In this document: piece after piece, positions 1-64,000 of the stretch
How the letters are laid out: each line of letters begins with the position of its first letter
Position numbering within the stretch: the stretch's first letter is position 1
Assembly: GCA_029261215.1 (NCBI GenBank)
Contig: JAJDBT010000050.1
Coordinates: 17,982-81,981 of the forward strand
DNA from: Nitrospirota bacterium
GTDB taxonomy: Bacteria > Nitrospirota > Nitrospiria > SBBL01 > JAADHI01
Reading direction: 5' to 3'
DNA length: 64,000 bases
Notes under the pieces: model-generated
What the model was told of the DNA's origin: nothing
The model's database searches: none
Seen by the model: the letters and a program-made list of their open reading frames with translations, nothing else
Translations under genes and position numbers: made by a program

Positions 1-681
1 TTCAGGTAAAACACAACAGAATTCTTCTCCACCATAGCGTGCGAGATGATTCAGCCTTCTCATACTGGATGCCATGGATGACGAGACCACCTTCAACATC
101 TCGTCGCCAAAGAGATGTCCAAAGCGGTCATTGACCTCTTTAAAGTGATCAAGATCAATCATCAACACACTGAAAGGCCGACGATATCGTTTAAATCGAT
201 ACAGTTCTTCCTGGATAAAATGATTCAAACAACGTCTATTGAAAATCCCTGTTAAGGGATCACGTTGCGTCAATTCAATGAGTTTTTTTTCGTATACAGC
301 CACTTCCGACATATCACGCACTGTGATAAAAAGAGCGGAAATTTCACCTATTTCGTTACGGATCGGCCCAATCGTACAACTTTGTTGCATGAATTCGAAC
401 TCGGGACAAAATAAACCAATTGGTTTCATTGGAAATAAGAAACAATAGGGATCTTGTGGAAAAAATGCCGAACTACCGAAGGTCAAGACAGATTGACAAT
501 TTCTCAAAAAGCGGGCATTTTTGAGGCTTGGATAATGCTCAAAGAGAGAACGGCCAAGCACAGCCTCACCGTCAAGATGACTATGTGTGGACATCCATCT
601 ATTCCAATAGGACACCTTGAAATCGCGGTCAAACACAACAATGCCTGTATCGATCGCATCTAATATTTGCGGGACCTCCAT
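1..681 (-). CDS. PAS-domain diguanylate cyclase (PAS-GGDEF), 3' end outside the window
   Basis: Not in the ORF track. Manual translation from ATG at 681 gives MEVPQILDAIDTGIVVFDRDFKVSYWNRWM (PAS-like), then DPLTGIFNRR...MIDLDHFKEVNDRFGHLFGDEML...ARYGGEEF. The ATG overlaps the upstream TAA (TAATG). Confidence 0.93.
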   Translation of the reverse strand, partial: MEVPQILDAIDTGIVVFDRDFKVSYWNRWMSTHSHLDGEAVLGRSLFEHYPSLKNARFLRNCQSVLTFGSSAFFPQDPYCFLFPMKPIGLFCPEFEFMQQSCTIGPIRNEIGEISALFITVRDMSEVAVYEKKLIELTQRDPLTGIFNRRCLNHFIQEELYRFKRYRRPFSVLMIDLDHFKEVNDRFGHLFGDEMLKVVSSSMASSMRRLNHLARYGGEEFCCVLPE

Positions 682-1325
682 TAAAACTGGGCCATAAATG
701 CATGAAGGGCCTTTTTAAACCAAGGAATCGATTGATCATTTGTGATGAGAAAAAAATAGCCTTTAATATCATCTTTTGAAAATTTAAACTCTGTCTTCAC
801 AGAAATAACCACACTTTCCTTTTTGATCAGATTCAAGGGAGTCTGCCATGAAGGAGATGAGGCCATTTCTAAACGTGGGGGCGTAAACGAAACAGTCTCC
901 TGCAATACTTCAACAAGTTTCCCAATACAGGCGCCGGTGAGAATGTTCCCAATTTCAATAAGAGCCCCTTTTTCAAGGCGTGCCGCATCTTCAAATTCCA
1001 GATGCTCGTCGTGAGTACCTAAAAGATCCGCTAATTTCTTCTCAGAACCCTCAGGGAAGATCATAAAAACATGGCCACTCAACTTTCCTGAAAAATTCTG
1101 CTCAATACTATTGTATGGAGGAGCGACCTTAATCTTATTCACCAGATAGACTGGAAAGTCTTCTCCTGAAACCAGAGTCACATTCGGAACACTTAAATCG
1201 ATCAAGACACCCACCACTTCTGCGAGATCAGCGATCGCCTTTCCAAAAGAGATATTCATGACCTCCTGAAGGATTTCTTTTTCGTCCTCCGAAAAACTTT
1301 TTGACAGCTCTTGTACTTGCTTCAT
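681..1325 (-). CDS. CheC/CheX/FliY-family phosphatase
   Basis: Two ExxN motifs (LQEVMNISFG, LIEIGNILTG). Overlaps the upstream receiver gene (ATGA). Confidence 0.88.
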   Translation of the reverse strand: MKQVQELSKSFSEDEKEILQEVMNISFGKAIADLAEVVGVLIDLSVPNVTLVSGEDFPVYLVNKIKVAPPYNSIEQNFSGKLSGHVFMIFPEGSEKKLADLLGTHDEHLEFEDAARLEKGALIEIGNILTGACIGKLVEVLQETVSFTPPRLEMASSPSWQTPLNLIKKESVVISVKTEFKFSKDDIKGYFFLITNDQSIPWFKKALHAFMAQF

Positions 1326-1708
1326 GACAACCTCATTTCACAAATTTTTGTAGTCACTTTATCGATCGCGGCCTTGACGGACTCCTTTGAAGGAGGCTTA
1401 TTCAGCATCAAAAATGCCCCCAGCGATAAAATTTTTCCAACAACAGATCTCTGGATATCAGAAGAGACAATAATGACTATCGCATTTTTGTCTATCTTCA
1501 TTATTTCCCCAAGAGCTTCAAAACCATCCATGACAGGCATGGTTAAATCAAGAAAAGTCAAATCGGGTTTAAGTGTTTTAAAAGCCTGAAGTCCTTCTGC
1601 ACCATCTTTCGCGGTAAAACATTCAACACCTAGGTCATCTGGCAAACAAACCTTTAGAATACGGATCGCCACGGGTGAATCGTCTACGATCAAAATCTTC
1701 TTAAGCAT
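1322..1708 (-). CDS. Single-domain response regulator (CheY-like)
   Basis: ILIVDDS, phosphoacceptor in FLDLTMPVMDG, conserved Lys in NKP; GGAGG RBS upstream. Confidence 0.93.
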   Translation of the reverse strand: MLKKILIVDDSPVAIRILKVCLPDDLGVECFTAKDGAEGLQAFKTLKPDLTFLDLTMPVMDGFEALGEIMKIDKNAIVIIVSSDIQRSVVGKILSLGAFLMLNKPPSKESVKAAIDKVTTKICEMRLS

Positions 1709-2038
1709 TCAACCTCCAAATCATAATCGGGAATTCGATTTTCCCTACAAAAATTAACACCTTAAAAAAACGAACGAGGACACTACCCCTTATATCGGAC
1801 ATTGTATGGGCTTTCTTTAGGGCAAGATCCATAAAATTATTTTTGCTTAAGGATGTTTAAGGAATCTCCTCTTGAAAAATCATCACCGACACAGGCACAA
1901 TGCCCCTGTTATTATGGTGACTTTTTCTTGACTTAAATAGGAATAGGCGACTGTATACCATGTGCGGGAAAATGCGGATTTATTTATGTGTTCCGAAAAA
2001 AGTCGTGTTACTGAACTTTTTTCACTGAAGGGAATGAT

Positions 2039-2854
2039 GTGAAACAATACCTGAAGTTAGTCCGACATATCCTGAAAAATGGAGAAAAAAAAAGCGACCG
2101 GACCGGTACGGGAACCATCTCTGTTTTTGGGTGTCAAACCCGGTATGACTTACGCGAAGGTTTCCCGTTATTGACGACCAAGAAGGTCCTCTTCTCGTCA
2201 GTCATTCGGGAGTTGCTTTGGTTTCTAAAAGGATCAACCAATATTAATGAAGGTTTGAAAGAACACACCCCGATATGGAACGCCTGGGCAAATCAGGATG
2301 GAGAGCTCGGCCCGATCTATGGTTATCAATGGCGAAAATGGGAAAAATTCAATTGGGATGACCACACAAAAAGCTTCAAAAAAACATATGTGGATCAAAT
2401 CCAACACGCCATTGAACTGATAAAAAACAATCCCGACTCTCGCCGAATCATCGTCAGCGCCTGGAATGTCGCGGATATCGACCGCATGGCCTTGCCACCT
2501 TGCCATACGTTTTTTCAATTCTATGTCATCAATGGCCGTCTGGATTGCCAGTTGTACCAACGCTCGGCTGACGTCGCCCTGGGCGTCCCTTTTAATATCG
2601 CAAGCTACGCACTATTACTGACCCTGATTGCCCAGGAATGCGGCCTCATGCCAGGCTTTTTTATCCATACCCTGGGAGACGCACATATTTATGAAAACCA
2701 TGTCGAAGGACTTCAGGCACAATTGTTACGAAAACCCAAACCCTTGCCGGCCATCAGGGTTTCAAAAAAGAAGGTGAGCGATATTGGCTTTGAAGACATT
2801 GAATTATGCAATTATGAGCACCATCCTTTTATCAAATTCCCGATTGCCGTTTAA
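2039..2854 (+). CDS. thyA: Thymidylate synthase
   Basis: [23 protein letters not shown] catalytic Cys, [22 protein letters not shown]-terminal IAV. Confidence 0.98.
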
Positions 2855-2860
2855 GCCCTC

Positions 2861-3403
2861 ATGCTGAATTTCAACATGATTGTCGCCATGGATTCACAAC
2901 AGGGCATTGGAAAATCAGGAACGCTTCCCTGGCATCTGCCCTCCGACTTAAGACATTTTAAAGCACTGACCACAGAAACAGACTCGGTTTCCCAGAAAAA
3001 TGCGGTCATCATGGGCCGAAAAACATGGGCGTCAATCCCCGATAAATTCCGGCCTTTACCTCATCGGATAAACGTGGTGCTCACGCGGGATAAAGACCTC
3101 CACCTGCCTCCCGATGTTTTGCCTGCAGCGTCATTTGAAGATGCATTCACCCAACTTGATCATGAACAATACAAAGAACAACTGCATCACGTATTTGTGA
3201 TTGGCGGGCAACAAATTTTTGAGATCGCGCTGCGCTCAACACACTGCCATAAACTCTACATCACCTCGATTCAGCAATCTTTCCAGTGCGACACCTTCTT
3301 TCCCGATTTTGATAAAACATTCAAACGCATTCACAAGACCGCCCCTTTGAAAGAAAATGGGATACGCTTTTATTTTGCCGAGTATCTTCGTAAAATTGTA
3401 TAG
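2861..3403 (+). CDS. folA: Dihydrofolate reductase
   Basis: GIG..GTLPWHLPSDLRHFK, VIMGRKTW, RPLPHRINVVLTR, VIGGQQIF, CDTFFP; directly after thyA. Confidence 0.97.
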   Translation: MLNFNMIVAMDSQQGIGKSGTLPWHLPSDLRHFKALTTETDSVSQKNAVIMGRKTWASIPDKFRPLPHRINVVLTRDKDLHLPPDVLPAASFEDAFTQLDHEQYKEQLHHVFVIGGQQIFEIALRSTHCHKLYITSIQQSFQCDTFFPDFDKTFKRIHKTAPLKENGIRFYFAEYLRKIV

Positions 3404-3495
3404 AAAACAAACGAACAATACGCGATAAACTTCTAATCATAAAAAAAACGCCTGTTCTCTAAATCAGGAATATCGACAAAAACCGCCCTTTAGGG

Positions 3496-3524
3496 TTGAC
3501 CCATCAGTCATTGTGACCTATCCT
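3496..3524 (+). promoter_or_regulatory. Sigma70-type promoter TTGACC-N17-TATCCT
   Basis: -35 at 3496-3501, 17-nt spacer, -10 at 3519-3524. The predicted start site falls near the GTG at 3530. Confidence 0.55.
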
Positions 3525-3529
3525 CTTTT

Positions 3530-3832
3530 GTGTCTCATACTCAGGAACAAGGCTATTTGGAACGCGAAACCCACATCAGAAGTATTTTAAAAGGCATGAG
3601 CTGGAGGATTCTGGCCTCTGCCACAACCATCGGAATCGCTTATTCCATCACAGGAGACACGAGTATCGCTTTGGGTATTGGGGGTATAGAGGCCGTGTTA
3701 AAAATATTTTTTTATTATTTACACGAGCGGGCCTGGCAGCTCGTGCCGCGCGGCACGATCCGCCATATTGAAGAGGAGATTCTCACCAAACATAAAAAAA
3801 AACCGGCCCTTCAGAAGTCAGATGAATCATGA
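3530..3832 (+). CDS. DUF2061-like small membrane protein
   Basis: RSILKGMSWRILAS...IFFYYLHERAW pattern with two hydrophobic helices. Confidence 0.8.
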   Translation: MSHTQEQGYLERETHIRSILKGMSWRILASATTIGIAYSITGDTSIALGIGGIEAVLKIFFYYLHERAWQLVPRGTIRHIEEEILTKHKKKPALQKSDES

Positions 3833-3861
3833 AAATGTTTCAGCTGACATTAACACCTTCA

Positions 3862-3879
3862 TCAGGGTCAACCCCCTGA
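3862..3879. terminator. Short hairpin in a convergent intergenic region
   Basis: TCAGGG-TCAACC-CCCTGA 6-bp stem between convergent genes; no clear U-tract. Confidence 0.3.
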
Positions 3880-3904
3880 GAGACCGACTCAGATCACTGA
3901 AACG

Positions 3905-5440
3905 CTAAAAATAAGACTCCCAGAGCGACCCCGCAAAAAACCGCCCAAAATCAGAAAGCGCCTTTGTTTTTTCTTTAATCGACCCCGCATGCGTGACATG
4001 GATGGTTGACAGAATCTTCTTCAGCTCCTTTATGCTAAGACTTAACACCCCAGCACCAATAATGGGCGCCAATTTGTCCGGTCCTTTATGAAGCTGGGTA
4101 AAAAGCGTTGTCGTATCTTTCCAAAGATCAAATCCCGGATCATCTTTGACCTCTTTTTTCCCTGCGAGATAATATGTCTGCCCCTGGTGTTCAAAGGCCA
4201 ACTCATACACCATCAAGGTTAAGTCCGGGTCATCCGTCGGATGAAAGAGGTTGAATACTCCCGATTTGGCCGGAATATCCTTTCCAAAGGGCTGAAAATC
4301 GATACGGCCCGTAATCCGGCCAGGGTGAGCCGGATTCGTTAAAAATGCATCCAATTCTTCAATACGAATCGTCGCATGCATGGCAAGGGTCATCCCCGTC
4401 TCTTTCCCCTTTTTTGCTCCCGTTTTAGGATCCGTTTCATCCAAAACAAAAGGGCCGGACATGGTTTCCCTAAAGGTCACCCCAATCCTCGGACTTTTCA
4501 TCCGGGTGGAATCCGGGCTTAAAGGCACCCCGTTTTCAGTCATGCCTTTTAGATAGTGCTGCGCGTCCGCATAACCCATGTCGATCAAGGTCGCGTTGTC
4601 CACATGCCCCAAATAAAGATCGGGATCGAGCGGCAGCGGATATTCCGGTTTAATGAGATGCAGCTTAATCGGCTTGTCGTGCCCATACACCCGCTCTCCT
4701 TTTGCAATCCGGGCATTGATTTCATTAATTTGGATAAACTCTTCATGCAAGGCCCCGTTCGCGCTGACCTCAAGCATGTTCACATAGAGCCCCAGAAAGC
4801 CTCCCTTATAAACATCGGTGTTACCGAGCACCCAAACCACCCACAATTCCTCTGCACCACGTCTTACCGCCTCCATCAGATTGGCATCCCGCATAAATGC
4901 AGAGTCGTGATAGAGGTCCGTTCCAATTTTCACGGGCGGCAAAACCCCGGGCAAGGTCATGCCCGCAACCAGGTAATCAATACTGATCTGCTCGTGCGGG
5001 ATCACTTCATTTATTTTTCGTGTGTAATTGCAAACGTTAAAGGTACCCGAAATCCCTCCGGCCGCACGAACACGCGCGATATCGATCCCCAAGTGCGGAA
5101 AAACCTTGTGAATGATATTGTCCGCATCGCCCATTGCCTGAATATCCGTCAGTTTCAGATATTTATCCAGGGGCATCAAAGAAACAAAATCCTGAGGATT
5201 CAAGGTTCTCCAGCGCTCGCACATCTCCTCCGGCTGCTGACCTGAAAAGAGCATGGCATGGTTCATCGCGCCACCCGAAGTGCCGTCCACATGAGAAAAA
5301 GTCAATCCGGCTTCAAAGAGGGCGCGAATGGCCCCCGCCTGATATGATAAACGCATGCCGCCACCCGCCAGGATCAGAGAGCGTTTCGGGCCTTTGTCAG
5401 AGGCAGGGGTCGCGCCATAAGGCGTATGTTTTGTCGTCAC
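3905..5440 (-). CDS. Patatin-like phospholipase with a C-terminal domain shared with the GMC oxidase
   Basis: LAGGGMR oxyanion motif, GTSGG nucleophile elbow, catalytic Asp in a YHDSA variant; C-terminal ~190 aa resemble the C-terminus of 7458-9839. Confidence 0.9.
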   Translation of the reverse strand: MTTKHTPYGATPASDKGPKRSLILAGGGMRLSYQAGAIRALFEAGLTFSHVDGTSGGAMNHAMLFSGQQPEEMCERWRTLNPQDFVSLMPLDKYLKLTDIQAMGDADNIIHKVFPHLGIDIARVRAAGGISGTFNVCNYTRKINEVIPHEQISIDYLVAGMTLPGVLPPVKIGTDLYHDSAFMRDANLMEAVRRGAEELWVVWVLGNTDVYKGGFLGLYVNMLEVSANGALHEEFIQINEINARIAKGERVYGHDKPIKLHLIKPEYPLPLDPDLYLGHVDNATLIDMGYADAQHYLKGMTENGVPLSPDSTRMKSPRIGVTFRETMSGPFVLDETDPKTGAKKGKETGMTLAMHATIRIEELDAFLTNPAHPGRITGRIDFQPFGKDIPAKSGVFNLFHPTDDPDLTLMVYELAFEHQGQTYYLAGKKEVKDDPGFDLWKDTTTLFTQLHKGPDKLAPIIGAGVLSLSIKELKKILSTIHVTHAGSIKEKTKALSDFGRFFAGSLWESYF

Positions 5441-5499
5441 TGATGACCTCCAGAAAATTTAATCGTGGTAGAAAACAGACACATCTAACCGCTCTGAAA

Positions 5500-6366
5500 T
5501 TAATCGATGGGTTTGGGCGGGGCCAGCCACTCCTGGCTTTGATCCAAATCAACGACGCTTTCGAGTCCCTCCGGGGTTTCTCGCGGAACCTCGGGATAAT
5601 CCAGAAACCAGCTTTCAAAATGATCGTCCAAAAGGCCGGTTGTTTCCGGAAAAAACCCGCTGAAGATCGGGTTTTCGCTGATATCCAGATCTTTCAAGGG
5701 CTTAATCCGGGGATGATCGCCAAGGGTGAGCTTGGCCGATCCCTTTTTAAAGAGGCAAAAACCCGCTTTTCCTTTAAAATACACATAGGACTTCATCAAC
5801 ATGCCACGAAAAGCACAATAGTTTGCGCCACCCATATTTACGGGGAAGGTCTCTTTTTTCGCGCGCTGGACTTCGATCTTCATCACAAGCTGACCATCCA
5901 GGTCATATTGACTACTCGCGGATTTTTCGTTGATGAGAAAATCCAGGTTTGCCTGATGTTTCGGCATCCCCCAAATTCCCTTTCCTCCTTTGACCGAAAC
6001 AATGGAGCTGACGGGCAAATCAAACACATATTGCCCTGTGCCATAGGGTTTCATAAAAATCAGCGGGAGGAGTCTCGGCGCAGGTTTGCAGCCCTGTGTA
6101 CAGCCAATGCCAATGCTGAATTCTACATATTTCCCAATCGTGGTCACACGGTAATTAATCACGGTAATCAATAACACCGCTTTGTTCCAGATTCGAAAGG
6201 GATGGACTTCCCGGCCCGGCATCAGCTTCCTGGCTTTTTCATAGTCTATTGTATAGGCCGCCATCAGCGCCGGAGATTCTTTGGACCCCACAGGCAGGTC
6301 AAAGGGAATGCCATCCACCAACCCGTAACGCCCTTCCTGTCTTTTTAATCGTTTAGGTACTGACAT
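5500..6366 (-). CDS. Acetoacetate decarboxylase-like family protein
   Basis: GKYVEFSIGI, YVFDLPVSS and GKGIWGMPK (Schiff-base Lys motif of the ADC-like superfamily). Confidence 0.82.
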   Translation of the reverse strand: MSVPKRLKRQEGRYGLVDGIPFDLPVGSKESPALMAAYTIDYEKARKLMPGREVHPFRIWNKAVLLITVINYRVTTIGKYVEFSIGIGCTQGCKPAPRLLPLIFMKPYGTGQYVFDLPVSSIVSVKGGKGIWGMPKHQANLDFLINEKSASSQYDLDGQLVMKIEVQRAKKETFPVNMGGANYCAFRGMLMKSYVYFKGKAGFCLFKKGSAKLTLGDHPRIKPLKDLDISENPIFSGFFPETTGLLDDHFESWFLDYPEVPRETPEGLESVVDLDQSQEWLAPPKPID

Positions 6367-6395
6367 CGTGATTCCTTTCTAAATAATGGCTTGAC

Positions 6396-7427
6396 TTAAT
6401 GGGGACGGTCCAACTCACGAAGCATGAGGGGAAAGGTATCGCGCACTGCATTTTTCCCCAAAAAAGGATCCAAATGGCCGTAATGGGGGATCACATGCAG
6501 TGTGTGATAGTTTTTTCGTAATCCATCAAAATACTTAAAACTGTTGATCTGGCTTTTCGGTAAAAAACAACGGTTGTCTTCTCCTGCAAAAAAGGCAAAT
6601 CGGGCATCTGTTTTGGGTGGACCCGCAGCAAAATCCGCAGGCAGTTCTTTCTTTCCCTCAACCGAAATCAGGTTGCCCTTGCTGGCAGAACGCGTAATCT
6701 GTCGAAAAAAGGGAATTGATACTTCGGCAAATTCATCTTTTAGCCATTCATGCGTTTCCTCATTCAAGTTTTCATGAGACCACAGAGCGGGAGAACCGGA
6801 ACCATAGGTAAAACTCACCTGTTTGCAAACGGAGTTGTCGCACTCGTGATGCGTCAGTTCCACCACGGTTGAAATTAATTTCGCAATGGGCGATTTTGCG
6901 GATATCCCCCATTGCGGATTTAAATAAGGTGTAAATTTTTCGGTTGGAGGGATGAAGACATTGAGCTTGAATCTGGACCAAAGGGGCAGCACCGGATGCA
7001 AGGAGACCGCATTGCTCACGATCGTCTTCACCTGGGGGATCAAGCCGGCAATCGCGGACATCGTAAAACTGGTAGAACCCTGACAATGGATCACGGCCTT
7101 GATTTCATCGCAGCCGGTTTCCTTCACGACCGTTTTAACCGCTTCGGGATGATCATATAATGCGGCCTGATCCAGCGTCCATTGTGTCGGCGGCAAATCG
7201 ATGCTCGCTCTCCAGTTTTCCATCCAAACGTCATACCCATGCTCAAGCAAATAATCCACAAAAGTCGTTTCAGTCGGTGGCATAAACAGGTTTGCACGCA
7301 CCCCCGCACCATGAACGAGTAACACAGGTCCTTTTGTCGGGGCCTTCTCCCCCTGCACATGAATCACATTACACATCATGCCGTCTCCCGCCTTAAAAGG
7401 CACGACGTGCTGTTTTAATACGCCCAC
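6396..7427 (-). CDS. Alpha/beta hydrolase with a Cys nucleophile
   Basis: PVLLVHG oxyanion region, GYDVW, IHCQGS elbow, YGHLD catalytic His. Confidence 0.87.
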   Translation of the reverse strand: MGVLKQHVVPFKAGDGMMCNVIHVQGEKAPTKGPVLLVHGAGVRANLFMPPTETTFVDYLLEHGYDVWMENWRASIDLPPTQWTLDQAALYDHPEAVKTVVKETGCDEIKAVIHCQGSTSFTMSAIAGLIPQVKTIVSNAVSLHPVLPLWSRFKLNVFIPPTEKFTPYLNPQWGISAKSPIAKLISTVVELTHHECDNSVCKQVSFTYGSGSPALWSHENLNEETHEWLKDEFAEVSIPFFRQITRSASKGNLISVEGKKELPADFAAGPPKTDARFAFFAGEDNRCFLPKSQINSFKYFDGLRKNYHTLHVIPHYGHLDPFLGKNAVRDTFPLMLRELDRPH

Positions 7428-7457
7428 TTGTATACTCCCCTATTTCACTTGCGACGA

Positions 7458-9839
7458 TTACGATTTTAGCCGAAGGCTTTTCAGTTTTATTGCGTCCCCG
7501 GATTTTGCGAGCAAGGGCGCGACAAAAGCATCGTACAAACCTCCCGTAAAAAAACGAACAAAACGCGACTTCGCATCAAGGCGCTGTTTCAAACCCGTAC
7601 TGTTCAGCACTTTCACTGTGGTCAATTGTTTGATAAAATCCGTAGGTAAAATCCTTAAAATACCCTTACCCACCACCGGATCACTCGCACTTTCCCCCTT
7701 GTGGACCGTGATGTACAGTGTTGTTGTATCTTCCCATACATCGAAACCGGGGTCATCCTTGATTTCCTTAAACCCATCAAAATAATAGGTGTTCCCATCT
7801 TCAGCATGAAGCTTCATCCGATAGCGCATCTGATAGGCATCCGGTTGCGTCGGATCTTTCGTGAAAAGATTAAAGAGACCTTCCGAGGCCGTAAGCGGCG
7901 CCTCCGAAAGTGCCGGGGCCACTACGCTGCCGACAATATTTCCCTGGTGTTGTTCATCATTAATGGTCTGATCCAGGTCATCACAAATAATGGTGAGGGT
8001 AAATTCGAAGGGTGAACCCGAAGATTTCCCTGAAGCGGCGGCCTGCTTGAAATCAGCCTTCTCTTCTGTCGAAAAATATCCGCGCATGGTTTCTGTAAAT
8101 TGAATACCCAGGGTCTTTTGAACCGAGGCGACATTGGATTTTGAGGGCAAATCATAATTAATCTCCCAGCCCTGACCCTTCGCCAGAAGCGCACAGGTCC
8201 GTTCGGCCACCGCCGAAATCGTCAAGAGCGGATTAATCCCAACCGAGCGTGGCAGCACTGCGCCATCACAGACATACAAACCGTCATAAACAGCAGTACC
8301 CTGGGCCGAAGAGAAGACCTGTCCTTTGTGGTTGACCGCGCCGGATTCCGCATTTTCACCCATGCAACAACCCCCCAAAGGATGTACCGTTGTGAGGCTG
8401 TTTTTTGTAAGTTTGCTCCACAACGGATTTTTAACATAGGTCCCGCCGCCCGCTTCAGTAGCTTCTTTCAAACGCTGGTTCGCCACTTCAAAAATGGGTT
8501 GTTTTCCGACGCCTGGCCAATCAATTCGAAGCCGGTCGTCCTTTAAATGCATGCGTCCATTGGAGTCATCATGCGCCATAATCAGGTAGGTTTGTGTATT
8601 GTGAACTGCGCCGTGGTAAGCTCCACGTAACAGACTCTCCAATTCCCGGACATTTTCCTGAACAGAATCCACAAAACCCTCGTCTGTATCTTTTCCAACC
8701 AGCTTGGACGCCGTTGAAAAGGCCAGAGGCAAGACCCCCGACAAGGCGCCGGGAAGCGACCCTTCTTCTATCACCAGACCATCGTCGAGATTGTCCTGAT
8801 GCCGCATGTCAATAATGCCGGTAATGCAGGGGCCGACCGGGCTCATCTTTTCAGGGTCTTTATCTCCAAAACCGATGGCGTTGATTTCTGAATCATTGTT
8901 GTAACCAAAACCCAGGACATCGGCATTTCCGCTGAAATGCGCACCCACCTGATCAGAAAGCGCAAGGCCTGCGGCCTTCGAGCGCAACAGAATTTCGGTG
9001 GATCCCAGGGAACCTGCGCCGAGCATCACCGTATCCGCCGAAACAAAAAGCGTCGGCGCGTCAAACTTTTCACGGCCTGAATTTAAAATTTGATAATGCA
9101 CCAGCCATCGTCCGTTTTGGCGCTCCAAACGGCGAACGGCCACTTGGGTAAAAATCTCGGCACCGTGATTTTTGGCATCCGGCAAATAATTCATGAGCGT
9201 CGTGTTTTTCGCACTAACATTGCAGCCAGAGACACAATCGCCGCAATAATTACACGCCTCCTGATGCACCCCGACGTGATTCGTCTTTGTTTCAAAGTTG
9301 ACGTTGATTGGAAGCCGGTAAGTCTTTTGATTCATGCAGGCTGCGGATTTTTCAATCGCGGCAAGCTTTGGCAAACGCGGTGCCGTCATCGGATAAGGGT
9401 TCGGTTTCAACATCGCCTCTGCGTGTTGGTAGCCTTCCTCCACCAAAGTGCTTAAATCGTCTCGAAAAGCCTTTGGCCAGCGCGGGTCGTCAAATACGCG
9501 GTCTTCTGCCCGAACAGCGACATTCGCGTTAATCAGAGATGTCCCGCCGAGGCCAGAACCAATCACCACATTAATATCGTCATTCACTCTAAGATCAAAC
9601 AAATCGGTCTCGGAACCCAAATGCCCTTTTGGCGTATCGATCTGAAATTCATGCAAGGCCTCAGATTGTGTATCCGGATATTCTCCGGGCAGAAGTTCTT
9701 TGCCGCGCTCCAGGACACAAACCTGCTGTCCCGCGCGGGCCATACGCGAAGCGGCAATCCCGCCACCATAGCCGGAACCAATGACAACAACAGCGTAGTG
9801 ATCTTTCATGTCCTTCGTTTCTGACGCAAGACGATTCAT
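7458..9839 (-). CDS. GMC oxidoreductase, cholesterol-oxidase (ChoD)-like, with a C-terminal extension
   Basis: VVIGSGYGG FAD motif, GSGLGGTSLINANV, CNYCGDCVSGC, TVHPLGGC, GINPLLTISAVAER. Confidence 0.9.
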   Translation of the reverse strand: MNRLASETKDMKDHYAVVVIGSGYGGGIAASRMARAGQQVCVLERGKELLPGEYPDTQSEALHEFQIDTPKGHLGSETDLFDLRVNDDINVVIGSGLGGTSLINANVAVRAEDRVFDDPRWPKAFRDDLSTLVEEGYQHAEAMLKPNPYPMTAPRLPKLAAIEKSAACMNQKTYRLPINVNFETKTNHVGVHQEACNYCGDCVSGCNVSAKNTTLMNYLPDAKNHGAEIFTQVAVRRLERQNGRWLVHYQILNSGREKFDAPTLFVSADTVMLGAGSLGSTEILLRSKAAGLALSDQVGAHFSGNADVLGFGYNNDSEINAIGFGDKDPEKMSPVGPCITGIIDMRHQDNLDDGLVIEEGSLPGALSGVLPLAFSTASKLVGKDTDEGFVDSVQENVRELESLLRGAYHGAVHNTQTYLIMAHDDSNGRMHLKDDRLRIDWPGVGKQPIFEVANQRLKEATEAGGGTYVKNPLWSKLTKNSLTTVHPLGGCCMGENAESGAVNHKGQVFSSAQGTAVYDGLYVCDGAVLPRSVGINPLLTISAVAERTCALLAKGQGWEINYDLPSKSNVASVQKTLGIQFTETMRGYFSTEEKADFKQAAASGKSSGSPFEFTLTIICDDLDQTINDEQHQGNIVGSVVAPALSEAPLTASEGLFNLFTKDPTQPDAYQMRYRMKLHAEDGNTYYFDGFKEIKDDPGFDVWEDTTTLYITVHKGESASDPVVGKGILRILPTDFIKQLTTVKVLNSTGLKQRLDAKSRFVRFFTGGLYDAFVAPLLAKSGDAIKLKSLRLKS

Positions 9840-10143
9840 GATTCATTCCTCCGTAACGTAGAAGTCTTTAAAATAACAATTGATTTTTCTTTCAAAATTG
9901 AGGCCCCTGTTTGCTGGTTTAAGCCGTCCGCCACAGTATAATCAAGCGCAGATCATTAAGGGGAAAATACCGGAGGAAGTGTAGCAGAATGAATTGATTT
10001 TCTCTATACCGAAATAAACGATTATTGTCACCGATTTAGAATTTCAATCTTTTTTACAATAAAGATCAATTTCTGCAACATTGAGCGCCTGACTTATTGT
10101 AAAATGCCTCCTTTATCCACCCAGCAGGATGGCAAAATAAATT

Positions 10144-12858
10144 ATGCACGCAACAACCCCCCTCATGAAACAATTCCTGGCGATTAAGGAAGACCATCCG
10201 GATACCGTTCTTTTTTTTCGGGTCGGGGATTTTTATGAGATGTTTTATGACGACGCCATCAAGGCTTCAAAAATTTTACAAATCACGCTCACCTCTCGCG
10301 ACAAGAACAATAAAAACCCCATCCCGCTTTGCGGGGTACCCTACCACGCGGCCCCGGGCTACATCGCCCGTTTAATCCGTGCGGGAGAGTCTGTCGCGGT
10401 CTGTGAACAGGTCGAGGAAGCCAGTGCGGGCAAAGGCATTGTTCGGCGGGAAGTCGTTCGCGTCATTACGCCCGGTACGGTCATCGAGCCCGAACTGCTC
10501 TTCGAAAAGGAGAATAATTATTTGGCCGCACTCAGCTGGAAAACAGGCCCTGGTCTGGAAACAGCAAAGCAGGTGGGCCTAGCCTGTATCGATCTTTCCA
10601 CCGGCGATTTTCAGATGCTGGCTGCGGATGCCCCCTGGTCGCAGGTGGAGGCCGAACTTATCAAAATCGCGCCCAAAGAAATTGTGCTTTCATCGCGAGA
10701 GCAAAATAATGATGCCCGTATTCAGCCACTGTCGAAGCAGTGGCCTCTGCGTTTCGCCGCGCCTGCTCTTTTTGAAACAGAAGCCGCTCACGCCGCACTT
10801 ACCGCACATTTCAAGGTGCAATCTACAGCGGCCTTTGGAGGCGGATTTTTTTCACTGACTGCGGCAGGAGCCTTGATCAGCCATCTTCAAAACACACAAA
10901 AACAGTCCCTCGTGAATATCGCCACGCTGCGGCCCATTCCGGCCAGCGGCGTGATGCGGATACATCCGCTCGCGCTAAAACACCTCGACCTCATCCCACT
11001 TTATCGTGATCAGAAAGGGGGTACCCTTTTTGATCTGCTCGACCACACGGTCACGCCAATGGGTGGACGGCTTTTAAAAGCGTCTATTCTCCGGCCCCTG
11101 CTCGACATTCAAGCCATTCAAACACGCCAAGACGGCGTGACGTTTTTCTATGAACATCTCGCGCTCAGAACAGGGCTCCGAAGCCAACTCAAACAGATTG
11201 CCGACCTTGAACGGCTCATCGGCCGCATCAGCCTTAAAGCCGCACAGCCACGTGATTTAATCGCGCTGAAAAATTCCATCTCCCTGCTTCCCGAAATTCA
11301 GAACACACTTTCTCACCGTGAGGAAATCACCGAGGAAAGCCTGCATCCAAAAATCATGACCGAGGTACTCAGTGCTTGGGACAACATGAGTTCGGTGTAT
11401 CAGCTCATTGATGAATCCATCATGCCGGAGCCGCCCTTCACACTCAAAGAAGGCGGCGTGATTCAAACGGGCTACCTGCCGGAACTCGACGAACTGCGCC
11501 GCTTTCAAAAAGAAGGCCGGTCGATGCTGACAAAAATCGAACAAGACGAACGCAGCCGCACCGGGATTGATTCACTGAAGGTGCGTTACAATCAGATCCA
11601 CGGGTACTATATCGAGATCAGTAAAAACCATATTCAAAAGGTGCCCGAAGATTATATCCGAAAACAAACGCTCGCAAACGCCGAGCGTTACATGACCCTG
11701 GAGCTAAAAACCCTGGAAGAAAAACTCACCGGGGCAAAAGATGCAATCCTGGCACTTGAAATGCGGGCATTCGAGGAAATTCGTTATGACCTCTCTCAGG
11801 AAACAGCCCGTATTCAGCGCATGGCTAAAACCATTGCGCTCATCGATCTTCTTTCCGCTCTGGCAGAAATTGCACATCACAACCACTACTGCCGACCCAT
11901 CGTAAACGATGATGCGCTGATTCGCATCATCGAAGGACGACACCCCGTTCTGGAGGCCGGAATGTCTGGCGGGAAAGAAGGGTTTGTGCCCAATGACACA
12001 CACATCCATCCCCCCGACGAACAACTTTTGATTTTAACCGGGCCCAACATGGCCGGAAAATCAACCTATATGCGTCAGATCGCCCTCATCGTGCTGATGG
12101 CGCAAATGGGAAGCTATGTTCCCGCACGCAAAGCCACCATTGGCGTGGCCGACCAGATATTCACCCGTGTCGGTGCGCAGGATGCATTAAATGAAGGCAT
12201 GAGCACCTTCATGGTGGAAATGACGGAAATGTCCCAAATTTTAAGACACGCGACTGAAAAAAGTCTGATTTTGCTGGATGAAATCGGGCGAGGAACCAGC
12301 ACCTTTGATGGCATGAGCATCGCCTGGGCCATTGCGGAATATGTACATACCACACTGAAAGCCCGCACCCTCTTTGCGACGCATTATCATGAATTGACCG
12401 GGCTTTCGATGATTTATCCCGGCATCCGAAACTATCATATTCTCGTTCGGGAGTGGGGAGAAGAAATCGTTTTTTTAAGAAAAATGGTGGAAGGCGGGTC
12501 TGATAAAAGTTACGGCATACAAGTCGGCCGCCTTGCGGGACTACCGGTGGAAATCATCAAAAGGGCCAAAGCCGTTTTAAAAACACTCGATCAAAAAACA
12601 CTCGGCACGCCGCTTTATACTCATTTTTCACCAGACTCCTCATCCTATGCCGCTGAGCAACCGGGACTCTTTTCGGAACCAACACTCCCAGCGGAACGAC
12701 AGGAGCCCGAAATCCAGTTTCTGGAACACCCTGTACTGGATGTCTTGAAAAAGATTGATCCGATGCATTTAAGCCCCATGCAGGCACTTCAGGCTCTTGC
12801 CGACCTCAAAACAATATTAGAAAAAGAGGCCCTAAAACAGGATCAGGACAAGCTCTGA
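10144..12858 (+). CDS. mutS: DNA mismatch repair protein MutS
   Basis: TPLMKQF, FFRVGDFYEMF, GPNMAGKSTYMRQ, STFMVEM, LDEIGRGTST, ATHYHEL, SYGIQV. Confidence 0.98.
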   Translation: MHATTPLMKQFLAIKEDHPDTVLFFRVGDFYEMFYDDAIKASKILQITLTSRDKNNKNPIPLCGVPYHAAPGYIARLIRAGESVAVCEQVEEASAGKGIVRREVVRVITPGTVIEPELLFEKENNYLAALSWKTGPGLETAKQVGLACIDLSTGDFQMLAADAPWSQVEAELIKIAPKEIVLSSREQNNDARIQPLSKQWPLRFAAPALFETEAAHAALTAHFKVQSTAAFGGGFFSLTAAGALISHLQNTQKQSLVNIATLRPIPASGVMRIHPLALKHLDLIPLYRDQKGGTLFDLLDHTVTPMGGRLLKASILRPLLDIQAIQTRQDGVTFFYEHLALRTGLRSQLKQIADLERLIGRISLKAAQPRDLIALKNSISLLPEIQNTLSHREEITEESLHPKIMTEVLSAWDNMSSVYQLIDESIMPEPPFTLKEGGVIQTGYLPELDELRRFQKEGRSMLTKIEQDERSRTGIDSLKVRYNQIHGYYIEISKNHIQKVPEDYIRKQTLANAERYMTLELKTLEEKLTGAKDAILALEMRAFEEIRYDLSQETARIQRMAKTIALIDLLSALAEIAHHNHYCRPIVNDDALIRIIEGRHPVLEAGMSGGKEGFVPNDTHIHPPDEQLLILTGPNMAGKSTYMRQIALIVLMAQMGSYVPARKATIGVADQIFTRVGAQDALNEGMSTFMVEMTEMSQILRHATEKSLILLDEIGRGTSTFDGMSIAWAIAEYVHTTLKARTLFATHYHELTGLSMIYPGIRNYHILVREWGEEIVFLRKMVEGGSDKSYGIQVGRLAGLPVEIIKRAKAVLKTLDQKTLGTPLYTHFSPDSSSYAAEQPGLFSEPTLPAERQEPEIQFLEHPVLDVLKKIDPMHLSPMQALQALADLKTILEKEALKQDQDKL

Positions 12859-12888
12859 TTGACATTTTTTCCTAAAATCGATTAACCT
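12859..12888 (+). promoter_or_regulatory. Putative sigma70 promoter TTGACA-N18-TAACCT
   Basis: Perfect -35 directly after the mutS stop, TAnnnT -10, upstream of the 12922 gene. Confidence 0.45.
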
Positions 12889-12921
12889 GCACTTCATAGT
12901 ATCAGGAAAGGGTTTGGAGAA

Positions 12922-14460
12922 ATGCGGCAGATGGATCAAAAACAGATTGCGGCAATCTATCATCAGGAAACGAAGTACTACGAAACAAAGATGGCAGAGC
13001 AGCAAAAACCTTTAAAATGGGACGCACAGCCTGCACCATTTAAGTCCTATCACACAGAAAAAAAGATCGATCTAGCGCCTTATCTTCCTCTGAGAACCAA
13101 TCCCTTTACTGGAAAACCCATCGAACCTGTTCCGGAAGAAAACGGCTACCCTTTCACGCTCGGCTCACTTTCCCGCTTGCTTTATTTCACCAACGGCGTC
13201 ACGGGCATCTTACAATACCCCAACGGCGAAAGCCTCGCGATGCGGGCCGCGCCCACAGCCGGTGGACTTTATCCGGTAGAACTCTATGTGGCCGTACGCA
13301 ATAATTCAGTCCTTGAAGACGGCATTTACAACTTTCAGGCAAACGACCATTCGCTCGTCCTCGTATGGGAAGGGGATTTTTGGACCGAATTGGGAAAATA
13401 CTGTTTTGATCATGAGGCCATTGAGCCTGCAAACCTGCTTCTTATTTCTACTGCTGTGTTTCAGCGAAGTGCCTGGCGCTACCACGAAAGGGCCTATCGC
13501 CGTATTCTGCTCGATGCGGGGCATGTGCTCGGAAACCTCGTCGCCTATGCTCCCGAAGAAGGTTTTTTTTCTTATCCCATCGGTGAGTTTGTGGATCATT
13601 TGCTAAACCGCCTGCTTTTTCTTGAAGAAGACCTCGAGGCGATCTTATCCGTTGTCGCACTGCCGCAAAATCCGGTTCATATCGATCCCTCACAAAAAAA
13701 GATACCGCAACACCAATCGGCCAAAACAGAAGAAAATAGTGCAATGGATCCCCTGCTGCTACAACTTCATAAAGGGTCTTCAATCCAGGATTTAAACACC
13801 GAAGCGCCAGAACAGAACCCAACACCCGATTCGGAAGAAACTTTAGAGCAAAAATACCACCTAAAAGAAACCACCCTGCTCACGGGTGAACCCATTGATT
13901 GGGCGGGTGGCGTTGGTCAAACCATCCTACTTCGCAGATCAACGCGGGCCTTCACGGGAGAGTCCTTTTCAAGAGAAGAGCTGGCCGCCTTACTGGAATA
14001 CAGTTATGTCGCTACTTCGCGCTCGCCACTTTTTGCACCCTCATACCTTGAAACCTACATTCTTGTCCAACATATCGATGGTTTGGAAAAAGGCGTCTAT
14101 TATTATGCCCCCTTGAACAGGGAATTGCGGCTTATCTACGCGGGTGACTTCGAGACCCAAAGCTGGCATTTTTGTCTTGGGCAGGAACTTGCCAGAGATG
14201 CCGCAGCGCTTGTCATTCATACTGCGCACCTTGAAAATGCCATGACACAATATGGAAACCGCGCCTATCGTTATCTGCACATAGACGCAGGACACATCGG
14301 CGAACGCATCAACCTTGCTGCGATCAAGCTGGGATTGGGTGTCAGCGGCATCGGTGGATTTTACGACGATGAAGTCAATGCCCTTCTCGGTCTTCCCCTT
14401 GAGCAAATCATTGTCTACATCACAACATTGGGGCAGCCGCATGGATTGCGCCGCTCATAA
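12922..14460 (+). CDS. SagB/ThcOx-family dehydrogenase (tandem nitroreductase domains)
   Basis: RAAPTAGGLYPVELY, RAYRRILLDAGH; second domain RRSTRAF...RAYRYLHIDAGHIGE, GIGGFYDD. Confidence 0.9.
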   Translation: MRQMDQKQIAAIYHQETKYYETKMAEQQKPLKWDAQPAPFKSYHTEKKIDLAPYLPLRTNPFTGKPIEPVPEENGYPFTLGSLSRLLYFTNGVTGILQYPNGESLAMRAAPTAGGLYPVELYVAVRNNSVLEDGIYNFQANDHSLVLVWEGDFWTELGKYCFDHEAIEPANLLLISTAVFQRSAWRYHERAYRRILLDAGHVLGNLVAYAPEEGFFSYPIGEFVDHLLNRLLFLEEDLEAILSVVALPQNPVHIDPSQKKIPQHQSAKTEENSAMDPLLLQLHKGSSIQDLNTEAPEQNPTPDSEETLEQKYHLKETTLLTGEPIDWAGGVGQTILLRRSTRAFTGESFSREELAALLEYSYVATSRSPLFAPSYLETYILVQHIDGLEKGVYYYAPLNRELRLIYAGDFETQSWHFCLGQELARDAAALVIHTAHLENAMTQYGNRAYRYLHIDAGHIGERINLAAIKLGLGVSGIGGFYDDEVNALLGLPLEQIIVYITTLGQPHGLRRS

Positions 14461-14508
14461 TGACTCATTGCACGAGTCGATACACATCAATAAGGAGAAC
14501 CTCATTAC

Positions 14509-14790
14509 ATGGCTGATGTCACCTGTATCCGCTGCGGGCAAACGCGGGAAGAAATCGAAGGCACACCCTATGGCGGGAAAATAGGACAAACATTAAAAGA
14601 AAAAGTCTGTAACGTGTGCTGGAAAGAATGGTATGAGCAATCGATCAAGATTATCAACGAATACCGGGTCACCCTTCGAGATCAAAAAGGGCGTGATTTT
14701 TTGGCCACCCAGATGAAAATCTTTTTCAAACTGGAAGCGCCGAGCGGCGAGACCGCTGTCCAGATTGAAGACACACCACCGGCAAAATAG
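14509..14790 (+). CDS. yggX: YggX-family Fe(II)-trafficking / Fe-S protection protein, 4-Cys variant
   Basis: PYGGKIGQTL...WKEWYEQSIKIINEYRV...RDFLATQMKIFF follows the YggX pattern; AAGGAG RBS. Confidence 0.78.
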   Translation: MADVTCIRCGQTREEIEGTPYGGKIGQTLKEKVCNVCWKEWYEQSIKIINEYRVTLRDQKGRDFLATQMKIFFKLEAPSGETAVQIEDTPPAK

Positions 14791-14796
14791 CATTCA

Positions 14797-15450
14797 GTGA
14801 AATCAAAGCTCCCCCGGGGCCATCAAAAAAAACAGCAATACGCCGAAGAGATTCTCAAACGTCTTGAAAAAGCCATTCCAGTGGCAGACACCGCCCTGGA
14901 TTATCAAACGCCTTTTCAACTATTAATCGCCACCATTCTTTCGGCGCAGTGTACCGATGTCCGTGTCAATCAAGTCACCCCAAAGCTCTTTAAAGCCTTT
15001 CCGGGACCAAAAGACATCGTCAATGGCGATCCAGAACACCTCATTTCACTCATTCGCTCGACGGGATTTTTCAACAACAAAGCCAAGAATATCATCGCCG
15101 CCTCCAAACAACTGATTGAAACACATAGTGGAGAAGTGCCGGAGCATTTAGAGGCTTTGGTCGCGCTGCCCGGTGTCGGACGAAAAACGGCCAATGTGGT
15201 CCTTGGCACAGCCTTCGGACACCAAACCATCGTCGTCGATACTCACGTACGGCGGGTTTCAAATCGCCTCGGTTTGTCGAAATCCTCCGATCCCGTGCAC
15301 ATCGAAACAGATTTAAGCCGCTTGTTTCCCAAAGAAAAATGGACGACCGGCGCCCACCGCCTGCTCCTGCACGGCCGCACCGTTTGCAAAGCCCGAAAAC
15401 CCCTGTGTGATCAATGCGTGCTGGCGGATGTATGTCCGTCTGCGGCCTAA
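14797..15450 (+). CDS. nth: Endonuclease III
   Basis: ATILSAQCTDVRVN, HhH LPGVGRKTANVVL, VDTHVRRV, [4Fe-4S] motif CKARKPLCDQCVLADVC. Confidence 0.97.
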   Translation: MKSKLPRGHQKKQQYAEEILKRLEKAIPVADTALDYQTPFQLLIATILSAQCTDVRVNQVTPKLFKAFPGPKDIVNGDPEHLISLIRSTGFFNNKAKNIIAASKQLIETHSGEVPEHLEALVALPGVGRKTANVVLGTAFGHQTIVVDTHVRRVSNRLGLSKSSDPVHIETDLSRLFPKEKWTTGAHRLLLHGRTVCKARKPLCDQCVLADVCPSAA

Positions 15451-15517
15451 AAATACCTTCAAATTAAGAGAGAGCGTTCCTCGGCATTTCACAGGAACTT
15501 CATAGAGAACGACCTTG

Positions 15518-17695
15518 TCATCCCGCAGACTTTTTATATTGTCTTCTCTTCACAGGAGGACGAACCCGTCCTTCTGTGAGTTTGAAATCGATCTGCCAGT
15601 TTTCGGTATCCACTGCGGCGACAAGCACTTCAATCGCCTGTCCGAGGCGGTAGGCGCGGCGGTGTGTTCGGCCGATGAGGGCGTGGCGTTTTTCGTCAAA
15701 AATATAATAATCATCGTGCAGGCTGCTCATGCGGACCAAGCCCTCGACAAAGTACTCATCCAGCTGAACAAAAAACCCATAGGCCGTCACGCCGGTCACG
15801 ATGCCGGTGTACTTTTCACCGACTTTGTCCGTCATGAATTTGACCTGTCTTCGTTTGATCACTTCCCGCTCGGCATCCACCGCCAGTCGTTCCTGTTTTG
15901 AACAATGCAGGGCGATTTCAGGCAGTTTGTGTGCCCATCGGGCTTTTTCCTTTTCCCCCATTTTTTTGTTCATCACCTTTTTTAAAAGCCGGTGAACGAT
16001 TAAATCAGGGTAACGCCGGATGGGCGAGGTAAAATGTGTATACGCTTCTGAAGCCAATCCAAAATGGCCATGGGTTTCAAAGGCATACCGCGCCTGCTGC
16101 ATAGACCGGAGGACCATTTTGTGCATCAAGTGTTCTTCCGGACGACCCTGAACGGTCTTTAAAATTTCAGAGAAGACCTTGGGGTTAACCTTTTCCCCCA
16201 GTCGGGCTTTCAGGCCAAACTGCCGGAGCAAGTCATTCAAAGATTCGATGCGTTCTTTTGGCGGCTGATCGTGAATCCGATAAATAAAGGGGATTTCGCG
16301 CCGCGCCATTTCTGTCGCGATGGTTTCATTGGCGGCCAGCATGAATTCTTCAATGATTTTATGCGCGATATTGCGCTGCTCCCGAAGAATGTTGACGGTT
16401 TCCCCGCCTGCGTCCAAAATAATTTCAGCTTCGGGCAGGTCAAAGTCAATACTGCCTTTTTCCAGGCGGTGTGTCCGGAGCTTGACGGCCAACTCGTGCA
16501 TGACCTCAAATTGGGGCAGGAGCGCGGCATATTCCTCACGAACCGCCGGGTTTTTCACCTCCACGATTTGATGTACGGCGGTATAGGTCATGCGCGCATC
16601 ACTGCAAATCACACTTTCAAACATGCGGTGTGAAAGCGGATGGCCATCCGCAGAAAAATCCATCTCGGCGGTGAGGGTCAGTCGGTCTTCTTTCGGTTTG
16701 AGGCTGCAAATGCCATTCGATAACTTTTCGGGAAACATCGGCACAACCTGATCCGGGAAATAAATGGATGTGCCACGGCGAAAGGCCTCCAGATCCAACG
16801 CGCTGCCTTCCGCCACATAATGGGCCACGTCGGCAATGTGCACCCAAAGGCGATAAACCCCGTCTTTCTGCACTTCGATAGAGATAGCATCGTCAAAGTC
16901 ACGCGCCCGCTCTCCGTCTATCGTCACCGTCGGAAGCGCCCTGAAATCCACACGCCCCTTACACATTTTTTCCGTCACGGATTCGACAATTTCATCGGCT
17001 TCCGCGACAACCGCTTCCGGAAAATGGGGAGAGATGCCATAGGCCGCGATCACCGTATCCGTATCGATTTCAGAATCTTCGAGACGGCCCAATATCTTGA
17101 TGATGCGGCCTTCAGGCACACGGCCTTTTGTAGGATAGGCTAAAATTTCGGCCATAACCACATCCCCGTCTTCCGCCTTGCCGACCTGATCGAGCGGGAT
17201 ACAAATATCGTGAATCATTCGGCGGTCTGAAGGAATCACGTAGGCCAATTCCCGACCCGATTCAAAACGTCCCACAATCTGTTTGTGCGCACGCTCCAGA
17301 ATACGGATAATGCTGCCCTCGCGTCGGCCTTCGCCCTTGTGCTTCTCGACACGTGCGACGACCCGGTCGCCGTGCATAGCTTCGTGATATTTTCGATCGC
17401 CGATGTAAACATCACTGACACGGCTGGCTCCCTCTGTGCCTTCATCCGGAATCACAAAACCATAGCCGTCGCGATGACCTCGATATTGCCCAGTAACAAG
17501 ATCCATTTTTTGAGGGAGTCCATAGCGCCTCCCGCGAAGTCGGATAATCTCGCCTTCCCGCACCATTCTACGGAGCAGTTTTTTAACCTCGTCCCGATCA
17601 TCCCGGCCCAGTTTTAAGGAGAGCATCAGCTCTTTAACCAAGAGAGGCCGATCCGCTTTGGAAATTAGCTGAAGTATCTTTTCTTGTTTTGTCAT
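15518..17695 (-). CDS. rnr: Ribonuclease R
   Basis: GHRDGYGFV cold-shock domain, TIDGERARDFDDA, IEEFMLAAN, YTHFTSPIRRYPDL, C-terminal S1. Start moved to MTKQEK (17695) to avoid overlap with the divergent gene. Confidence 0.96.
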   Translation of the reverse strand: MTKQEKILQLISKADRPLLVKELMLSLKLGRDDRDEVKKLLRRMVREGEIIRLRGRRYGLPQKMDLVTGQYRGHRDGYGFVIPDEGTEGASRVSDVYIGDRKYHEAMHGDRVVARVEKHKGEGRREGSIIRILERAHKQIVGRFESGRELAYVIPSDRRMIHDICIPLDQVGKAEDGDVVMAEILAYPTKGRVPEGRIIKILGRLEDSEIDTDTVIAAYGISPHFPEAVVAEADEIVESVTEKMCKGRVDFRALPTVTIDGERARDFDDAISIEVQKDGVYRLWVHIADVAHYVAEGSALDLEAFRRGTSIYFPDQVVPMFPEKLSNGICSLKPKEDRLTLTAEMDFSADGHPLSHRMFESVICSDARMTYTAVHQIVEVKNPAVREEYAALLPQFEVMHELAVKLRTHRLEKGSIDFDLPEAEIILDAGGETVNILREQRNIAHKIIEEFMLAANETIATEMARREIPFIYRIHDQPPKERIESLNDLLRQFGLKARLGEKVNPKVFSEILKTVQGRPEEHLMHKMVLRSMQQARYAFETHGHFGLASEAYTHFTSPIRRYPDLIVHRLLKKVMNKKMGEKEKARWAHKLPEIALHCSKQERLAVDAEREVIKRRQVKFMTDKVGEKYTGIVTGVTAYGFFVQLDEYFVEGLVRMSSLHDDYYIFDEKRHALIGRTHRRAYRLGQAIEVLVAAVDTENWQIDFKLTEGRVRPPVKRRQYKKSAG

Positions 17696-17828
17696 TTTTT
17701 TCCCGATGGTGTGTCCCCCGATTATACGGGAGTGCATTCTTTCCGGCAATATGCTAACGTTCGACATCGGAAAATGCCCTTTGGCGCACACCTTTTTTAA
17801 AGAAACGGGAGAAACCCACAAGAAAACC

Positions 17829-18278
17829 ATGCGAGAGATTGACTTTATGACGGGCGGAGAAGACTTCCAACACATGCTGGCCGCACATTTCATGCAGACA
17901 AACGTCTATTATTTTCTGCAAAATACACCGGGGGATAAACTGGCCACAGCCATTACGATGGGCGGAATGGGCAGCCTTCCAATTGTGAATCACTCCAAAA
18001 AACTGGTGGGCATCGTCAGCGAGTTTGACCTGCTAAATGCAATTATGCTGGGAAAAGCCCTTAAGGAAATCACCGCAAAAATGGTGATGACGCCCACACC
18101 GATTGTCACCTTCGACTACACCCCTGTGGAAGAAGTCATCCATTTGCTGCAAACGAAACGACTCATCCGGGTGCCCGTCACCAATAAAGAAGGTAAGCTG
18201 GTCGGCATTGTGTCACGCAAGGATATTTTGGTGGCTTACCTCAAGGCCAAAGAACTTCCACTGCCCTGGTGGTCATGA
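17829..18278 (+). CDS. CBS-pair (Bateman) domain protein
   Basis: LPIVNHSKKLVGIVSEFDL and VPVTNKEGKLVGIVSRKDI repeats. Probable start MREIDF at 17829. Confidence 0.9.
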   Translation: MREIDFMTGGEDFQHMLAAHFMQTNVYYFLQNTPGDKLATAITMGGMGSLPIVNHSKKLVGIVSEFDLLNAIMLGKALKEITAKMVMTPTPIVTFDYTPVEEVIHLLQTKRLIRVPVTNKEGKLVGIVSRKDILVAYLKAKELPLPWWS

Positions 18279-18356
18279 AACAAGCAGGAATGCCACTAAG
18301 ACAAAACCACTTGATTTCGGACGAAAATAACACTACTTTTTATAAAGAAACGCCCC

Positions 18357-19199
18357 ATGCAGACTGAATCACATATAAAAAACGAACTCTCGATTCAATC
18401 CCTTTCTTTTTCCAGAAATGGGCACGATACCTTAAAATCGCTTGATTTTACGATTCATGGCGGTGAGATGATCGGGCTCATCGGCCCAAACGGCGCAGGA
18501 AAATCCACGCTACTTAAAATCCTGATCAAATTACTAAAACCGAATCAGGGCAATATTGATTTTCAAGGCAGACCTTTTGCTGAATGGACACAAAAAGTCT
18601 TGGCGCAGCAACTGGCCTATCTTCCCCAAAATCCGGTCCTCGCGGAAGGATTTTCCGCTTTCGAAGTGGTGCTGATGGGTCGGTACACCCGGCTGGGCCG
18701 CTTTGAATGGCGTTCAAAACAGGATGACCGCATCGCCGAAGCCGCGATGAAAAAGACGGAAAGCCTCGACTTTGCCCACCGGCTCTTTACGACACTGTCC
18801 GGCGGAGAACAACAACGTGTGCTGCTCGCGCGGGCTTTGGCCCAGGAAGCCACCCTGCTGCTTTTAGATGAACCCACAGCCAGTCTCGACCTTCATCACC
18901 AACTCCATTTTTTCAAACTGCTTCAATCCCTCGTTCAATCAGGGCAAACCGTGTTCATGGCCATTCATGATCTGAATCTTGCCGCGCGGTTCTGCGAACG
19001 TCTGATTTTGCTTCATCAGGGCAAAATCGTTGCGGACGGTACGCCGCAGATGGTTCTCACCGCTGAACACTTGCTCAAGGTCTATGGCGTTGAGGCGGAG
19101 ATCTCACACAACGCCACAATCGACCGGCTTTCGGTCCTGCCGCTTTCGATTCAACACCGCATGAAGACAGACAAAAAAAAGGCGGCTCCCAATGCTTGA
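18357..19199 (+). CDS. ABC transporter ATP-binding protein, FepC/BtuD/HmuV-like
   Basis: GPNGAGKST, LSGGEQQR, LLLDEPT, HDLNLA. Confidence 0.92.
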   Translation: MQTESHIKNELSIQSLSFSRNGHDTLKSLDFTIHGGEMIGLIGPNGAGKSTLLKILIKLLKPNQGNIDFQGRPFAEWTQKVLAQQLAYLPQNPVLAEGFSAFEVVLMGRYTRLGRFEWRSKQDDRIAEAAMKKTESLDFAHRLFTTLSGGEQQRVLLARALAQEATLLLLDEPTASLDLHHQLHFFKLLQSLVQSGQTVFMAIHDLNLAARFCERLILLHQGKIVADGTPQMVLTAEHLLKVYGVEAEISHNATIDRLSVLPLSIQHRMKTDKKKAAPNA

Positions 19200-19893
19200 A
19201 CTTTATCTCAAGGGCGGCTTGCTCATGCACCCTATTTTGGCCTGTTCTGTTTTAATGCTGACAATTTTAATCGAACGCACCGCCTACTTCTGGCGCATAG
19301 GATCAGGCACCATTTTAGAAAAATTCCCTTTGATTGAAAGGTGCTTATTGGAAGGAAATACATCAGAAGCCAAAAAAATTGCAGGAGCACTTTCCGGACC
19401 AATCGCTCATATTCTTCAAATTGGCTTAGTTCATCCCGAGGAAAAAGCAGAAATCATTGAAGAAAACATGGCCATCGCCGGGGATGAAATCGCGCGACAG
19501 GCCGCAAAGGGCCTCTCGCTCCTGGCGCTTATTCCTTCCATTTCGACCCTGCTGGGTCTTCTTGGCACAGTTATTGGGCTTTCGCTCGCTTTTCAAAAAG
19601 TCGCCTTGCTTGAAAACCTTGTTTCACCCGCGCTCCTGGCCTCCGGCATCTGGGTTGCGCTGATTACAACTGTTGCGGGCTTGCTCGTCGCGATCCCCTC
19701 ACTGATCGCCCATCACTATATTCAAAACAAAGTCTCCCGCCTCACATTTGAAATCGAACACTTCGGCAGTCGTTTATTGCTGTTGCTCAAAAAGCATCAA
19801 TCGCACACTGAATCTGGCGATGAAAAAAGCCCCTTAAATCCACACTATGAAAACCCGGCTTTTCGCATGACGACCCAACAAGGAAACCCCTGA
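19192..19893 (+). CDS. exbB: MotA/TolQ/ExbB proton channel protein
   Basis: GGLLMHPIL, LLGLLGTVIG, GIWVALITTVAGLLVAIP. Confidence 0.9.
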   Translation: MLELYLKGGLLMHPILACSVLMLTILIERTAYFWRIGSGTILEKFPLIERCLLEGNTSEAKKIAGALSGPIAHILQIGLVHPEEKAEIIEENMAIAGDEIARQAAKGLSLLALIPSISTLLGLLGTVIGLSLAFQKVALLENLVSPALLASGIWVALITTVAGLLVAIPSLIAHHYIQNKVSRLTFEIEHFGSRLLLLLKKHQSHTESGDEKSPLNPHYENPAFRMTTQQGNP

Positions 19894-20318
19894 TGCTTCG
19901 CCTTAAATCGGCGCGGCCCGCATCGGACGCTTCACCCAGTATTAACCTCACACCCATGCTGGATGCGGTGTTTCTTATTTTGATTTTTTTCCTGCTCACC
20001 TCAATCATCGCAGCAAAACCCGTAATTAAACTCGATTTACCTCAGTCCGAAAGCAGCCAGGCGCTCCCCATTAAAAACCAGGTGCAGGTCGTGATTCAAA
20101 AAGACGGAACGATTGAAATTGATGAACGGCCAGTGAGTTTAAATGAACTCGAAGGAATGCTTCAGCAAAAAATGGGAGGCAATACAGAAGAGAAATTACT
20201 GATCTCTGCGGATAAAGCCGCACCCTTTGGCCAATTCATCAAAGTCCTCGATGTTGTCAAAAGGCTCAACATCGACAATTTAGAAATCCTGACGGCAATG
20301 CCAAAAGAGGCACAATGA
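19893..20318 (+). CDS. exbD: ExbD/TolR protein
   Basis: INLTPMLDAVFLILIFFLL, LDLP, ISADK. Confidence 0.92.
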   Translation: MLRLKSARPASDASPSINLTPMLDAVFLILIFFLLTSIIAAKPVIKLDLPQSESSQALPIKNQVQVVIQKDGTIEIDERPVSLNELEGMLQQKMGGNTEEKLLISADKAAPFGQFIKVLDVVKRLNIDNLEILTAMPKEAQ

Positions 20319-21106
20319 AATCCCAGGGCATCGCATTATGCATCGCGCTGGCCTTTCATGTTTTTCTATTGACCCTTCCGGGAACAGCAGCACGTAAAAG
20401 CCCAATCAAAGCGGGCAGTCCGACGAAGGCGATTTCAGTCCAACTCAACCGTGTTCAGGAAAAGAAACGGCACGTTGTTCTGGAAAAAACGGCGGCTCAA
20501 ATCCCCATAAAAAGAGAACCAGAAAAACCTCCTCAAAAAAAGATCTCTGTCAAAAAACCCCTCGAAATAAAAAAATCCCCACAAAAAATAGAAACACAGA
20601 CACCGAAAACAGTGCTAATGAAGCCCATTGAAACACCGTCGATTCTCCCTGAACCGACCGCTAAAGATTTAGTTGTGACTGAGAAAACATTGCCGAAACA
20701 GGATCAAGATCAGGAGACACTCAAAACAAGTCCCACCGTTGATCCTGAAGAAACACCTAACGAAGGAGCACTTCTCGAAGAGGATGTGATTCAAATTGAA
20801 AAACAATCCAATACCCTGATTAAAGCCCCTATTCCGGCAGAAAACATCCAAATTGAACACATCAAAAACCCAAGCTACCCTATCTCAGCCCGAAGACAAC
20901 AACGCGAAGGCACAGTCCAATTAAAAATCCAGGTGCTCGAAAATGGCGGGGTCGGAAAGGTCGAACTCTATAAAACATCGGGCTGGGAAGACCTTGATGA
21001 AGCAGCCCTCAAAGCCGTCACTGAATGGCATTTTAGGCCGGCAACCCGAAATGGCCGTCCCATCCGGCAAGCCGCCATTTTCCCCATTCACTTCACCCTG
21101 CGATAA
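20315..21106 (+). CDS. tonB: Energy transducer TonB
   Basis: N-terminal TM with His, Pro/Lys/Glu-rich linker, YPISARRQQREGTV...SGWEDLDEAALKAV...W.F.PA C-terminal domain. Confidence 0.92.
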   Translation: MKSQGIALCIALAFHVFLLTLPGTAARKSPIKAGSPTKAISVQLNRVQEKKRHVVLEKTAAQIPIKREPEKPPQKKISVKKPLEIKKSPQKIETQTPKTVLMKPIETPSILPEPTAKDLVVTEKTLPKQDQDQETLKTSPTVDPEETPNEGALLEEDVIQIEKQSNTLIKAPIPAENIQIEHIKNPSYPISARRQQREGTVQLKIQVLENGGVGKVELYKTSGWEDLDEAALKAVTEWHFRPATRNGRPIRQAAIFPIHFTLR

Positions 21107-21153
21107 ACACCAACCCGCTTTGATCTGGCCCTTTTTATGATAAACTGCTGCCC

Positions 21154-21420
21154 ATGCGGATTTTCATTATCAATCTCCTCATTGGCCTGCTTGTAGCGAC
21201 CATCGCGCAAAGTAAAGGGCACTCTTTTAGCAAATGGTTGATCAACGGCGCCATCCTCGGACCATTTGCCCTGCTTTACAGCATTTTCATGCCTCGAAAA
21301 AAACAGCGCAGTTCGGGACAAAAGAAACAAATCAACTGCCCGCACTGCAACAAAATGATCGAAGTCGACGCAACACGCTGCCCGTATTGCGAAAAAAAGA
21401 TTGATATTATTGATGTGTAG
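21154..21420 (+). CDS. Small membrane protein with a C-terminal zinc ribbon
   Basis: Two hydrophobic segments followed by CPHC-x10-CPYC. Confidence 0.75.
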   Translation: MRIFIINLLIGLLVATIAQSKGHSFSKWLINGAILGPFALLYSIFMPRKKQRSSGQKKQINCPHCNKMIEVDATRCPYCEKKIDIIDV

Positions 21421-21519
21421 GGAAGGGAAACTTCATCATCCCTTGAAGTCTGCTTCGATATGAAATAAACGACACAATCCTTAGGTGAAGAAGCGAACTA
21501 AAACTATCTCGTATTGACT

Positions 21520-22647
21520 TCAATTTAACATCTCTTGATAAAGTGTCGCGTATGTCTGCGCCATCTTCTGAGCAGAAAAGTGTTCAAGAATATGCTGACG
21601 CCCGTTTTGAGCAATTTTTTTAGAAAAAGTTTCATCATAGAGCAGACGCTCCCAGCATTGTGTCAAGGTTTTGTGATCCCCGAAATCCGCCAAAAGCCCT
21701 GTTTTTTCATGCACAATAAGTTGATCAACGCCAGGAATGTTGTAGGCCGCAACCGGTACACCCATTGCCATCGCCTCCATCATGCAGCGTGGAATGCCTT
21801 CTAATGAAGAAGTCATGCAGAATAAATCAATTTCTTTCAAAATCTTCAGCCGATCAGCACGATATCCCAGGAAAGTGATGTTCCTTGAGGAAGGAAGCGA
21901 TTGTGCATAGGCCTCTAATTCCGCCTTTTGATCGCCTTCTCCAATTAAAAACAGACACGTGTCGGGATGATTTTGATAGAGCAGATCAAACGTTTTAATC
22001 AAATCCCTTATGTTTTTTCGTGAAGCCATCTGCCCCACATACGCTATTTTTTTTGCTTTGAGATCCGGGTACAAAAGTGGATTTTGCGTATCTAACTCAA
22101 TTTCGGCTTCTTTTAAATCTACCCCATTCAGAATCATTCTTATTTTTTTAGGAGGCACTTTTATTTTGAGCATATCGGCCGCCAATGCTTTTGACAAAGG
22201 GGAGACCCGGTCAAAATATTTAAGACTATAACAACCCATACGAATAAATAGTTGCAGTTTTTTATCAGATGAGTTTTCAAAGCCGTGCGGGGTACTAATG
22301 GATTTAATTCCTGTTTTTTTTGCGGCAATAAGGCCTAAAATATCTGATTTATATCCGTGCGTATGAATGATGTCGATCTTTTCATCCTGAATAAAGCGGC
22401 ACAGTTGTCCGATAACCTTGACATCAAAACGACCCTTCATTTCAAAACGGTCTGCAGGCAGGTTCAAAGCCTGAAAACGATGAAACAATTCCAGGTTTTG
22501 GTCCTGAGATTCCAAAGTAATGGCAAGACGACAGTGGACTTCTTCAGGATTCAGGTTTTTCGCCAAGGCCAAAATCCACATTTCTGCGCCGTAAAATCCG
22601 GTGGGACAGATAAACTGCAGTACATTCATATGTTTCCGCGATTCCAA
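21520..22647 (-). CDS. GT4 glycosyltransferase
   Basis: GFYGAE, IIHTHG, ILNGVD, EGIPRCMMEAMA (EX7E). Start may be MNVLQ, six codons in. Confidence 0.93.
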   Translation of the reverse strand: MESRKHMNVLQFICPTGFYGAEMWILALAKNLNPEEVHCRLAITLESQDQNLELFHRFQALNLPADRFEMKGRFDVKVIGQLCRFIQDEKIDIIHTHGYKSDILGLIAAKKTGIKSISTPHGFENSSDKKLQLFIRMGCYSLKYFDRVSPLSKALAADMLKIKVPPKKIRMILNGVDLKEAEIELDTQNPLLYPDLKAKKIAYVGQMASRKNIRDLIKTFDLLYQNHPDTCLFLIGEGDQKAELEAYAQSLPSSRNITFLGYRADRLKILKEIDLFCMTSSLEGIPRCMMEAMAMGVPVAAYNIPGVDQLIVHEKTGLLADFGDHKTLTQCWERLLYDETFSKKIAQNGRQHILEHFSAQKMAQTYATLYQEMLN

Positions 22648-22771
22648 TAACGGATCATCGAGACATTACGGAGGCGATACCCGAGACGGCAGGCCAATGC
22701 TTCATGCTGAAGAATTGCTCACCAGAATCAAATAAACCCTGGTCTGTCCGATTCCTTAGATCCGCTCATCA

Positions 22772-23311
22772 TCATTTTCTTTTTTTAAGCACTCTTGCCG
22801 GGTTTCCTGCAACAATTGAAAAATCTTCAACAGGTTTTGTCACGACAGCACCCGCGCCCACGATACACTTTTTTCCGACACTGGCCATAATCACGGCGCA
22901 ATTTCCAATCCAGACATCCTCTCCAATCACGACTTTCTCAAACACACCAACTTGTTCTTGAATAGGTCTTTCCAGGTCGCTGAAATCATGCTGGTTTTTA
23001 CCGCTCAGAATATGGACGTTGCTTCCAATCGTGCAGTGATTTTCGATCTTGCAACTTCCGATATTGCAGTTTGGCCCGATGTAAACATTCCGCCCAATTT
23101 CTGTATCCGACTGGGAAAAAATAGTTCCAAACAAAATAGCACATTCCCGATCACACCGCGTCATCGTCCACTGGTAAAAACTTTTTCTCAAAAAGTTTCC
23201 CACCACACCCGGAATCAGGCTCAATAACTGAGAAATCGACCAGAAAACCTGATCCTTCCGATCCAATAAACAAGCCAGATAAAAAAATAACAATAGCGGC
23301 AGGTCAAGCAT
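22772..23311 (-). CDS. Hexapeptide-repeat (LbH) O-acyltransferase
   Basis: IGRNVYIG, IGEDVWIG, VGAGAVVT, IVAGNPARVLK. The frame stays open upstream to about 23362. Confidence 0.92.
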   Translation of the reverse strand: MLDLPLLLFFYLACLLDRKDQVFWSISQLLSLIPGVVGNFLRKSFYQWTMTRCDRECAILFGTIFSQSDTEIGRNVYIGPNCNIGSCKIENHCTIGSNVHILSGKNQHDFSDLERPIQEQVGVFEKVVIGEDVWIGNCAVIMASVGKKCIVGAGAVVTKPVEDFSIVAGNPARVLKKRK

Positions 23312-23394
23312 GAAACAAACGACATCTGCGACAATTTTAATTGTGGTCTTAATTTTAACGCCTCATCCTAATTATATTTTACCCGCGCCATCAT

Positions 23395-26376
23395 TCAAGG
23401 CGTAAAATCATCTACACTGGGTTTAACCCGTTCTACCTGAGGTGCGATCCTGACATAACCCTGGTCTGGTCGTTCCAAGCCATCCCACTCTGGTGTTTTC
23501 CATTCGACAAGGGAACGCCTGTATGCAGGCTTCATATGAGAAATAAATTCCCCAACCTGATATCGGAACGCCCACAATTTTATCGTATCACTTTCCCTAA
23601 AACTTGTCGTCCCTGCATCCCCTTCATAAGACTGAAGTGAGCGCTCTTGCAAATCAATCTGTTGCCTTAGCCATTCGGAAACAATGTATCTTGGTTTTTT
23701 TGTCTCTGTCGTGAGCAGCGTCAAGTATTCCAGCATTTGCTGCCCGATAGTAAATGACTTTAACCGGACCGATGCCATGGGGCCATCGGAATGAGGATAA
23801 AAGAGAGATGTCTGCTCTGCCGTCCGCCAAGCCGCTTCACTGCCAATACTTTGCCAGGGCAGGATGGCAACGGCGCCCTTTGACCAGGCAGAAAGCGACC
23901 AAAGTACAGGCTGGGTATTGGGCATTTCGATCTTGTTGGCCGTTCCGTATTCCGCAAAATAGGATTTTCCAGACAAGATTTCTTCATCCCGTTTTTGCCG
24001 CACTTTTTGAATCGTATTTTGTCCAATATAGGTCATATCCATCAAGCCCCACAGCATGTTGCGCGAAAATTGTCTTTGAGAAATATCACCGCGATACCAC
24101 ATGTGCGCATCGCCCATAACCGGATCAACAGCCGAGTGCCACAAAAGGCCATACCATCGCAAGGCCCAAAAATCCTGTGTATGCACAGGCTCGTCCAGTA
24201 TCCACGGAGCAGAACTTTGAGCGTTCTTTTCTCGATAATAAACCTTGTTATTCAGGTAAAACTGAAAGAGCGTATCATGCCATCCCATGCCATCAACATG
24301 TTTGGCAAAAGCAGCAAAGGCCTCCTTCATTTGCGATTGATATTCAGCCGTGAAGGCTTCATCAGCCCAATAGGAAGGCTGGTAGTGCTCAAAAATATTG
24401 ACTGGCCAATTCTCATTAAATGGCAAATAAAAAACGTCAACCGGCTCACCACTTCTAGGTAAGTCTTTAAAGGCTGATCCGTCCAGCAAAGGCCCTATTT
24501 TTTGATCCCACTCAGCCCATTCAAAATAACTTCCACGGTGTTCTGGCGCAAACTCAGGCACACCATTCCATCCATAGGGTAAGCGGTTAATCACCGTTCG
24601 ATGCGCATGCGCCAGACGGTAATAATCATAACTGTCGTAAGGCGAGACCGTGTTGTAGGCATTCATTTCAGGAATAAAGGAAAGTTTGTTCGGGAGCGTA
24701 AAATCCCATACGGTGAGATCAATATCAATCACAAGCCGTTCCAACCCGTTCGAAAGCAACAAGCGACCTTGTTTCTTGCCTGGAGGTTCATCATGCGGAA
24801 TATAAAGTTCCAGGACCAGCGAATGATTTTTTTGATCCGGAATACGAATAAGGCCTGCCTTTGAAGGGATTGAAACCCTCGTGTCCAGAGGAAGAAGAGG
24901 GTCTGGCAAAGTCGTTATTTTTTCCCCATTTTGGTCAATCACATCGACGTAGGCAAATTCAAAGATCTTCGGTCTAAGCCGGGGGGACTGTTCAAAATCG
25001 TATGTAACCGTCATTTCACTCGCAAGCCCCTCAAGGCTAAGCTGAAAAAAAACGGTTTCATTCCTCGCAGACTGCAGACGAACCCTTTTTTCTTCTGCGG
25101 AAAAAAGATGGTTTCCGTTTTTATACCCTTCCACCCGCTCAGGAATCATTCCGCCTTGAACAGGGTCAATTTTATCCAGAAGATCAACAACAGAAACCCT
25201 TACGCCACCTACGGTAAGTCCCACTTTTTTTGAAGGAAAAGGTCGGACCTCAGGTCGAGGAAGACGCAGGGGTTCTACTCCGGACGAAACTCGTACTGGC
25301 AGAATCAATGCCGTTCCTGTATTCCCGGCACTATCCACAGGACGAATACTCAAGACAATCACCTCTCCTGCTTTTAAATTGAGATCCTGAATGTGCATCC
25401 GGACAGGCTCAGCGGCCCTAGCCGCCATTGGGATCAGATACCGCGGCATTGATTTTTCATTATGGTCTCTCACATAACTCACCTCAAATCCAAGCGTTTT
25501 CCCGCCGCCGGTATCAAGAGGCGTCTTCCAGCTCACGAGCGCTTCTCCAGCCGGGAATCCTTCAGTTTCGATTTCCATTAACTCTATCGCCTGAGGGGGA
25601 ACTGTATCTACTCCTTCCGTCCATATTTCTAACCATGGTCTTCCGCGTCTTGCTTCTCGACTATAAAAAAATCGGTTTGGGAAGAGCGTGTATTCAAAGT
25701 GCTTTTGGACGATTGACCAGGTACTTCCAACGTCATCATACAATGCAAACCCATGACTCAAGCCCGCTACCTTTGCCGCGACCACATCCGGAGAAACAGC
25801 ACAGCTTTGCCATCCCTGAGCATCTGGTGCACCACATTCAGAAAATTGCCAGATGGTCTGCCCTAAACCGAATGCGACATCCACGAAGGTACTCCCTGGG
25901 TAAGACCAATCCTGTTCTTGAACCCTGGCCTGCATAAAAGAGCTACTTCCTCTCTGCAGCCGATATTGCCTTGAAGTCCCCTCTATCCAAGGACTCGCGA
26001 TGCTGGACACACTCAAACGTGCAATCGGAGCCTTGCTCGGAGATGCAGAACGTAGGTACAATAACGCTCCTGTCACAATTTTCCCCTTAAGAGACGACAA
26101 ATCTGCATCGATCAGCGCAAATTCCTGCAGGCTCTTTACCTTCAATTCCTTGGCACTGCCATTACTCCCATAGGCTTCATCAGGAACAGCAGAAATCCAT
26201 GTGTCCCGTGTGACTGGATAACTTTTTTTTGTTCCCAGAGGCGGCCAAGAAGTTCTAGTTGGGGGCAACAGAGCGGTGTCTTGATCCGATTTTGCCAAGA
26301 GGGTTCCTCTACCCCATACCATAAATAAGAGATAAGGAACAAGAAATAACAGGAAGGATCTATTCAAACGATTCAA
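23395..26376 (-). CDS. Large exported protein: DNRLRE-like N-domain, FN3-like domain, DUF4091/GH123-like C-terminal region
   Basis: N-terminal hydrophobic segment; VTRDTWIS...ALIDADLSSLKG.IVTGALLYLR; DTVPPQAI...VSWKTP...RPVDSAGN; LQSARNETVFFQ, LTVWDFTLP, YP...SVRL. Domain names are from pattern recall. Confidence 0.6.
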   Translation of the reverse strand: MNRLNRSFLLFLVPYLLFMVWGRGTLLAKSDQDTALLPPTRTSWPPLGTKKSYPVTRDTWISAVPDEAYGSNGSAKELKVKSLQEFALIDADLSSLKGKIVTGALLYLRSASPSKAPIARLSVSSIASPWIEGTSRQYRLQRGSSSFMQARVQEQDWSYPGSTFVDVAFGLGQTIWQFSECGAPDAQGWQSCAVSPDVVAAKVAGLSHGFALYDDVGSTWSIVQKHFEYTLFPNRFFYSREARRGRPWLEIWTEGVDTVPPQAIELMEIETEGFPAGEALVSWKTPLDTGGGKTLGFEVSYVRDHNEKSMPRYLIPMAARAAEPVRMHIQDLNLKAGEVIVLSIRPVDSAGNTGTALILPVRVSSGVEPLRLPRPEVRPFPSKKVGLTVGGVRVSVVDLLDKIDPVQGGMIPERVEGYKNGNHLFSAEEKRVRLQSARNETVFFQLSLEGLASEMTVTYDFEQSPRLRPKIFEFAYVDVIDQNGEKITTLPDPLLPLDTRVSIPSKAGLIRIPDQKNHSLVLELYIPHDEPPGKKQGRLLLSNGLERLVIDIDLTVWDFTLPNKLSFIPEMNAYNTVSPYDSYDYYRLAHAHRTVINRLPYGWNGVPEFAPEHRGSYFEWAEWDQKIGPLLDGSAFKDLPRSGEPVDVFYLPFNENWPVNIFEHYQPSYWADEAFTAEYQSQMKEAFAAFAKHVDGMGWHDTLFQFYLNNKVYYREKNAQSSAPWILDEPVHTQDFWALRWYGLLWHSAVDPVMGDAHMWYRGDISQRQFSRNMLWGLMDMTYIGQNTIQKVRQKRDEEILSGKSYFAEYGTANKIEMPNTQPVLWSLSAWSKGAVAILPWQSIGSEAAWRTAEQTSLFYPHSDGPMASVRLKSFTIGQQMLEYLTLLTTETKKPRYIVSEWLRQQIDLQERSLQSYEGDAGTTSFRESDTIKLWAFRYQVGEFISHMKPAYRRSLVEWKTPEWDGLERPDQGYVRIAPQVERVKPSVDDFTP

Positions 26377-26489
26377 AATAAACTTCCAATAGATATCTCC
26401 GCAATCGCTTATCTTCGTTAAAAATAAGAGAGTGTCGGTTACCTACAGCTGAAACAAAAAAAGAGGAGTGATCAATTTTTATTTATGGG

Positions 26490-27989
26490 TCAAGAAGATG
26501 ATCCTTCTGCGCTGAAAAAATTTTCTTTTATTTCGAGATACTTATTTTTAAGAGCTTCTTTTTCGCCTTTCGTCAGCCATCCGCAAAAAAGAAGAAATAG
26601 TGCAAACAACGAGATCATCAAAAACCCTTTAAGAATTTCTAAATAGATACTTTGAAAAGAAAACAATGAAGAAAGCACAAAAAAACCGATGGCACCAAAA
26701 AGCAACACAGCAAGACGTTTGAATTCATACTGAATATTCAGAACCCTTCTAAAACTAAAATAACTTGTTCCTGCAAAAACGACATACGTGAGAATCGTCA
26801 TCCAGGCGGCCGCCATGTAACCATATCTCGGAAGTAGAAAGATATTTCCAGCAATGTTAACCAAGGCGGCGGGAATATGAATCATGCAAATAAGCCACGT
26901 TTTGTTTTTTATGTATGCGCCGCCGGTAAAAAAAGTACTGATCCCATGAAAACAAAGACCCACTGCGACAAAAGGAATGACTTCGTGTGCTATGAAAAAC
27001 TTTTCATCCGCCAAAATACTCACGATGCTCTGTGAGAACACGCTCAATGAGAACATGGCAAAAATATAAATCCCCATAAAATACGTTGTCACACGGGTAT
27101 ATTCGTAAGCCCCATCCGGACGATTCGCAATTTCGTACAAGGTGGCCCCCAACCAAATAAAACTGAACGACTGAAGTATCACTGCATTCAACATCCAGGG
27201 AAATTTATATCCCAGACTGTAGATACCAACATCCGACAACAAACCGTAGTATCGAATCAAAAATCGGTCGGCATTGTGCAAAACGGCACCAATCAGTTCT
27301 GCGCCAATCAACGGCGCGCCAAACAGCAGCATACGTTTCATCATCGGAAGCTCAATCCTAATCCCATTGAGAATTGAGCTATGAGTCACAATTATGATTG
27401 CAATCACGCCATTGGACAAGAGCGCCCCATACAACATGCCCAGTACCCCCAGCTCAAGCTGAACGATAAAATACAGATTAGCGCTGATATTCAGCATTAG
27501 CTTTACAAGGCTATAACCTACGTATACCGTGGAGCGTTTCGCAGCCATAAAACCGCTTGTTACAACCATGATGATCAATTCAAAAAATAAAACGAAAAGC
27601 ATCAGGTTAACAAAATTGGCGTATTCGGTTTTACCCAGGATGAATCTAGCAATCCCTTCATTCAAAAATAACCCAGTCAAGCATCCAATGCTTCCAACTA
27701 TCAAGATATACCCTGTGCCTGTCGAAACTACGATTTTTTTGTGGGAGGGAAGTGAATTCTCACTAAAAAACTTGGGTATGGCAATTTGGAGTCCTGATAA
27801 TGCGACAAGCATCATCATTTGGCGGGTATAATCAAGGATTTCTAAAATACCGTAGTCTTCTTTTGAGAGAAACCGGGTGTAAATAGGCATGAGTAAAATA
27901 CCTGCCGCACTGCTTGCTATCCAGGTAATCGAATAAATAATTGAATGGAGGGATAAATCTTTGATTGTTTTTTTTAACAAAAGAAGCAA
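26490..27989 (-). CDS. Wzx-type oligosaccharide flippase
   Basis: LLMPIYTRFLSKEDYG, DRFLI...VGIYSLG, many TM segments. Confidence 0.92.
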   Translation of the reverse strand: MLLLLKKTIKDLSLHSIIYSITWIASSAAGILLMPIYTRFLSKEDYGILEILDYTRQMMMLVALSGLQIAIPKFFSENSLPSHKKIVVSTGTGYILIVGSIGCLTGLFLNEGIARFILGKTEYANFVNLMLFVLFFELIIMVVTSGFMAAKRSTVYVGYSLVKLMLNISANLYFIVQLELGVLGMLYGALLSNGVIAIIIVTHSSILNGIRIELPMMKRMLLFGAPLIGAELIGAVLHNADRFLIRYYGLLSDVGIYSLGYKFPWMLNAVILQSFSFIWLGATLYEIANRPDGAYEYTRVTTYFMGIYIFAMFSLSVFSQSIVSILADEKFFIAHEVIPFVAVGLCFHGISTFFTGGAYIKNKTWLICMIHIPAALVNIAGNIFLLPRYGYMAAAWMTILTYVVFAGTSYFSFRRVLNIQYEFKRLAVLLFGAIGFFVLSSLFSFQSIYLEILKGFLMISLFALFLLFCGWLTKGEKEALKNKYLEIKENFFSAEGSSS

Positions 27990-28332
27990 CCCTTAGAGTG
28001 TATTGGTTCAAAAGCCCTCGAATTCATTCGGAGACATCATCCCAAAAAGAAACACCCACTCTCCTGAGAATATGGTACTAGCAGTATCACAATTAACTCT
28101 ACACCATCCACCCAAATTGTCCAGAACAACATTTATCCAATTTTTTAATTATTTCTCCGAGAAGACAGAACGCCTTTCCAAGTAAACTCTGGATTCAACA
28201 AATTCCATTCTTTCAAAATCTGTTCAGATTTTGGGCTTATCAGTCTCCCTAAAAGCATTGGGCACAAAGGTTCTGGTTATAGCGATAAGGATTTGCCAGT
28301 GCGACGAAGTAATTTATCGTATTTATCTTTTT

Positions 28333-29685
28333 TTATTTTACCACTAGACCTCCGGGCGGAGTAGGCGGGGCCGGGTCGAGAGGAAGCCCTCCCATAACGC
28401 TAAACACATGAATCAGGGGGCGCGCATTATCTGGCGATGAATCAGGAAATCCCCGTTCACCATCTCTTTGTGAAATGAACAATCTTTTCGTTGTTGAATC
28501 ATATGCAGCACCTAAAACACCTGCAATACCATGAGGACCTATCTCAAGTGGCCAGACTGCGTAAGGTCGTATGTCCCAAGGATTTTTCTGGCCGGTCTTC
28601 ACCGAGATCATATCATTGACATCATACGCCCATACCCATGTCTTATAGGGATAAGCATGGCCCCCCTTAACTGATTCTCCTTCCGGGTTATAGCAATAAA
28701 TGGATCCGTCTCCCTTTTCTTTTCCAGCAAGACTGGGATCACTCGTTGCCGTTCCATAACAAGACACCCCGGTTCCCTGTCTCCCGATATACAAAACACT
28801 GCGGCTTCCAGGAGGAAAGATAACCCCTCTAATTTCAGTCGTCATATTAAAATACAAATTTACGGTTTCATCACCTTCCCATGTACCCAATGTAGGATGA
28901 GTAATATCATAATATAGAACCGGTGTGGCGGGAACAGGACTTTTCACGCCGAGATCATCTGGGTTAAAAACAACTCCTGCTGGCCCAAGAGAAGTTCTAC
29001 CGATAATGGAAAGACAGCAATTTCCTGTAAGCGCAGTCCCACCCAAGGCGGCTTGCCATTCGGGCGGAATCTGAGTCATAGGACCCGATACAAAACCCTG
29101 CCCGATTGTACCGACTTTATACATGCCTCGAAAATCTCCCGTTTGTGACAAGTTCAGCCCTGAAGTAAAATGTGAAAGCACGGCCACATTACCAGCGTCA
29201 TAATATCCATAGGAAGTTCCGATCAGCTTATTCCCATAAACCATCAGACCACCCATGTATACCCCCGTATCACTGGGATATACTGCGCCTCCGGCAGCAA
29301 TATCGGATAAATGACCTTCCGTAATGTCAGATAAATTCTGTAGGACACTCGCCATATTCAAATCACTCAGGTTAATACCCTTGACAGGTTGGGGGATGCT
29401 AATTTCTGCGGTCTTCTGTTCATAAATGTGATTATTGATGAACAAGGAGTTATTTGCGGGGTTGTAGGCCAAGCCGGTACGTGCGTATGCAAAACCAGCG
29501 CCTCCAGATATCGTGTCTGGTACACGGAATGCGCCCATATAAACTAAATTAGAGGACTGCAAGAGTTCAGCAGCAGATGTGATTCCCCCTGAGAATAAAA
29601 TCGCCAGCCCAATAAGCCAGACCATAATGAGTGGACTTGATTTAAATGAATAGTACCTTGTATTGGTTATCAATTCAGCCTCCAT
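28333..29685 (-). CDS. Secreted protein of unknown function with the conserved C-terminal tail
   Basis: Signal peptide (...LFSGGITSA), Gly/Tyr-rich beta-type body, ends DPAPPTPPGGLVVK. Confidence 0.75.
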   Translation of the reverse strand: MEAELITNTRYYSFKSSPLIMVWLIGLAILFSGGITSAAELLQSSNLVYMGAFRVPDTISGGAGFAYARTGLAYNPANNSLFINNHIYEQKTAEISIPQPVKGINLSDLNMASVLQNLSDITEGHLSDIAAGGAVYPSDTGVYMGGLMVYGNKLIGTSYGYYDAGNVAVLSHFTSGLNLSQTGDFRGMYKVGTIGQGFVSGPMTQIPPEWQAALGGTALTGNCCLSIIGRTSLGPAGVVFNPDDLGVKSPVPATPVLYYDITHPTLGTWEGDETVNLYFNMTTEIRGVIFPPGSRSVLYIGRQGTGVSCYGTATSDPSLAGKEKGDGSIYCYNPEGESVKGGHAYPYKTWVWAYDVNDMISVKTGQKNPWDIRPYAVWPLEIGPHGIAGVLGAAYDSTTKRLFISQRDGERGFPDSSPDNARPLIHVFSVMGGLPLDPAPPTPPGGLVVK

Positions 29686-29998
29686 AGAATATATAAAATA
29701 TAAAAACGGTCGAATCCAGTTAACATTTAGAGCGAAACGAGTTAATCAGGACATACTATAGATGTTCAGACAAGGACTACTACAGATCTCTACTTCTCTT
29801 TGTATAGACATTAAAGTGCTTCGTCAGTAAAAAATAACTGTCCTTATTTAGAATCATGACAACCCATTCGAAACAGTAGATGATCATATATCATGTTTTT
29901 AATCATTGCTCCCATATCAGTTTCCAGGGAAGATTGCATCAGATGATCCATCTGGCACATAATAATAAGATGTCTATACGCTGTCCATCTTTTTATTT

Positions 29999-31279
29999 TC
30001 ATTCTACCGAAAGTCCTCTGGGGGCACTAGGTTCCGATATATCCGATACTGAAACCTCATCCGCGCCAATATCAGGTGAAGCCCCTGTGGGACGGCTTTC
30101 CCCGTCATAATCCCTAGTAATTTCAGTGCGGGGAAGCGCCTGATCAATCGCCGCAGCAACAGCCGGGAGAAGATGTAGATCCCCCAACGCAGGGTTTAAA
30201 AACCATGAATTTTGAGCGTTAATCAAGTTATTGAACACCTCAGCACTGGCACCATCCCTGCCTTGAATAGCAGCATCAGTCAAATTATTCACAATCTCTA
30301 CATTGATGGTATTGTTAAAGCGATATTCAATGGCATTCTGAAAAGTGCCACTCATGATCAAAGTGTTATTTAATACCTTTGTCCCTGGTGAACTTGTCAC
30401 AAAAATAGCCACATCTCCGCTTTCTGACGCGCTCCTATAAAAGAAATTGTTCCGAATAATCCCGTTCTGGTGATCATGTATCTTGCTATCGAGGCCATAA
30501 GCGATACCACGCTCACAGTTAAGAAATAGATTTCCCTCACTGACACTATCCTGACTACGGTTCCACATTAAGATCGCAGGCCCGGCAGCTTGCCCTATCG
30601 GGCCACGAATGTTCTTGAATAAATTGTTACGAATAATCCAGCCTTTTCCGGTGTGAACGTCAACCCCGTTCGTATACCAGTCAGGGGCAATCGTCGTATA
30701 TTCCATTGCAGAACATTCGACAATACCATTATCAACACCTCCACCAGAGCCATCTGGATTGGCTTTAATAAACTGATCCCCAACATCAACCATGCGCACA
30801 TTACGAATAGTCGGGGCCTCAGTTCCGGCATTCAAAATAAAAGCATGTTCACTAATATCCGTAAGGGTAAAATCGGAAAAAGTAATATTCTCCGCAGCTC
30901 TAAGCCAAAACCCAAAAGACATGCTCGGATCATTCATCCCCGGCCCCGCCAATACAACATCATCACGATTTCCGGTCACGCCACGAATCACGACTCCGGT
31001 CACGCCATCAAGATTGAGAGATCGGGTAAGTCTATAGGTCCCCTGTGAAATGAAGATGGTGTCACCCGATTGAATACCATCAAAAGCTGCCTGTAACGCT
31101 GCTTCTGTAGATACTGTCCGCACATTCCCGGTCGGTGCAGAAAGAGGAAGGCAGTTCGCAATAGGAACAGCCAGCGCAAATGACAGCAGAGGCATAGAAA
31201 GGATAAAAAGAAGAACTCCGAAAAACATCAGGGCACGACACGATTTACTCCTTTTAGTTCCTCCTGAGGCTCGATTCAT
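29999..31279 (-). CDS. Secreted right-handed beta-helix protein with a choice-of-anchor-Q-like motif and the conserved tail
   Basis: Signal peptide; AALQAA...GDTIFISQGTY; IIRNNLF/IIRNNFF repeats; DLHL...AID...DYDGESRP...PDIGADE; ends DISEPSAPRGLSVE. Confidence 0.82.
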   Translation of the reverse strand: MNRASGGTKRSKSCRALMFFGVLLFILSMPLLSFALAVPIANCLPLSAPTGNVRTVSTEAALQAAFDGIQSGDTIFISQGTYRLTRSLNLDGVTGVVIRGVTGNRDDVVLAGPGMNDPSMSFGFWLRAAENITFSDFTLTDISEHAFILNAGTEAPTIRNVRMVDVGDQFIKANPDGSGGGVDNGIVECSAMEYTTIAPDWYTNGVDVHTGKGWIIRNNLFKNIRGPIGQAAGPAILMWNRSQDSVSEGNLFLNCERGIAYGLDSKIHDHQNGIIRNNFFYRSASESGDVAIFVTSSPGTKVLNNTLIMSGTFQNAIEYRFNNTINVEIVNNLTDAAIQGRDGASAEVFNNLINAQNSWFLNPALGDLHLLPAVAAAIDQALPRTEITRDYDGESRPTGASPDIGADEVSVSDISEPSAPRGLSVE

Positions 31280-31369
31280 AATCTTTCCCCAATCATAAAG
31301 ACGTCTGGGTTAAAAGCAACGACGTAATCAAAGAACTCTTCTATCATTACTGAGGTTGAAATTGTTTAT

Positions 31370-31400
31370 CGCATTTTCCAGTCACAACTGGGAAAATGCG
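31370..31400. terminator. Inverted repeat (terminator or operator)
   Basis: CGCATTTTCCAGT...ACTGGGAAAATGCG, a 13-bp stem with one bulge, about 90 nt upstream of the beta-helix gene. Confidence 0.5.
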
Positions 31401-31679
31401 CCATTTAAAATACACCTCTACATCTTACTTGTTTCACATCGTGGATGTCTTTGCTTATAGATCAGGTCACCCTTACGATTATATCAGACTTCCATTTATC
31501 TGCAGGAATGGCATGGCTCCTTAAAAAAAATCAAGCACCCCCTTCAGATAGAAGCCCTTCTATATGACTCTTACACTTCAATCGGGATTGATCTTTTACT
31601 AGACAGAGCATTGGCGACCCCTCAAGAGGCCTCAGAGCACCATGAATGATATCAAAATGATGAGGCGGGATGGCGGGAC

Positions 31680-34211
31680 TCAGGATTTGCTTTGAATGAA
31701 GTTATCTTTTCGAAATGCACCAAAATAGTTAAACATCATTCCATTCAATAAAACGAGGACGATCGGTCGAGTCAGTTTCTCCCGATCATATTCTTCCAAA
31801 GATAAAAAACCTTCATCATAGAAATATCGCGCTTTTTCTATAAAACGTCTTTTTTCAGATTCCTTTGCATATTTTTCCGCATAAAGAAACACATTACATT
31901 TACGAAGTTCCTGAGCACCCCAGGTCCCATTCGGATATTCTAATTTTTCAGGTTTACTAAGGTAGACATATTCGTTTTTTACCATCCAGTCCACGTAATG
32001 GAGGAGGCATTTTCGTGAATAATCCCACATTTCGTCAATCTGTTGATGCTCTGTTTTAATATCTAAATACTTCCCAAGTGACTGAAAAAAGACAACATAC
32101 ATCCACCGGTTCTCGATATCCAAGAGGTCTTTCTTCGCAATATCGTCATTCGGATGAACACAAGCCCGAATCAAGGTCTCAGCTTTTTTGAGATACCGAT
32201 TCTGTTTTGTCAATTGATACGCATCAAGCAGAACAGCCAGTGCATTCCCGCTTGCTCGACCTGGGCCATCCAATCCATACACTTTATTGAGTTGAACCAA
32301 GCTCTTTTCGCTTGTTTTTTCTTTTATGAATGCGATAAATTTTCGCGCCGTACGTAGCATTTTTCTGAGCAGGCGTTTTTCTGAGCGGATATTGTTCTCG
32401 ACAAATAACGCCAATTCCAAGACCGCTTCATAAGAAGACACACTTCCGGTCATATAGTGATGCAACAACAAGCCACTCGAATACACATGCGATAAAGAAG
32501 GCCCACCCCCATAAAATGCTTTATTTCGATAAGGGAGGTGTTTCTTCGAGAAACATCGATGGGTGGCCGTCTCGGCGTCAATATAGTGTTCCGTATGCCA
32601 AAACAACCCACGGTTGTATTCTATGCGATCCTCATCCGTGTGATAGATATCGATGTCTTTCACATGCCGGCACAGCTCGTCCCCCAGAATAAACCACTCG
32701 ATATCCCCGCTTCGGAGATACTGATTTAAAAAACCAAAAATGCCATCGTACTGATTGTTATAGTGAGAAATCAGCGGGTTAGGGCCCTCGTGCCCTACGG
32801 CCTCATGATCCCCGTAAAGCTCGCCAAAATTCCGCCACCCATATTCATCGATAATTTCTCTTCTTTTGAAAAAACTCTGCTCTCCTTCAATCGCAGCGTG
32901 AATAAATTCCTGATATTTATCCTTGTTTTCCTTATTCTCCGGGACAAAATGGCTGAGCGCCTTCGAATCTGCATAACACTCCGGAGTGGTTCTCAGGCTC
33001 AGTGGGCGATGAACTCCCTCAAGCCCCATTTTCTCCCCGTCTTCGGGACACATCTCAAAAAAAATCGTATGGGTTTTCTGCTCCCCGCCCTGCAACTCAA
33101 AGGCATCATCAAATTGATAAGGAAAAAGACGAATATGCAAGGTATCCTGCTCTGCTTCCAAGGCCTTTGGGCAGTTTTGCCAGAAATGCTGAACCGTCGT
33201 CTCAATGCTGTTTGTCCCATTGCCAATACGAATGATCGGAGTTGCCCTCAAACCCTCCTCCAAGACATTCCCATTGCAAACAACCTGATAGCCTCGAAAT
33301 CGCTGGGGGACTTCACCGTCCCGATTGACATGATTTAGGCTCTTCCAATGTTCTCCGCCACTCGAATCTTGGTAAATCGTGAATAAATCACCTTGCTTTG
33401 CTTTCTGATTAAAATTGATGGGATAGACGGTCCTCCCTGGCATAGATTGCCATTGAGAGCGTCCTGGGGCATCCCAATCAGCGCGAACCCTAAGCGATAG
33501 CGATAAATCCTCAAAAAAAACGGACCCAGGATCACCCAGATCCCAAAGCCCACCAGGGTGTATCGCCGCTTTTGGATTGAGAAGTGTAAACTCAAGTTTG
33601 ACCAAGGCACTGTTTACATAAAAGCTCAGCCTCGAAAAAAAATCACAAAAAGCCTGTTGGCCTGAAGACTGAAAACTGCCTTCGATTTTGATGGTCGTTC
33701 TCAAGTCGCCTTCTGTCTCAAGAACAATGTTTTCAATTACGGGGTCATAGGTTTTTCCCGCATCATCCGTTAAAACAATCTCATTGCCCGATGCTGATAA
33801 TACATCCTGCCCACGAATCACAACACGCTCAAAAGGACTAAATACCTTGTGATTCAAAAAAAAGCAGGCGGCTTGTGTATCAATTTTCAATACGTCCAGG
33901 CTTTGCTCAATCAGAATTGATTTTGGATTGTTCAGTCTCGGGGTTTCGGTCTCCACAACAAGCCGTAATTCCAGGGTTTGGTAGGCCTCGACCGAAGCCT
34001 GGAAATCAAGTAAAACCCACTTTGAACTCCCATCCGGCCAAAACGCAAGAGACGCCGTTTGCAAAGGACAATCATTCCCATCCCAATCTTGCAGCCTCAA
34101 CATTGAACCGCCCGACAACAACCCCTTTGGCAGAGGGATGCCAACAGACACCGGCTCACAGTGACGGTAAATACCTGCATTTTCTTCAACAAGAATAGGA
34201 ATGTACGACAC
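31680..34211 (-). CDS. PcRGLX/YetA-like (exo-rhamnogalacturonan-lyase-like) protein
   Basis: N-terminal EPVSVGIPLPKG...LQT..LAFWPDGSSKWVLLDFQ, HFWQNCPKALE, YGWRNFG, NNQYD, HVKDID; no signal peptide. Confidence 0.68.
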   Translation of the reverse strand: MSYIPILVEENAGIYRHCEPVSVGIPLPKGLLSGGSMLRLQDWDGNDCPLQTASLAFWPDGSSKWVLLDFQASVEAYQTLELRLVVETETPRLNNPKSILIEQSLDVLKIDTQAACFFLNHKVFSPFERVVIRGQDVLSASGNEIVLTDDAGKTYDPVIENIVLETEGDLRTTIKIEGSFQSSGQQAFCDFFSRLSFYVNSALVKLEFTLLNPKAAIHPGGLWDLGDPGSVFFEDLSLSLRVRADWDAPGRSQWQSMPGRTVYPINFNQKAKQGDLFTIYQDSSGGEHWKSLNHVNRDGEVPQRFRGYQVVCNGNVLEEGLRATPIIRIGNGTNSIETTVQHFWQNCPKALEAEQDTLHIRLFPYQFDDAFELQGGEQKTHTIFFEMCPEDGEKMGLEGVHRPLSLRTTPECYADSKALSHFVPENKENKDKYQEFIHAAIEGEQSFFKRREIIDEYGWRNFGELYGDHEAVGHEGPNPLISHYNNQYDGIFGFLNQYLRSGDIEWFILGDELCRHVKDIDIYHTDEDRIEYNRGLFWHTEHYIDAETATHRCFSKKHLPYRNKAFYGGGPSLSHVYSSGLLLHHYMTGSVSSYEAVLELALFVENNIRSEKRLLRKMLRTARKFIAFIKEKTSEKSLVQLNKVYGLDGPGRASGNALAVLLDAYQLTKQNRYLKKAETLIRACVHPNDDIAKKDLLDIENRWMYVVFFQSLGKYLDIKTEHQQIDEMWDYSRKCLLHYVDWMVKNEYVYLSKPEKLEYPNGTWGAQELRKCNVFLYAEKYAKESEKRRFIEKARYFYDEGFLSLEEYDREKLTRPIVLVLLNGMMFNYFGAFRKDNFIQSKS

Positions 34212-34213
34212 GG

Positions 34214-35320
34214 TTAGGCACTCCCTTCATACATCTCTTCATAGGCATGGACCATTTTATCGACGGTAAAATACTCATCAAAACGAGCTCTTCCCGCCTG
34301 ACCCATTTTATTCATCATGTCCGGGTTTTCAAACAAATATAAAATACGATCGACAAGGGATTTTTCATCATCACTGGGGACAACAAATCCGGTCTCGCCT
34401 TCCTGAACAATCTCCGGATTTCCACCAACATCCGTCACGACCATCGGCAGACTTGAAGCCATCGCCTCCAAAATTGTCATTGCCGTTCCCTCGCTAAACG
34501 AAGTGAGCAAAAAGAGATCCATCACTGAAAAATAGCGATGCACATCCTCCCTGAAACCCGTGAAAATAACGTGGGAGCTCAGCTCAAGCTCAGAGACAAA
34601 CGATTCCAAATGATGTCGCTCCGGCCCATCCCCGATGATGACCAGAACGGTCTCGGGATAGGACGCTCTAATATGCCTCAGCGCCTTAATCATCATTTTC
34701 TGATTCTTAATGGGGTCAAGCCTCCCAACCGTCCCAAGCATGCGGGCACTTTCCGGAAGACCGAGTTCTTTTTTAAAATCAGTCTCCGGCGGCAAGAGGT
34801 ACCGCGTATCATCCAATCCATTGTAAATCACCTTTATTTTTTTAGCCGGAAAATTTTCATATTGGATCAGCGCGTCTTTTGTCGCCGACGAGATCGCAGT
34901 GATGTAGGCTGTGAAACAATTCAGGAGTGGATTCAATAAAACACGTTTCGGTCTTCGTACATCCGGGAAAAATCGGCCATGTTCGGTAAAGATCACCTTT
35001 GTTGACATAAAAACAGCAGCGCTGAGCCCATACACATAGGGCGTATACTGGTGACAATGCAGAACCGCCACATCGTGGTGTTTCAAAAAATGCCGGATAT
35101 CTCTAACAACGGACCAATCAAAACCTGGCTTTCGGCGAAAAGAAACAATCTGAATACCTTTTTCTATCAGCTGTTTTCCAAACGCGCCCACGGGTTCTTC
35201 TAGACAGAGGATCGAAACAATATATCTTGTTTTATCGGTGTGCTCCACCAGGTTATAGATGACCTGTTCGGCCCCTCCCATCCCCATATTAAAGGTGAGA
35301 TGTACAATATGTTTCTTCAC
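34214..35320 (-). CDS. GT4 glycosyltransferase
   Basis: MGGAEQV, FTEHG, IYNG, SEGTAMTILEAMA, TDVGGNPE. Start moved to GTG at 35320. Confidence 0.93.
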   Translation of the reverse strand: MKKHIVHLTFNMGMGGAEQVIYNLVEHTDKTRYIVSILCLEEPVGAFGKQLIEKGIQIVSFRRKPGFDWSVVRDIRHFLKHHDVAVLHCHQYTPYVYGLSAAVFMSTKVIFTEHGRFFPDVRRPKRVLLNPLLNCFTAYITAISSATKDALIQYENFPAKKIKVIYNGLDDTRYLLPPETDFKKELGLPESARMLGTVGRLDPIKNQKMMIKALRHIRASYPETVLVIIGDGPERHHLESFVSELELSSHVIFTGFREDVHRYFSVMDLFLLTSFSEGTAMTILEAMASSLPMVVTDVGGNPEIVQEGETGFVVPSDDEKSLVDRILYLFENPDMMNKMGQAGRARFDEYFTVDKMVHAYEEMYEGSA

Positions 35321-35334
35321 AGTTTCAACACTTT

Positions 35335-36528
35335 CTAGGAAATAAGCGCACCCAATTTGGCCAAGTTCGCGTCCCATGAATAATGTCTATAGACATTTTC
35401 TTTTGCTTTTTCGCCGAGCGCGATCCTTTTGGCTTCATCTTCCAGAAGCGCGACCACTGCTCTGGCAAAATGATCCTCGTCATCCGCAATGATGATATCC
35501 ATATCTTCATGTACGATTACCCCATCGCTTGCGTTAGAAGTTGCAACAATTGCATTTCCTGTTGCCATCGCTTCGAGCACTTTATTTTGAAGTCCTCTTG
35601 CTATTCGTAAAGGGATCACGCAAATATCCGCCATCCAATAGAATTCCCTGATGTCATCCACATAACCCGTCACATGGACGCCTTCTATTTTTGAGAGATT
35701 TTTAACCGCTTCTGTCGGATTGTTTCCAACAATATAAAACTGCGTATTGGGGATTTTTTCTTTTATTTTTTCAAAAACATGATTGCAAAACCAAGCCACA
35801 CCATCCTCGTTCGCAAAATAGTCCATGACCCCAGTAAATATAAGGATTGGCTTGTCATTTTTAACACTTCTTTTCTTTGGGGAAAAATATTCAAAGTCAA
35901 CGCCATTTGAGATATAAGCCAGATTTTTTGCATCAGGGTAACGCCCTTTAAACATATCGACTTCCCGTTTTGAAACAAAAAAGGAATGGTGAAACAATTG
36001 GTTGATTTTAATTTCATACTGAAGCAAGCGGCGGCGTTCAAAAGCATATACCCAGCTCAAAGGAAAGCGGCTGTAGGTTGCATATTGCCCCCATTTGTCC
36101 GAATCCAGATCTACATAATCGAGTATAAACTTGATCCCGTTCTGTTCTTTTTTTAGAAAAGCAGGGGTTTTAAAGACGTACTCTGCGACACTCGAGCAGA
36201 AACAAATCACAACGTCGATGTTGTTCTCCGCCAGAACCTTGTCGATATATTTCTGAAGCGGCGTATGATAGAAACTACACACAGAAAAAGGCTTCCCTTT
36301 CAAAATATTTTTTAAAAGGGCCACTCTTTTATTGAAATAGACTGCATGTACTTCTTTACAATATTCTTTCAAGCCCAGCACATACTGCTCGTCGGACGGC
36401 TGGTCCAATATGGTCCCAAGGTAAATATCGTGACCCTGAGATAAAAACTTAATTTCGTTAAACGACCGTATTTTATCCCCCTTATTTGGAGGATATGGAA
36501 TACGGTGTGCGATGAATAGAATGTTCAA
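35335..36528 (-). CDS. PEP-CTERM/XrtA-system GT4 glycosyltransferase (TIGR03087-like)
   Basis: Signature HRIPYPPNKGDKIRSFN, DYVDLDSDKW, ARGLQNKVLEAMA. Confidence 0.9.
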   Translation of the reverse strand: MNILFIAHRIPYPPNKGDKIRSFNEIKFLSQGHDIYLGTILDQPSDEQYVLGLKEYCKEVHAVYFNKRVALLKNILKGKPFSVCSFYHTPLQKYIDKVLAENNIDVVICFCSSVAEYVFKTPAFLKKEQNGIKFILDYVDLDSDKWGQYATYSRFPLSWVYAFERRRLLQYEIKINQLFHHSFFVSKREVDMFKGRYPDAKNLAYISNGVDFEYFSPKKRSVKNDKPILIFTGVMDYFANEDGVAWFCNHVFEKIKEKIPNTQFYIVGNNPTEAVKNLSKIEGVHVTGYVDDIREFYWMADICVIPLRIARGLQNKVLEAMATGNAIVATSNASDGVIVHEDMDIIIADDEDHFARAVVALLEDEAKRIALGEKAKENVYRHYSWDANLAKLGALIS

Positions 36529-37853
36529 GAAATCGCCCTTTCTTTTAAAAGGGATTGTAAGGCCGCCTCACGCTCAGAAAAAATAAAGCGGTTAGACACA
36601 AGACTGAGAATCAGTAAGAAATAAAATACTTCATAGGTAATCAGATTAAGAAAAACTGAACATAGAAAAAATGCAGAGATTCCACAGACAATGGCATCAT
36701 TGCCATAGGAAAGCAGAGGGTCTACATGCTCATCTTGGTGAATTTTTCTGTTGCGCCAAAACTGAGTCAAAACCCTCGCAAGAATAAGTAAATACATCAG
36801 GCCAGCCAAAATGCCACACTCAGAGCCGAGCTGTATCGCTGTGTTATGTGCAACATAAGGTTGTGTATCAGCATAATCTGGGTAAGCAACGACGAACTTA
36901 CCCAGCCCGACGCCAACAAAAGGACGATCTACCATCATTTTCAAGCCCGTTTCCCATGACTCAAGTCTCGGATTGGCCAGACCCTCTTCAGACTTCAGGG
37001 TTTCTGCGCGGTTCTTCATATCTCCGCCCTGCAATGAAAACGCGACAACTAAGGCAATGAAAGTGCCGATACCCAATAGCCTTGAACGAGACCTCACCGT
37101 AATGAAAAGGCACACAAAACCGGTCCCAAGTAAGGCGCCTCGGGACCCTGTCAAAAATATGGCATGCCATGCCCATGGAATAGCCCCCCACAAAGCATAT
37201 TTAACAAATATGCTTTTATAGTAAGACCCCATGAAATATAAAAAAGGTATCCCTACGACAAAAAGCATGCCAAAGATGTTCTCATCTATATACAGGCCTG
37301 ATCCCCCGTATTGACCGCTCGGCCCGCCAAGACGGGGTTGACCCTGCATTTGCCCTGAAAAATATTGCATATTCGCCCAGTAAATATAGTAATAAATAAT
37401 TGCAATAAAGCTCATCACCAGATAATGGAATTTTCTTTTAGTGTCTATTAGGCAGATCGCTATAAAGTAAAAAAAGTAAGCCTTATTCAGGACATCGAGT
37501 ATGCCCGCAGGATTCATCATCCCAAGACCCTTACTATCTCGAAAATCCGGATCGTAAGCGTAACGACTAAAGACATCCGAAAGATATATTGATATCCATA
37601 TGATCGCTAAAAACACATTTTGTTTGTTGTTTAACATGGAAAAATCAACTTTTTTCTGGAAGAGCGCTTTTAAAAAACCGATCATCGTGGCAAGGGAGAC
37701 ATACAAGGAAATTCGAATACCCTCAAGCACCCAGAACCAAATTGATTGAGGGGACAATATCGCAAGAAAATAATAAACCAAAACCCCGGTCCAGGCTTGC
37801 ATGATGGCAGAGGATACGACTCCAACCAGCAGGATATAAATTAGCATTTGCAA
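36525..37853 (-). CDS. O-antigen ligase/Wzy-like membrane protein (exosortase-A-associated type)
   Basis: Multiple TMs, DENIFG, TGSRGALLG, RLESW...PFVGVG, AHN. Confidence 0.85.
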   Translation of the reverse strand: MQMLIYILLVGVVSSAIMQAWTGVLVYYFLAILSPQSIWFWVLEGIRISLYVSLATMIGFLKALFQKKVDFSMLNNKQNVFLAIIWISIYLSDVFSRYAYDPDFRDSKGLGMMNPAGILDVLNKAYFFYFIAICLIDTKRKFHYLVMSFIAIIYYYIYWANMQYFSGQMQGQPRLGGPSGQYGGSGLYIDENIFGMLFVVGIPFLYFMGSYYKSIFVKYALWGAIPWAWHAIFLTGSRGALLGTGFVCLFITVRSRSRLLGIGTFIALVVAFSLQGGDMKNRAETLKSEEGLANPRLESWETGLKMMVDRPFVGVGLGKFVVAYPDYADTQPYVAHNTAIQLGSECGILAGLMYLLILARVLTQFWRNRKIHQDEHVDPLLSYGNDAIVCGISAFFLCSVFLNLITYEVFYFLLILSLVSNRFIFSEREAALQSLLKERAIS

Positions 37854-37970
37854 GCACAGCTCAAAGTAAACCTCTCATCAAAATAAGCCTTTTACGAGGA
37901 CACCGCCCTTCCACAAAAACTATTCCCCTCACTCAGATCGTAATAAATATTCCTGAAAAACAAGCGCGCT

Positions 37971-38909
37971 TTAAGAAGGGTTCTTTTTAAGAACAGCCAC
38001 TGTTCTTGAAAAAAAATACACCTGAAGCAGCAACAAGAGTCTCAATGCATCACCGATCTTCTGTATTTTTTCTTTAACTTTGTATAAAACAGCTAAGGTC
38101 GGCAAAAGATATAAAACAAACAAAAGGGCAAGCCATTTTAGATCAAACAACACCAAGGCGGCCAGACAGATCCCTGGAAAAAAAACACCGAAATAGAGCG
38201 GTATAGCGAGACTGGGGAGCTCCTTCCATTGAAATCTGTGACTGAACAAACCGATTAAATTACTTCGGCCTCTCCATATTTCCTTCGACATAAAGTGCCT
38301 CACCGTCGCGGCCTCACCCAGATGGATCACTTCGATTCTTGCGTCGGAAATGATTTTCCCATACTGCCGGATGCGGTAGGAAAAATCGACATCTTCGCAT
38401 GTGACCAAGGCTTCATTGAAACCGGAAACTGCCAGAAACTGATCTTTCCGAACAAATAAATTCATTGATTCCAACCAATCGACCTCCTGAATTTGTGTTT
38501 TTTTTTGCCGTACCAAGTACCATGTTTTTTGCACCCAGGTGGCCTCTTCTGGAATCGTTGGCGGACTGCCCCAAGCAGAGACATCCTCAGCGTCAAAATA
38601 GACTGCCGCATTCTGTAGCCATGTTTTGGAAACCAAACAGTCGGCATCCACAAAAGCAATGATCTCTCCCGTCGCGTTTCGGACCCCTAAATTCCGAAGA
38701 CCTGAGACATGTTTCTCATCGTCTCTTAAGACTTTTGCGCCATACTCTTCGGCAATCTCCCGGGTCCGGTCATCAGAACCATTGTCGACCAAAATAACTT
38801 CCAGATTGTCCTTTGGAAACACTAATTCCTGTATAGATCGTAAACACCCCGGCAGACAAGCTTCTTCGTTGTAGGCCGGTATGACAATCGACACTTTTTT
38901 CATCATCAC
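37971..38909 (-). CDS. GT2 glycosyltransferase
   Basis: VSIVIPAYNEE, VDNGSDD, RNLG, FVDADC, EDVDF; C-terminal TMs. Confidence 0.93.
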   Translation of the reverse strand: MMMKKVSIVIPAYNEEACLPGCLRSIQELVFPKDNLEVILVDNGSDDRTREIAEEYGAKVLRDDEKHVSGLRNLGVRNATGEIIAFVDADCLVSKTWLQNAAVYFDAEDVSAWGSPPTIPEEATWVQKTWYLVRQKKTQIQEVDWLESMNLFVRKDQFLAVSGFNEALVTCEDVDFSYRIRQYGKIISDARIEVIHLGEAATVRHFMSKEIWRGRSNLIGLFSHRFQWKELPSLAIPLYFGVFFPGICLAALVLFDLKWLALLFVLYLLPTLAVLYKVKEKIQKIGDALRLLLLLQVYFFSRTVAVLKKNPS

Positions 38910-40813
38910 AGCCCCATCCCGGCATTTTCAGCCAAAAAACATTCCTGATACCACAGCTCAAACATCAGCAGACTCCAAAGCACAGTCGCATAGTTGCGTT
39001 TTCGAGTTTGATGGAGGTCCCAAATGCGCCTCACGGCAGTCGGCTCAAAAAAATGATTCAGCCCCGCCGTATGCGAAAGTATGTGGCTCTCAGCAAAAGT
39101 CCGGATTTCCTTCCGGAGCCATTGCGCCAGCGGCGCAGAAAACCCCATTTTCTTTCTGTGCAAGATTTCATCTGGAAGCCTCTCGGCCAGCGATTGTTTC
39201 AAAATGTACTTCTTCTGGCCTCGATAATACTTCAAGTGTCCCGGAATCGTGGCGGCAAATTCTATCACCCGATGGTCCAAAAGCGGCGCACGCACTTCCA
39301 AAGAATTCGCCATACTCATGCGATCCACTTTCACGAGCACGTCTCCCGGCAGGTAGGATTTTAAGTCTGTGTACAGGATTTTGGAAAGATGGTCTTCGGT
39401 ATCCGCTTTATCATAATGATACTTTGTCACCGAAAATGGATCATAACCTCCAATCGCGCGTTTTGTTTCTTCATTCATGAGCGACTGCCAAAAAGCATCA
39501 TTCCCCTCAGTGTTACTCAAATAAAAACCATAATCAGATGTGTGACTGAGCGTTCCCAATAATGTTGAGCCTTTTCGCAGAACGGGGTGATTCCCAGTCG
39601 ACAAAACCCTTGATAAAAAAGGAAAAATACTCCCTCGGATAAAACCCGGAATCTTTTTTCGGATATTGTTTTCGATATCATCAATGGCATATTTTTCATA
39701 ACCCGCAAAGTTCTCATCCCCACCGTCTCCAGAAAGCGCAACTGTCACTTGCTGCCTGGCAATTTTAGAAACATAATAGGTCGGGACAGAGGATGCGTCC
39801 GCAAAAGGTTCATCAAAATAACGCACCAATTCCGGCAAAATCGCTTCAATATCCTGCTTCACCGTAAATTCATGATGATCGGTCTTGAATTTTTCAGCCA
39901 CGATACGGGCATACGCCACTTCATCGTACTCCCGTGAGTCAAAACCAATGGCGCAAGTGGTCACAGGCTTTGGCGTGTGTCCGGCCATGAAAGCCACGAC
40001 GGCGCTTGAATCAATCCCGCCGCTCAAAAAGGCGCCCAAGGGTACGTCACTGATCATCCGCATCTGAACACTTTCATCCAGCAAGTGGACGAGGTTTTCA
40101 CAAAGATCGTGTTCACTTTTTTTAGAGGTCTCCGCGAATGAGACATCCCAATACGCCTCTTTTTTGAGGCTGTTTCGGTCGCAGTACAGGGCGTAACCCG
40201 GCTCAAGCTTATAAATATTTTGATAAATGGTTTTTGGATCCGGCACATAAAGGTAGCGAAAATAATCACTCAAGGCCTCGTAATTTATTTTTTTTTCAAC
40301 GGAGGGGTCTTGCAGGATGGCCTTGATCTCCGATGCAAAAATAAAGGTCTTTCCATCAAAATAATAATACAGCGGTTTTTTCCCGATGCGGTCTCGGGCC
40401 AGAAAAAGCGTGTTGTTTTTTTTATCCCAGATGCAAAAGGCAAACATCCCCCTAAGATACTGCAGACAGGCTGGGCCATATTCTTGATAAAGCGCTAGAA
40501 TCACCTCTGTGTCACAATCACTTGAAAAAACATAGCCCTTTGCGGTCAAGTTCTCCCGAAGCTTTAAAAAATTATAGATCTCGCCGTTGAAGGTAACCCA
40601 AAGAGATTTATCGGCAGTGGACATCGGCTGGTGTCCCGACTTTGAAAGATCCAGGATGCTTAAACGGCGATGCCCAAGCCCGACAGGCCCATCCACATAC
40701 ACACCACTGTCGTCTGGCCCTCGATATGCCATCACATCACACATTGCCTTGATGATTTTTGGGGAAACCGGATGTTTTAAGTTAAGATTGTATTTTCCCG
40801 CAATACCACACAT
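38906..40813 (-). CDS. asnB: Asparagine-synthase-family glutamine amidotransferase (EPS-associated)
   Basis: MCGIAG N-terminal Cys, RGPD, HRRLSILD, FNGEIYNF, LSGGIDSS, SGDGGDE, KVDRMSMANSLEVR. Confidence 0.93.
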   Translation of the reverse strand: MCGIAGKYNLNLKHPVSPKIIKAMCDVMAYRGPDDSGVYVDGPVGLGHRRLSILDLSKSGHQPMSTADKSLWVTFNGEIYNFLKLRENLTAKGYVFSSDCDTEVILALYQEYGPACLQYLRGMFAFCIWDKKNNTLFLARDRIGKKPLYYYFDGKTFIFASEIKAILQDPSVEKKINYEALSDYFRYLYVPDPKTIYQNIYKLEPGYALYCDRNSLKKEAYWDVSFAETSKKSEHDLCENLVHLLDESVQMRMISDVPLGAFLSGGIDSSAVVAFMAGHTPKPVTTCAIGFDSREYDEVAYARIVAEKFKTDHHEFTVKQDIEAILPELVRYFDEPFADASSVPTYYVSKIARQQVTVALSGDGGDENFAGYEKYAIDDIENNIRKKIPGFIRGSIFPFLSRVLSTGNHPVLRKGSTLLGTLSHTSDYGFYLSNTEGNDAFWQSLMNEETKRAIGGYDPFSVTKYHYDKADTEDHLSKILYTDLKSYLPGDVLVKVDRMSMANSLEVRAPLLDHRVIEFAATIPGHLKYYRGQKKYILKQSLAERLPDEILHRKKMGFSAPLAQWLRKEIRTFAESHILSHTAGLNHFFEPTAVRRIWDLHQTRKRNYATVLWSLLMFELWYQECFLAENAGMGL

Positions 40814-40816
40814 AGT

Positions 40817-41920
40817 TTAAAGTCCGATATGTTTTCTTATCATCGGCCCAAGAATTTTGCTAACCGGAACCGGCAGTTTTTTCCACAATCGCATCGCAAT
40901 ATCAAACGTCCCTTTTTTTGAGTCGGGATCTCCCACTGCCTTCCCGTTCAATGCAAAATAGTGCCAATATAAGGGGACGGGCAAAGCGCCCCACTGCGCT
41001 TTAAACTTGTAGGTGCCTTCCTCCGGGGTAGAGCGGCCAAAATCAAATGCCGTGAATCCCTGCTCACAGGCATATGCTAACATCGCCCAGTACAGCAACA
41101 TATTAGGACTCAAGCGGCCATATTCCCTGAGAGAAGAAGCCCATAAATTTCTCAAGACACCTTTAAACCCAATGATAACACCACCAGCGACAGGCGTCCT
41201 CCCCTGATAGATCATACAGATGCGTGAGGATGCTTCAAAGGTTCGGAGCGTATTGCCGATCATTGCTTTGGAATGCACGGGAGAACCCAGATCCCGCATG
41301 TTAACGGCGAAAACCTTGTAAAAATCAGCCAGTAGCTCCACCCCTCCTATTTTTGATATCAGTCCTTCTTTCTGGGGTTTCTTAATCTGGCTTCTCAATT
41401 TAGCCTTGAAGGATTTCAGGAGGATCTCGGCGGTTTCAGGTAAATCGAGCACCATGCGAACCTTGTGAGATGAGGTTACCATTGGATGACTTTCAAACTG
41501 ACTGCGTTTGCCTTGAAAAATAGCCTGCAAACCCGCATGTCGTAACTCAATAGTCTCCACACCCAAACGATCTCCCTGAGCCACTGCCGCAGACAATAGG
41601 GCTTCTTCAACCGATTCTGCACTGGCCAAAATGCCGCCATCGTCAACAAAGGGCATGGAAATCAAGGCATTGCCAAAAAGAGGACTTTTAAGATGAACCA
41701 ACGGCAAGATACCTTCAATGACGGGCTTTCCCTGAGATGCCCCCTCAAGTAGGCGTCTTTCCGCGATCAAATAATAGCTCTTATGACCATAAGTTTTTTC
41801 GATGACCTCCCGCCAGCCCGAAAGATGATAGAGTGCGCCTTGTGAGTGCGTAACGACAAAGGCATCCCAAGTGTCCTCATCTCCTGCAGAAAAAGGCCTA
41901 ACAAAGATGGATTTACTCAT
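40817..41920 (-). CDS. FemAB-family protein of the XrtA/PEP-CTERM EPS system
   Basis: WDAFV, LISMPFVDDGG, NMRDLGSP, PNMLLYW, FDFGRST..EGTYKFKAQWGA. Confidence 0.9.
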   Translation of the reverse strand: MSKSIFVRPFSAGDEDTWDAFVVTHSQGALYHLSGWREVIEKTYGHKSYYLIAERRLLEGASQGKPVIEGILPLVHLKSPLFGNALISMPFVDDGGILASAESVEEALLSAAVAQGDRLGVETIELRHAGLQAIFQGKRSQFESHPMVTSSHKVRMVLDLPETAEILLKSFKAKLRSQIKKPQKEGLISKIGGVELLADFYKVFAVNMRDLGSPVHSKAMIGNTLRTFEASSRICMIYQGRTPVAGGVIIGFKGVLRNLWASSLREYGRLSPNMLLYWAMLAYACEQGFTAFDFGRSTPEEGTYKFKAQWGALPVPLYWHYFALNGKAVGDPDSKKGTFDIAMRLWKKLPVPVSKILGPMIRKHIGL

Positions 41921-42379
41921 CCGTTCATCTTGCAGGTTTCAATCACTAGATCAAGATAATCCCTGACTTTTTCAAAGGTCATGATATTCTTCCCAGAAAA
42001 AGAGCTTCTCTCGATGCTTTTTTAAATTGTTTGAATAATAAACCACATTGAGATTTACGGCTCATCAGTATAAAAACAAAACAATCCCTAAAAAGCAGCC
42101 CAAAATAAAGCCCGATGCTATACGCTAAATGCCAAGGCATCAATAACCTTCAAAAACCGGTCAACGCGACTTTACAGCTCAAATAGCATTAGAGCATGAA
42201 TCACTTACTGCAATGTGAAAAACTGTCATGCCAGAGTAGTAAAAAGATTAGCATATAAGGGGATTTATGGTAAGGCGAAACCCATCTTTAAAATTAGAAA
42301 AAACTAGACACACCTCTCTCCCACGGGTCAAGCTTGAAGTGAAGACGACACGACAACGATGCCTGGACAAAATAGGAAT

Positions 42380-43336
42380 CTAGTCAAGGACCTCATCTAT
42401 CGTGTAATCTCTCATCTTTCTCGCATGGGTAAAGATGAGTAGTTCTCCGATTAAACCAACTGATCCCACTTGTACCCCTAATACCATCATGAGTAAACCC
42501 AAGACAAGGAGAGGACGATCCGCAAGGTCTGTCAATCCTGTGATACGTTGCACAGTCAAAAGAAGAGAAATAAGGAACCCGCCAGTAAAAAGACTTGCGC
42601 CAATCAGTCCAAAAAAACGGAGTGGCTTTTTAGTAAATTTGACGAGAAAGACCAAGGTCAAAATATCCAGTAACCGCCTAAGATAGACGCCCGGGTGATA
42701 AACCCTTGTCTGCCTGTCTAGCGTATGCTGTTCAACAGGAATTTCGGTAATACGAAATCCCTTCTGAAAAGCTAAAATCGGGAAAAATCGATGAAGGTCG
42801 CCATAAAGCTGCACCTCTCTGACCACTTGCTTTCGAATTCCACGAACGCCGCAGCTAATGTCATGCAGTCTAATGTTTGTCAATCGATCCACAAAAAAGT
42901 GAAATCCAAAAGTTTGTATTCGGTTAATCCAGGAATCAACTCGTGGAAAACGGCGTGTCACGACCAAGTCATACCCTTCATTGAGCGTCTTGAGTATTTC
43001 CTCTATTCCCTCAGGAACCACTTGGAAATAGGCTGGGAGGGTAATCAATAGTTCCCCTCGTGCCCGCTCAAATCCAATAGTGAGCGCCGTCGCCTCCCCA
43101 AAATCCCGAGGCAAGACAATGACCCTTAAGACCTCCTTATCTGCCTCAATGGCTTCCAAGCTTTTAACGGTTTGTTCATTCCCTCCGTCGACAACAAAGA
43201 TAAATTCGTAGGGCCGACTCACCCGATCCAGGACGGCTTTATGTCCTTGATAGACCTCAGCCAAGTCGTCGTGCCTTTCCAAAACGGGAATAATCACTGA
43301 AATTTCAATTCCATCTGTTTTATTTGTGTGTGTCAT
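42380..43336 (-). CDS. ArnC/GtrB-like GT2 paralog with a degenerate DxD motif
   Basis: ISVIIPV, RDFGEATAL, HDISCG, GDLHRF, KKPLRFFG, two C-terminal TMs. DGDLQ is replaced by PAYFQ. Confidence 0.85.
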   Translation of the reverse strand: MTHTNKTDGIEISVIIPVLERHDDLAEVYQGHKAVLDRVSRPYEFIFVVDGGNEQTVKSLEAIEADKEVLRVIVLPRDFGEATALTIGFERARGELLITLPAYFQVVPEGIEEILKTLNEGYDLVVTRRFPRVDSWINRIQTFGFHFFVDRLTNIRLHDISCGVRGIRKQVVREVQLYGDLHRFFPILAFQKGFRITEIPVEQHTLDRQTRVYHPGVYLRRLLDILTLVFLVKFTKKPLRFFGLIGASLFTGGFLISLLLTVQRITGLTDLADRPLLVLGLLMMVLGVQVGSVGLIGELLIFTHARKMRDYTIDEVLD

Positions 43337-44264
43337 TTTCTCTAATCGTCGTTTTTGCCAACATGATTTCCGGCCGGTAATCTCCGGTCTTCAATACCAT
43401 CTCTCCAAGTACACCCATCGTCACAAAATGCCCCACCAAGAAAAAAGACAAAAAAACAACACTTGGCAGCACAATGCCTGAAAGCCCGGATGAAATCAAA
43501 ACAAGGAAACAAATCAATCCCAGAACAAACACGGGTAAACTCAATAAACCAAACAAAATCATCGGATGCACGGAAAACCGTGCAAACATCTTGATCAAAA
43601 ACAGGTCAAGAAATACCCGCCAAACACGTGAAATACCATACTTGCTTTTTCCAAACTTTCGGGCATGATGGGTCACCACCATTTCCGTAATTCGAGCTCC
43701 TGCTAAAGTAGACATTGCAGGAATAAAGCGATGTAGCTCTGAATAAAGACTGACTTTTTTAATCACTTCAGCGCGATACGCCTTCAGTGAACACCCGTTA
43801 TCATGAATCGGGACACCCGTAATTTTCCCAATGAGCCAGTTAGCGACAAGGGAGGGAATGCGTCGTGAAATAAGTTTGTCCTTACGATCTTTTCGCCATC
43901 CACAAACCAGATCGTATCCCTCTTCCAATTTGTCGACGAGTCTCGGAATATCAATAGGATCATTCTGCAGATCTCCGTCCATACTAATAATGATTTCACC
44001 CTGTGCATGTTCAAATCCGGCCGCCATAGCCGCCGTTTGTCCATAATTTTTACGAAATTTGATTGCCCGAACTTCAGGGTATCGATCATGGAGTTCAGAT
44101 AACTTATGATACGTGTCATCTGAACTTCCATCATCCAAAAAAATGATTTCGTACTTCACTCTCAGGTCATCACAGACATTTTTGAGAGAAGCATGTAATG
44201 GTCCAACAGACTCTTCCTCATTATAAAGCGGGACGATAACTGAAAGATAAATATCACTAGCCAA
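43320..44264 (-). CDS. ArnC/GtrB/DPM1-like polyprenyl-phosphate glycosyltransferase (GT2)
   Basis: SVIVPLYNEE, DDGSSD, RKNYGQTAA, MDGDLQNDP, GWRKDR, HDNGCSLKAYR, ELHRFIP, GKSKYG. Confidence 0.92.
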   Translation of the reverse strand: MASDIYLSVIVPLYNEEESVGPLHASLKNVCDDLRVKYEIIFLDDGSSDDTYHKLSELHDRYPEVRAIKFRKNYGQTAAMAAGFEHAQGEIIISMDGDLQNDPIDIPRLVDKLEEGYDLVCGWRKDRKDKLISRRIPSLVANWLIGKITGVPIHDNGCSLKAYRAEVIKKVSLYSELHRFIPAMSTLAGARITEMVVTHHARKFGKSKYGISRVWRVFLDLFLIKMFARFSVHPMILFGLLSLPVFVLGLICFLVLISSGLSGIVLPSVVFLSFFLVGHFVTMGVLGEMVLKTGDYRPEIMLAKTTIRENDTHK

Positions 44265-44404
44265 GATTCTATCCTTAATTGATTATAGATCGATAATTTC
44301 TAAAAACCTGTTCAAGATATCATTACAACCTAGGGTTATGACTGAAAACACGACTCAAACCGAAGCAAGAACCTCCCGGTTCACCCAAAAATAAAACGGA
44401 GGAT

Positions 44405-45820
44405 TCAACGTGCATCCGCAAGAAAAACCTGATATCCCTCAATAGTGTAATCATATCGCACCGCATATTTACGCCACACAAGTGAAGCATTCTTAAAAAG
44501 CCACGCCTCAAGGTTTTTTGCCAAAGGCCCACGCCTGATAGGCAAAATAATCCATAGCCTCTCGTTCTTTCCATCGTATCGCTGAAACCCTTTTTCCCAC
44601 TCAACGCTATCGTCATAAGGATATCCCAATTGAGAAATTTTTGTATAATTTATATTCATATAATAATCCAATTCGGTGACATAGGACATCACCTTGTCAT
44701 TAGATCTATGCTCACTTTCAATAAATTTTGACACCTCTCTTACATCCAAACTATTTCTTCCCGTGTAATGAGAAATCGACTCTGGAAGCATACATACAAC
44801 AACCAACATAATAACGATGAGAGATGTTATTCCATAACCTAATAAACCTACTCTGACTTGCTCTAAAAAATAACCTGCAAGGACAAAAACCAGAGGATAT
44901 GCATAAAACATATAATCAGGGCGAATGGACACAAATATTGATCCAACAAGTAACGCTATGACAGGAATCATTAGACATATCACAAAAAAAAGCGCATCCA
45001 TGACACCTCGCTTAAGGATACAAATTAATCCTCCGAAGGCACAAATAACAAGAGGGGCCTGCATGTATTTTATGATCTGGAGGGTTAACTTTGCAGGACC
45101 ATACCCCCACAACTGACCAGAGCCATGCCAACCAACCGCTATCTTCAAAAAAAATGGCAAGGAGATCAGTGCTCCGATACAACCTAGCGCAAAATATATT
45201 TTTGCATTTTTCTTTAAAAACTGATTTAAACTAGATTTTTTTGTAAACAAGATAAATATAGAGAAAAGAAAACACGACACCGCCACTATTATTGAAGATA
45301 CGTGAAAAAAAATACCGATTAAGTTGAAAAACATTGCCCAAAATAAGAATACAAATTTCTCAGAGCGCATGGCTTTATAGTAGAAATAGTATGAGAGTGA
45401 CCCAAAAAAGAAAACACCAGAGTAGAAACGGCTAAACTGAGAATACCAAAGATGCCAGCTACTCAAAACAATAAGCATTGAACCAAAAAGAGCGCAATTC
45501 CTGCCAACAATATTTTTCCAAGTGACATAAAAAACAGGAATACTTACACTGCCTAGTATCATGGCAGGCAGACGAGCCGACCATTCATTTACACCAAAGA
45601 CCTTAAAGCTCGACAATATCAATATATAATATGCAGGGTTTATAAGTGATGTGTAACGCTCACTCGCCTTGGTCACAGAAAATATTTCATCTGCAGAAAG
45701 ACTCCACTCACCTAAATGATAGCTCCTTGAAATAAGCGCCAATAGTAATAATCCAGCAATCGCTGCAAACTCTTTTATCTTGGCGTAACGATCGTTAATA
45801 CCCACATCACTATTTATCAC
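44405..45820 (-). CDS. GT-C membrane glycosyltransferase (ArnT/PMT-like, GT83/GT39)
   Basis: First loop SLSADE, FGVNEWSARLP, HLWYSQFSRFY, many TMs and a periplasmic C-terminus. Confidence 0.82.
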   Translation of the reverse strand: MINSDVGINDRYAKIKEFAAIAGLLLLALISRSYHLGEWSLSADEIFSVTKASERYTSLINPAYYILILSSFKVFGVNEWSARLPAMILGSVSIPVFYVTWKNIVGRNCALFGSMLIVLSSWHLWYSQFSRFYSGVFFFGSLSYYFYYKAMRSEKFVFLFWAMFFNLIGIFFHVSSIIVAVSCFLFSIFILFTKKSSLNQFLKKNAKIYFALGCIGALISLPFFLKIAVGWHGSGQLWGYGPAKLTLQIIKYMQAPLVICAFGGLICILKRGVMDALFFVICLMIPVIALLVGSIFVSIRPDYMFYAYPLVFVLAGYFLEQVRVGLLGYGITSLIVIMLVVVCMLPESISHYTGRNSLDVREVSKFIESEHRSNDKVMSYVTELDYYMNINYTKISQLGYPYDDSVEWEKGFQRYDGKNERLWIILPIRRGPLAKNLEAWLFKNASLVWRKYAVRYDYTIEGYQVFLADAR

Positions 45821-46134
45821 GTTTATTAAAACACTTTCTTTTTCATTAGGTTTACTTAATTAGGGGGGGATGACCTAAGGTTTTGGGATATCTACAAAAC
45901 AAAAGATTGTTACTCTATATTTAAGAGGTCTCTTTGATCAAAAACCTATCCGAAGGCAAAAAATAATTGACCGGTTTTCCATGACCATTTCTCCAATCAA
46001 GCCTCGCATTTTCTGATTTTAGAAAACCTCAAATTTTGATTTGGACAATTCACATCGTTTTTTCAAAACAAACTAGGGTCGATACCATCAGTAAGCAAGA
46101 ATTCCTTCTTGCTAAAAACGGGGAGTTACATACA

Positions 46135-47553
46135 TTATTCCGGTGACACCCGGCCGTAATCATCCTGAAACCGAACGATATCATCTTCTCCCAAGTAGCT
46201 ACCGCTCTGAACCTCAACCAAGCGCAGGGGTTGGTCTGTTGCGTTTTCCAATCGATGTTTAACGCCCATAGGGACAAAAGTACTTTGATTTGTTTGGATG
46301 GTATAAACGCTCTCCCCGCAAGTCACGGTCGCAACACCCTCAACCACCACCCAATGTTCGCTGCGTTTATGGTGCATCTGCAAGGAAAGCTTTGCCCCTG
46401 GATGAACCATAATTTTTTTGATTTTATATCCAGGCCCTTCTTCTAAAACAGTATAGCTCCCCCAAGCACGAATAACCGTTTTGTGGACTCGATGGGTATC
46501 GCCTTCCCCAAGCTTTAGAAGCTCGACGACTTTTTTCACATCTTGTGCATGGTCTTTGCTGCAAACAAGTGTTGCGTCATCTGTATCTGCAACCACAACA
46601 TTATCCAGTCCAACCACCGCCACGACACGGTTTTTGGCATAAATCGTGCTGTTTCGGCTCCCGACATTGATGACATTTCCAGTCACGATGTTACCCTCTT
46701 CATCTTTCGGGATCACTTCGTCTAGTGCGTTCCATGAACCCACGTCTTCCCAACCAATATCTGTGGGAATGACCACCAAATTCTCGGACTTTTCAAGAAC
46801 ACCATAGTCAATTGAAATCGCGGGTAAGGTCGCGTAAATCCGTTTTAGGGTTTCCTGCTCGGATGGAGTATCAAAGCTTTCTTCTATTTGCTGAAGTCCT
46901 TCTGACAATTCTGGCATAAACCGCTCAATCTCTTTCAAAATCGTCGAGACTTTCCAAATAAAAATACCCGTATTCCAAAAAGTACTTTTATCCAAGAGAT
47001 ATTTTTCTGCTACTTGCTTTTCCGGCTTTTCGATAAAACGTTCGACTGATCGGATGCCTTGGGAACCCGGAAGGAGTTCTCCTGCCTGAATATACCCATA
47101 GGCCGTCTCCGGACGGTTTGGGATAGCTCCCAGGGTTACCAGATGTCCCTTCTGTGCCGCATCCGCAGCGTGTTGCAGGATCTGCTTAAAACCCTTTTCA
47201 TCCCTGATAAAGTGGTCAGCTGAAAGGATAATCATAACACCTTCCGGATCGATTCGGCGTAATGAAATCGCCGCTAAAGCAATCGCGGCAGCCGTATTCT
47301 TCCTTTCAGGTTCCGAGATATAATTAAGACGCTTGCTTGTATCATTCGTCATTTGAAAACGAATTTGTTCGAGTTGCTGAGGATTGGTTACAATATAGAC
47401 TTGATCTATGGGAATCAAATCCGAAACTCTTGAAAGCGTTGCTTGTATCAGCGTTTGATTTCCGAATATTTTTAGAAGCTGTTTCGGATATTCTTCACGG
47501 CTCAAAGGCCAGAATCGCGTCCCGCTGCCCCCTGCCAAGATTACACAGTACAA
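46135..47553 (-). CDS. manC: Mannose-1-phosphate guanylyltransferase / mannose-6-phosphate isomerase
   Basis: ILAGGSGTRFWPLSR...PKQL, EP...NTA, ADH, YGYI, SIDYGVLEK, C-terminal cupin LSLQMHHKRSEHWVVV; AGGAGG RBS before TTG. Confidence 0.96.
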   Translation of the reverse strand: MYCVILAGGSGTRFWPLSREEYPKQLLKIFGNQTLIQATLSRVSDLIPIDQVYIVTNPQQLEQIRFQMTNDTSKRLNYISEPERKNTAAAIALAAISLRRIDPEGVMIILSADHFIRDEKGFKQILQHAADAAQKGHLVTLGAIPNRPETAYGYIQAGELLPGSQGIRSVERFIEKPEKQVAEKYLLDKSTFWNTGIFIWKVSTILKEIERFMPELSEGLQQIEESFDTPSEQETLKRIYATLPAISIDYGVLEKSENLVVIPTDIGWEDVGSWNALDEVIPKDEEGNIVTGNVINVGSRNSTIYAKNRVVAVVGLDNVVVADTDDATLVCSKDHAQDVKKVVELLKLGEGDTHRVHKTVIRAWGSYTVLEEGPGYKIKKIMVHPGAKLSLQMHHKRSEHWVVVEGVATVTCGESVYTIQTNQSTFVPMGVKHRLENATDQPLRLVEVQSGSYLGEDDIVRFQDDYGRVSPE

Positions 47554-47656
47554 TTAACCTGCCTCCTTCATTTCCGTGAATCGAGATCTAATACAGTAGA
47601 AGAGTAAATAACAGACTACAGAGTGAAATTCTTTTTACAAAGGATAATTTCTGAAA

Positions 47657-47697
47657 AAATTCCTACGAGAGATCATTTTGACATCTCGTAGGAATTT
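47657..47697 (-). terminator. Rho-independent terminator of the 47746 gene
   Basis: Perfect 14-bp inverted repeat AAATTCCTACGAGA / TCTCGTAGGAATTT with a T-run on the minus strand, about 50 nt after the stop. Confidence 0.78.
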
Positions 47698-47745
47698 GAA
47701 TCATCACTAAACAATAAATTGGAAAAATCAAAACTAAACATCACA

Positions 47746-48894
47746 CTACTTAACAATCAAACCTACAGGAGAATTCGGCGGGATTGCATCTCCAGACGGA
47801 GTTCGCAAAGTCATCACACCTTTTATATGCTGATATGCATCTTTTGCGATAGCATCTTCTCCATAGCCTGAAAATACCATCCATACTGACAAGCCATCAG
47901 GGCTAATCCAATTTGCAGGAAACTGGCAAAAATACATGTTGTCACTGCCCATCCAGTCATCCGTATAGTTGACTGTCGTCCAGGGGCCCCACGGCTCTGG
48001 CGCATCAAAAACACCCAGCCCCCCAGCGGCTATCTCTGAAGGTCTCGAATCATGTGTTTTACACATGAGATATCGCTTCAATACGGGGTTGTAAACAACA
48101 GAAGGACTGTCCATAAGTTTTCCATTCGTATCCGTAAAAACAGCTCCATCCTGACTGATATCGCTCGTCCACATTGCATTGCCATTACCATCTAAACCTT
48201 GAAAAAATTCATAGGCCGAGCGATTTTCGATTTTGTCCTTCAAAACCCTCGCCATACTCACGCGTGTGGGTAAAGCTGAGCTGCCACCCGACCCATCAGG
48301 TGCATATATATACACATAATTGTCTCGAGCACCAGAGTACCCAGGGCCAAAATTTAAAAAGGTGGGTTTGCTAAATCCGTCGGTGTATTTAAAAAAAGAG
48401 GTACCACTCAACTGCCAGGTCGCTCCCATATCAGTAGACTTTGCAAGCCACGTTTCTTCCCAGGGTGTCCAGTTGGAACCTAATCCGTGCCACATATAGA
48501 GGACGCTACCCAAGGAGAGCATTCCGACAGACTTGCCCCCAAAAGTAGCTTCATTGAGCCCATTTTTCCCGCCCCATATATTTTGAGAAGTAAAATTTTC
48601 CGGTGATCCGACAATACGCGCAACGCCAAGGCTCACACGCCCGTCTTGATTCGTTCCTCCCATACCGCCACCATCACCCCACGTGGCATACATATTGCCG
48701 TCTTGAGCCCAAGTTGATGCCCAATTATCACTTCCTGGGGCAAGTCTCAACAAGGTAGACCCATCAAAGGTAATACCACTAATGACTGGACTGGGGGGAT
48801 ATGGAGGACTTGCTTCTGTGCTTCCGGATAAAAAAACTGCAACCAATGAGGGCACAATGAGAGCCATTAATATGATTTTATAATATGTCTTCAT
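47746..48894 (-). CDS. Secreted DUF4185-like putative glycoside hydrolase with the conserved tail
   Basis: Signal peptide MKTYYK...STEA; GSDNW..TW..DG..Y..WGDGGG; Asp-box STDMGATW; DAPEPWGPW; ends DAIPPNSPVGLIVK. Alternative start at 48942. Confidence 0.7.
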   Translation of the reverse strand: MKTYYKIILMALIVPSLVAVFLSGSTEASPPYPPSPVISGITFDGSTLLRLAPGSDNWASTWAQDGNMYATWGDGGGMGGTNQDGRVSLGVARIVGSPENFTSQNIWGGKNGLNEATFGGKSVGMLSLGSVLYMWHGLGSNWTPWEETWLAKSTDMGATWQLSGTSFFKYTDGFSKPTFLNFGPGYSGARDNYVYIYAPDGSGGSSALPTRVSMARVLKDKIENRSAYEFFQGLDGNGNAMWTSDISQDGAVFTDTNGKLMDSPSVVYNPVLKRYLMCKTHDSRPSEIAAGGLGVFDAPEPWGPWTTVNYTDDWMGSDNMYFCQFPANWISPDGLSVWMVFSGYGEDAIAKDAYQHIKGVMTLRTPSGDAIPPNSPVGLIVK

Positions 48895-49036
48895 AATAGT
48901 AAGATTCCTCGTATTTATAATATAATAAGCTACCGTATTCATCCCATTTAATATTTTAAATATAGCATGAGATTAAGACACCACAAAAAACAAAGAGAAT
49001 ATTAGAGATTAAGAAAAAATATTGATCGGACTTTCT

Positions 49037-49813
49037 CTATAATGGATCTACTTCTTCTGGTACAGAAATTGTTTTTCCCAAGATCATTCCGGGTTTTGGC
49101 ATATAGATCGAATATTCAGGAATATTCTGCATAACGACACTTCCTGCCCCTATCATACACCCTTGTCCAACGGTCACGCCATCCATGACCAAGGTATTTC
49201 CTCCAAGGTAACTTTTCTTCTGAATAACAATTTTTCCTTTAGTATATCTTGAAAACGAGACTTCGTCTTTATCAGTCTTGTGAAACTTGAACAGTCCGCC
49301 TGAAATTTTACATCCTCCCGCAATTTGAACCCAGTCTTCAATTTCGACACCGCCTTGTGCGACGATATTTGTAAAAGCACCGACATTACAATTTTTTCCA
49401 ATTGAAATACCCCCGACCTTTGAAAGAATAACGGTATATCGACCAACAATCGTTTCACTGCCAATATGAATACCCTCATCACCCGAGCCACGTCCGTCAA
49501 TTAGGGCGTAATCATCGATCACAACCCCATCTCCGATCACAATTTTTTCAGGATGACGGATTGTCAGGCTTTTTCCAAAAACAACACCTCGCCCAATCTT
49601 TTTAAATAACAACGGATAAAATTTTTTACGAAGCAATAGACCCAGTGCACCGGGGATTACCCCGAATAAACTCGTAATCAGTTCATATTTAATGAGCTTT
49701 AATAATGAAAACTCTCCAATGACAAAAGACGCATATTTTTGAAGTAAAGAGGTCTTTTCGCTATAAATTCTTTCTCGAACAAAACTATTTTCATCCAAAT
49801 CCCTGTTGCTCAC
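49037..49813 (-). CDS. Hexapeptide-repeat (LbH) acyltransferase
   Basis: KIGRGVVFG, IVIGDGVVID, IGKNCNVG, GVTVGQGCMIGAGSVV; GTG at 49813 with AGGAGG RBS. Confidence 0.9.
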   Translation of the reverse strand: MSNRDLDENSFVRERIYSEKTSLLQKYASFVIGEFSLLKLIKYELITSLFGVIPGALGLLLRKKFYPLLFKKIGRGVVFGKSLTIRHPEKIVIGDGVVIDDYALIDGRGSGDEGIHIGSETIVGRYTVILSKVGGISIGKNCNVGAFTNIVAQGGVEIEDWVQIAGGCKISGGLFKFHKTDKDEVSFSRYTKGKIVIQKKSYLGGNTLVMDGVTVGQGCMIGAGSVVMQNIPEYSIYMPKPGMILGKTISVPEEVDPL

Positions 49814-49844
49814 TTGACCTCCTTCTTTGATGGAGGGTATTGAC

Positions 49845-50585
49845 TCAACATGAGATACCTCCATCCACCAAAATGGTTTGGCCAGTAATAAAACAGGCAT
49901 CGTCCGACAGCAAGAATCGAAGCAAGGGAAGCACATCTTCCAGCCCGGCCAACCTGTGCATCGGGGTTCGACGGATAATCTGTTGAAGCTGCGATCCGGC
50001 CAAGCTCGATGACATTTCCGTTTTCATATATCCTGGTGCAATCGCATTTACTGTAATATTTTTTCGGCCCACTTCCCTGGCCAAGCTCCTGGTGAACCCA
50101 TCCAGACCTGCTTTTGTGGCAGAATAAACGGTTAAGCCGTTATAACCACGTGTCCCAATGATCGAGCTAATATTAATCACTCGCCCCTGTCCAGCCATCA
50201 ACATCCGTCCAAGACAGAGCCGAGTCAAGCGAATCGCCCCTTCCAGATTGACCGCGATCATTTTACCTACTTCAATTTCGGGTAATGTTGCCAATACGCC
50301 CTCTTGAACGACAGCCGCATTATTGATCACACTGTAAGGCGTACCATTACACGCTATGGCTTTTTTTACAAAGTTTTTAAGAACTGCCATATCAGTAATA
50401 TCCAAGGGCTCAAAATAAAACCTGTTCTCGTGTTGCGCTAACAAAAGGTCAACTTGCTCGGTTTGTCTTCTACTGAAGCTTGATACGCTGTATCCATGTT
50501 CAAGCAGAGAGGAAACAATCCCCAGGCCCAGGCCTTTGGCTCCACCGGAAACGACAACGTGTCTATTTTCTAATTTTTTTTCCAT
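49845..50585 (-). CDS. SDR oxidoreductase, FabG-like
   Basis: SGGAKGLG, INNAA, NISS, YSATK, VNAIAPG. Confidence 0.92.
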   Translation of the reverse strand: MEKKLENRHVVVSGGAKGLGLGIVSSLLEHGYSVSSFSRRQTEQVDLLLAQHENRFYFEPLDITDMAVLKNFVKKAIACNGTPYSVINNAAVVQEGVLATLPEIEVGKMIAVNLEGAIRLTRLCLGRMLMAGQGRVINISSIIGTRGYNGLTVYSATKAGLDGFTRSLAREVGRKNITVNAIAPGYMKTEMSSSLAGSQLQQIIRRTPMHRLAGLEDVLPLLRFLLSDDACFITGQTILVDGGISC

Positions 50586-51831
50586 TTTCTGAGATCACAA
50601 TTTCTTTTACAAAACGAATATATTGAGGAATTTTATAGGATGGCAACAGCACAGACAATTCCTTTTTTAACTTTTCAATAGACAGACTCTTCTCTCTTGT
50701 TAATACAATATCAACCGCCAAAAGAGACCCAACAATTGGGCTTTTCTTTTCATAAACGACACATTCCTTCACCTGTTCGAACCGGAGTAAAACTCCTTCG
50801 ACTTCTTCAGGCAAAACCTTGCTGCCGCCGATGTTAACTCGCCCATCCCGACGTCCACAAAAAAAGTACCGCCCATCTCGTAATTGCACTAGGTCTCCTG
50901 TTGAAATCCAGACATCGGATACCTCAAAGTTTCCCATACGGACCTGAGACTTCATCCTTGAAGGAGACGAGACCTCAAGAACATCCTCTACAACCCTAAA
51001 CTTAATTACCCTTTCTGGATCAATATAGCTCGCAGGAAATCCCGCTTTTTTATCAGAAACAATAATCACAGTTCCAACTTCTGTTGACGCATAAATGTGC
51101 GTAAGGTTTATTGGCTGAAAAAACTGGTCTACAACATCAAGAATATCCTGGGTGACAACTTCGCCCCCAATAGTGGCCTGCTCAAGTCTTGGCTTGGGCA
51201 AACCCTGAGGCCAGGCATTGATTAACAACCTCCAAAACGTCGGCGTTCCACTAATGATATTCACGTCATGTTTACTAATACTTTCACAATACGCAGGAAA
51301 ACTGCCTTGGGGAACATAGACAATCGTCCCATTGCTTCTTGTTGCAGAAAAAAAAATTTGCAGTCCCGCATAACCTGTTGTGGCATAAGACATCAACCAC
51401 ATTTTTTCCTGCAATCGTTTTCCAACTGCACGAGAAGACACTGAAATTGTCTCCCAAGAATGTTTGATCAGTTTAGGCATCCCTGTCGTACCTGTAGTAA
51501 AGACATAAATCGCCGGATCTCTTTGAACAGCATGCGACACCTCAAGTTCATGATATTGAATATGCTCAATGTCACCATCATAGATACATAAATCAATGTG
51601 ATGTTGAGCTATAATTTCATCGATTTGCGCGGGTTTAAAATAAGCAGGACATAAGAACAAGGCATTTCCTGTCTTTTCACAAAGATGTAAACTCACATTT
51701 TGAGAGATGGGCTGTCCTGAGTGAACCAAGATATTTCGATGCCTTTCGAAAATTGGCAGATATCGATCTAACAATTGATTCAAAGCTTGGCGACTGACTT
51801 TTTCGTCACCAATAATAAATTCAGGCATCAT
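50563..51831 (-). CDS. AMP-dependent acyl-ACP/CoA ligase (ANL superfamily)
   Basis: YVFTTGTTGMPK, IYASTE, STGDL, GRRDGRVNIGGSKVLPEEVE, NGK. Start moved to 51831, overlapping the ACP end. Confidence 0.88.
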   Translation of the reverse strand: MMPEFIIGDEKVSRQALNQLLDRYLPIFERHRNILVHSGQPISQNVSLHLCEKTGNALFLCPAYFKPAQIDEIIAQHHIDLCIYDGDIEHIQYHELEVSHAVQRDPAIYVFTTGTTGMPKLIKHSWETISVSSRAVGKRLQEKMWLMSYATTGYAGLQIFFSATRSNGTIVYVPQGSFPAYCESISKHDVNIISGTPTFWRLLINAWPQGLPKPRLEQATIGGEVVTQDILDVVDQFFQPINLTHIYASTEVGTVIIVSDKKAGFPASYIDPERVIKFRVVEDVLEVSSPSRMKSQVRMGNFEVSDVWISTGDLVQLRDGRYFFCGRRDGRVNIGGSKVLPEEVEGVLLRFEQVKECVVYEKKSPIVGSLLAVDIVLTREKSLSIEKLKKELSVLLPSYKIPQYIRFVKEIVISENGKKIRK

Positions 51832-52060
51832 ACAATGCAGCCAATTCATCAATGGTGTTAAACGTGACAAAACCCGCTTCAAAAGGGTCTTTGTTCGTCT
51901 TTTCTTCAAGCTTGACCACAACAATGGCGAGCCCTAAGGAATCTAATCCTGTATCACGTAAGATATGAGTTTCTCCTTCCAGAGGGACAGGATTAAGCCC
52001 ATTTTCCGCCATGACCTCTAAAATGACCTCCTTGACCATCTCAACACTCGTATTTTTCAT
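51821..52060 (-). CDS. Acyl carrier protein
   Basis: 79 aa, acidic, GLDSLG phosphopantetheine Ser, C-terminal TIDELA. Confidence 0.9.
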   Translation of the reverse strand: MKNTSVEMVKEVILEVMAENGLNPVPLEGETHILRDTGLDSLGLAIVVVKLEEKTNKDPFEAGFVTFNTIDELAALYDA

Positions 52061-52174
52061 TCTAAACTTCCTATCTCCGATTTTTTTAAATCAGATCCTC
52101 TGGATGGACTTTGGTCGACGCACTCTAAAACTTCACAAATTCTATCATAAAAACGGGCAGGGTAATTTTAGAAC

Positions 52175-52942
52175 CTACTCTTTTAGTTGCTCCGGTTTTT
52201 GCGCAACCAAGATATAAAACAAGGTATCCAATTTTGAATAGTATATTTTTTCCAATAAAATAAAAAAAACCTGTATGAATGCAATCACTGGAAGGAGAAC
52301 TACTGCTGCAATCATATTCGGTTTTTTATCAATACCTTTATAGAGGGCCTTATGGTAAATAATGTCCTTGTTGATAAACCGGCAGATCAGTTGGCCTATG
52401 GTCGAAAAAAAGCCACAACCCGCTTTCGTATACACAACTTTGAGTTGACTCTTGTCGGCCAGGTAGGTAAGGCCTTCATCCGTAAAACGCCAATAATCAG
52501 GGATCGGCGATTTGATTCTTTTTTCCCAAGTCTTATTTGCAGTCAAAATCAAAATGCCATTGGGTTTCAAAACACGGTAAAATTCATTAAATGCTTCTAT
52601 TGGCTCCTCAACATGGGGCAGCACTTCTGTACACAGGACTGCATCAAATGATGCTGCCTTAAAAGGGAGTTTCGTGCATCCCCCATAAACATTGGCCTGG
52701 ACGTTTTGGCTAAAATAAGAATGTGCGCTAGCTAAATCCAGGCCAATATACTGCTCTTCTGCAATATTAAAGAACTTTTTGTAAGGCTTTTCGCCACATC
52801 CCACATCTAGAAGAGAACCATTTACATAGTGCGCAGCCTCTTTGATTCTTTTTTTTAATGCTCTATCGGTGATGTAATTTCGATTTAGTGGAGAGTTTGA
52901 AATCTTTTTTTTTATAGCGTAAATCCATTCATTATTATTCAA
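52175..52942 (-). CDS. Class I SAM-dependent methyltransferase
   Basis: LLDVGCGEKPY, LPF...SFDAVLCTEVLPHV, RVLKPNG, DYWRFT. Confidence 0.92.
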   Translation of the reverse strand: MNNNEWIYAIKKKISNSPLNRNYITDRALKKRIKEAAHYVNGSLLDVGCGEKPYKKFFNIAEEQYIGLDLASAHSYFSQNVQANVYGGCTKLPFKAASFDAVLCTEVLPHVEEPIEAFNEFYRVLKPNGILILTANKTWEKRIKSPIPDYWRFTDEGLTYLADKSQLKVVYTKAGCGFFSTIGQLICRFINKDIIYHKALYKGIDKKPNMIAAVVLLPVIAFIQVFFILLEKIYYSKLDTLFYILVAQKPEQLKE

Positions 52943-54462
52943 GTAACAGAACCTTTCACAAACTTATTTCGGAATTTATCAAGGATCATCATATCTTCTT
53001 TTTCAAAACCCAACAGAAACAAGACAATGGCGTAAGTTGCAAGAAAAAGGCTTACACCAAAAGCCAAGTCACCATATATATTACTTAAAACCACGAAACG
53101 AGAAAACCCCGAGATAAGACTCAGAGCACCTAATCCCGCCAATAACGGCTTTAAAAAAGCCTTGTTGAATGGATGAACTCTGACAAAAAAGTAGACCTGA
53201 AACAACCTAAAGATATTAACACAAACCAGAGAAAATCCGCTCGCAAGCGCAGCGCCCAAGATACCATATTTCGGAATGAAAATGTAGTTTAGGCCGATAT
53301 TTAAAAAACAGCCAAGCAAATTCGTAAACATGTTAATCCAGGATTTTCCGATCATAAGTAAAACATATCCCGACAAACCGATGAGGGTGTACAAAATATA
53401 CGCACCCCCCAAAACACTCAGGGATAAGGCACCAGAAATAAATCCTTCTCCATAAATGTTGAGTATCGATTTCGCATAAAAAATGACCACCAAATAGAAA
53501 GGGAAACTCGCAATAAAAATCCATTTTGATACAATCTTATATAAATCGGATAATTGAGATATCTGCTTTCGGTTATAAAGATCTGCAATCGTGGGATTAA
53601 ACACACTGGCAAAAGATTCAATAAAAATGACTCCGATAAAAATAATGCCTGTCACAATATAATAAATTCCAAGCTCCTTTGATTCTGAAAAATAACCCAA
53701 CATAAAAATATCTGTCCACATGATAAACCTGACCGTAATCTCGGAAATAGAATTTGGGAATGAAAAAGCCAATAACTTCTTAAACTCAAATTGACTTTGC
53801 AAACCAAATGAATCATGCGAAAACACTTTTCTTGCAAAATAATACGATAAACCCGCTACAAAAAAGAATGACACCGTATTCGCGAGAACAACTCCATTGA
53901 TACGCCATCCAAAAAGTAAAAAAATGGCCGTAAAGATAAATTTAAATACATTTTCTCCAATCTCTCTCGTATATACTTTGTATCGCATAAATTTAAGAGA
54001 TTGGAGCGCAGAAAGGAAAATAATCGTCACCGTAAAAAATGGGATTGAAATGGAAAAAAGCTGCACCACCTCTGTCAGTTCAGGCTTATTAAAGAACGTC
54101 GTTGATAATAGTTCAGAAAAATAGAACAACCCCGCTCCAACCAGAACACTCAATGGAATACTGATACAGAGTGATGCATCCAACACACCTTTCATTCTCT
54201 TATGGTCATTCTCTCCACGATACAACGCAATAAACCTCAAAATACCTGAATCTAAACCCGCAACGGAAACAACAACAAAAAATTTCAATATCGTTAAACC
54301 AAGAGAAAACAAGCCTAGATCTGCTTGAGACAGAATTTTTGCAATAAAAAAAACATACAGAAATCTGAGAATGTTACCGAGAAGGGTTCCTAAAAAATTA
54401 ATACTCGCCCCTTGAAGCACATGGAGCATATCTTTATCATTTTTATTTAAACCAGTTTCCAT
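52939..54462 (-). CDS. Wzx-type flippase (second copy)
   Basis: About 14 TMs, LGLFSLG, WTDIFMLGYF...LGIY, LNYIFIPKYGILGAA. Confidence 0.92.
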   Translation of the reverse strand: METGLNKNDKDMLHVLQGASINFLGTLLGNILRFLYVFFIAKILSQADLGLFSLGLTILKFFVVVSVAGLDSGILRFIALYRGENDHKRMKGVLDASLCISIPLSVLVGAGLFYFSELLSTTFFNKPELTEVVQLFSISIPFFTVTIIFLSALQSLKFMRYKVYTREIGENVFKFIFTAIFLLFGWRINGVVLANTVSFFFVAGLSYYFARKVFSHDSFGLQSQFEFKKLLAFSFPNSISEITVRFIMWTDIFMLGYFSESKELGIYYIVTGIIFIGVIFIESFASVFNPTIADLYNRKQISQLSDLYKIVSKWIFIASFPFYLVVIFYAKSILNIYGEGFISGALSLSVLGGAYILYTLIGLSGYVLLMIGKSWINMFTNLLGCFLNIGLNYIFIPKYGILGAALASGFSLVCVNIFRLFQVYFFVRVHPFNKAFLKPLLAGLGALSLISGFSRFVVLSNIYGDLAFGVSLFLATYAIVLFLLGFEKEDMMILDKFRNKFVKGSVT

Positions 54463-54493
54463 TCTAATAAAAACCTATCATATTCAACCTGGA

Positions 54494-55594
54494 TCAACCC
54501 GCCAATTCTTCATACACATTCAAAGTCTCTCTCGCAGTACGGTCCCATGAAAAAGACTCGACTCGATCCAATCCGTTCTGAACCATCTCTTGCCTGAGTT
54601 TTTCTGAAGACAGAATCTCCTTCATGGCATTTCCAAAACCTTCAACGTCTGTTGGCGAAAACATCTTCGCAGCTTCTCCAACAACATCCGGAATTCCTCC
54701 AGCATTGGATGAAATCACCGGGGTGCCACAGGCCATCGCCTCCAACGGAACAGCCCCGAATGCTTCATAATAGGAAGGAAAAATAAAAAGATCCGCAAGA
54801 TTGTATACGCTTGGTAATTCTTCAAAGATTGGCCCAGTGAAAACCACCTCACCCACAAGGTTTAATTCCTGAAGGAGTGCTTCGATCGTTTGGAAATACC
54901 AAGTTTTTTTACCAACAATGACCAATTTATATTCGGGTTTTTGTTTTTTAAAAAAATGAAAGGCCCTAATAATCGTTTCAATATTTTTAACGGGTAAAAT
55001 TCTTCCAACAAATAGAATAAACCGATCTGGCAGATGGAAGCGCTTTTTAACGACACCCAGAATGCCAGGATCGTTAATTAAGTGGAAACGACCATCTGAA
55101 GCGAGGGGGATCACCCTAAATCTGTCCTCAGGAATGTCGAGGTGTTTTGAATACAATTCTTTTTCTATTTCAGAAACAACAATGAATAAATCGTATTTTC
55201 GAGCGGAAATAGGGAGGGTCAATTTCCAATATAAACTATCGTACCATTTGTACTGCTCTGGCAAGATAAACAATCTCGCAGAGTGAAAGGTCACGACCTT
55301 TTTAGATTCTCCCCGAAACAAAGAAATATGCTTCAAAGAATGGTAGACATCCACTTTCTCCTTCTTTAAGATCCCTTGAAGAATAGTATTACTCCATACC
55401 GTCCACCCGATTGGATTACTCGCGGGAATGACAATCTCTTTGACATGATCAAAGTCCCACCTCTTGTCCTGTTTCGTAGAAAGGAGGATATATTCATTTT
55501 TTTGATCAATTTTAAGTAAGGCCGCCAAGAGACATTTTGTATAGTTCAAAACTCCTGCATATCCCGGACTTCTGACATCAAGACAAATTTTCAT
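54494..55594 (-). CDS. GT4 glycosyltransferase (mannosyltransferase-like)
   Basis: ILFVGRILPVKN, PSYYEAFGAVPLEAMACGTPV, FSWDRTARETL. Confidence 0.93.
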   Translation of the reverse strand: MKICLDVRSPGYAGVLNYTKCLLAALLKIDQKNEYILLSTKQDKRWDFDHVKEIVIPASNPIGWTVWSNTILQGILKKEKVDVYHSLKHISLFRGESKKVVTFHSARLFILPEQYKWYDSLYWKLTLPISARKYDLFIVVSEIEKELYSKHLDIPEDRFRVIPLASDGRFHLINDPGILGVVKKRFHLPDRFILFVGRILPVKNIETIIRAFHFFKKQKPEYKLVIVGKKTWYFQTIEALLQELNLVGEVVFTGPIFEELPSVYNLADLFIFPSYYEAFGAVPLEAMACGTPVISSNAGGIPDVVGEAAKMFSPTDVEGFGNAMKEILSSEKLRQEMVQNGLDRVESFSWDRTARETLNVYEELAG

Positions 55595-55621
55595 AATGAA
55601 ATGAGAATGGACGTGTGGTGA

Positions 55622-56383
55622 TTAATTTTTCGAAAAACCTCTCACCCGCATAAGCGTGGACTTGATCGATAAATAAGTGCCAAAAGCACCCAAGGACAAA
55701 AATTTGAATGGTAATACCTTAAAAATCTTTCCAGCAGCATTAATCCGTTTTAATGCATAAAGGTCAACCCCATGATTCACGCGACCCGGTATCGTAGAAA
55801 TCGCACCTTCAAAGTTTTTTTTGACGATCTCTTTGACATCATTATTGTATTTTCCAAAGGGGTATGCAAAATGTGATACAGCGTGGCCAAGATGGTCTTC
55901 TAATACTTTTTTTGAACCAATGATCTCCGCTTCTGCGACACCCAAATCAACTTCGGTCAGATTCGGGTGACTTTTCGTATGCGCACCAATATCAATTCCT
56001 TCGTGATCCAGAACCCTGACCTCATCCCATGAAAGCATCGGTAAATGAGGAATTGAAGTATGTTGATTTGGCCAATCATTCAAGTGTCCACAACGATCAG
56101 TCGTGATAAAAATCGTCGCAGTAAATCCGTATTTTTTTAAAATGGGCAAGGCATGAGTCAAGTTATTTTGGTAACCATCATCAAAGGTAATCAAAAGCCT
56201 TTTTTCTGGGATACTATCCCCATTTTTGAGCATTGCGAGTGCGTCCTTTAAAGACAAACCCTGGTATCCCTCCGCTTGAAGAGAAGACATCTGCCGCTCA
56301 AACATTTCAGGTGAAACAGAAATCACCGACTCGCTAGAGTCAATGGAATGGTAGGTCAACACCACAATATCATGAGAGCGCAT
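55622..56383 (-). CDS. Polysaccharide deacetylase (CE4/NodB-like)
   Basis: VLTYHSI, ITFDDGY, GAHTKSHP, FAYPFG. Start moved to MRSHD (56383). Confidence 0.92.
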   Translation of the reverse strand: MRSHDIVVLTYHSIDSSESVISVSPEMFERQMSSLQAEGYQGLSLKDALAMLKNGDSIPEKRLLITFDDGYQNNLTHALPILKKYGFTATIFITTDRCGHLNDWPNQHTSIPHLPMLSWDEVRVLDHEGIDIGAHTKSHPNLTEVDLGVAEAEIIGSKKVLEDHLGHAVSHFAYPFGKYNNDVKEIVKKNFEGAISTIPGRVNHGVDLYALKRINAAGKIFKVLPFKFLSLGAFGTYLSIKSTLMRVRGFSKN

Positions 56384-56390
56384 CGACAGC

Positions 56391-57110
56391 TTAAACTCCT
56401 TTGACACAAATGCCAGCAATTTTTTTTGTAAAAATCTTGTTGGACTTCCCATACAATTTAAAGTTGAACCTAAAAAAAAGCGTATTGAGACGATCAACCA
56501 ATATCGCCACATAATTTAAAGGATTCGCATAAAAAACATATAAATTGAGAGGAATAATCTGAATATTGCGATACCCTGCATACTTCAGTATTTGATTTAA
56601 ACTGATTTCCGTCAATGTATTGTAGTGGTCAATATTTTGAGCCAGGGCTTCAGCGCCCGTAATCGGGTTCGCACCATTGAGGGAATGAACAATTAATGAC
56701 CCATTCTGGCTGAGATTTTTTTTCGCCAATTCGAGAAAAAGGAAAATTTCATCCTTTGTGAGATGGTTCAGCTCCTGCTCTGCAATGATTAAATCGAATG
56801 GCTCCTGGTTCGCTTCTAAAAAAGGAAACGCCGCTTCCAAACGACAATTTAAACCTTTTTCTTGGGCATGTTTTATTTTCTCAGGGCCAGAGTCTATTCC
56901 CAATACATCTGTGTACCCTTCAACCTTCAGAAGGTTCACAAAGTATCCTGGACCACAACTAATGACCAGTATTTTTGCGTGTTTATTTGGGGTCACATGA
57001 TGCAGATAATTGTTTTTATAAAACTTGTAAAATGTTCCATATCCTTTTTCAATATCATCCGGACCTTCCCAGAATGAATCAAACGGTTCTATTTTTCCTG
57101 TCAGTTGCAC
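56391..57110 (-). CDS. SAM-dependent methyltransferase-like protein
   Basis: ILVISCGPG (atypical motif I), LGID, PFDLII...LNHL. Confidence 0.8.
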   Translation of the reverse strand: MQLTGKIEPFDSFWEGPDDIEKGYGTFYKFYKNNYLHHVTPNKHAKILVISCGPGYFVNLLKVEGYTDVLGIDSGPEKIKHAQEKGLNCRLEAAFPFLEANQEPFDLIIAEQELNHLTKDEIFLFLELAKKNLSQNGSLIVHSLNGANPITGAEALAQNIDHYNTLTEISLNQILKYAGYRNIQIIPLNLYVFYANPLNYVAILVDRLNTLFFRFNFKLYGKSNKIFTKKIAGICVKGV

Positions 57111-57171
57111 TGGCTCACCTTTTCAAACGGGTTAATGAATAAGTACATACAAAACAATTTCAACATGAAGA

Positions 57172-58365
57172 TCAACACAGACTGCGTGTAAGCTCCTCAC
57201 TTTTTATTCGAGACTTAAGGATAAGGTATTGGCTAAAAACATCGTCAGGCGTAATGTCATTCATACACATTCTATCGTATGGACAGGGAGGAAACTCCCC
57301 CAAACGGCTATAGTTCACACAAGGAACACATGGGTACGGCTTCCGAATGCCAATATGATTTTCTCCAGGAGGTTTAAAGCGTTCCATCACCCCCGGCCCC
57401 CAAAGAGACAAGGTTCCCATCCCCATTGCTGCGGCCATGTAAACAATCCCACCGTCACAGGCTAATAAGATATCACTCATGGATAAAATCGCAAGAGACT
57501 CAGTATAACTCGTCTTCCCGACAAGGTTCTCGATACGCCAAGCTTCTTTCACCTGGGCCATGACTTGAGTCGCCTCAAGCTCATCCGCCGAAACACCCAC
57601 GAGCAAAATCTTGACCTGATTATCTTCCTCACACACCAAATCAATACACCTTGCAAAATCAGACATATTCCAGCGATGATGACTTTTCAGAACCCCTGGA
57701 ACAACGACAAAAAGGAACTCCTTTTCAGGGAAAATGCCGTTCACCTCTAATTTCCTTTTCTCCTCTTTAACCACACCTTCAGGCAGAGAAAAGGAAAGAT
57801 CCTGTGCTTGCGCCATTGTTGATTCAATACCGAAGATCTCTAGCTGTCTCATCATGTTGACAGACTCATAGACTTTCTCATTTGCATAAGAAATGAGATT
57901 TGTATACAAAAGCCGACGATCATTGGTATCAAACCCAACCCGAATCTTCGCTCGTGAGATAAAGGAAATAATGGAGCTTATTTTTCTAAACGGCTCCAAG
58001 TCAAACACAACATCAAATGCTCCTTTTACAAAAAGGCGCATACTTTTCAGAAAACCGGCGAAGTCGTCGAGAACGATCAGTTCATCGAAATAATTCACAT
58101 GGGCATAGGCCAATTTATTTTTCTTTAAACAAATCAAGCTAATTTTCCCTTTTGGAAAGGCTGCACGCAATACCCTTAGGAATGGAAGACTCATTAAACC
58201 ATCTCCGATTCCGCCAGGACGAATCACCAACACCCGTTCACACTCAGAACGCTTCAAGGGAAGCTTTACAGGCGCTATCTTCCTCGGTTTTGCGAAAAGG
58301 GCGATGAGATAAAAACAACATTGAAACAGCGTTTTATCTAAAAAAATAAGCAGGTGGCGATTCAT
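57172..58365 (-). CDS. GT9 (heptosyltransferase-like) glycosyltransferase
   Basis: LVIRPGGIGD, NLVGKTS, DGGIVYMAAA, C-terminal CVPC...C...CM. Start moved to MNRH (58365). Confidence 0.88.
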   Translation of the reverse strand: MNRHLLIFLDKTLFQCCFYLIALFAKPRKIAPVKLPLKRSECERVLVIRPGGIGDGLMSLPFLRVLRAAFPKGKISLICLKKNKLAYAHVNYFDELIVLDDFAGFLKSMRLFVKGAFDVVFDLEPFRKISSIISFISRAKIRVGFDTNDRRLLYTNLISYANEKVYESVNMMRQLEIFGIESTMAQAQDLSFSLPEGVVKEEKRKLEVNGIFPEKEFLFVVVPGVLKSHHRWNMSDFARCIDLVCEEDNQVKILLVGVSADELEATQVMAQVKEAWRIENLVGKTSYTESLAILSMSDILLACDGGIVYMAAAMGMGTLSLWGPGVMERFKPPGENHIGIRKPYPCVPCVNYSRLGEFPPCPYDRMCMNDITPDDVFSQYLILKSRIKSEELTRSLC

Positions 58366-58378
58366 ATTTTTATTACAA

Positions 58379-59371
58379 TTACAGCATCCCTTGTTCTTTA
58401 TACCAAACGATCGTCTTAGACACTCCTTCGTCAAAACTCACCTTCGGTTCAAAGTTTAAGGTTCGATAGGATGCATTACTTGAAAAGGCAAAACTCTTTC
58501 TAAAAAAGTCCATCCTTCTGCGATGTAGTGGAGGCTGTATCCCCAAAGGGCGGAGGGTCACCTCTAAAATCGTCGCCGCTATCATAAAGATAAAAAGCGG
58601 TGCGTGAAACCGAGGGAGGCTCACATCAAGTTGTTTAGCGATAACCGCAGCCATCTCTTTTGTCGTCGCCGTATCCTTTCCCGCCAAGACAAAGACCTTC
58701 CCTTTCGCCTCTTCCAAAGTCGCCGCTAAAAACAACCCATCAATCAGATCATCAATGTAAATCAGGTGATGAATATTTTTCCCATCTCCAATAATAAAAA
58801 AAACACGTTTTTTTATAGCCTTGAAAAGTTTAAGTAATCGGCGGTCTCCGGGACCGTAGGTCTCTGAGATACGGATGATCGACACAGGTAATTTGTCCTG
58901 GAACGAAAGAACCAGTTTTTCAGCCTCCAGTTTTGTTTCCCCATAGATATTGCTCGGCTTCAGTGGCGATTGCTCATCAATATCTCCTGTGAGCGCCTCC
59001 CCATAGACCCCAATGGTACTGCCATGCACAAAACGCCTCACACCTGCACTCAGGCTGGCTTCCAGCATATTTCTCGTGCCTTCCACATTCACATCCCAAT
59101 ATCGTTTATCAGGTACATTCATTTCATGCTGAGCAGCAGCGAGATGAAAAACGATGTCGACATCCCGCAGGAGCTCTTTTAGCAGATTTTTGTCCGTCAC
59201 CGACCCAAACGATACTGCTACACCTTTATCCTGAATGAGTTTCGTATTTTCGGATTCTGCCTCTGTATTTTCCTGACCCAGAACCTTGACCAAATACCCT
59301 TTCTCAAGGCAATTCAAGGCCAATTGAGAACCGATGAATCCGGTACCACCGGTGATCAAAATATTCATCAT
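58379..59371 (-). CDS. NAD-dependent epimerase/dehydratase
   Basis: ITGGTGFIG, VFHLAA, VNVEGT, YGETK, YGPGD. Confidence 0.93.
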   Translation of the reverse strand: MMNILITGGTGFIGSQLALNCLEKGYLVKVLGQENTEAESENTKLIQDKGVAVSFGSVTDKNLLKELLRDVDIVFHLAAAQHEMNVPDKRYWDVNVEGTRNMLEASLSAGVRRFVHGSTIGVYGEALTGDIDEQSPLKPSNIYGETKLEAEKLVLSFQDKLPVSIIRISETYGPGDRRLLKLFKAIKKRVFFIIGDGKNIHHLIYIDDLIDGLFLAATLEEAKGKVFVLAGKDTATTKEMAAVIAKQLDVSLPRFHAPLFIFMIAATILEVTLRPLGIQPPLHRRRMDFFRKSFAFSSNASYRTLNFEPKVSFDEGVSKTIVWYKEQGML

Positions 59372-59428
59372 TCAAAAACTCCCTTTGTAATCATAAACAA
59401 AATCCTATCAAAAATACCACAGCATATC

Positions 59429-61114
59429 CTAACTTAAGAACCCACGACGATGAAAATATTCTTGGACTTTTTGGATCTCCTCTGCTTTTTTTGCATCGGA
59501 CCAATGATGTTCCTCTGCCATTAGACCTGCACACACCTGAATCGCCCCATTTCCAGGAAATCCACATGTCCCCAAGTCTGTTCTTCTGAAGACGACATCT
59601 GCCAACGTTATCGCCATTTCTTCTTGAACGGCATGTTTAACTTCCGCCTGAATAGTCGTAGATTCTGATACTTTTTCATACAAAGCCGGTTTTTTTTCAG
59701 CATAATTCAAAACACGAGGATACTCTGACCCATAGTTTCGGGCAAGGGCTTCCATTACGGATGCATTGATCTTGGCAGGGCGCCGCTCTTGGGCTTGATT
59801 GATAAACGACTTGAAATAATTAATCTTTCCTCCAAAAATCGGGGTTATTTCCGTCTTGGACACCCTATCGTTTAGATTGAGCTTTTTACATACAAGATCA
59901 ATGGCCTTTTCGGCCCCGCCCCTGGCCATGGTCGCTCGAACTCCGATGAGCGTCACCAAGCCTTCCACCTGATCTTCTCTATTGTGATCAATAATGAGTG
60001 ATCGTTTTCCAAAACTCATTTTTCCATCGGTTTGTTTTTCTTTATCTCCAAACAAAGTGAGGCCGGTATTGATCATGGAAACATCATTCAAAGTCAGGGC
60101 CAATGCGGGATAGGCTAAATTCACTTCATCCAAATAGCCTTGAATTTCCTCAACTTTTACAGAGACCTCATCCGGTTTTTCTTCAAAAACCTTGTGCCAT
60201 ACCCCCACAAGGGTATGTCCCCTCCAGGGCGACAAAAAGACATGTCGTCCTCCTCTGTCCAAAACGGCATCCTGATCTCCAGTCCCCATAGAACAGGCCA
60301 AACCGTATTGTGTAGAGAAAGACTTCTTCACAACAAAAGCAAGATCTCGTGAAAAAGTCGGTGTTGTCTTTAATGAAAGGCTCGGCCTTTTATTCAATAT
60401 GCGATGGCTCCACGGCCCGGCCGTCACAAGCACCATTTTACCCCGAATATTGAATCGGTTTTGGGTCAAACAATCTTTTGCCATCACCCCACTGACACGA
60501 TTACCTTCCATAATAAAATCGGTGGCCTCAACGTAATTCGCCGCATCTGCGCCCTCTTCCACTGCAGATCTTAAAAATGAAATGGCAAGTCGGGGCGGGT
60601 TATAATATTGCCCTTCATTAAGCACAGCCCCGCCTGTAAGGCCTTTGCTCGGTAAGTTTGGAAATACCTCCAGGACTTTCTTCGTGGGTAAAAACCCACC
60701 ATCAGGAATTTGCCGTTCCGTATCCTGGAGATTACGATTGCGATCTAATGTCAAAAGATCATAGACCGCAAACCCACTCATCAAGAATATTTTACCTTTT
60801 AATCCATGTCCATAGGTCGGAATGACGATAGGTAACGGATGAACAAGATGGGACGCAATTTTCAAAAGAGCAGCCCTCTCCCGACTGGACTGACGAACCC
60901 GAACCAAGTCGGCATGCTGCAGGTATCGAATCCCGCCATGGACGAGTTTATAATGATTGGCTGAAGTCGCCTGACAAAAATCAGATTTTTCGATTATAGC
61001 GACTGAAAGTCCACGGAGTGCTGCATCCCATGCCGCGCATACCCCATAAATGCCGCCACCGACAATCACAAGGTCATACGCTCGATCAGATAATGCAGAT
61101 ATTGCTCTTTTCAT
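59429..61114 (-). CDS. FAD-dependent glycerol-3-phosphate dehydrogenase/oxidase-like protein
   Basis: YDLVIVGGGIYG, DAALRGLSV, KLVHGGIRYL, EMAITLADVVFRRT. Confidence 0.87.
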   Translation of the reverse strand: MKRAISALSDRAYDLVIVGGGIYGVCAAWDAALRGLSVAIIEKSDFCQATSANHYKLVHGGIRYLQHADLVRVRQSSRERAALLKIASHLVHPLPIVIPTYGHGLKGKIFLMSGFAVYDLLTLDRNRNLQDTERQIPDGGFLPTKKVLEVFPNLPSKGLTGGAVLNEGQYYNPPRLAISFLRSAVEEGADAANYVEATDFIMEGNRVSGVMAKDCLTQNRFNIRGKMVLVTAGPWSHRILNKRPSLSLKTTPTFSRDLAFVVKKSFSTQYGLACSMGTGDQDAVLDRGGRHVFLSPWRGHTLVGVWHKVFEEKPDEVSVKVEEIQGYLDEVNLAYPALALTLNDVSMINTGLTLFGDKEKQTDGKMSFGKRSLIIDHNREDQVEGLVTLIGVRATMARGGAEKAIDLVCKKLNLNDRVSKTEITPIFGGKINYFKSFINQAQERRPAKINASVMEALARNYGSEYPRVLNYAEKKPALYEKVSESTTIQAEVKHAVQEEMAITLADVVFRRTDLGTCGFPGNGAIQVCAGLMAEEHHWSDAKKAEEIQKVQEYFHRRGFLS

Positions 61115-61176
61115 AGGGTTTTATCTTAATGCTGAGTGTGATCTTCAAGAAATGGTGGAAAACACAAAATCATCGA

Positions 61177-62022
61177 CTATTCAAGAGGCACTGCAGCCAA
61201 GTCGCTCATGGGGGCAAATTTAAAATCTGAAAGCAGACTGCGAAGAGTCTGCTCTGTTTTGCCTAAGTTAACATAATGACGAAATTTGGAGAGTCGACTT
61301 CCATTAATTCGCGGCTGCTTCGGGTCAACTTCCCAAGGGTGTAAATAAACAATAGCGGGCTGCTGTTCTTTTAGATTTAAGTGCTTAATCGCCCATTTTG
61401 TAAGAGAATAAGGAAAAAGCCTTAGATACCCTCCACCCCCAACCGGCAGATTCACTCCACAAAACCTCAATGTACTGAGTGGAAACTCACGTATGCTGCC
61501 AGACTGACGTTCAATTACATGAGAGAAGCGCTCGGCATTTGGGATTCCATATCTATCATGAACGACAGGAAAAATACTTGAGTCATATAAAAACCCCTCC
61601 TCAATCAATATGTCTATTGCCCAGAGACTTTCGCCAGTGATGGAGTAACTCGCCGCCCGATAACCATTGACCGCTTTACCAATAATATCTTCGAGGATCT
61701 TTTTAGATAAGCGGGTCTCTTCCCTAAATTTATCAGGTGTTTGAGTATAAACTCGTTGGTGACTGTATCCGTGAGATGACACTTCATGACCCCGTTGATG
61801 AATTGCTTTTACCAGTTTCGGGTGGCGTTGCGCAACCCAGCCCAAAACAAAAAAAGTGGCATAGGCCTGAGTCTCCTCAAGAAGATCAAGCAGGAGATAC
61901 GTATTTTTCTCGACACGACTTTCATAGCTCCCCCATGAGTCAGAGGGGACAACGGACTCAAAGGCTGAAACCTGATAATAGTCTTCCACATCAATTGTAA
62001 TGGCATTGACCATTTTATTCAC
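61177..62022 (-). CDS. XrtA-system polysaccharide deacetylase (TIGR03006-like)
   Basis: NAITIDVEDYYQVSAF, ATFFVLGWVA, SHGYSH, GYRAASYS, GGGGYLRL, YLHPWEVDP. Confidence 0.92.
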   Translation of the reverse strand: MNKMVNAITIDVEDYYQVSAFESVVPSDSWGSYESRVEKNTYLLLDLLEETQAYATFFVLGWVAQRHPKLVKAIHQRGHEVSSHGYSHQRVYTQTPDKFREETRLSKKILEDIIGKAVNGYRAASYSITGESLWAIDILIEEGFLYDSSIFPVVHDRYGIPNAERFSHVIERQSGSIREFPLSTLRFCGVNLPVGGGGYLRLFPYSLTKWAIKHLNLKEQQPAIVYLHPWEVDPKQPRINGSRLSKFRHYVNLGKTEQTLRSLLSDFKFAPMSDLAAVPLE

Positions 62023-62038
62023 CTAAACATCTTTAACA

Positions 62039-63349
62039 TTACTTGATGATCCGCCAGGGTGGGGCCACTGCAGTAAGGGTCACCGAAACAACATTCCGTT
62101 CCCCATCCCCCCCTAAAACCGACACTGAATTAGAATCCTGCCTCAAGTGAGAATAATTGAATCCAGCACTCAACCATTCCAACAACAATACAGACATTCC
62201 CACTTCGCCACTTAATATGGTTAAATCTACTTCATTACCAGATACAGACTTGTTTGTGGAATAATTCGCTTCGAGATATGAATCAATCCGCTCACTAAGC
62301 CTTCTACTGGCACTACCAACAATCGATTGGCTTCGAGTCACACTTCGAACCACACCAAGGCCAGTCGATACACCCCTAGAGTAACGGAGTGACATATTAC
62401 CAGATTGATATCTCTTAAAAATTTCTCCAGAAAAAGTTGGCTCCAGTGACTCCCCCTCGAAAAAAGAAACACCAACCTCCCCTCTCACAGTAACGAGCTT
62501 TGAAAGCCTATGATCTAAGCCCGTTTGGAGAGAATGAATCAACTGATCGTTCCCATCTCCAGTTGTCCAAGCCGCACCATAGGAACCCGTCCAAGCTGTT
62601 CGAGTGGATAGATCGTAACGATAAACGCCTCCTAATTTTGTCTGGTGCGCATTTCGGTCTTCAAATTGCTCCCCTGAAAAACGCGTAATAACATTAATGT
62701 AAGAACTGGTCAATGTGAAACGTGTTGACCAGTCATACAACAACAAAATACCCGCTTGGTTTTGAAAGGTGTCTGTTTTCCCTAGTTGGATCCCTTGTCC
62801 AGTCCCTTGAGGAAGTTCTCGCCTCCTCTCCAGCGAAGCTTGATCTTCCCCTCCGCCTAAAGCGACAGCGGGAAGACCCGGAGAAAACGACATTTCCTCA
62901 ATTACCCGAACTTCAACACCTTTTATTCTTCGATTTAAAAAAGGAATATCTAGGTCAAAAGATAACGAATGAAAGAGACTGTCCTCTGCAGAGCTATACG
63001 AATAAAACTGTGCCGATGCAGTGTATCGCATGGATAGAGAAACATTCTTGCTCGAATAGGCGAGTTTAAGTGAAGGCGAAATAGTGGAGACAAAACCAGC
63101 GTCCTGATTTGTTTCTGAAAAAAAGATATTGTCATTGTAATTCTCAGAGAGAGAAAACGAGGAGTCAAGGATAACTGCAGCGTTGATTTCGAAGGGAAAC
63201 CCAATGACAAGCAACAAAAGAATTGCCCATATAGAAACCCAAGGAGTTCTCTCTATAAAAACCTTAATAAGATTCTCTTTCCTAGTAGACGGTGGCAAGG
63301 ACCACCATTTCGGGTCATTAAGCGTATCAAAAAGCCCCTCTTTATCCAA
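62039..63349 (-). CDS. Outer-membrane beta-barrel protein of an EPS export system
   Basis: Signal-like segment, SENYNDNIF...STISPSL N-terminal pattern, alternating amphipathic strands; first gene of the EPS run. Exact start uncertain. Confidence 0.75.
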   Translation of the reverse strand: MDKEGLFDTLNDPKWWSLPPSTRKENLIKVFIERTPWVSIWAILLLLVIGFPFEINAAVILDSSFSLSENYNDNIFFSETNQDAGFVSTISPSLKLAYSSKNVSLSMRYTASAQFYSYSSAEDSLFHSLSFDLDIPFLNRRIKGVEVRVIEEMSFSPGLPAVALGGGEDQASLERRRELPQGTGQGIQLGKTDTFQNQAGILLLYDWSTRFTLTSSYINVITRFSGEQFEDRNAHQTKLGGVYRYDLSTRTAWTGSYGAAWTTGDGNDQLIHSLQTGLDHRLSKLVTVRGEVGVSFFEGESLEPTFSGEIFKRYQSGNMSLRYSRGVSTGLGVVRSVTRSQSIVGSASRRLSERIDSYLEANYSTNKSVSGNEVDLTILSGEVGMSVLLLEWLSAGFNYSHLRQDSNSVSVLGGDGERNVVSVTLTAVAPPWRIIK

Positions 63350-63895
63350 AGGACAGTTCTAATAAAAACAAAAGCTTTTACAAGGATTGCAACTAATCAG
63401 CATGAGATATTATTAGAAATTTTATGCCACTCGTATCTCACGAACATTCCCGGATAAAAAGACCAATACCGCCTATTTTCAAATGATAAGGCAAGTAATC
63501 GAAGTCACACTGATATCCGAACCCCTGCCCAAGTGAGACCAAGAAATCCTAAAAATAGTGCCTTCTCCAAGCCGTATTCTAAGCCTCATAATGTTTGATT
63601 CTTTCTTCCCGGAACAGTTTCATTTAAAAGTATCCCTCTTCCACGATGAGAAACGACACCATTCCATAGTAATTACTGAGATTAAACTGGGCAAAAAGCC
63701 GCCTGGCAAAGAACTCAAGCTCCGAGCCGATTAACTCTAGCCTCAGAGGTGTGCTCTCTTCCTAGCCTTTGTATTTGCCACAGATCCTTCATCTCTTAAC
63801 CTGTTTTTAATTGATTTAGAAAATCCTTGAACCAAATCTGGACAAAGCTTATCCAATGCGTTCGCTCTTGTCAATCAAGCCTTCAGACCTCTAGC

Positions 63896-64000
63896 CTAAA
63901 TGGAAAATGAGAAGATAATGACAAGATGAATGAGCATAAAAATCAAACCCATTAAACAATAAACCAGAGGAGATGTTGAAGTCTTATCTAGCCCCTTTTC
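63896..64000 (-). CDS. Possible 3' end of an upstream membrane protein
   Basis: Open frame from the window end: EKGLDKTSTSPLVYCLMGLIFMLIHLVIIFSFSI*. Hydrophobic C-terminal segment, too short to be sure. Confidence 0.3.
   Translation of the reverse strand, partial: EKGLDKTSTSPLVYCLMGLIFMLIHLVIIFSFSI

What the first reader, a model, noticed from the sequence alone, without database searches (positions are those of the whole stretch)
28333..48894. Three unrelated secreted proteins end in the same 14-aa tail resembling a lone FN3 strand A: candidate sorting or docking system
Seen: three proteins with different bodies, each with an N-terminal signal peptide, end in DPAPPTPPGGLVVK* (28333-28377), DISEPSAPRGLSVE* (29999-30043) and DAIPPNSPVGLIVK* (47746-47790). 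They align without gaps as D-x-x-[PE]-P-x-x-P-x-G-L-x-V-[KE], stop at the same register, and follow a short linker. Knowledge: this resembles the start (strand A) of bacterial fibronectin-III domains (DTTPPSAPTGL-type). It is not PEP-CTERM, as it has no TM helix or basic cluster, although the locus is of the exosortase-A-associated type. Inference: three stops at the same position argue against chance truncation. The tail could be a donor strand that completes an A-strand-less FN3/Ig scaffold, or an export or attachment tag that places glycan-active proteins in the EPS layer.
Basis: partly seen in the sequence, partly recalled or inferred. Interest (0 to 1): 0.88.

Follow-up and report, generated by a model that had tools for sequence, protein, structure and literature searches.

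The report
Enzyme tails matching strand-less FN3 anchors
Three unrelated secreted sugar-polymer enzymes end in the same short peptide, which looks like the missing first strand of incomplete FN3 domains that head anchored proteins in the same genome, so this may be a natural "split-domain" way of docking enzymes at the cell surface.

Summary
Three minus-strand genes (A 28333-29685, B 29999-31279, C 47746-48942) end in DPAPPTPPGGLVVK*, DISEPSAPRGLSVE* and DAIPPNSPVGLIVK*. These are the only three C-termini of this kind in the 3.37-Mb genome.

The tail is a widespread C-terminal module. By regex it ends 76 of 120 listed homologs of B, 27 of 120 of C and 13 of 150 of A, and it also ends lyases, an M23 peptidase and other proteins in relatives. 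Stop positions are bimodal: 3-8 residues after the Leu, or a whole domain later. AlphaFold2 leaves the tail unpacked.

Three secreted multi-FN3 proteins in this genome begin, right after the signal peptide, at FN3 strand B. When this FN3 subtype is internal, a DTTPPxxPxG(L/V) strand A precedes it in 9 of 12 cases.

Tail genes lie immediately downstream of head genes in six related genomes, plus one 2.8 kb away. In one genus the head proteins are 92-95% identical while the downstream enzyme has been swapped and the tail kept.

One co-fold gave weak support only (0.56 against 0.02 for the best control).

Best reading, at about 0.55: donor-strand docking of matrix enzymes onto anchored FN3 heads. 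Binding has not been shown.

The parts
28333..29685 (-). Gene A: secreted 450-aa all-beta (propeller-like) protein of an unnamed family
   Evidence: ORF. It matches no Pfam or NCBIfam family. phmmer finds 2505 relatives at E<=1e-3. The AF2 model has pLDDT 85.7. Foldseek gives only generic WD40-like hits with TM about 0.3, and the Atlas calls it a hypothetical protein.
28333..28377 (-). Tail of A: DPAPPTPPGGLVVK plus TAA
   Evidence: The last 20 residues have block-mean pLDDT of 57 and 56, and residues 436-439 are below 50. The same kind of tail ends 13 of 150 family representatives by regex, and a few more by eye.
29999..31279 (-). Gene B: secreted 426-aa right-handed beta-helix, polysaccharide-lyase-like
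   Evidence: PF13229 at 30.2 bits. The AF2 model has pLDDT 89.3. The best Foldseek matches are Pel9A 1ru4 (E 2e-8, TMq 0.61), the RbmB VPS lyase, and PL6 and alginate lyases. Residues 369-409 resemble choice-of-anchor Q but fall below its cut-off (22.5 against 25 bits).
29999..30043 (-). Tail of B: DISEPSAPRGLSVE plus TGA
   Evidence: Residues 418-426 have pLDDT below 50 even though P417 and P420 are at least 90% conserved in a 59-sequence alignment. The tail ends 76 of 120 listed homologs.
47746..48942 (-). Gene C: secreted 398-aa DUF4185 (GH183-like) protein
   Evidence: PF13810 at 47.9 bits, above the cut-off of 39.5. There are 1345 homologs. DUF4185 members were characterised as endo-D-arabinanases in PMC10115798; I saw only its search listing and abstract.
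47746..47790 (-). Tail of C: DAIPPNSPVGLIVK plus TAG
   Evidence: The tail ends 27 of 120 listed homologs.
34214..41920 (-). Context: core of an XrtA/PEP-CTERM-type exopolysaccharide locus (stp2-like and stp1 glycosyltransferases, O-antigen-ligase-like protein, GT2, EpsI-type amidotransferase, FemAB-like protein)
   Evidence: NCBIfam hits TIGR03087 (423 bits), TIGR03019 (302 bits), TIGR03108 and TIGR03097. Further sugar-nucleotide, flippase and acyl-transfer genes lie at 42380-56512. A TIGR03016 outer-membrane protein lies at 62039-63349.

Best explanation
The tail is a free-standing FN3 strand A. It consists of a short Pro-rich linker and one beta-strand (consensus D-x-x-P-P-x-x-P-x-[GN]-L-x-[VI]-x(1-5)-COOH), and it is carried as a portable C-terminal module by Sec-exported enzymes, most of them glycan-degrading.

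Proposed mechanism. After export the tail stays unfolded. It then pairs, in trans, with the exposed strand-B edge of an N-terminal FN3 'head' domain that lacks strand A. This is donor-strand complementation of a naturally split FN3. The head sits on multi-FN3 proteins, and in this genome two of the three carry a C-terminal Gly/Cys-rich signal, a TM helix and a basic anchor. Matrix-remodelling enzymes (here A, B and C of an exopolysaccharide locus) would therefore be tethered to an anchored stalk rather than lost by diffusion.

Shown:
- The tail exists, is conserved, and stops at a fixed register.
- It is not packed in the monomer models.
- A-less heads exist and have the matching subtype.
- Tail genes and head genes are neighbours in several lineages.

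Inferred:
- Physical binding.
- The strand-A geometry of that binding.
- Where in the cell it happens.
For: (1) Non-random, conserved module. It makes up 3 of 3 C-termini of this kind in the genome and occurs nowhere else there. By regex it ends 76/120 B, 27/120 C and 13/150 A homologs. Of 182 motif occurrences in these 390 proteins, 116 lie 3-8 residues from the end (3:22, 4:60, 5:18, 6:8, 7:6, 8:2), 7 lie 10-70 from the end, and 59 lie more than 70 from the end. P417 and P420 of B are at least 90% conserved.

(2) Portable across folds. In related genomes the tail ends proteins that hit Polysacc_lyase, PL14 (weak), Peptidase_M23, 3-keto-disaccharide hydrolase, FG-GAP, Beta_helix, Pect-lyase_RHGA_epim and HepII_C, and some that hit no family. 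By a crude heuristic, 18 of 20 of these have a signal-peptide-like N-terminus.

(3) Not cis-packed. AF2 gives tail pLDDT below 50 in B and about 56 in A, while the bodies score 86-89.

(4) A matching acceptor exists. The only three W..N.E.DL.GY FN3 domains of this subtype in the genome (contigs C63, C98, C109) start 2-3 residues after an AxA-type signal cleavage site, directly at strand B. Pfam fn3 aligns to the C98 and C63 heads only from model positions 15 and 16, whereas internal FN3s align from positions 1-4. Among 120 listed head homologs my regex matched 66. In 54 of these the head follows the signal peptide. In 12 it is internal, and 9 of those 12 are preceded by a (D)TTPPxxPxG(L/V)-type strand A, that is, by the tail motif.

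(5) Geometry. Intact domains have 12 residues between the Leu and the Trp in 12 of 17 cases (range 9-14). The split pair here has 3 + 6 = 9, which fits a cut in the A-B turn.

(6) Gene neighbourhood. I examined 22 regions around head genes in related genomes and re-identified the head in 17. A tail-bearing gene lies immediately downstream on the same strand in 6 (G066, G070, G072, G074, G080, G083) and 2.8 kb downstream in 1 (G054). In one genus the head proteins are 92-95% identical, but the downstream tail proteins are 28% identical or not detectably similar. The enzyme was swapped and the tail kept.

(7) Co-occurrence. Among 61 genomes of the class, ORF-verified tails found with one narrow DNA pattern lie in 11 genomes. 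All 11 are among the 44 head-positive genomes and none is among the 17 head-negative ones. The hypergeometric probability is 0.018, which is overstated because relatives are not independent and the head-negative genomes are smaller. In other phyla, 12 of 16 genomes with a tail-bearing B or A homolog have a verified A-less head, against 4 of 28 genomes whose B homolog lacks the tail. This comparison is confounded by phylogeny.

(8) Position. In other lineages the same C-terminal position of B homologs holds known anchoring or extension modules: SLH, Big_7, whole FN3, or Gly/Cys plus TM plus an Arg cluster.

(9) Co-fold of B residues 397-426 with the C98 head (residues 48-125) gave weak support. 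The score was 0.56 (runs 0.57, 0.56, 0.56), and the best of 3 controls was 0.02. The pass mark was reached by 58 of 80 solved complexes and 2 of 110 mismatched pairs, but at 0.60 or under by only 7 of those 80 and by both mismatches that passed. The runs agree in at least 88% of contacts and the partner's pLDDT is at least 80. I used my own alignments, so these counts hold only roughly. No contacts were reported, and the pass may reflect the model's memory of whole FN3 folds.
Against: - No binding, structure or localisation data exist. The only co-fold is a weak pass without contacts, and it could come from the model's memory of intact FN3.
- In this genome the three head genes (C63, C98, C109) are not near the three tail genes (C70), and nothing tail-like flanks them.
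- Heads are much commoner than tails. 44 of 61 relatives have heads, but only 11 showed a tail with my narrow pattern, and B itself is in 1 of 61. Heads must therefore have roles that do not need these enzymes.
- Four of 16 tail-bearing genomes from other phyla (G002, G003, G009, G016) showed no A-less head, either with a single query or with a 17-sequence profile. Their completeness is unknown.
- Ten of the 17 head regions where the head was re-identified had no tail gene nearby.
- An FN3 lacking strand A might be stable on its own. I did not fold a head alone.
- Some homologs carry a whole FN3 or Ig domain where the tail would be, so the tail could have arisen by domain loss.
Confidence: 0.55

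Rival explanations
1. The tail is a sorting, export or retention tag read by some other machinery, such as an outer-membrane translocon, a TPR, SH3 or PDZ-like receptor of the polysaccharide export apparatus, or a processing enzyme. On this view its likeness to FN3 strand A reflects its evolutionary origin and not its partner.
For: The tail sits where other lineages place anchoring signals (SLH, TM plus basic cluster). The segment before it in B resembles a 'choice-of-anchor' domain, though below the cut-off (the term is defined in a passage of bioRxiv 10.1101/2023.03.06.531300). It is unfolded in the models and behaves as a linear motif. In this genome all three tails lie in one exopolysaccharide locus and none lies next to a head. 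Chloroflexi homologs carry a different short tail at the same position.
Against: No candidate receptor or machinery co-varies with the tail in anything I examined. This view does not explain the repeated placement of tail genes directly downstream of head genes, with enzyme swapping. It also does not explain why the motif equals the strand that exactly this FN3 subtype lacks.
Confidence: 0.2
2. The tail is an inert evolutionary stub. Ancestors had enzyme-FN3 architectures, the FN3 was lost, and the linker plus first strand persist because recombination or deletion tends to break at this domain boundary.
For: Some homologs do have a whole FN3 or Ig domain at this junction (P0044, L044, and the Big_7 forms). 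Modular shuffling at Pro-rich linkers is common; this statement rests on general knowledge.
Against: A neutral stub should decay and end at varied positions. Instead 116 of 123 motif occurrences within 70 residues of the end lie at 3-8 residues. The two prolines are at least 90% conserved across B homologs that are only about 50% identical. The tail is retained on unrelated enzymes swapped in at one locus.
Confidence: 0.08
3. The tail is a site of post-translational modification, or a protective cap. It might be O-glycosylated on the Ser or Thr next to Pro by the O-antigen-ligase-like protein of the locus, or it might be a Pro-rich C-terminus that resists tail-specific proteases.
For: Each of the three tails has a Ser or Thr beside Pro (PTPP, PSAP, NSPV). 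The locus encodes a TIGR03097-like putative O-glycosylation ligase (109 bits, below the 188 cut-off). That Pro/Ala/Ser-rich stretches are targets of PglL-type enzymes is recalled, not tested.
Against: The best conserved positions are the two Pro and the [GN]-L-x-[VI] strand, not a Ser or Thr. Tails occur in genomes and loci that lack this ligase context. This view does not explain the adjacency to head genes.
Confidence: 0.07
4. The tail folds back onto its own catalytic domain as an edge strand or cap.
For: No call gave evidence for this. It is considered only because beta-helices and propellers often have capping strands, which is general knowledge.
Against: The tail is shared by at least three unrelated folds. 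AF2, using alignments that contain the conserved tail, leaves it at pLDDT below 50 (B) and about 56 (A).
Confidence: 0.03

Closest known systems
Donor-strand complementation and exchange in chaperone-usher and type V pili (recalled; only review listings were seen)
   Same: An Ig-like fold that lacks one edge strand is completed by a short strand donated by another polypeptide.
   Different: In pili the missing strand is the last one (G) and the donor is an N-terminal extension (C-terminal in type V pili) of the next identical-type subunit, and assembly needs a chaperone and usher or a protease. Here the first strand (A) is missing, the donor is the C-terminus of unrelated enzymes, and no chaperone or usher is evident. 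Nothing has been shown experimentally.
Cohesin-dockerin docking in cellulosomes (recalled)
   Same: A small portable C-terminal module on many different glycan-active enzymes, plus a matching module on an anchored, multi-domain scaffold protein. The enzyme genes are interchangeable.
   Different: Dockerin is a folded, roughly 70-aa Ca-binding duplicated EF-hand-like domain that binds a complete cohesin. Here the tag is about 12 residues and unfolded, and would become part of the partner's fold. There is one head per anchor protein, not an array.
Engineered split FN3 and split Ig tags (Dutta et al. [quoted passage not shown] SpyTag/SpyCatcher: recalled.)
   Same: They show that an FN3 or Ig-like domain cut in a loop can reassemble from two pieces.
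   Different: These are laboratory constructs. The case here would be a natural, widespread split at the A-B turn. There is no sign of isopeptide chemistry, since the last residue is not conserved (P, R, K, Q, S and others).
PEP-CTERM/exosortase and other C-terminal sorting signals
   Same: C-terminal position on secreted proteins, and association here with an XrtA-type exopolysaccharide locus.
   Different: The tail has no PEP motif, TM helix or basic cluster. The genome's six PEP-CTERM hits are other proteins.
Ordinary bacterial enzyme-FN3 architectures (PF00041)
   Same: The tail has the same sequence as the linker plus strand A that starts such domains.
   Different: The protein stops after strand A, so about 70 of the roughly 84 model positions are absent.

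Membership tests
FN3 domain (PF00041), for the tail | A complete beta-sandwich of about 84 model positions (strands A-G) | tested here: not met
   Pfam finds no fn3 in A, B or C. The tail covers only the linker plus roughly the first 10 model positions, as judged against the internal FN3 of C109, which aligns from model position 1 at ..STPTNIL...
FN3 domain (PF00041), for the heads of C98 and C63 | Match to the fn3 model above its cut-off, including strand A | tested here: not met
   The heads match above the 25-bit cut-off (37.7 and 27.8 bits) but only from model positions 15 and 16. Only 2-3 residues separate the predicted signal cleavage site from strand B. They are FN3 domains without strand A; no structure was made.
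PEP-CTERM sorting signal (TIGR02595) | PEP motif, then a TM helix, then a basic cluster at the C-terminus | tested here: not met
   The six hits in the genome lie on contigs C3, C18 (two hits), C76, C86 and C93. None lies on C70 at A, B or C. The tails have no hydrophobic stretch.
Donor-strand complementation systems | An acceptor Ig-like fold lacking one edge strand | tested here: inconclusive
   Met at the sequence level, but I did not model a head alone or see any solved structure.
Donor-strand complementation systems | A donor strand from another polypeptide occupies the vacant position | tested here: inconclusive
   One co-fold gave weak support: 0.56 against a best control of 0.02. The mark was reached by 58/80 solved complexes and 2/110 mismatched pairs, but at 0.60 or under by only 7 of the 80 and by both mismatches. 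The runs agree in at least 88% of contacts and the partner's pLDDT is at least 80. No contacts were reported.
Donor-strand complementation systems | A dedicated chaperone and usher, or a processing protease | not tested
   I did not search for them, and none was obvious next to the head or tail genes I looked at.
Cohesin-dockerin | A dockerin domain of about 70 aa with duplicated Ca-binding loops | tested here: not met
   The tail is 12-14 residues long, and A, B and C have no dockerin hit.
DUF4185 / GH183-like (protein C) | Pfam PF13810 above its gathering score | tested here: met
   47.9 bits against a cut-off of 39.5. Catalytic residues and substrate were not tested.
Right-handed beta-helix polysaccharide lyases (protein B) | A parallel beta-helix fold similar to PL9, PL6 and RbmB lyases | tested here: met
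   PF13229 at 30.2 bits against a cut-off of 25.9. Foldseek: 1ru4 at E 2e-8 and TMq 0.61, 9ozl, 6kfn, 5gkq. Sequence identity is 13-16%. Catalytic residues were not examined, so lyase activity is inferred.
Choice-of-anchor Q (NF041518; protein B residues 369-409) | Score above the curated cut-off | tested here: not met
   22.5 bits against a cut-off of 25, E 1e-4. This is a resemblance only.

The most novel reading that the evidence does not exclude
Many uncultured diderm bacteria would use a naturally split FN3 domain as a general docking system. The homologs seen here were named Nitrospirota, Acidobacteriota, Rokuibacteriota and Binatia. A roughly 12-residue C-terminal strand-A tag on interchangeable secreted enzymes would complete the strand-less N-terminal FN3 of membrane-anchored stalk proteins. 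This would be a non-cellulosomal analogue of cohesin-dockerin that works by donor-strand complementation. Proteins carrying both a head and a tail (such as P0498) could even polymerise head-to-tail.
Probability: 0.45. Interest if true: 0.88.

Novelty: new variant of a known kind. Interest (0 to 1): 0.82.

Why it matters
If the tail really completes the anchored FN3 heads, this would be a new and apparently widespread way for bacteria to hold matrix-degrading or matrix-remodelling enzymes at the cell surface.

- It would explain hundreds of FN3 proteins annotated only as "fibronectin type III domain-containing" that start at strand B, and many hypothetical enzymes that end in PPxxPxNLxV.
- It would give annotators a rule for predicting which secreted enzymes are cell-bound in uncultured Nitrospirota, Acidobacteriota and their kin.
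- It would offer a natural, very small, genetically encodable peptide/domain pair for protein engineering.

It can be tested directly with a peptide and a 78-residue domain.

Four full-text searches found no description of such a tail or of split FN3 docking. This covers only the open-access library held here. Supplements were closed and I did not consult them.

Tried and rejected
- Read-through or a frameshift into a hidden FN3. Rejected: the three stops are different codons and the downstream DNA is full of stops.
- Intramolecular packing of the tail. Rejected on AF2 confidence.
- Naming A. Pfam, NCBIfam, Foldseek against PDB and the ESM Atlas gave nothing specific.
- Using B to trace tails in relatives. 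This failed because B occurs in only 1 of 61 related genomes.
- DNA-pattern census of tails. It was noisy: 37 hits, with a similar number (about two dozen) in the reversed-pattern control columns. Only hits at the end of ORFs of at least 226 aa were kept. Ten hits in ORFs of 11-99 aa, those ending in TGG and those with internal stops were dropped. The pattern requires PP, L/F, V/I/M and exactly one residue before the stop, so it misses most tails, including B's own.
- One regex 'tail' in L205 (..LPIYPVQVEA) and two in L093 and L122 were judged false.
- The 3.2-kb loci around Acidobacteriota heads were too short to test adjacency.
- In 5 of the 20 regions fetched my regex did not re-identify the head (L196, L201, L204, L207, L210). 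I count them as examined without result.
- My first count of tail-bearing B homologs in genome contigs (13 of 80) was an undercount, because it took the longest ORF and used a strict regex. Searches read by eye give at least 19.
- The Dutta et al. 2005 paper is not held. I saw only its title in a reference list.
- I did not try expression evidence (look-up of sequencing runs, read laying).

Full report
OBSERVATION

The three genes lie on the minus strand. A is 28333-29685 (450 aa), B is 29999-31279 (426 aa) and C is 47746-48942 (398 aa). They end in DPAPPTPPGGLVVK, DISEPSAPRGLSVE and DAIPPNSPVGLIVK. The stops are TAA, TGA and TAG. Each is followed by AT-rich DNA with many stops, and C's by a terminator-like hairpin, so these are true C-termini.

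The bodies are unrelated.
- A matches no Pfam or NCBIfam family. It gives a confident all-beta model (pLDDT 85.7) that matches only generic WD40-like propellers (TM about 0.3).
- B is a right-handed beta-helix (PF13229; model pLDDT 89.3). Its closest solved folds are pectate lyase Pel9A, the Vibrio VPS lyase RbmB, and PL6 and alginate lyases.
- C is DUF4185. According to the abstract of PMC10115798, members of this family include endo-D-arabinanases.

I scanned all six frames of the whole genome (3.37 Mb, 125 contigs, 97% complete). These are the only three ORFs ending in the motif, and the core motif occurs at only six other, unrelated, internal places. The surrounding DNA is an XrtA/PEP-CTERM-type exopolysaccharide locus. 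The genome also has an XrtA and six PEP-CTERM proteins elsewhere, and none of them is A, B or C.

THE TAIL IS A CONSERVED, PORTABLE C-TERMINAL MODULE

B has 1348 homologs at E<=1e-3. Of the 120 listed, 76 end in ...GADE(F/Y), then a short linker, then PPxAPxNLR(I/V)xx* by regex. C has 1345 homologs; 27 of the 120 listed end this way. A has 2505 relatives; 13 of the 150 representatives do so, and a few more by eye.

Across these 390 proteins the motif occurs 182 times. It lies 3-8 residues from the end 116 times (mode 4), 10-70 residues from the end 7 times, and more than 70 residues from the end 59 times. So the protein either stops right after strand A or goes on through whole domains, and it almost never stops in between. 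The last residue is not conserved.

In B's alignment the two tail prolines are at least 90% conserved among sequences only about 50% identical. Yet AF2 leaves B residues 418-426 at pLDDT below 50 and A's last 20 residues at about 56. The tail therefore behaves as a conserved linear motif and does not appear to be part of the enzyme's own fold.

In genomes of the same class the tail ends proteins of other families. These hit Polysacc_lyase, PL14 (weak), Peptidase_M23, 3-keto-disaccharide hydrolase, FG-GAP, Beta_helix, Pect-lyase and HepII_C, and several hit no family. By a crude heuristic, 18 of 20 have a signal-peptide-like start.

In other lineages the same position of B homologs carries SLH domains, Big_7, a whole FN3, or a Gly/Cys plus TM plus Arg anchor. 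The segment before B's tail resembles a 'choice-of-anchor' domain, but below its cut-off (the meaning of the term is taken from a passage in bioRxiv 10.1101/2023.03.06.531300).

THE PREDICTED PARTNER EXISTS

A search of the genome for FN3 led to three secreted multi-FN3 proteins: C98:50900-53218 (773 aa), C63:8269-9786 (506 aa stop-to-stop) and C109:1810-5157 (1116 aa). Their mature N-termini are ..AFA|ENATLTWNPNTESDLSGY....GFA|GEATLSWLPNTEPDLAGY.. and ..ALA|NTATLSWNANTESDLAGY... This means their first FN3 begins at strand B. These are the only three domains of this subtype in the genome.

Pfam fn3 aligns to the C98 and C63 heads only from model positions 15 and 16, while internal FN3s align from positions 1-4.

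The head has 408 homologs at E<=1e-3, and 120 were listed. Where sources name them, the names include Nitrospirae/Nitrospiria, Manganitrophaceae, Scalindua, Omnitrophica and Terriglobia, among others. My regex matched 66 of the 120. In 54 of these the head directly follows a signal peptide. In 12 it is internal, and 9 of those are preceded by DTTPPLPPQGV.., GDTTPPLAPQGL.., DTPPAPPGNL.. and the like, which is the tail motif. By eye, the other 54 sequences are mostly a variant with an inserted loop, also right after the signal peptide.

Intact domains have 12 residues between the Leu and the Trp in 12 of 17 cases. The split pair here has 3 + 6 = 9, as expected for a cut in the A-B turn.

Two of the three head proteins end in GGGGCGMI.. 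followed by a TM helix and a basic cluster. This anchor matches no NCBIfam model.

LINKS BETWEEN HEADS AND TAILS

(i) Gene neighbourhood. I examined 22 regions around head genes in related genomes and re-identified the head in 17. A tail gene lies immediately downstream on the same strand in G066, G070, G072, G074, G080 and G083, and 2.8 kb downstream in G054.

G070, G072, G074 and G080 belong to one genus and their head proteins are 92-95% identical. The downstream tail proteins are not conserved in the same way. Those of G072 and G080 are 28% identical, and those of G070 and G074 match none of the others at E<=1e-3. At a conserved anchor gene the enzyme has been exchanged and the tail kept.

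(ii) Co-occurrence within the class. 44 of 61 genomes have a head match at E<=1e-6. One narrow DNA pattern followed by ORF checking found real tails in 11 genomes. All 11 are head-positive, and none of the 17 head-negative genomes has one. The hypergeometric probability is 0.018. This overstates the case, because the genomes are kin and the head-negative ones are small.

(iii) Other phyla. 12 of 16 genomes with a tail-bearing B or A homolog have a verified A-less head, against 4 of 28 genomes whose B homolog lacks the tail. This comparison is confounded by phylogeny.

(iv) Co-fold. B residues 397-426 were folded with C98 residues 48-125, each with its own alignment. The verdict was weak support. 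The score was 0.56, and the best of 3 controls was 0.02. The mark was reached by 58 of 80 solved complexes and 2 of 110 mismatched pairs, but at 0.60 or under by only 7 of the 80 and by both mismatches that passed. The runs agree in at least 88% of contacts and the partner's pLDDT is at least 80. No contacts were given. The pass may come from the model's memory of whole FN3 folds.

EVIDENCE AGAINST THE DOCKING READING

- In this genome the heads and tails are on different contigs, and nothing tail-like flanks the heads.
- Heads are far commoner than tails, and B is in only 1 of 61 relatives. Heads must therefore have other roles.
- Four of 16 tail genomes showed no A-less head even with a profile query.
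- Ten of the 17 regions in which the head was re-identified had no tail gene.
- A minority of homologs carry whole FN3 or Ig domains at the junction.
- No head was folded alone.
- Binding, geometry and cellular location are all inferred.

VERDICT

The tail is a real, widespread module at a fixed register, and it equals FN3 strand A.

The best-supported mechanism, at about 0.55, is donor-strand docking onto strand-A-less FN3 heads of anchored proteins. The rivals are a tag read by other machinery (0.2), an inert stub (0.08), a modification site or protective cap (0.07) and cis-packing (0.03).

The closest known systems are pilus donor-strand complementation and cohesin-dockerin. This is a member of neither family. 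It would work like the first and serve like the second.

Noticed in passing
Own genome, contigs C98:50900-53218 (-) and C63:8269-9786 (+), outside the window; also many P0391-P0510 homologs: The head proteins end in a C-terminal signal of the form SGGGGC(G/A)MI.P..G.PP.PG.AA.ML, then a TM helix, then a KK/RK cluster. It matches no NCBIfam sorting-domain model at E<=0.01. In this genome only these two proteins carry it. It may be an undescribed Cys-containing sorting or anchor signal. A second exosortase-like gene (C93, 127 bits, below the XrtA cut-off) also exists.
   Followed up: partly
Homologs from Chloroflexi-type records: L047, L061, L062, L068, L072; P0003, P0066, P0115, P0325: At the same C-terminal position, homologs of B, C and A from other lineages end in a different short tail, [YF]-[LM]-P-[LMIT]-[VIL]-x-[RQ]. 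Examples are ..VYLPLVRR*..LFLPAIRR*..IYLPLLTR* and ..NYLPMMRRR*. This could be a second, lineage-specific C-terminal tag.
   Followed up: no
window 28333-31279 compared with L040 (an Acidobacteriota MAG): The B-then-A gene pair, both genes with tails, is also adjacent on one strand in an Acidobacteriota genome (B ..APQAPVNLHIVI*, A ..APPAAPTGVHVAQ*). B is absent from the 60 other genomes of the window's own class that were searched. The pair therefore looks horizontally acquired. P0304 and L084 are A+B fusions.
   Followed up: partly
P0498 (844 aa, metagenome protein): One protein has both an A-less head after its signal peptide and a tail at its C-terminus (..DTVPPAAPQGFVIISQ*). If heads bind tails, it could polymerise head-to-tail.
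   Followed up: no
L185 (G055), L187 (G078), L190 (G057), L186 (G098), L048 (G015): Tail-bearing genes often come in adjacent pairs, for example 880 aa + 543 aa, 545 aa + 864 aa, and 381 aa + at least 310 aa.
   Followed up: no
window 23395-26376 (-) and 31680-34211 (-): Two large genes flank the A/B pair. One is a 993-aa protein with a signal-like N-terminus and no Pfam or NCBIfam match. The other is an 843-aa PcRGLX-like (rhamnogalacturonan-lyase-like) protein with no obvious signal peptide. Neither has the tail.
   Followed up: partly
Own genome C109:1810-5157 (+): The third head protein has no membrane anchor. It carries three internal complete FN3 domains, a repeated ..GGNEGS.GSMYTVI.LK.. 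module that also precedes tails in P0043 and P0044, and a C-terminal beta-helix-like region ending ..DIGSDESQ*. It thus stops at the GADE-equivalent point where B's tail would begin.
   Followed up: no
P0451 (951 aa) and P0442: In a few proteins the A-less form of the head FN3 is internal or C-terminal and not N-terminal (for example ..NTNSDILAWDPNTEGDLAGY.. at residue 880). The rule 'A-less means right after the signal peptide' is therefore not absolute.
   Followed up: no
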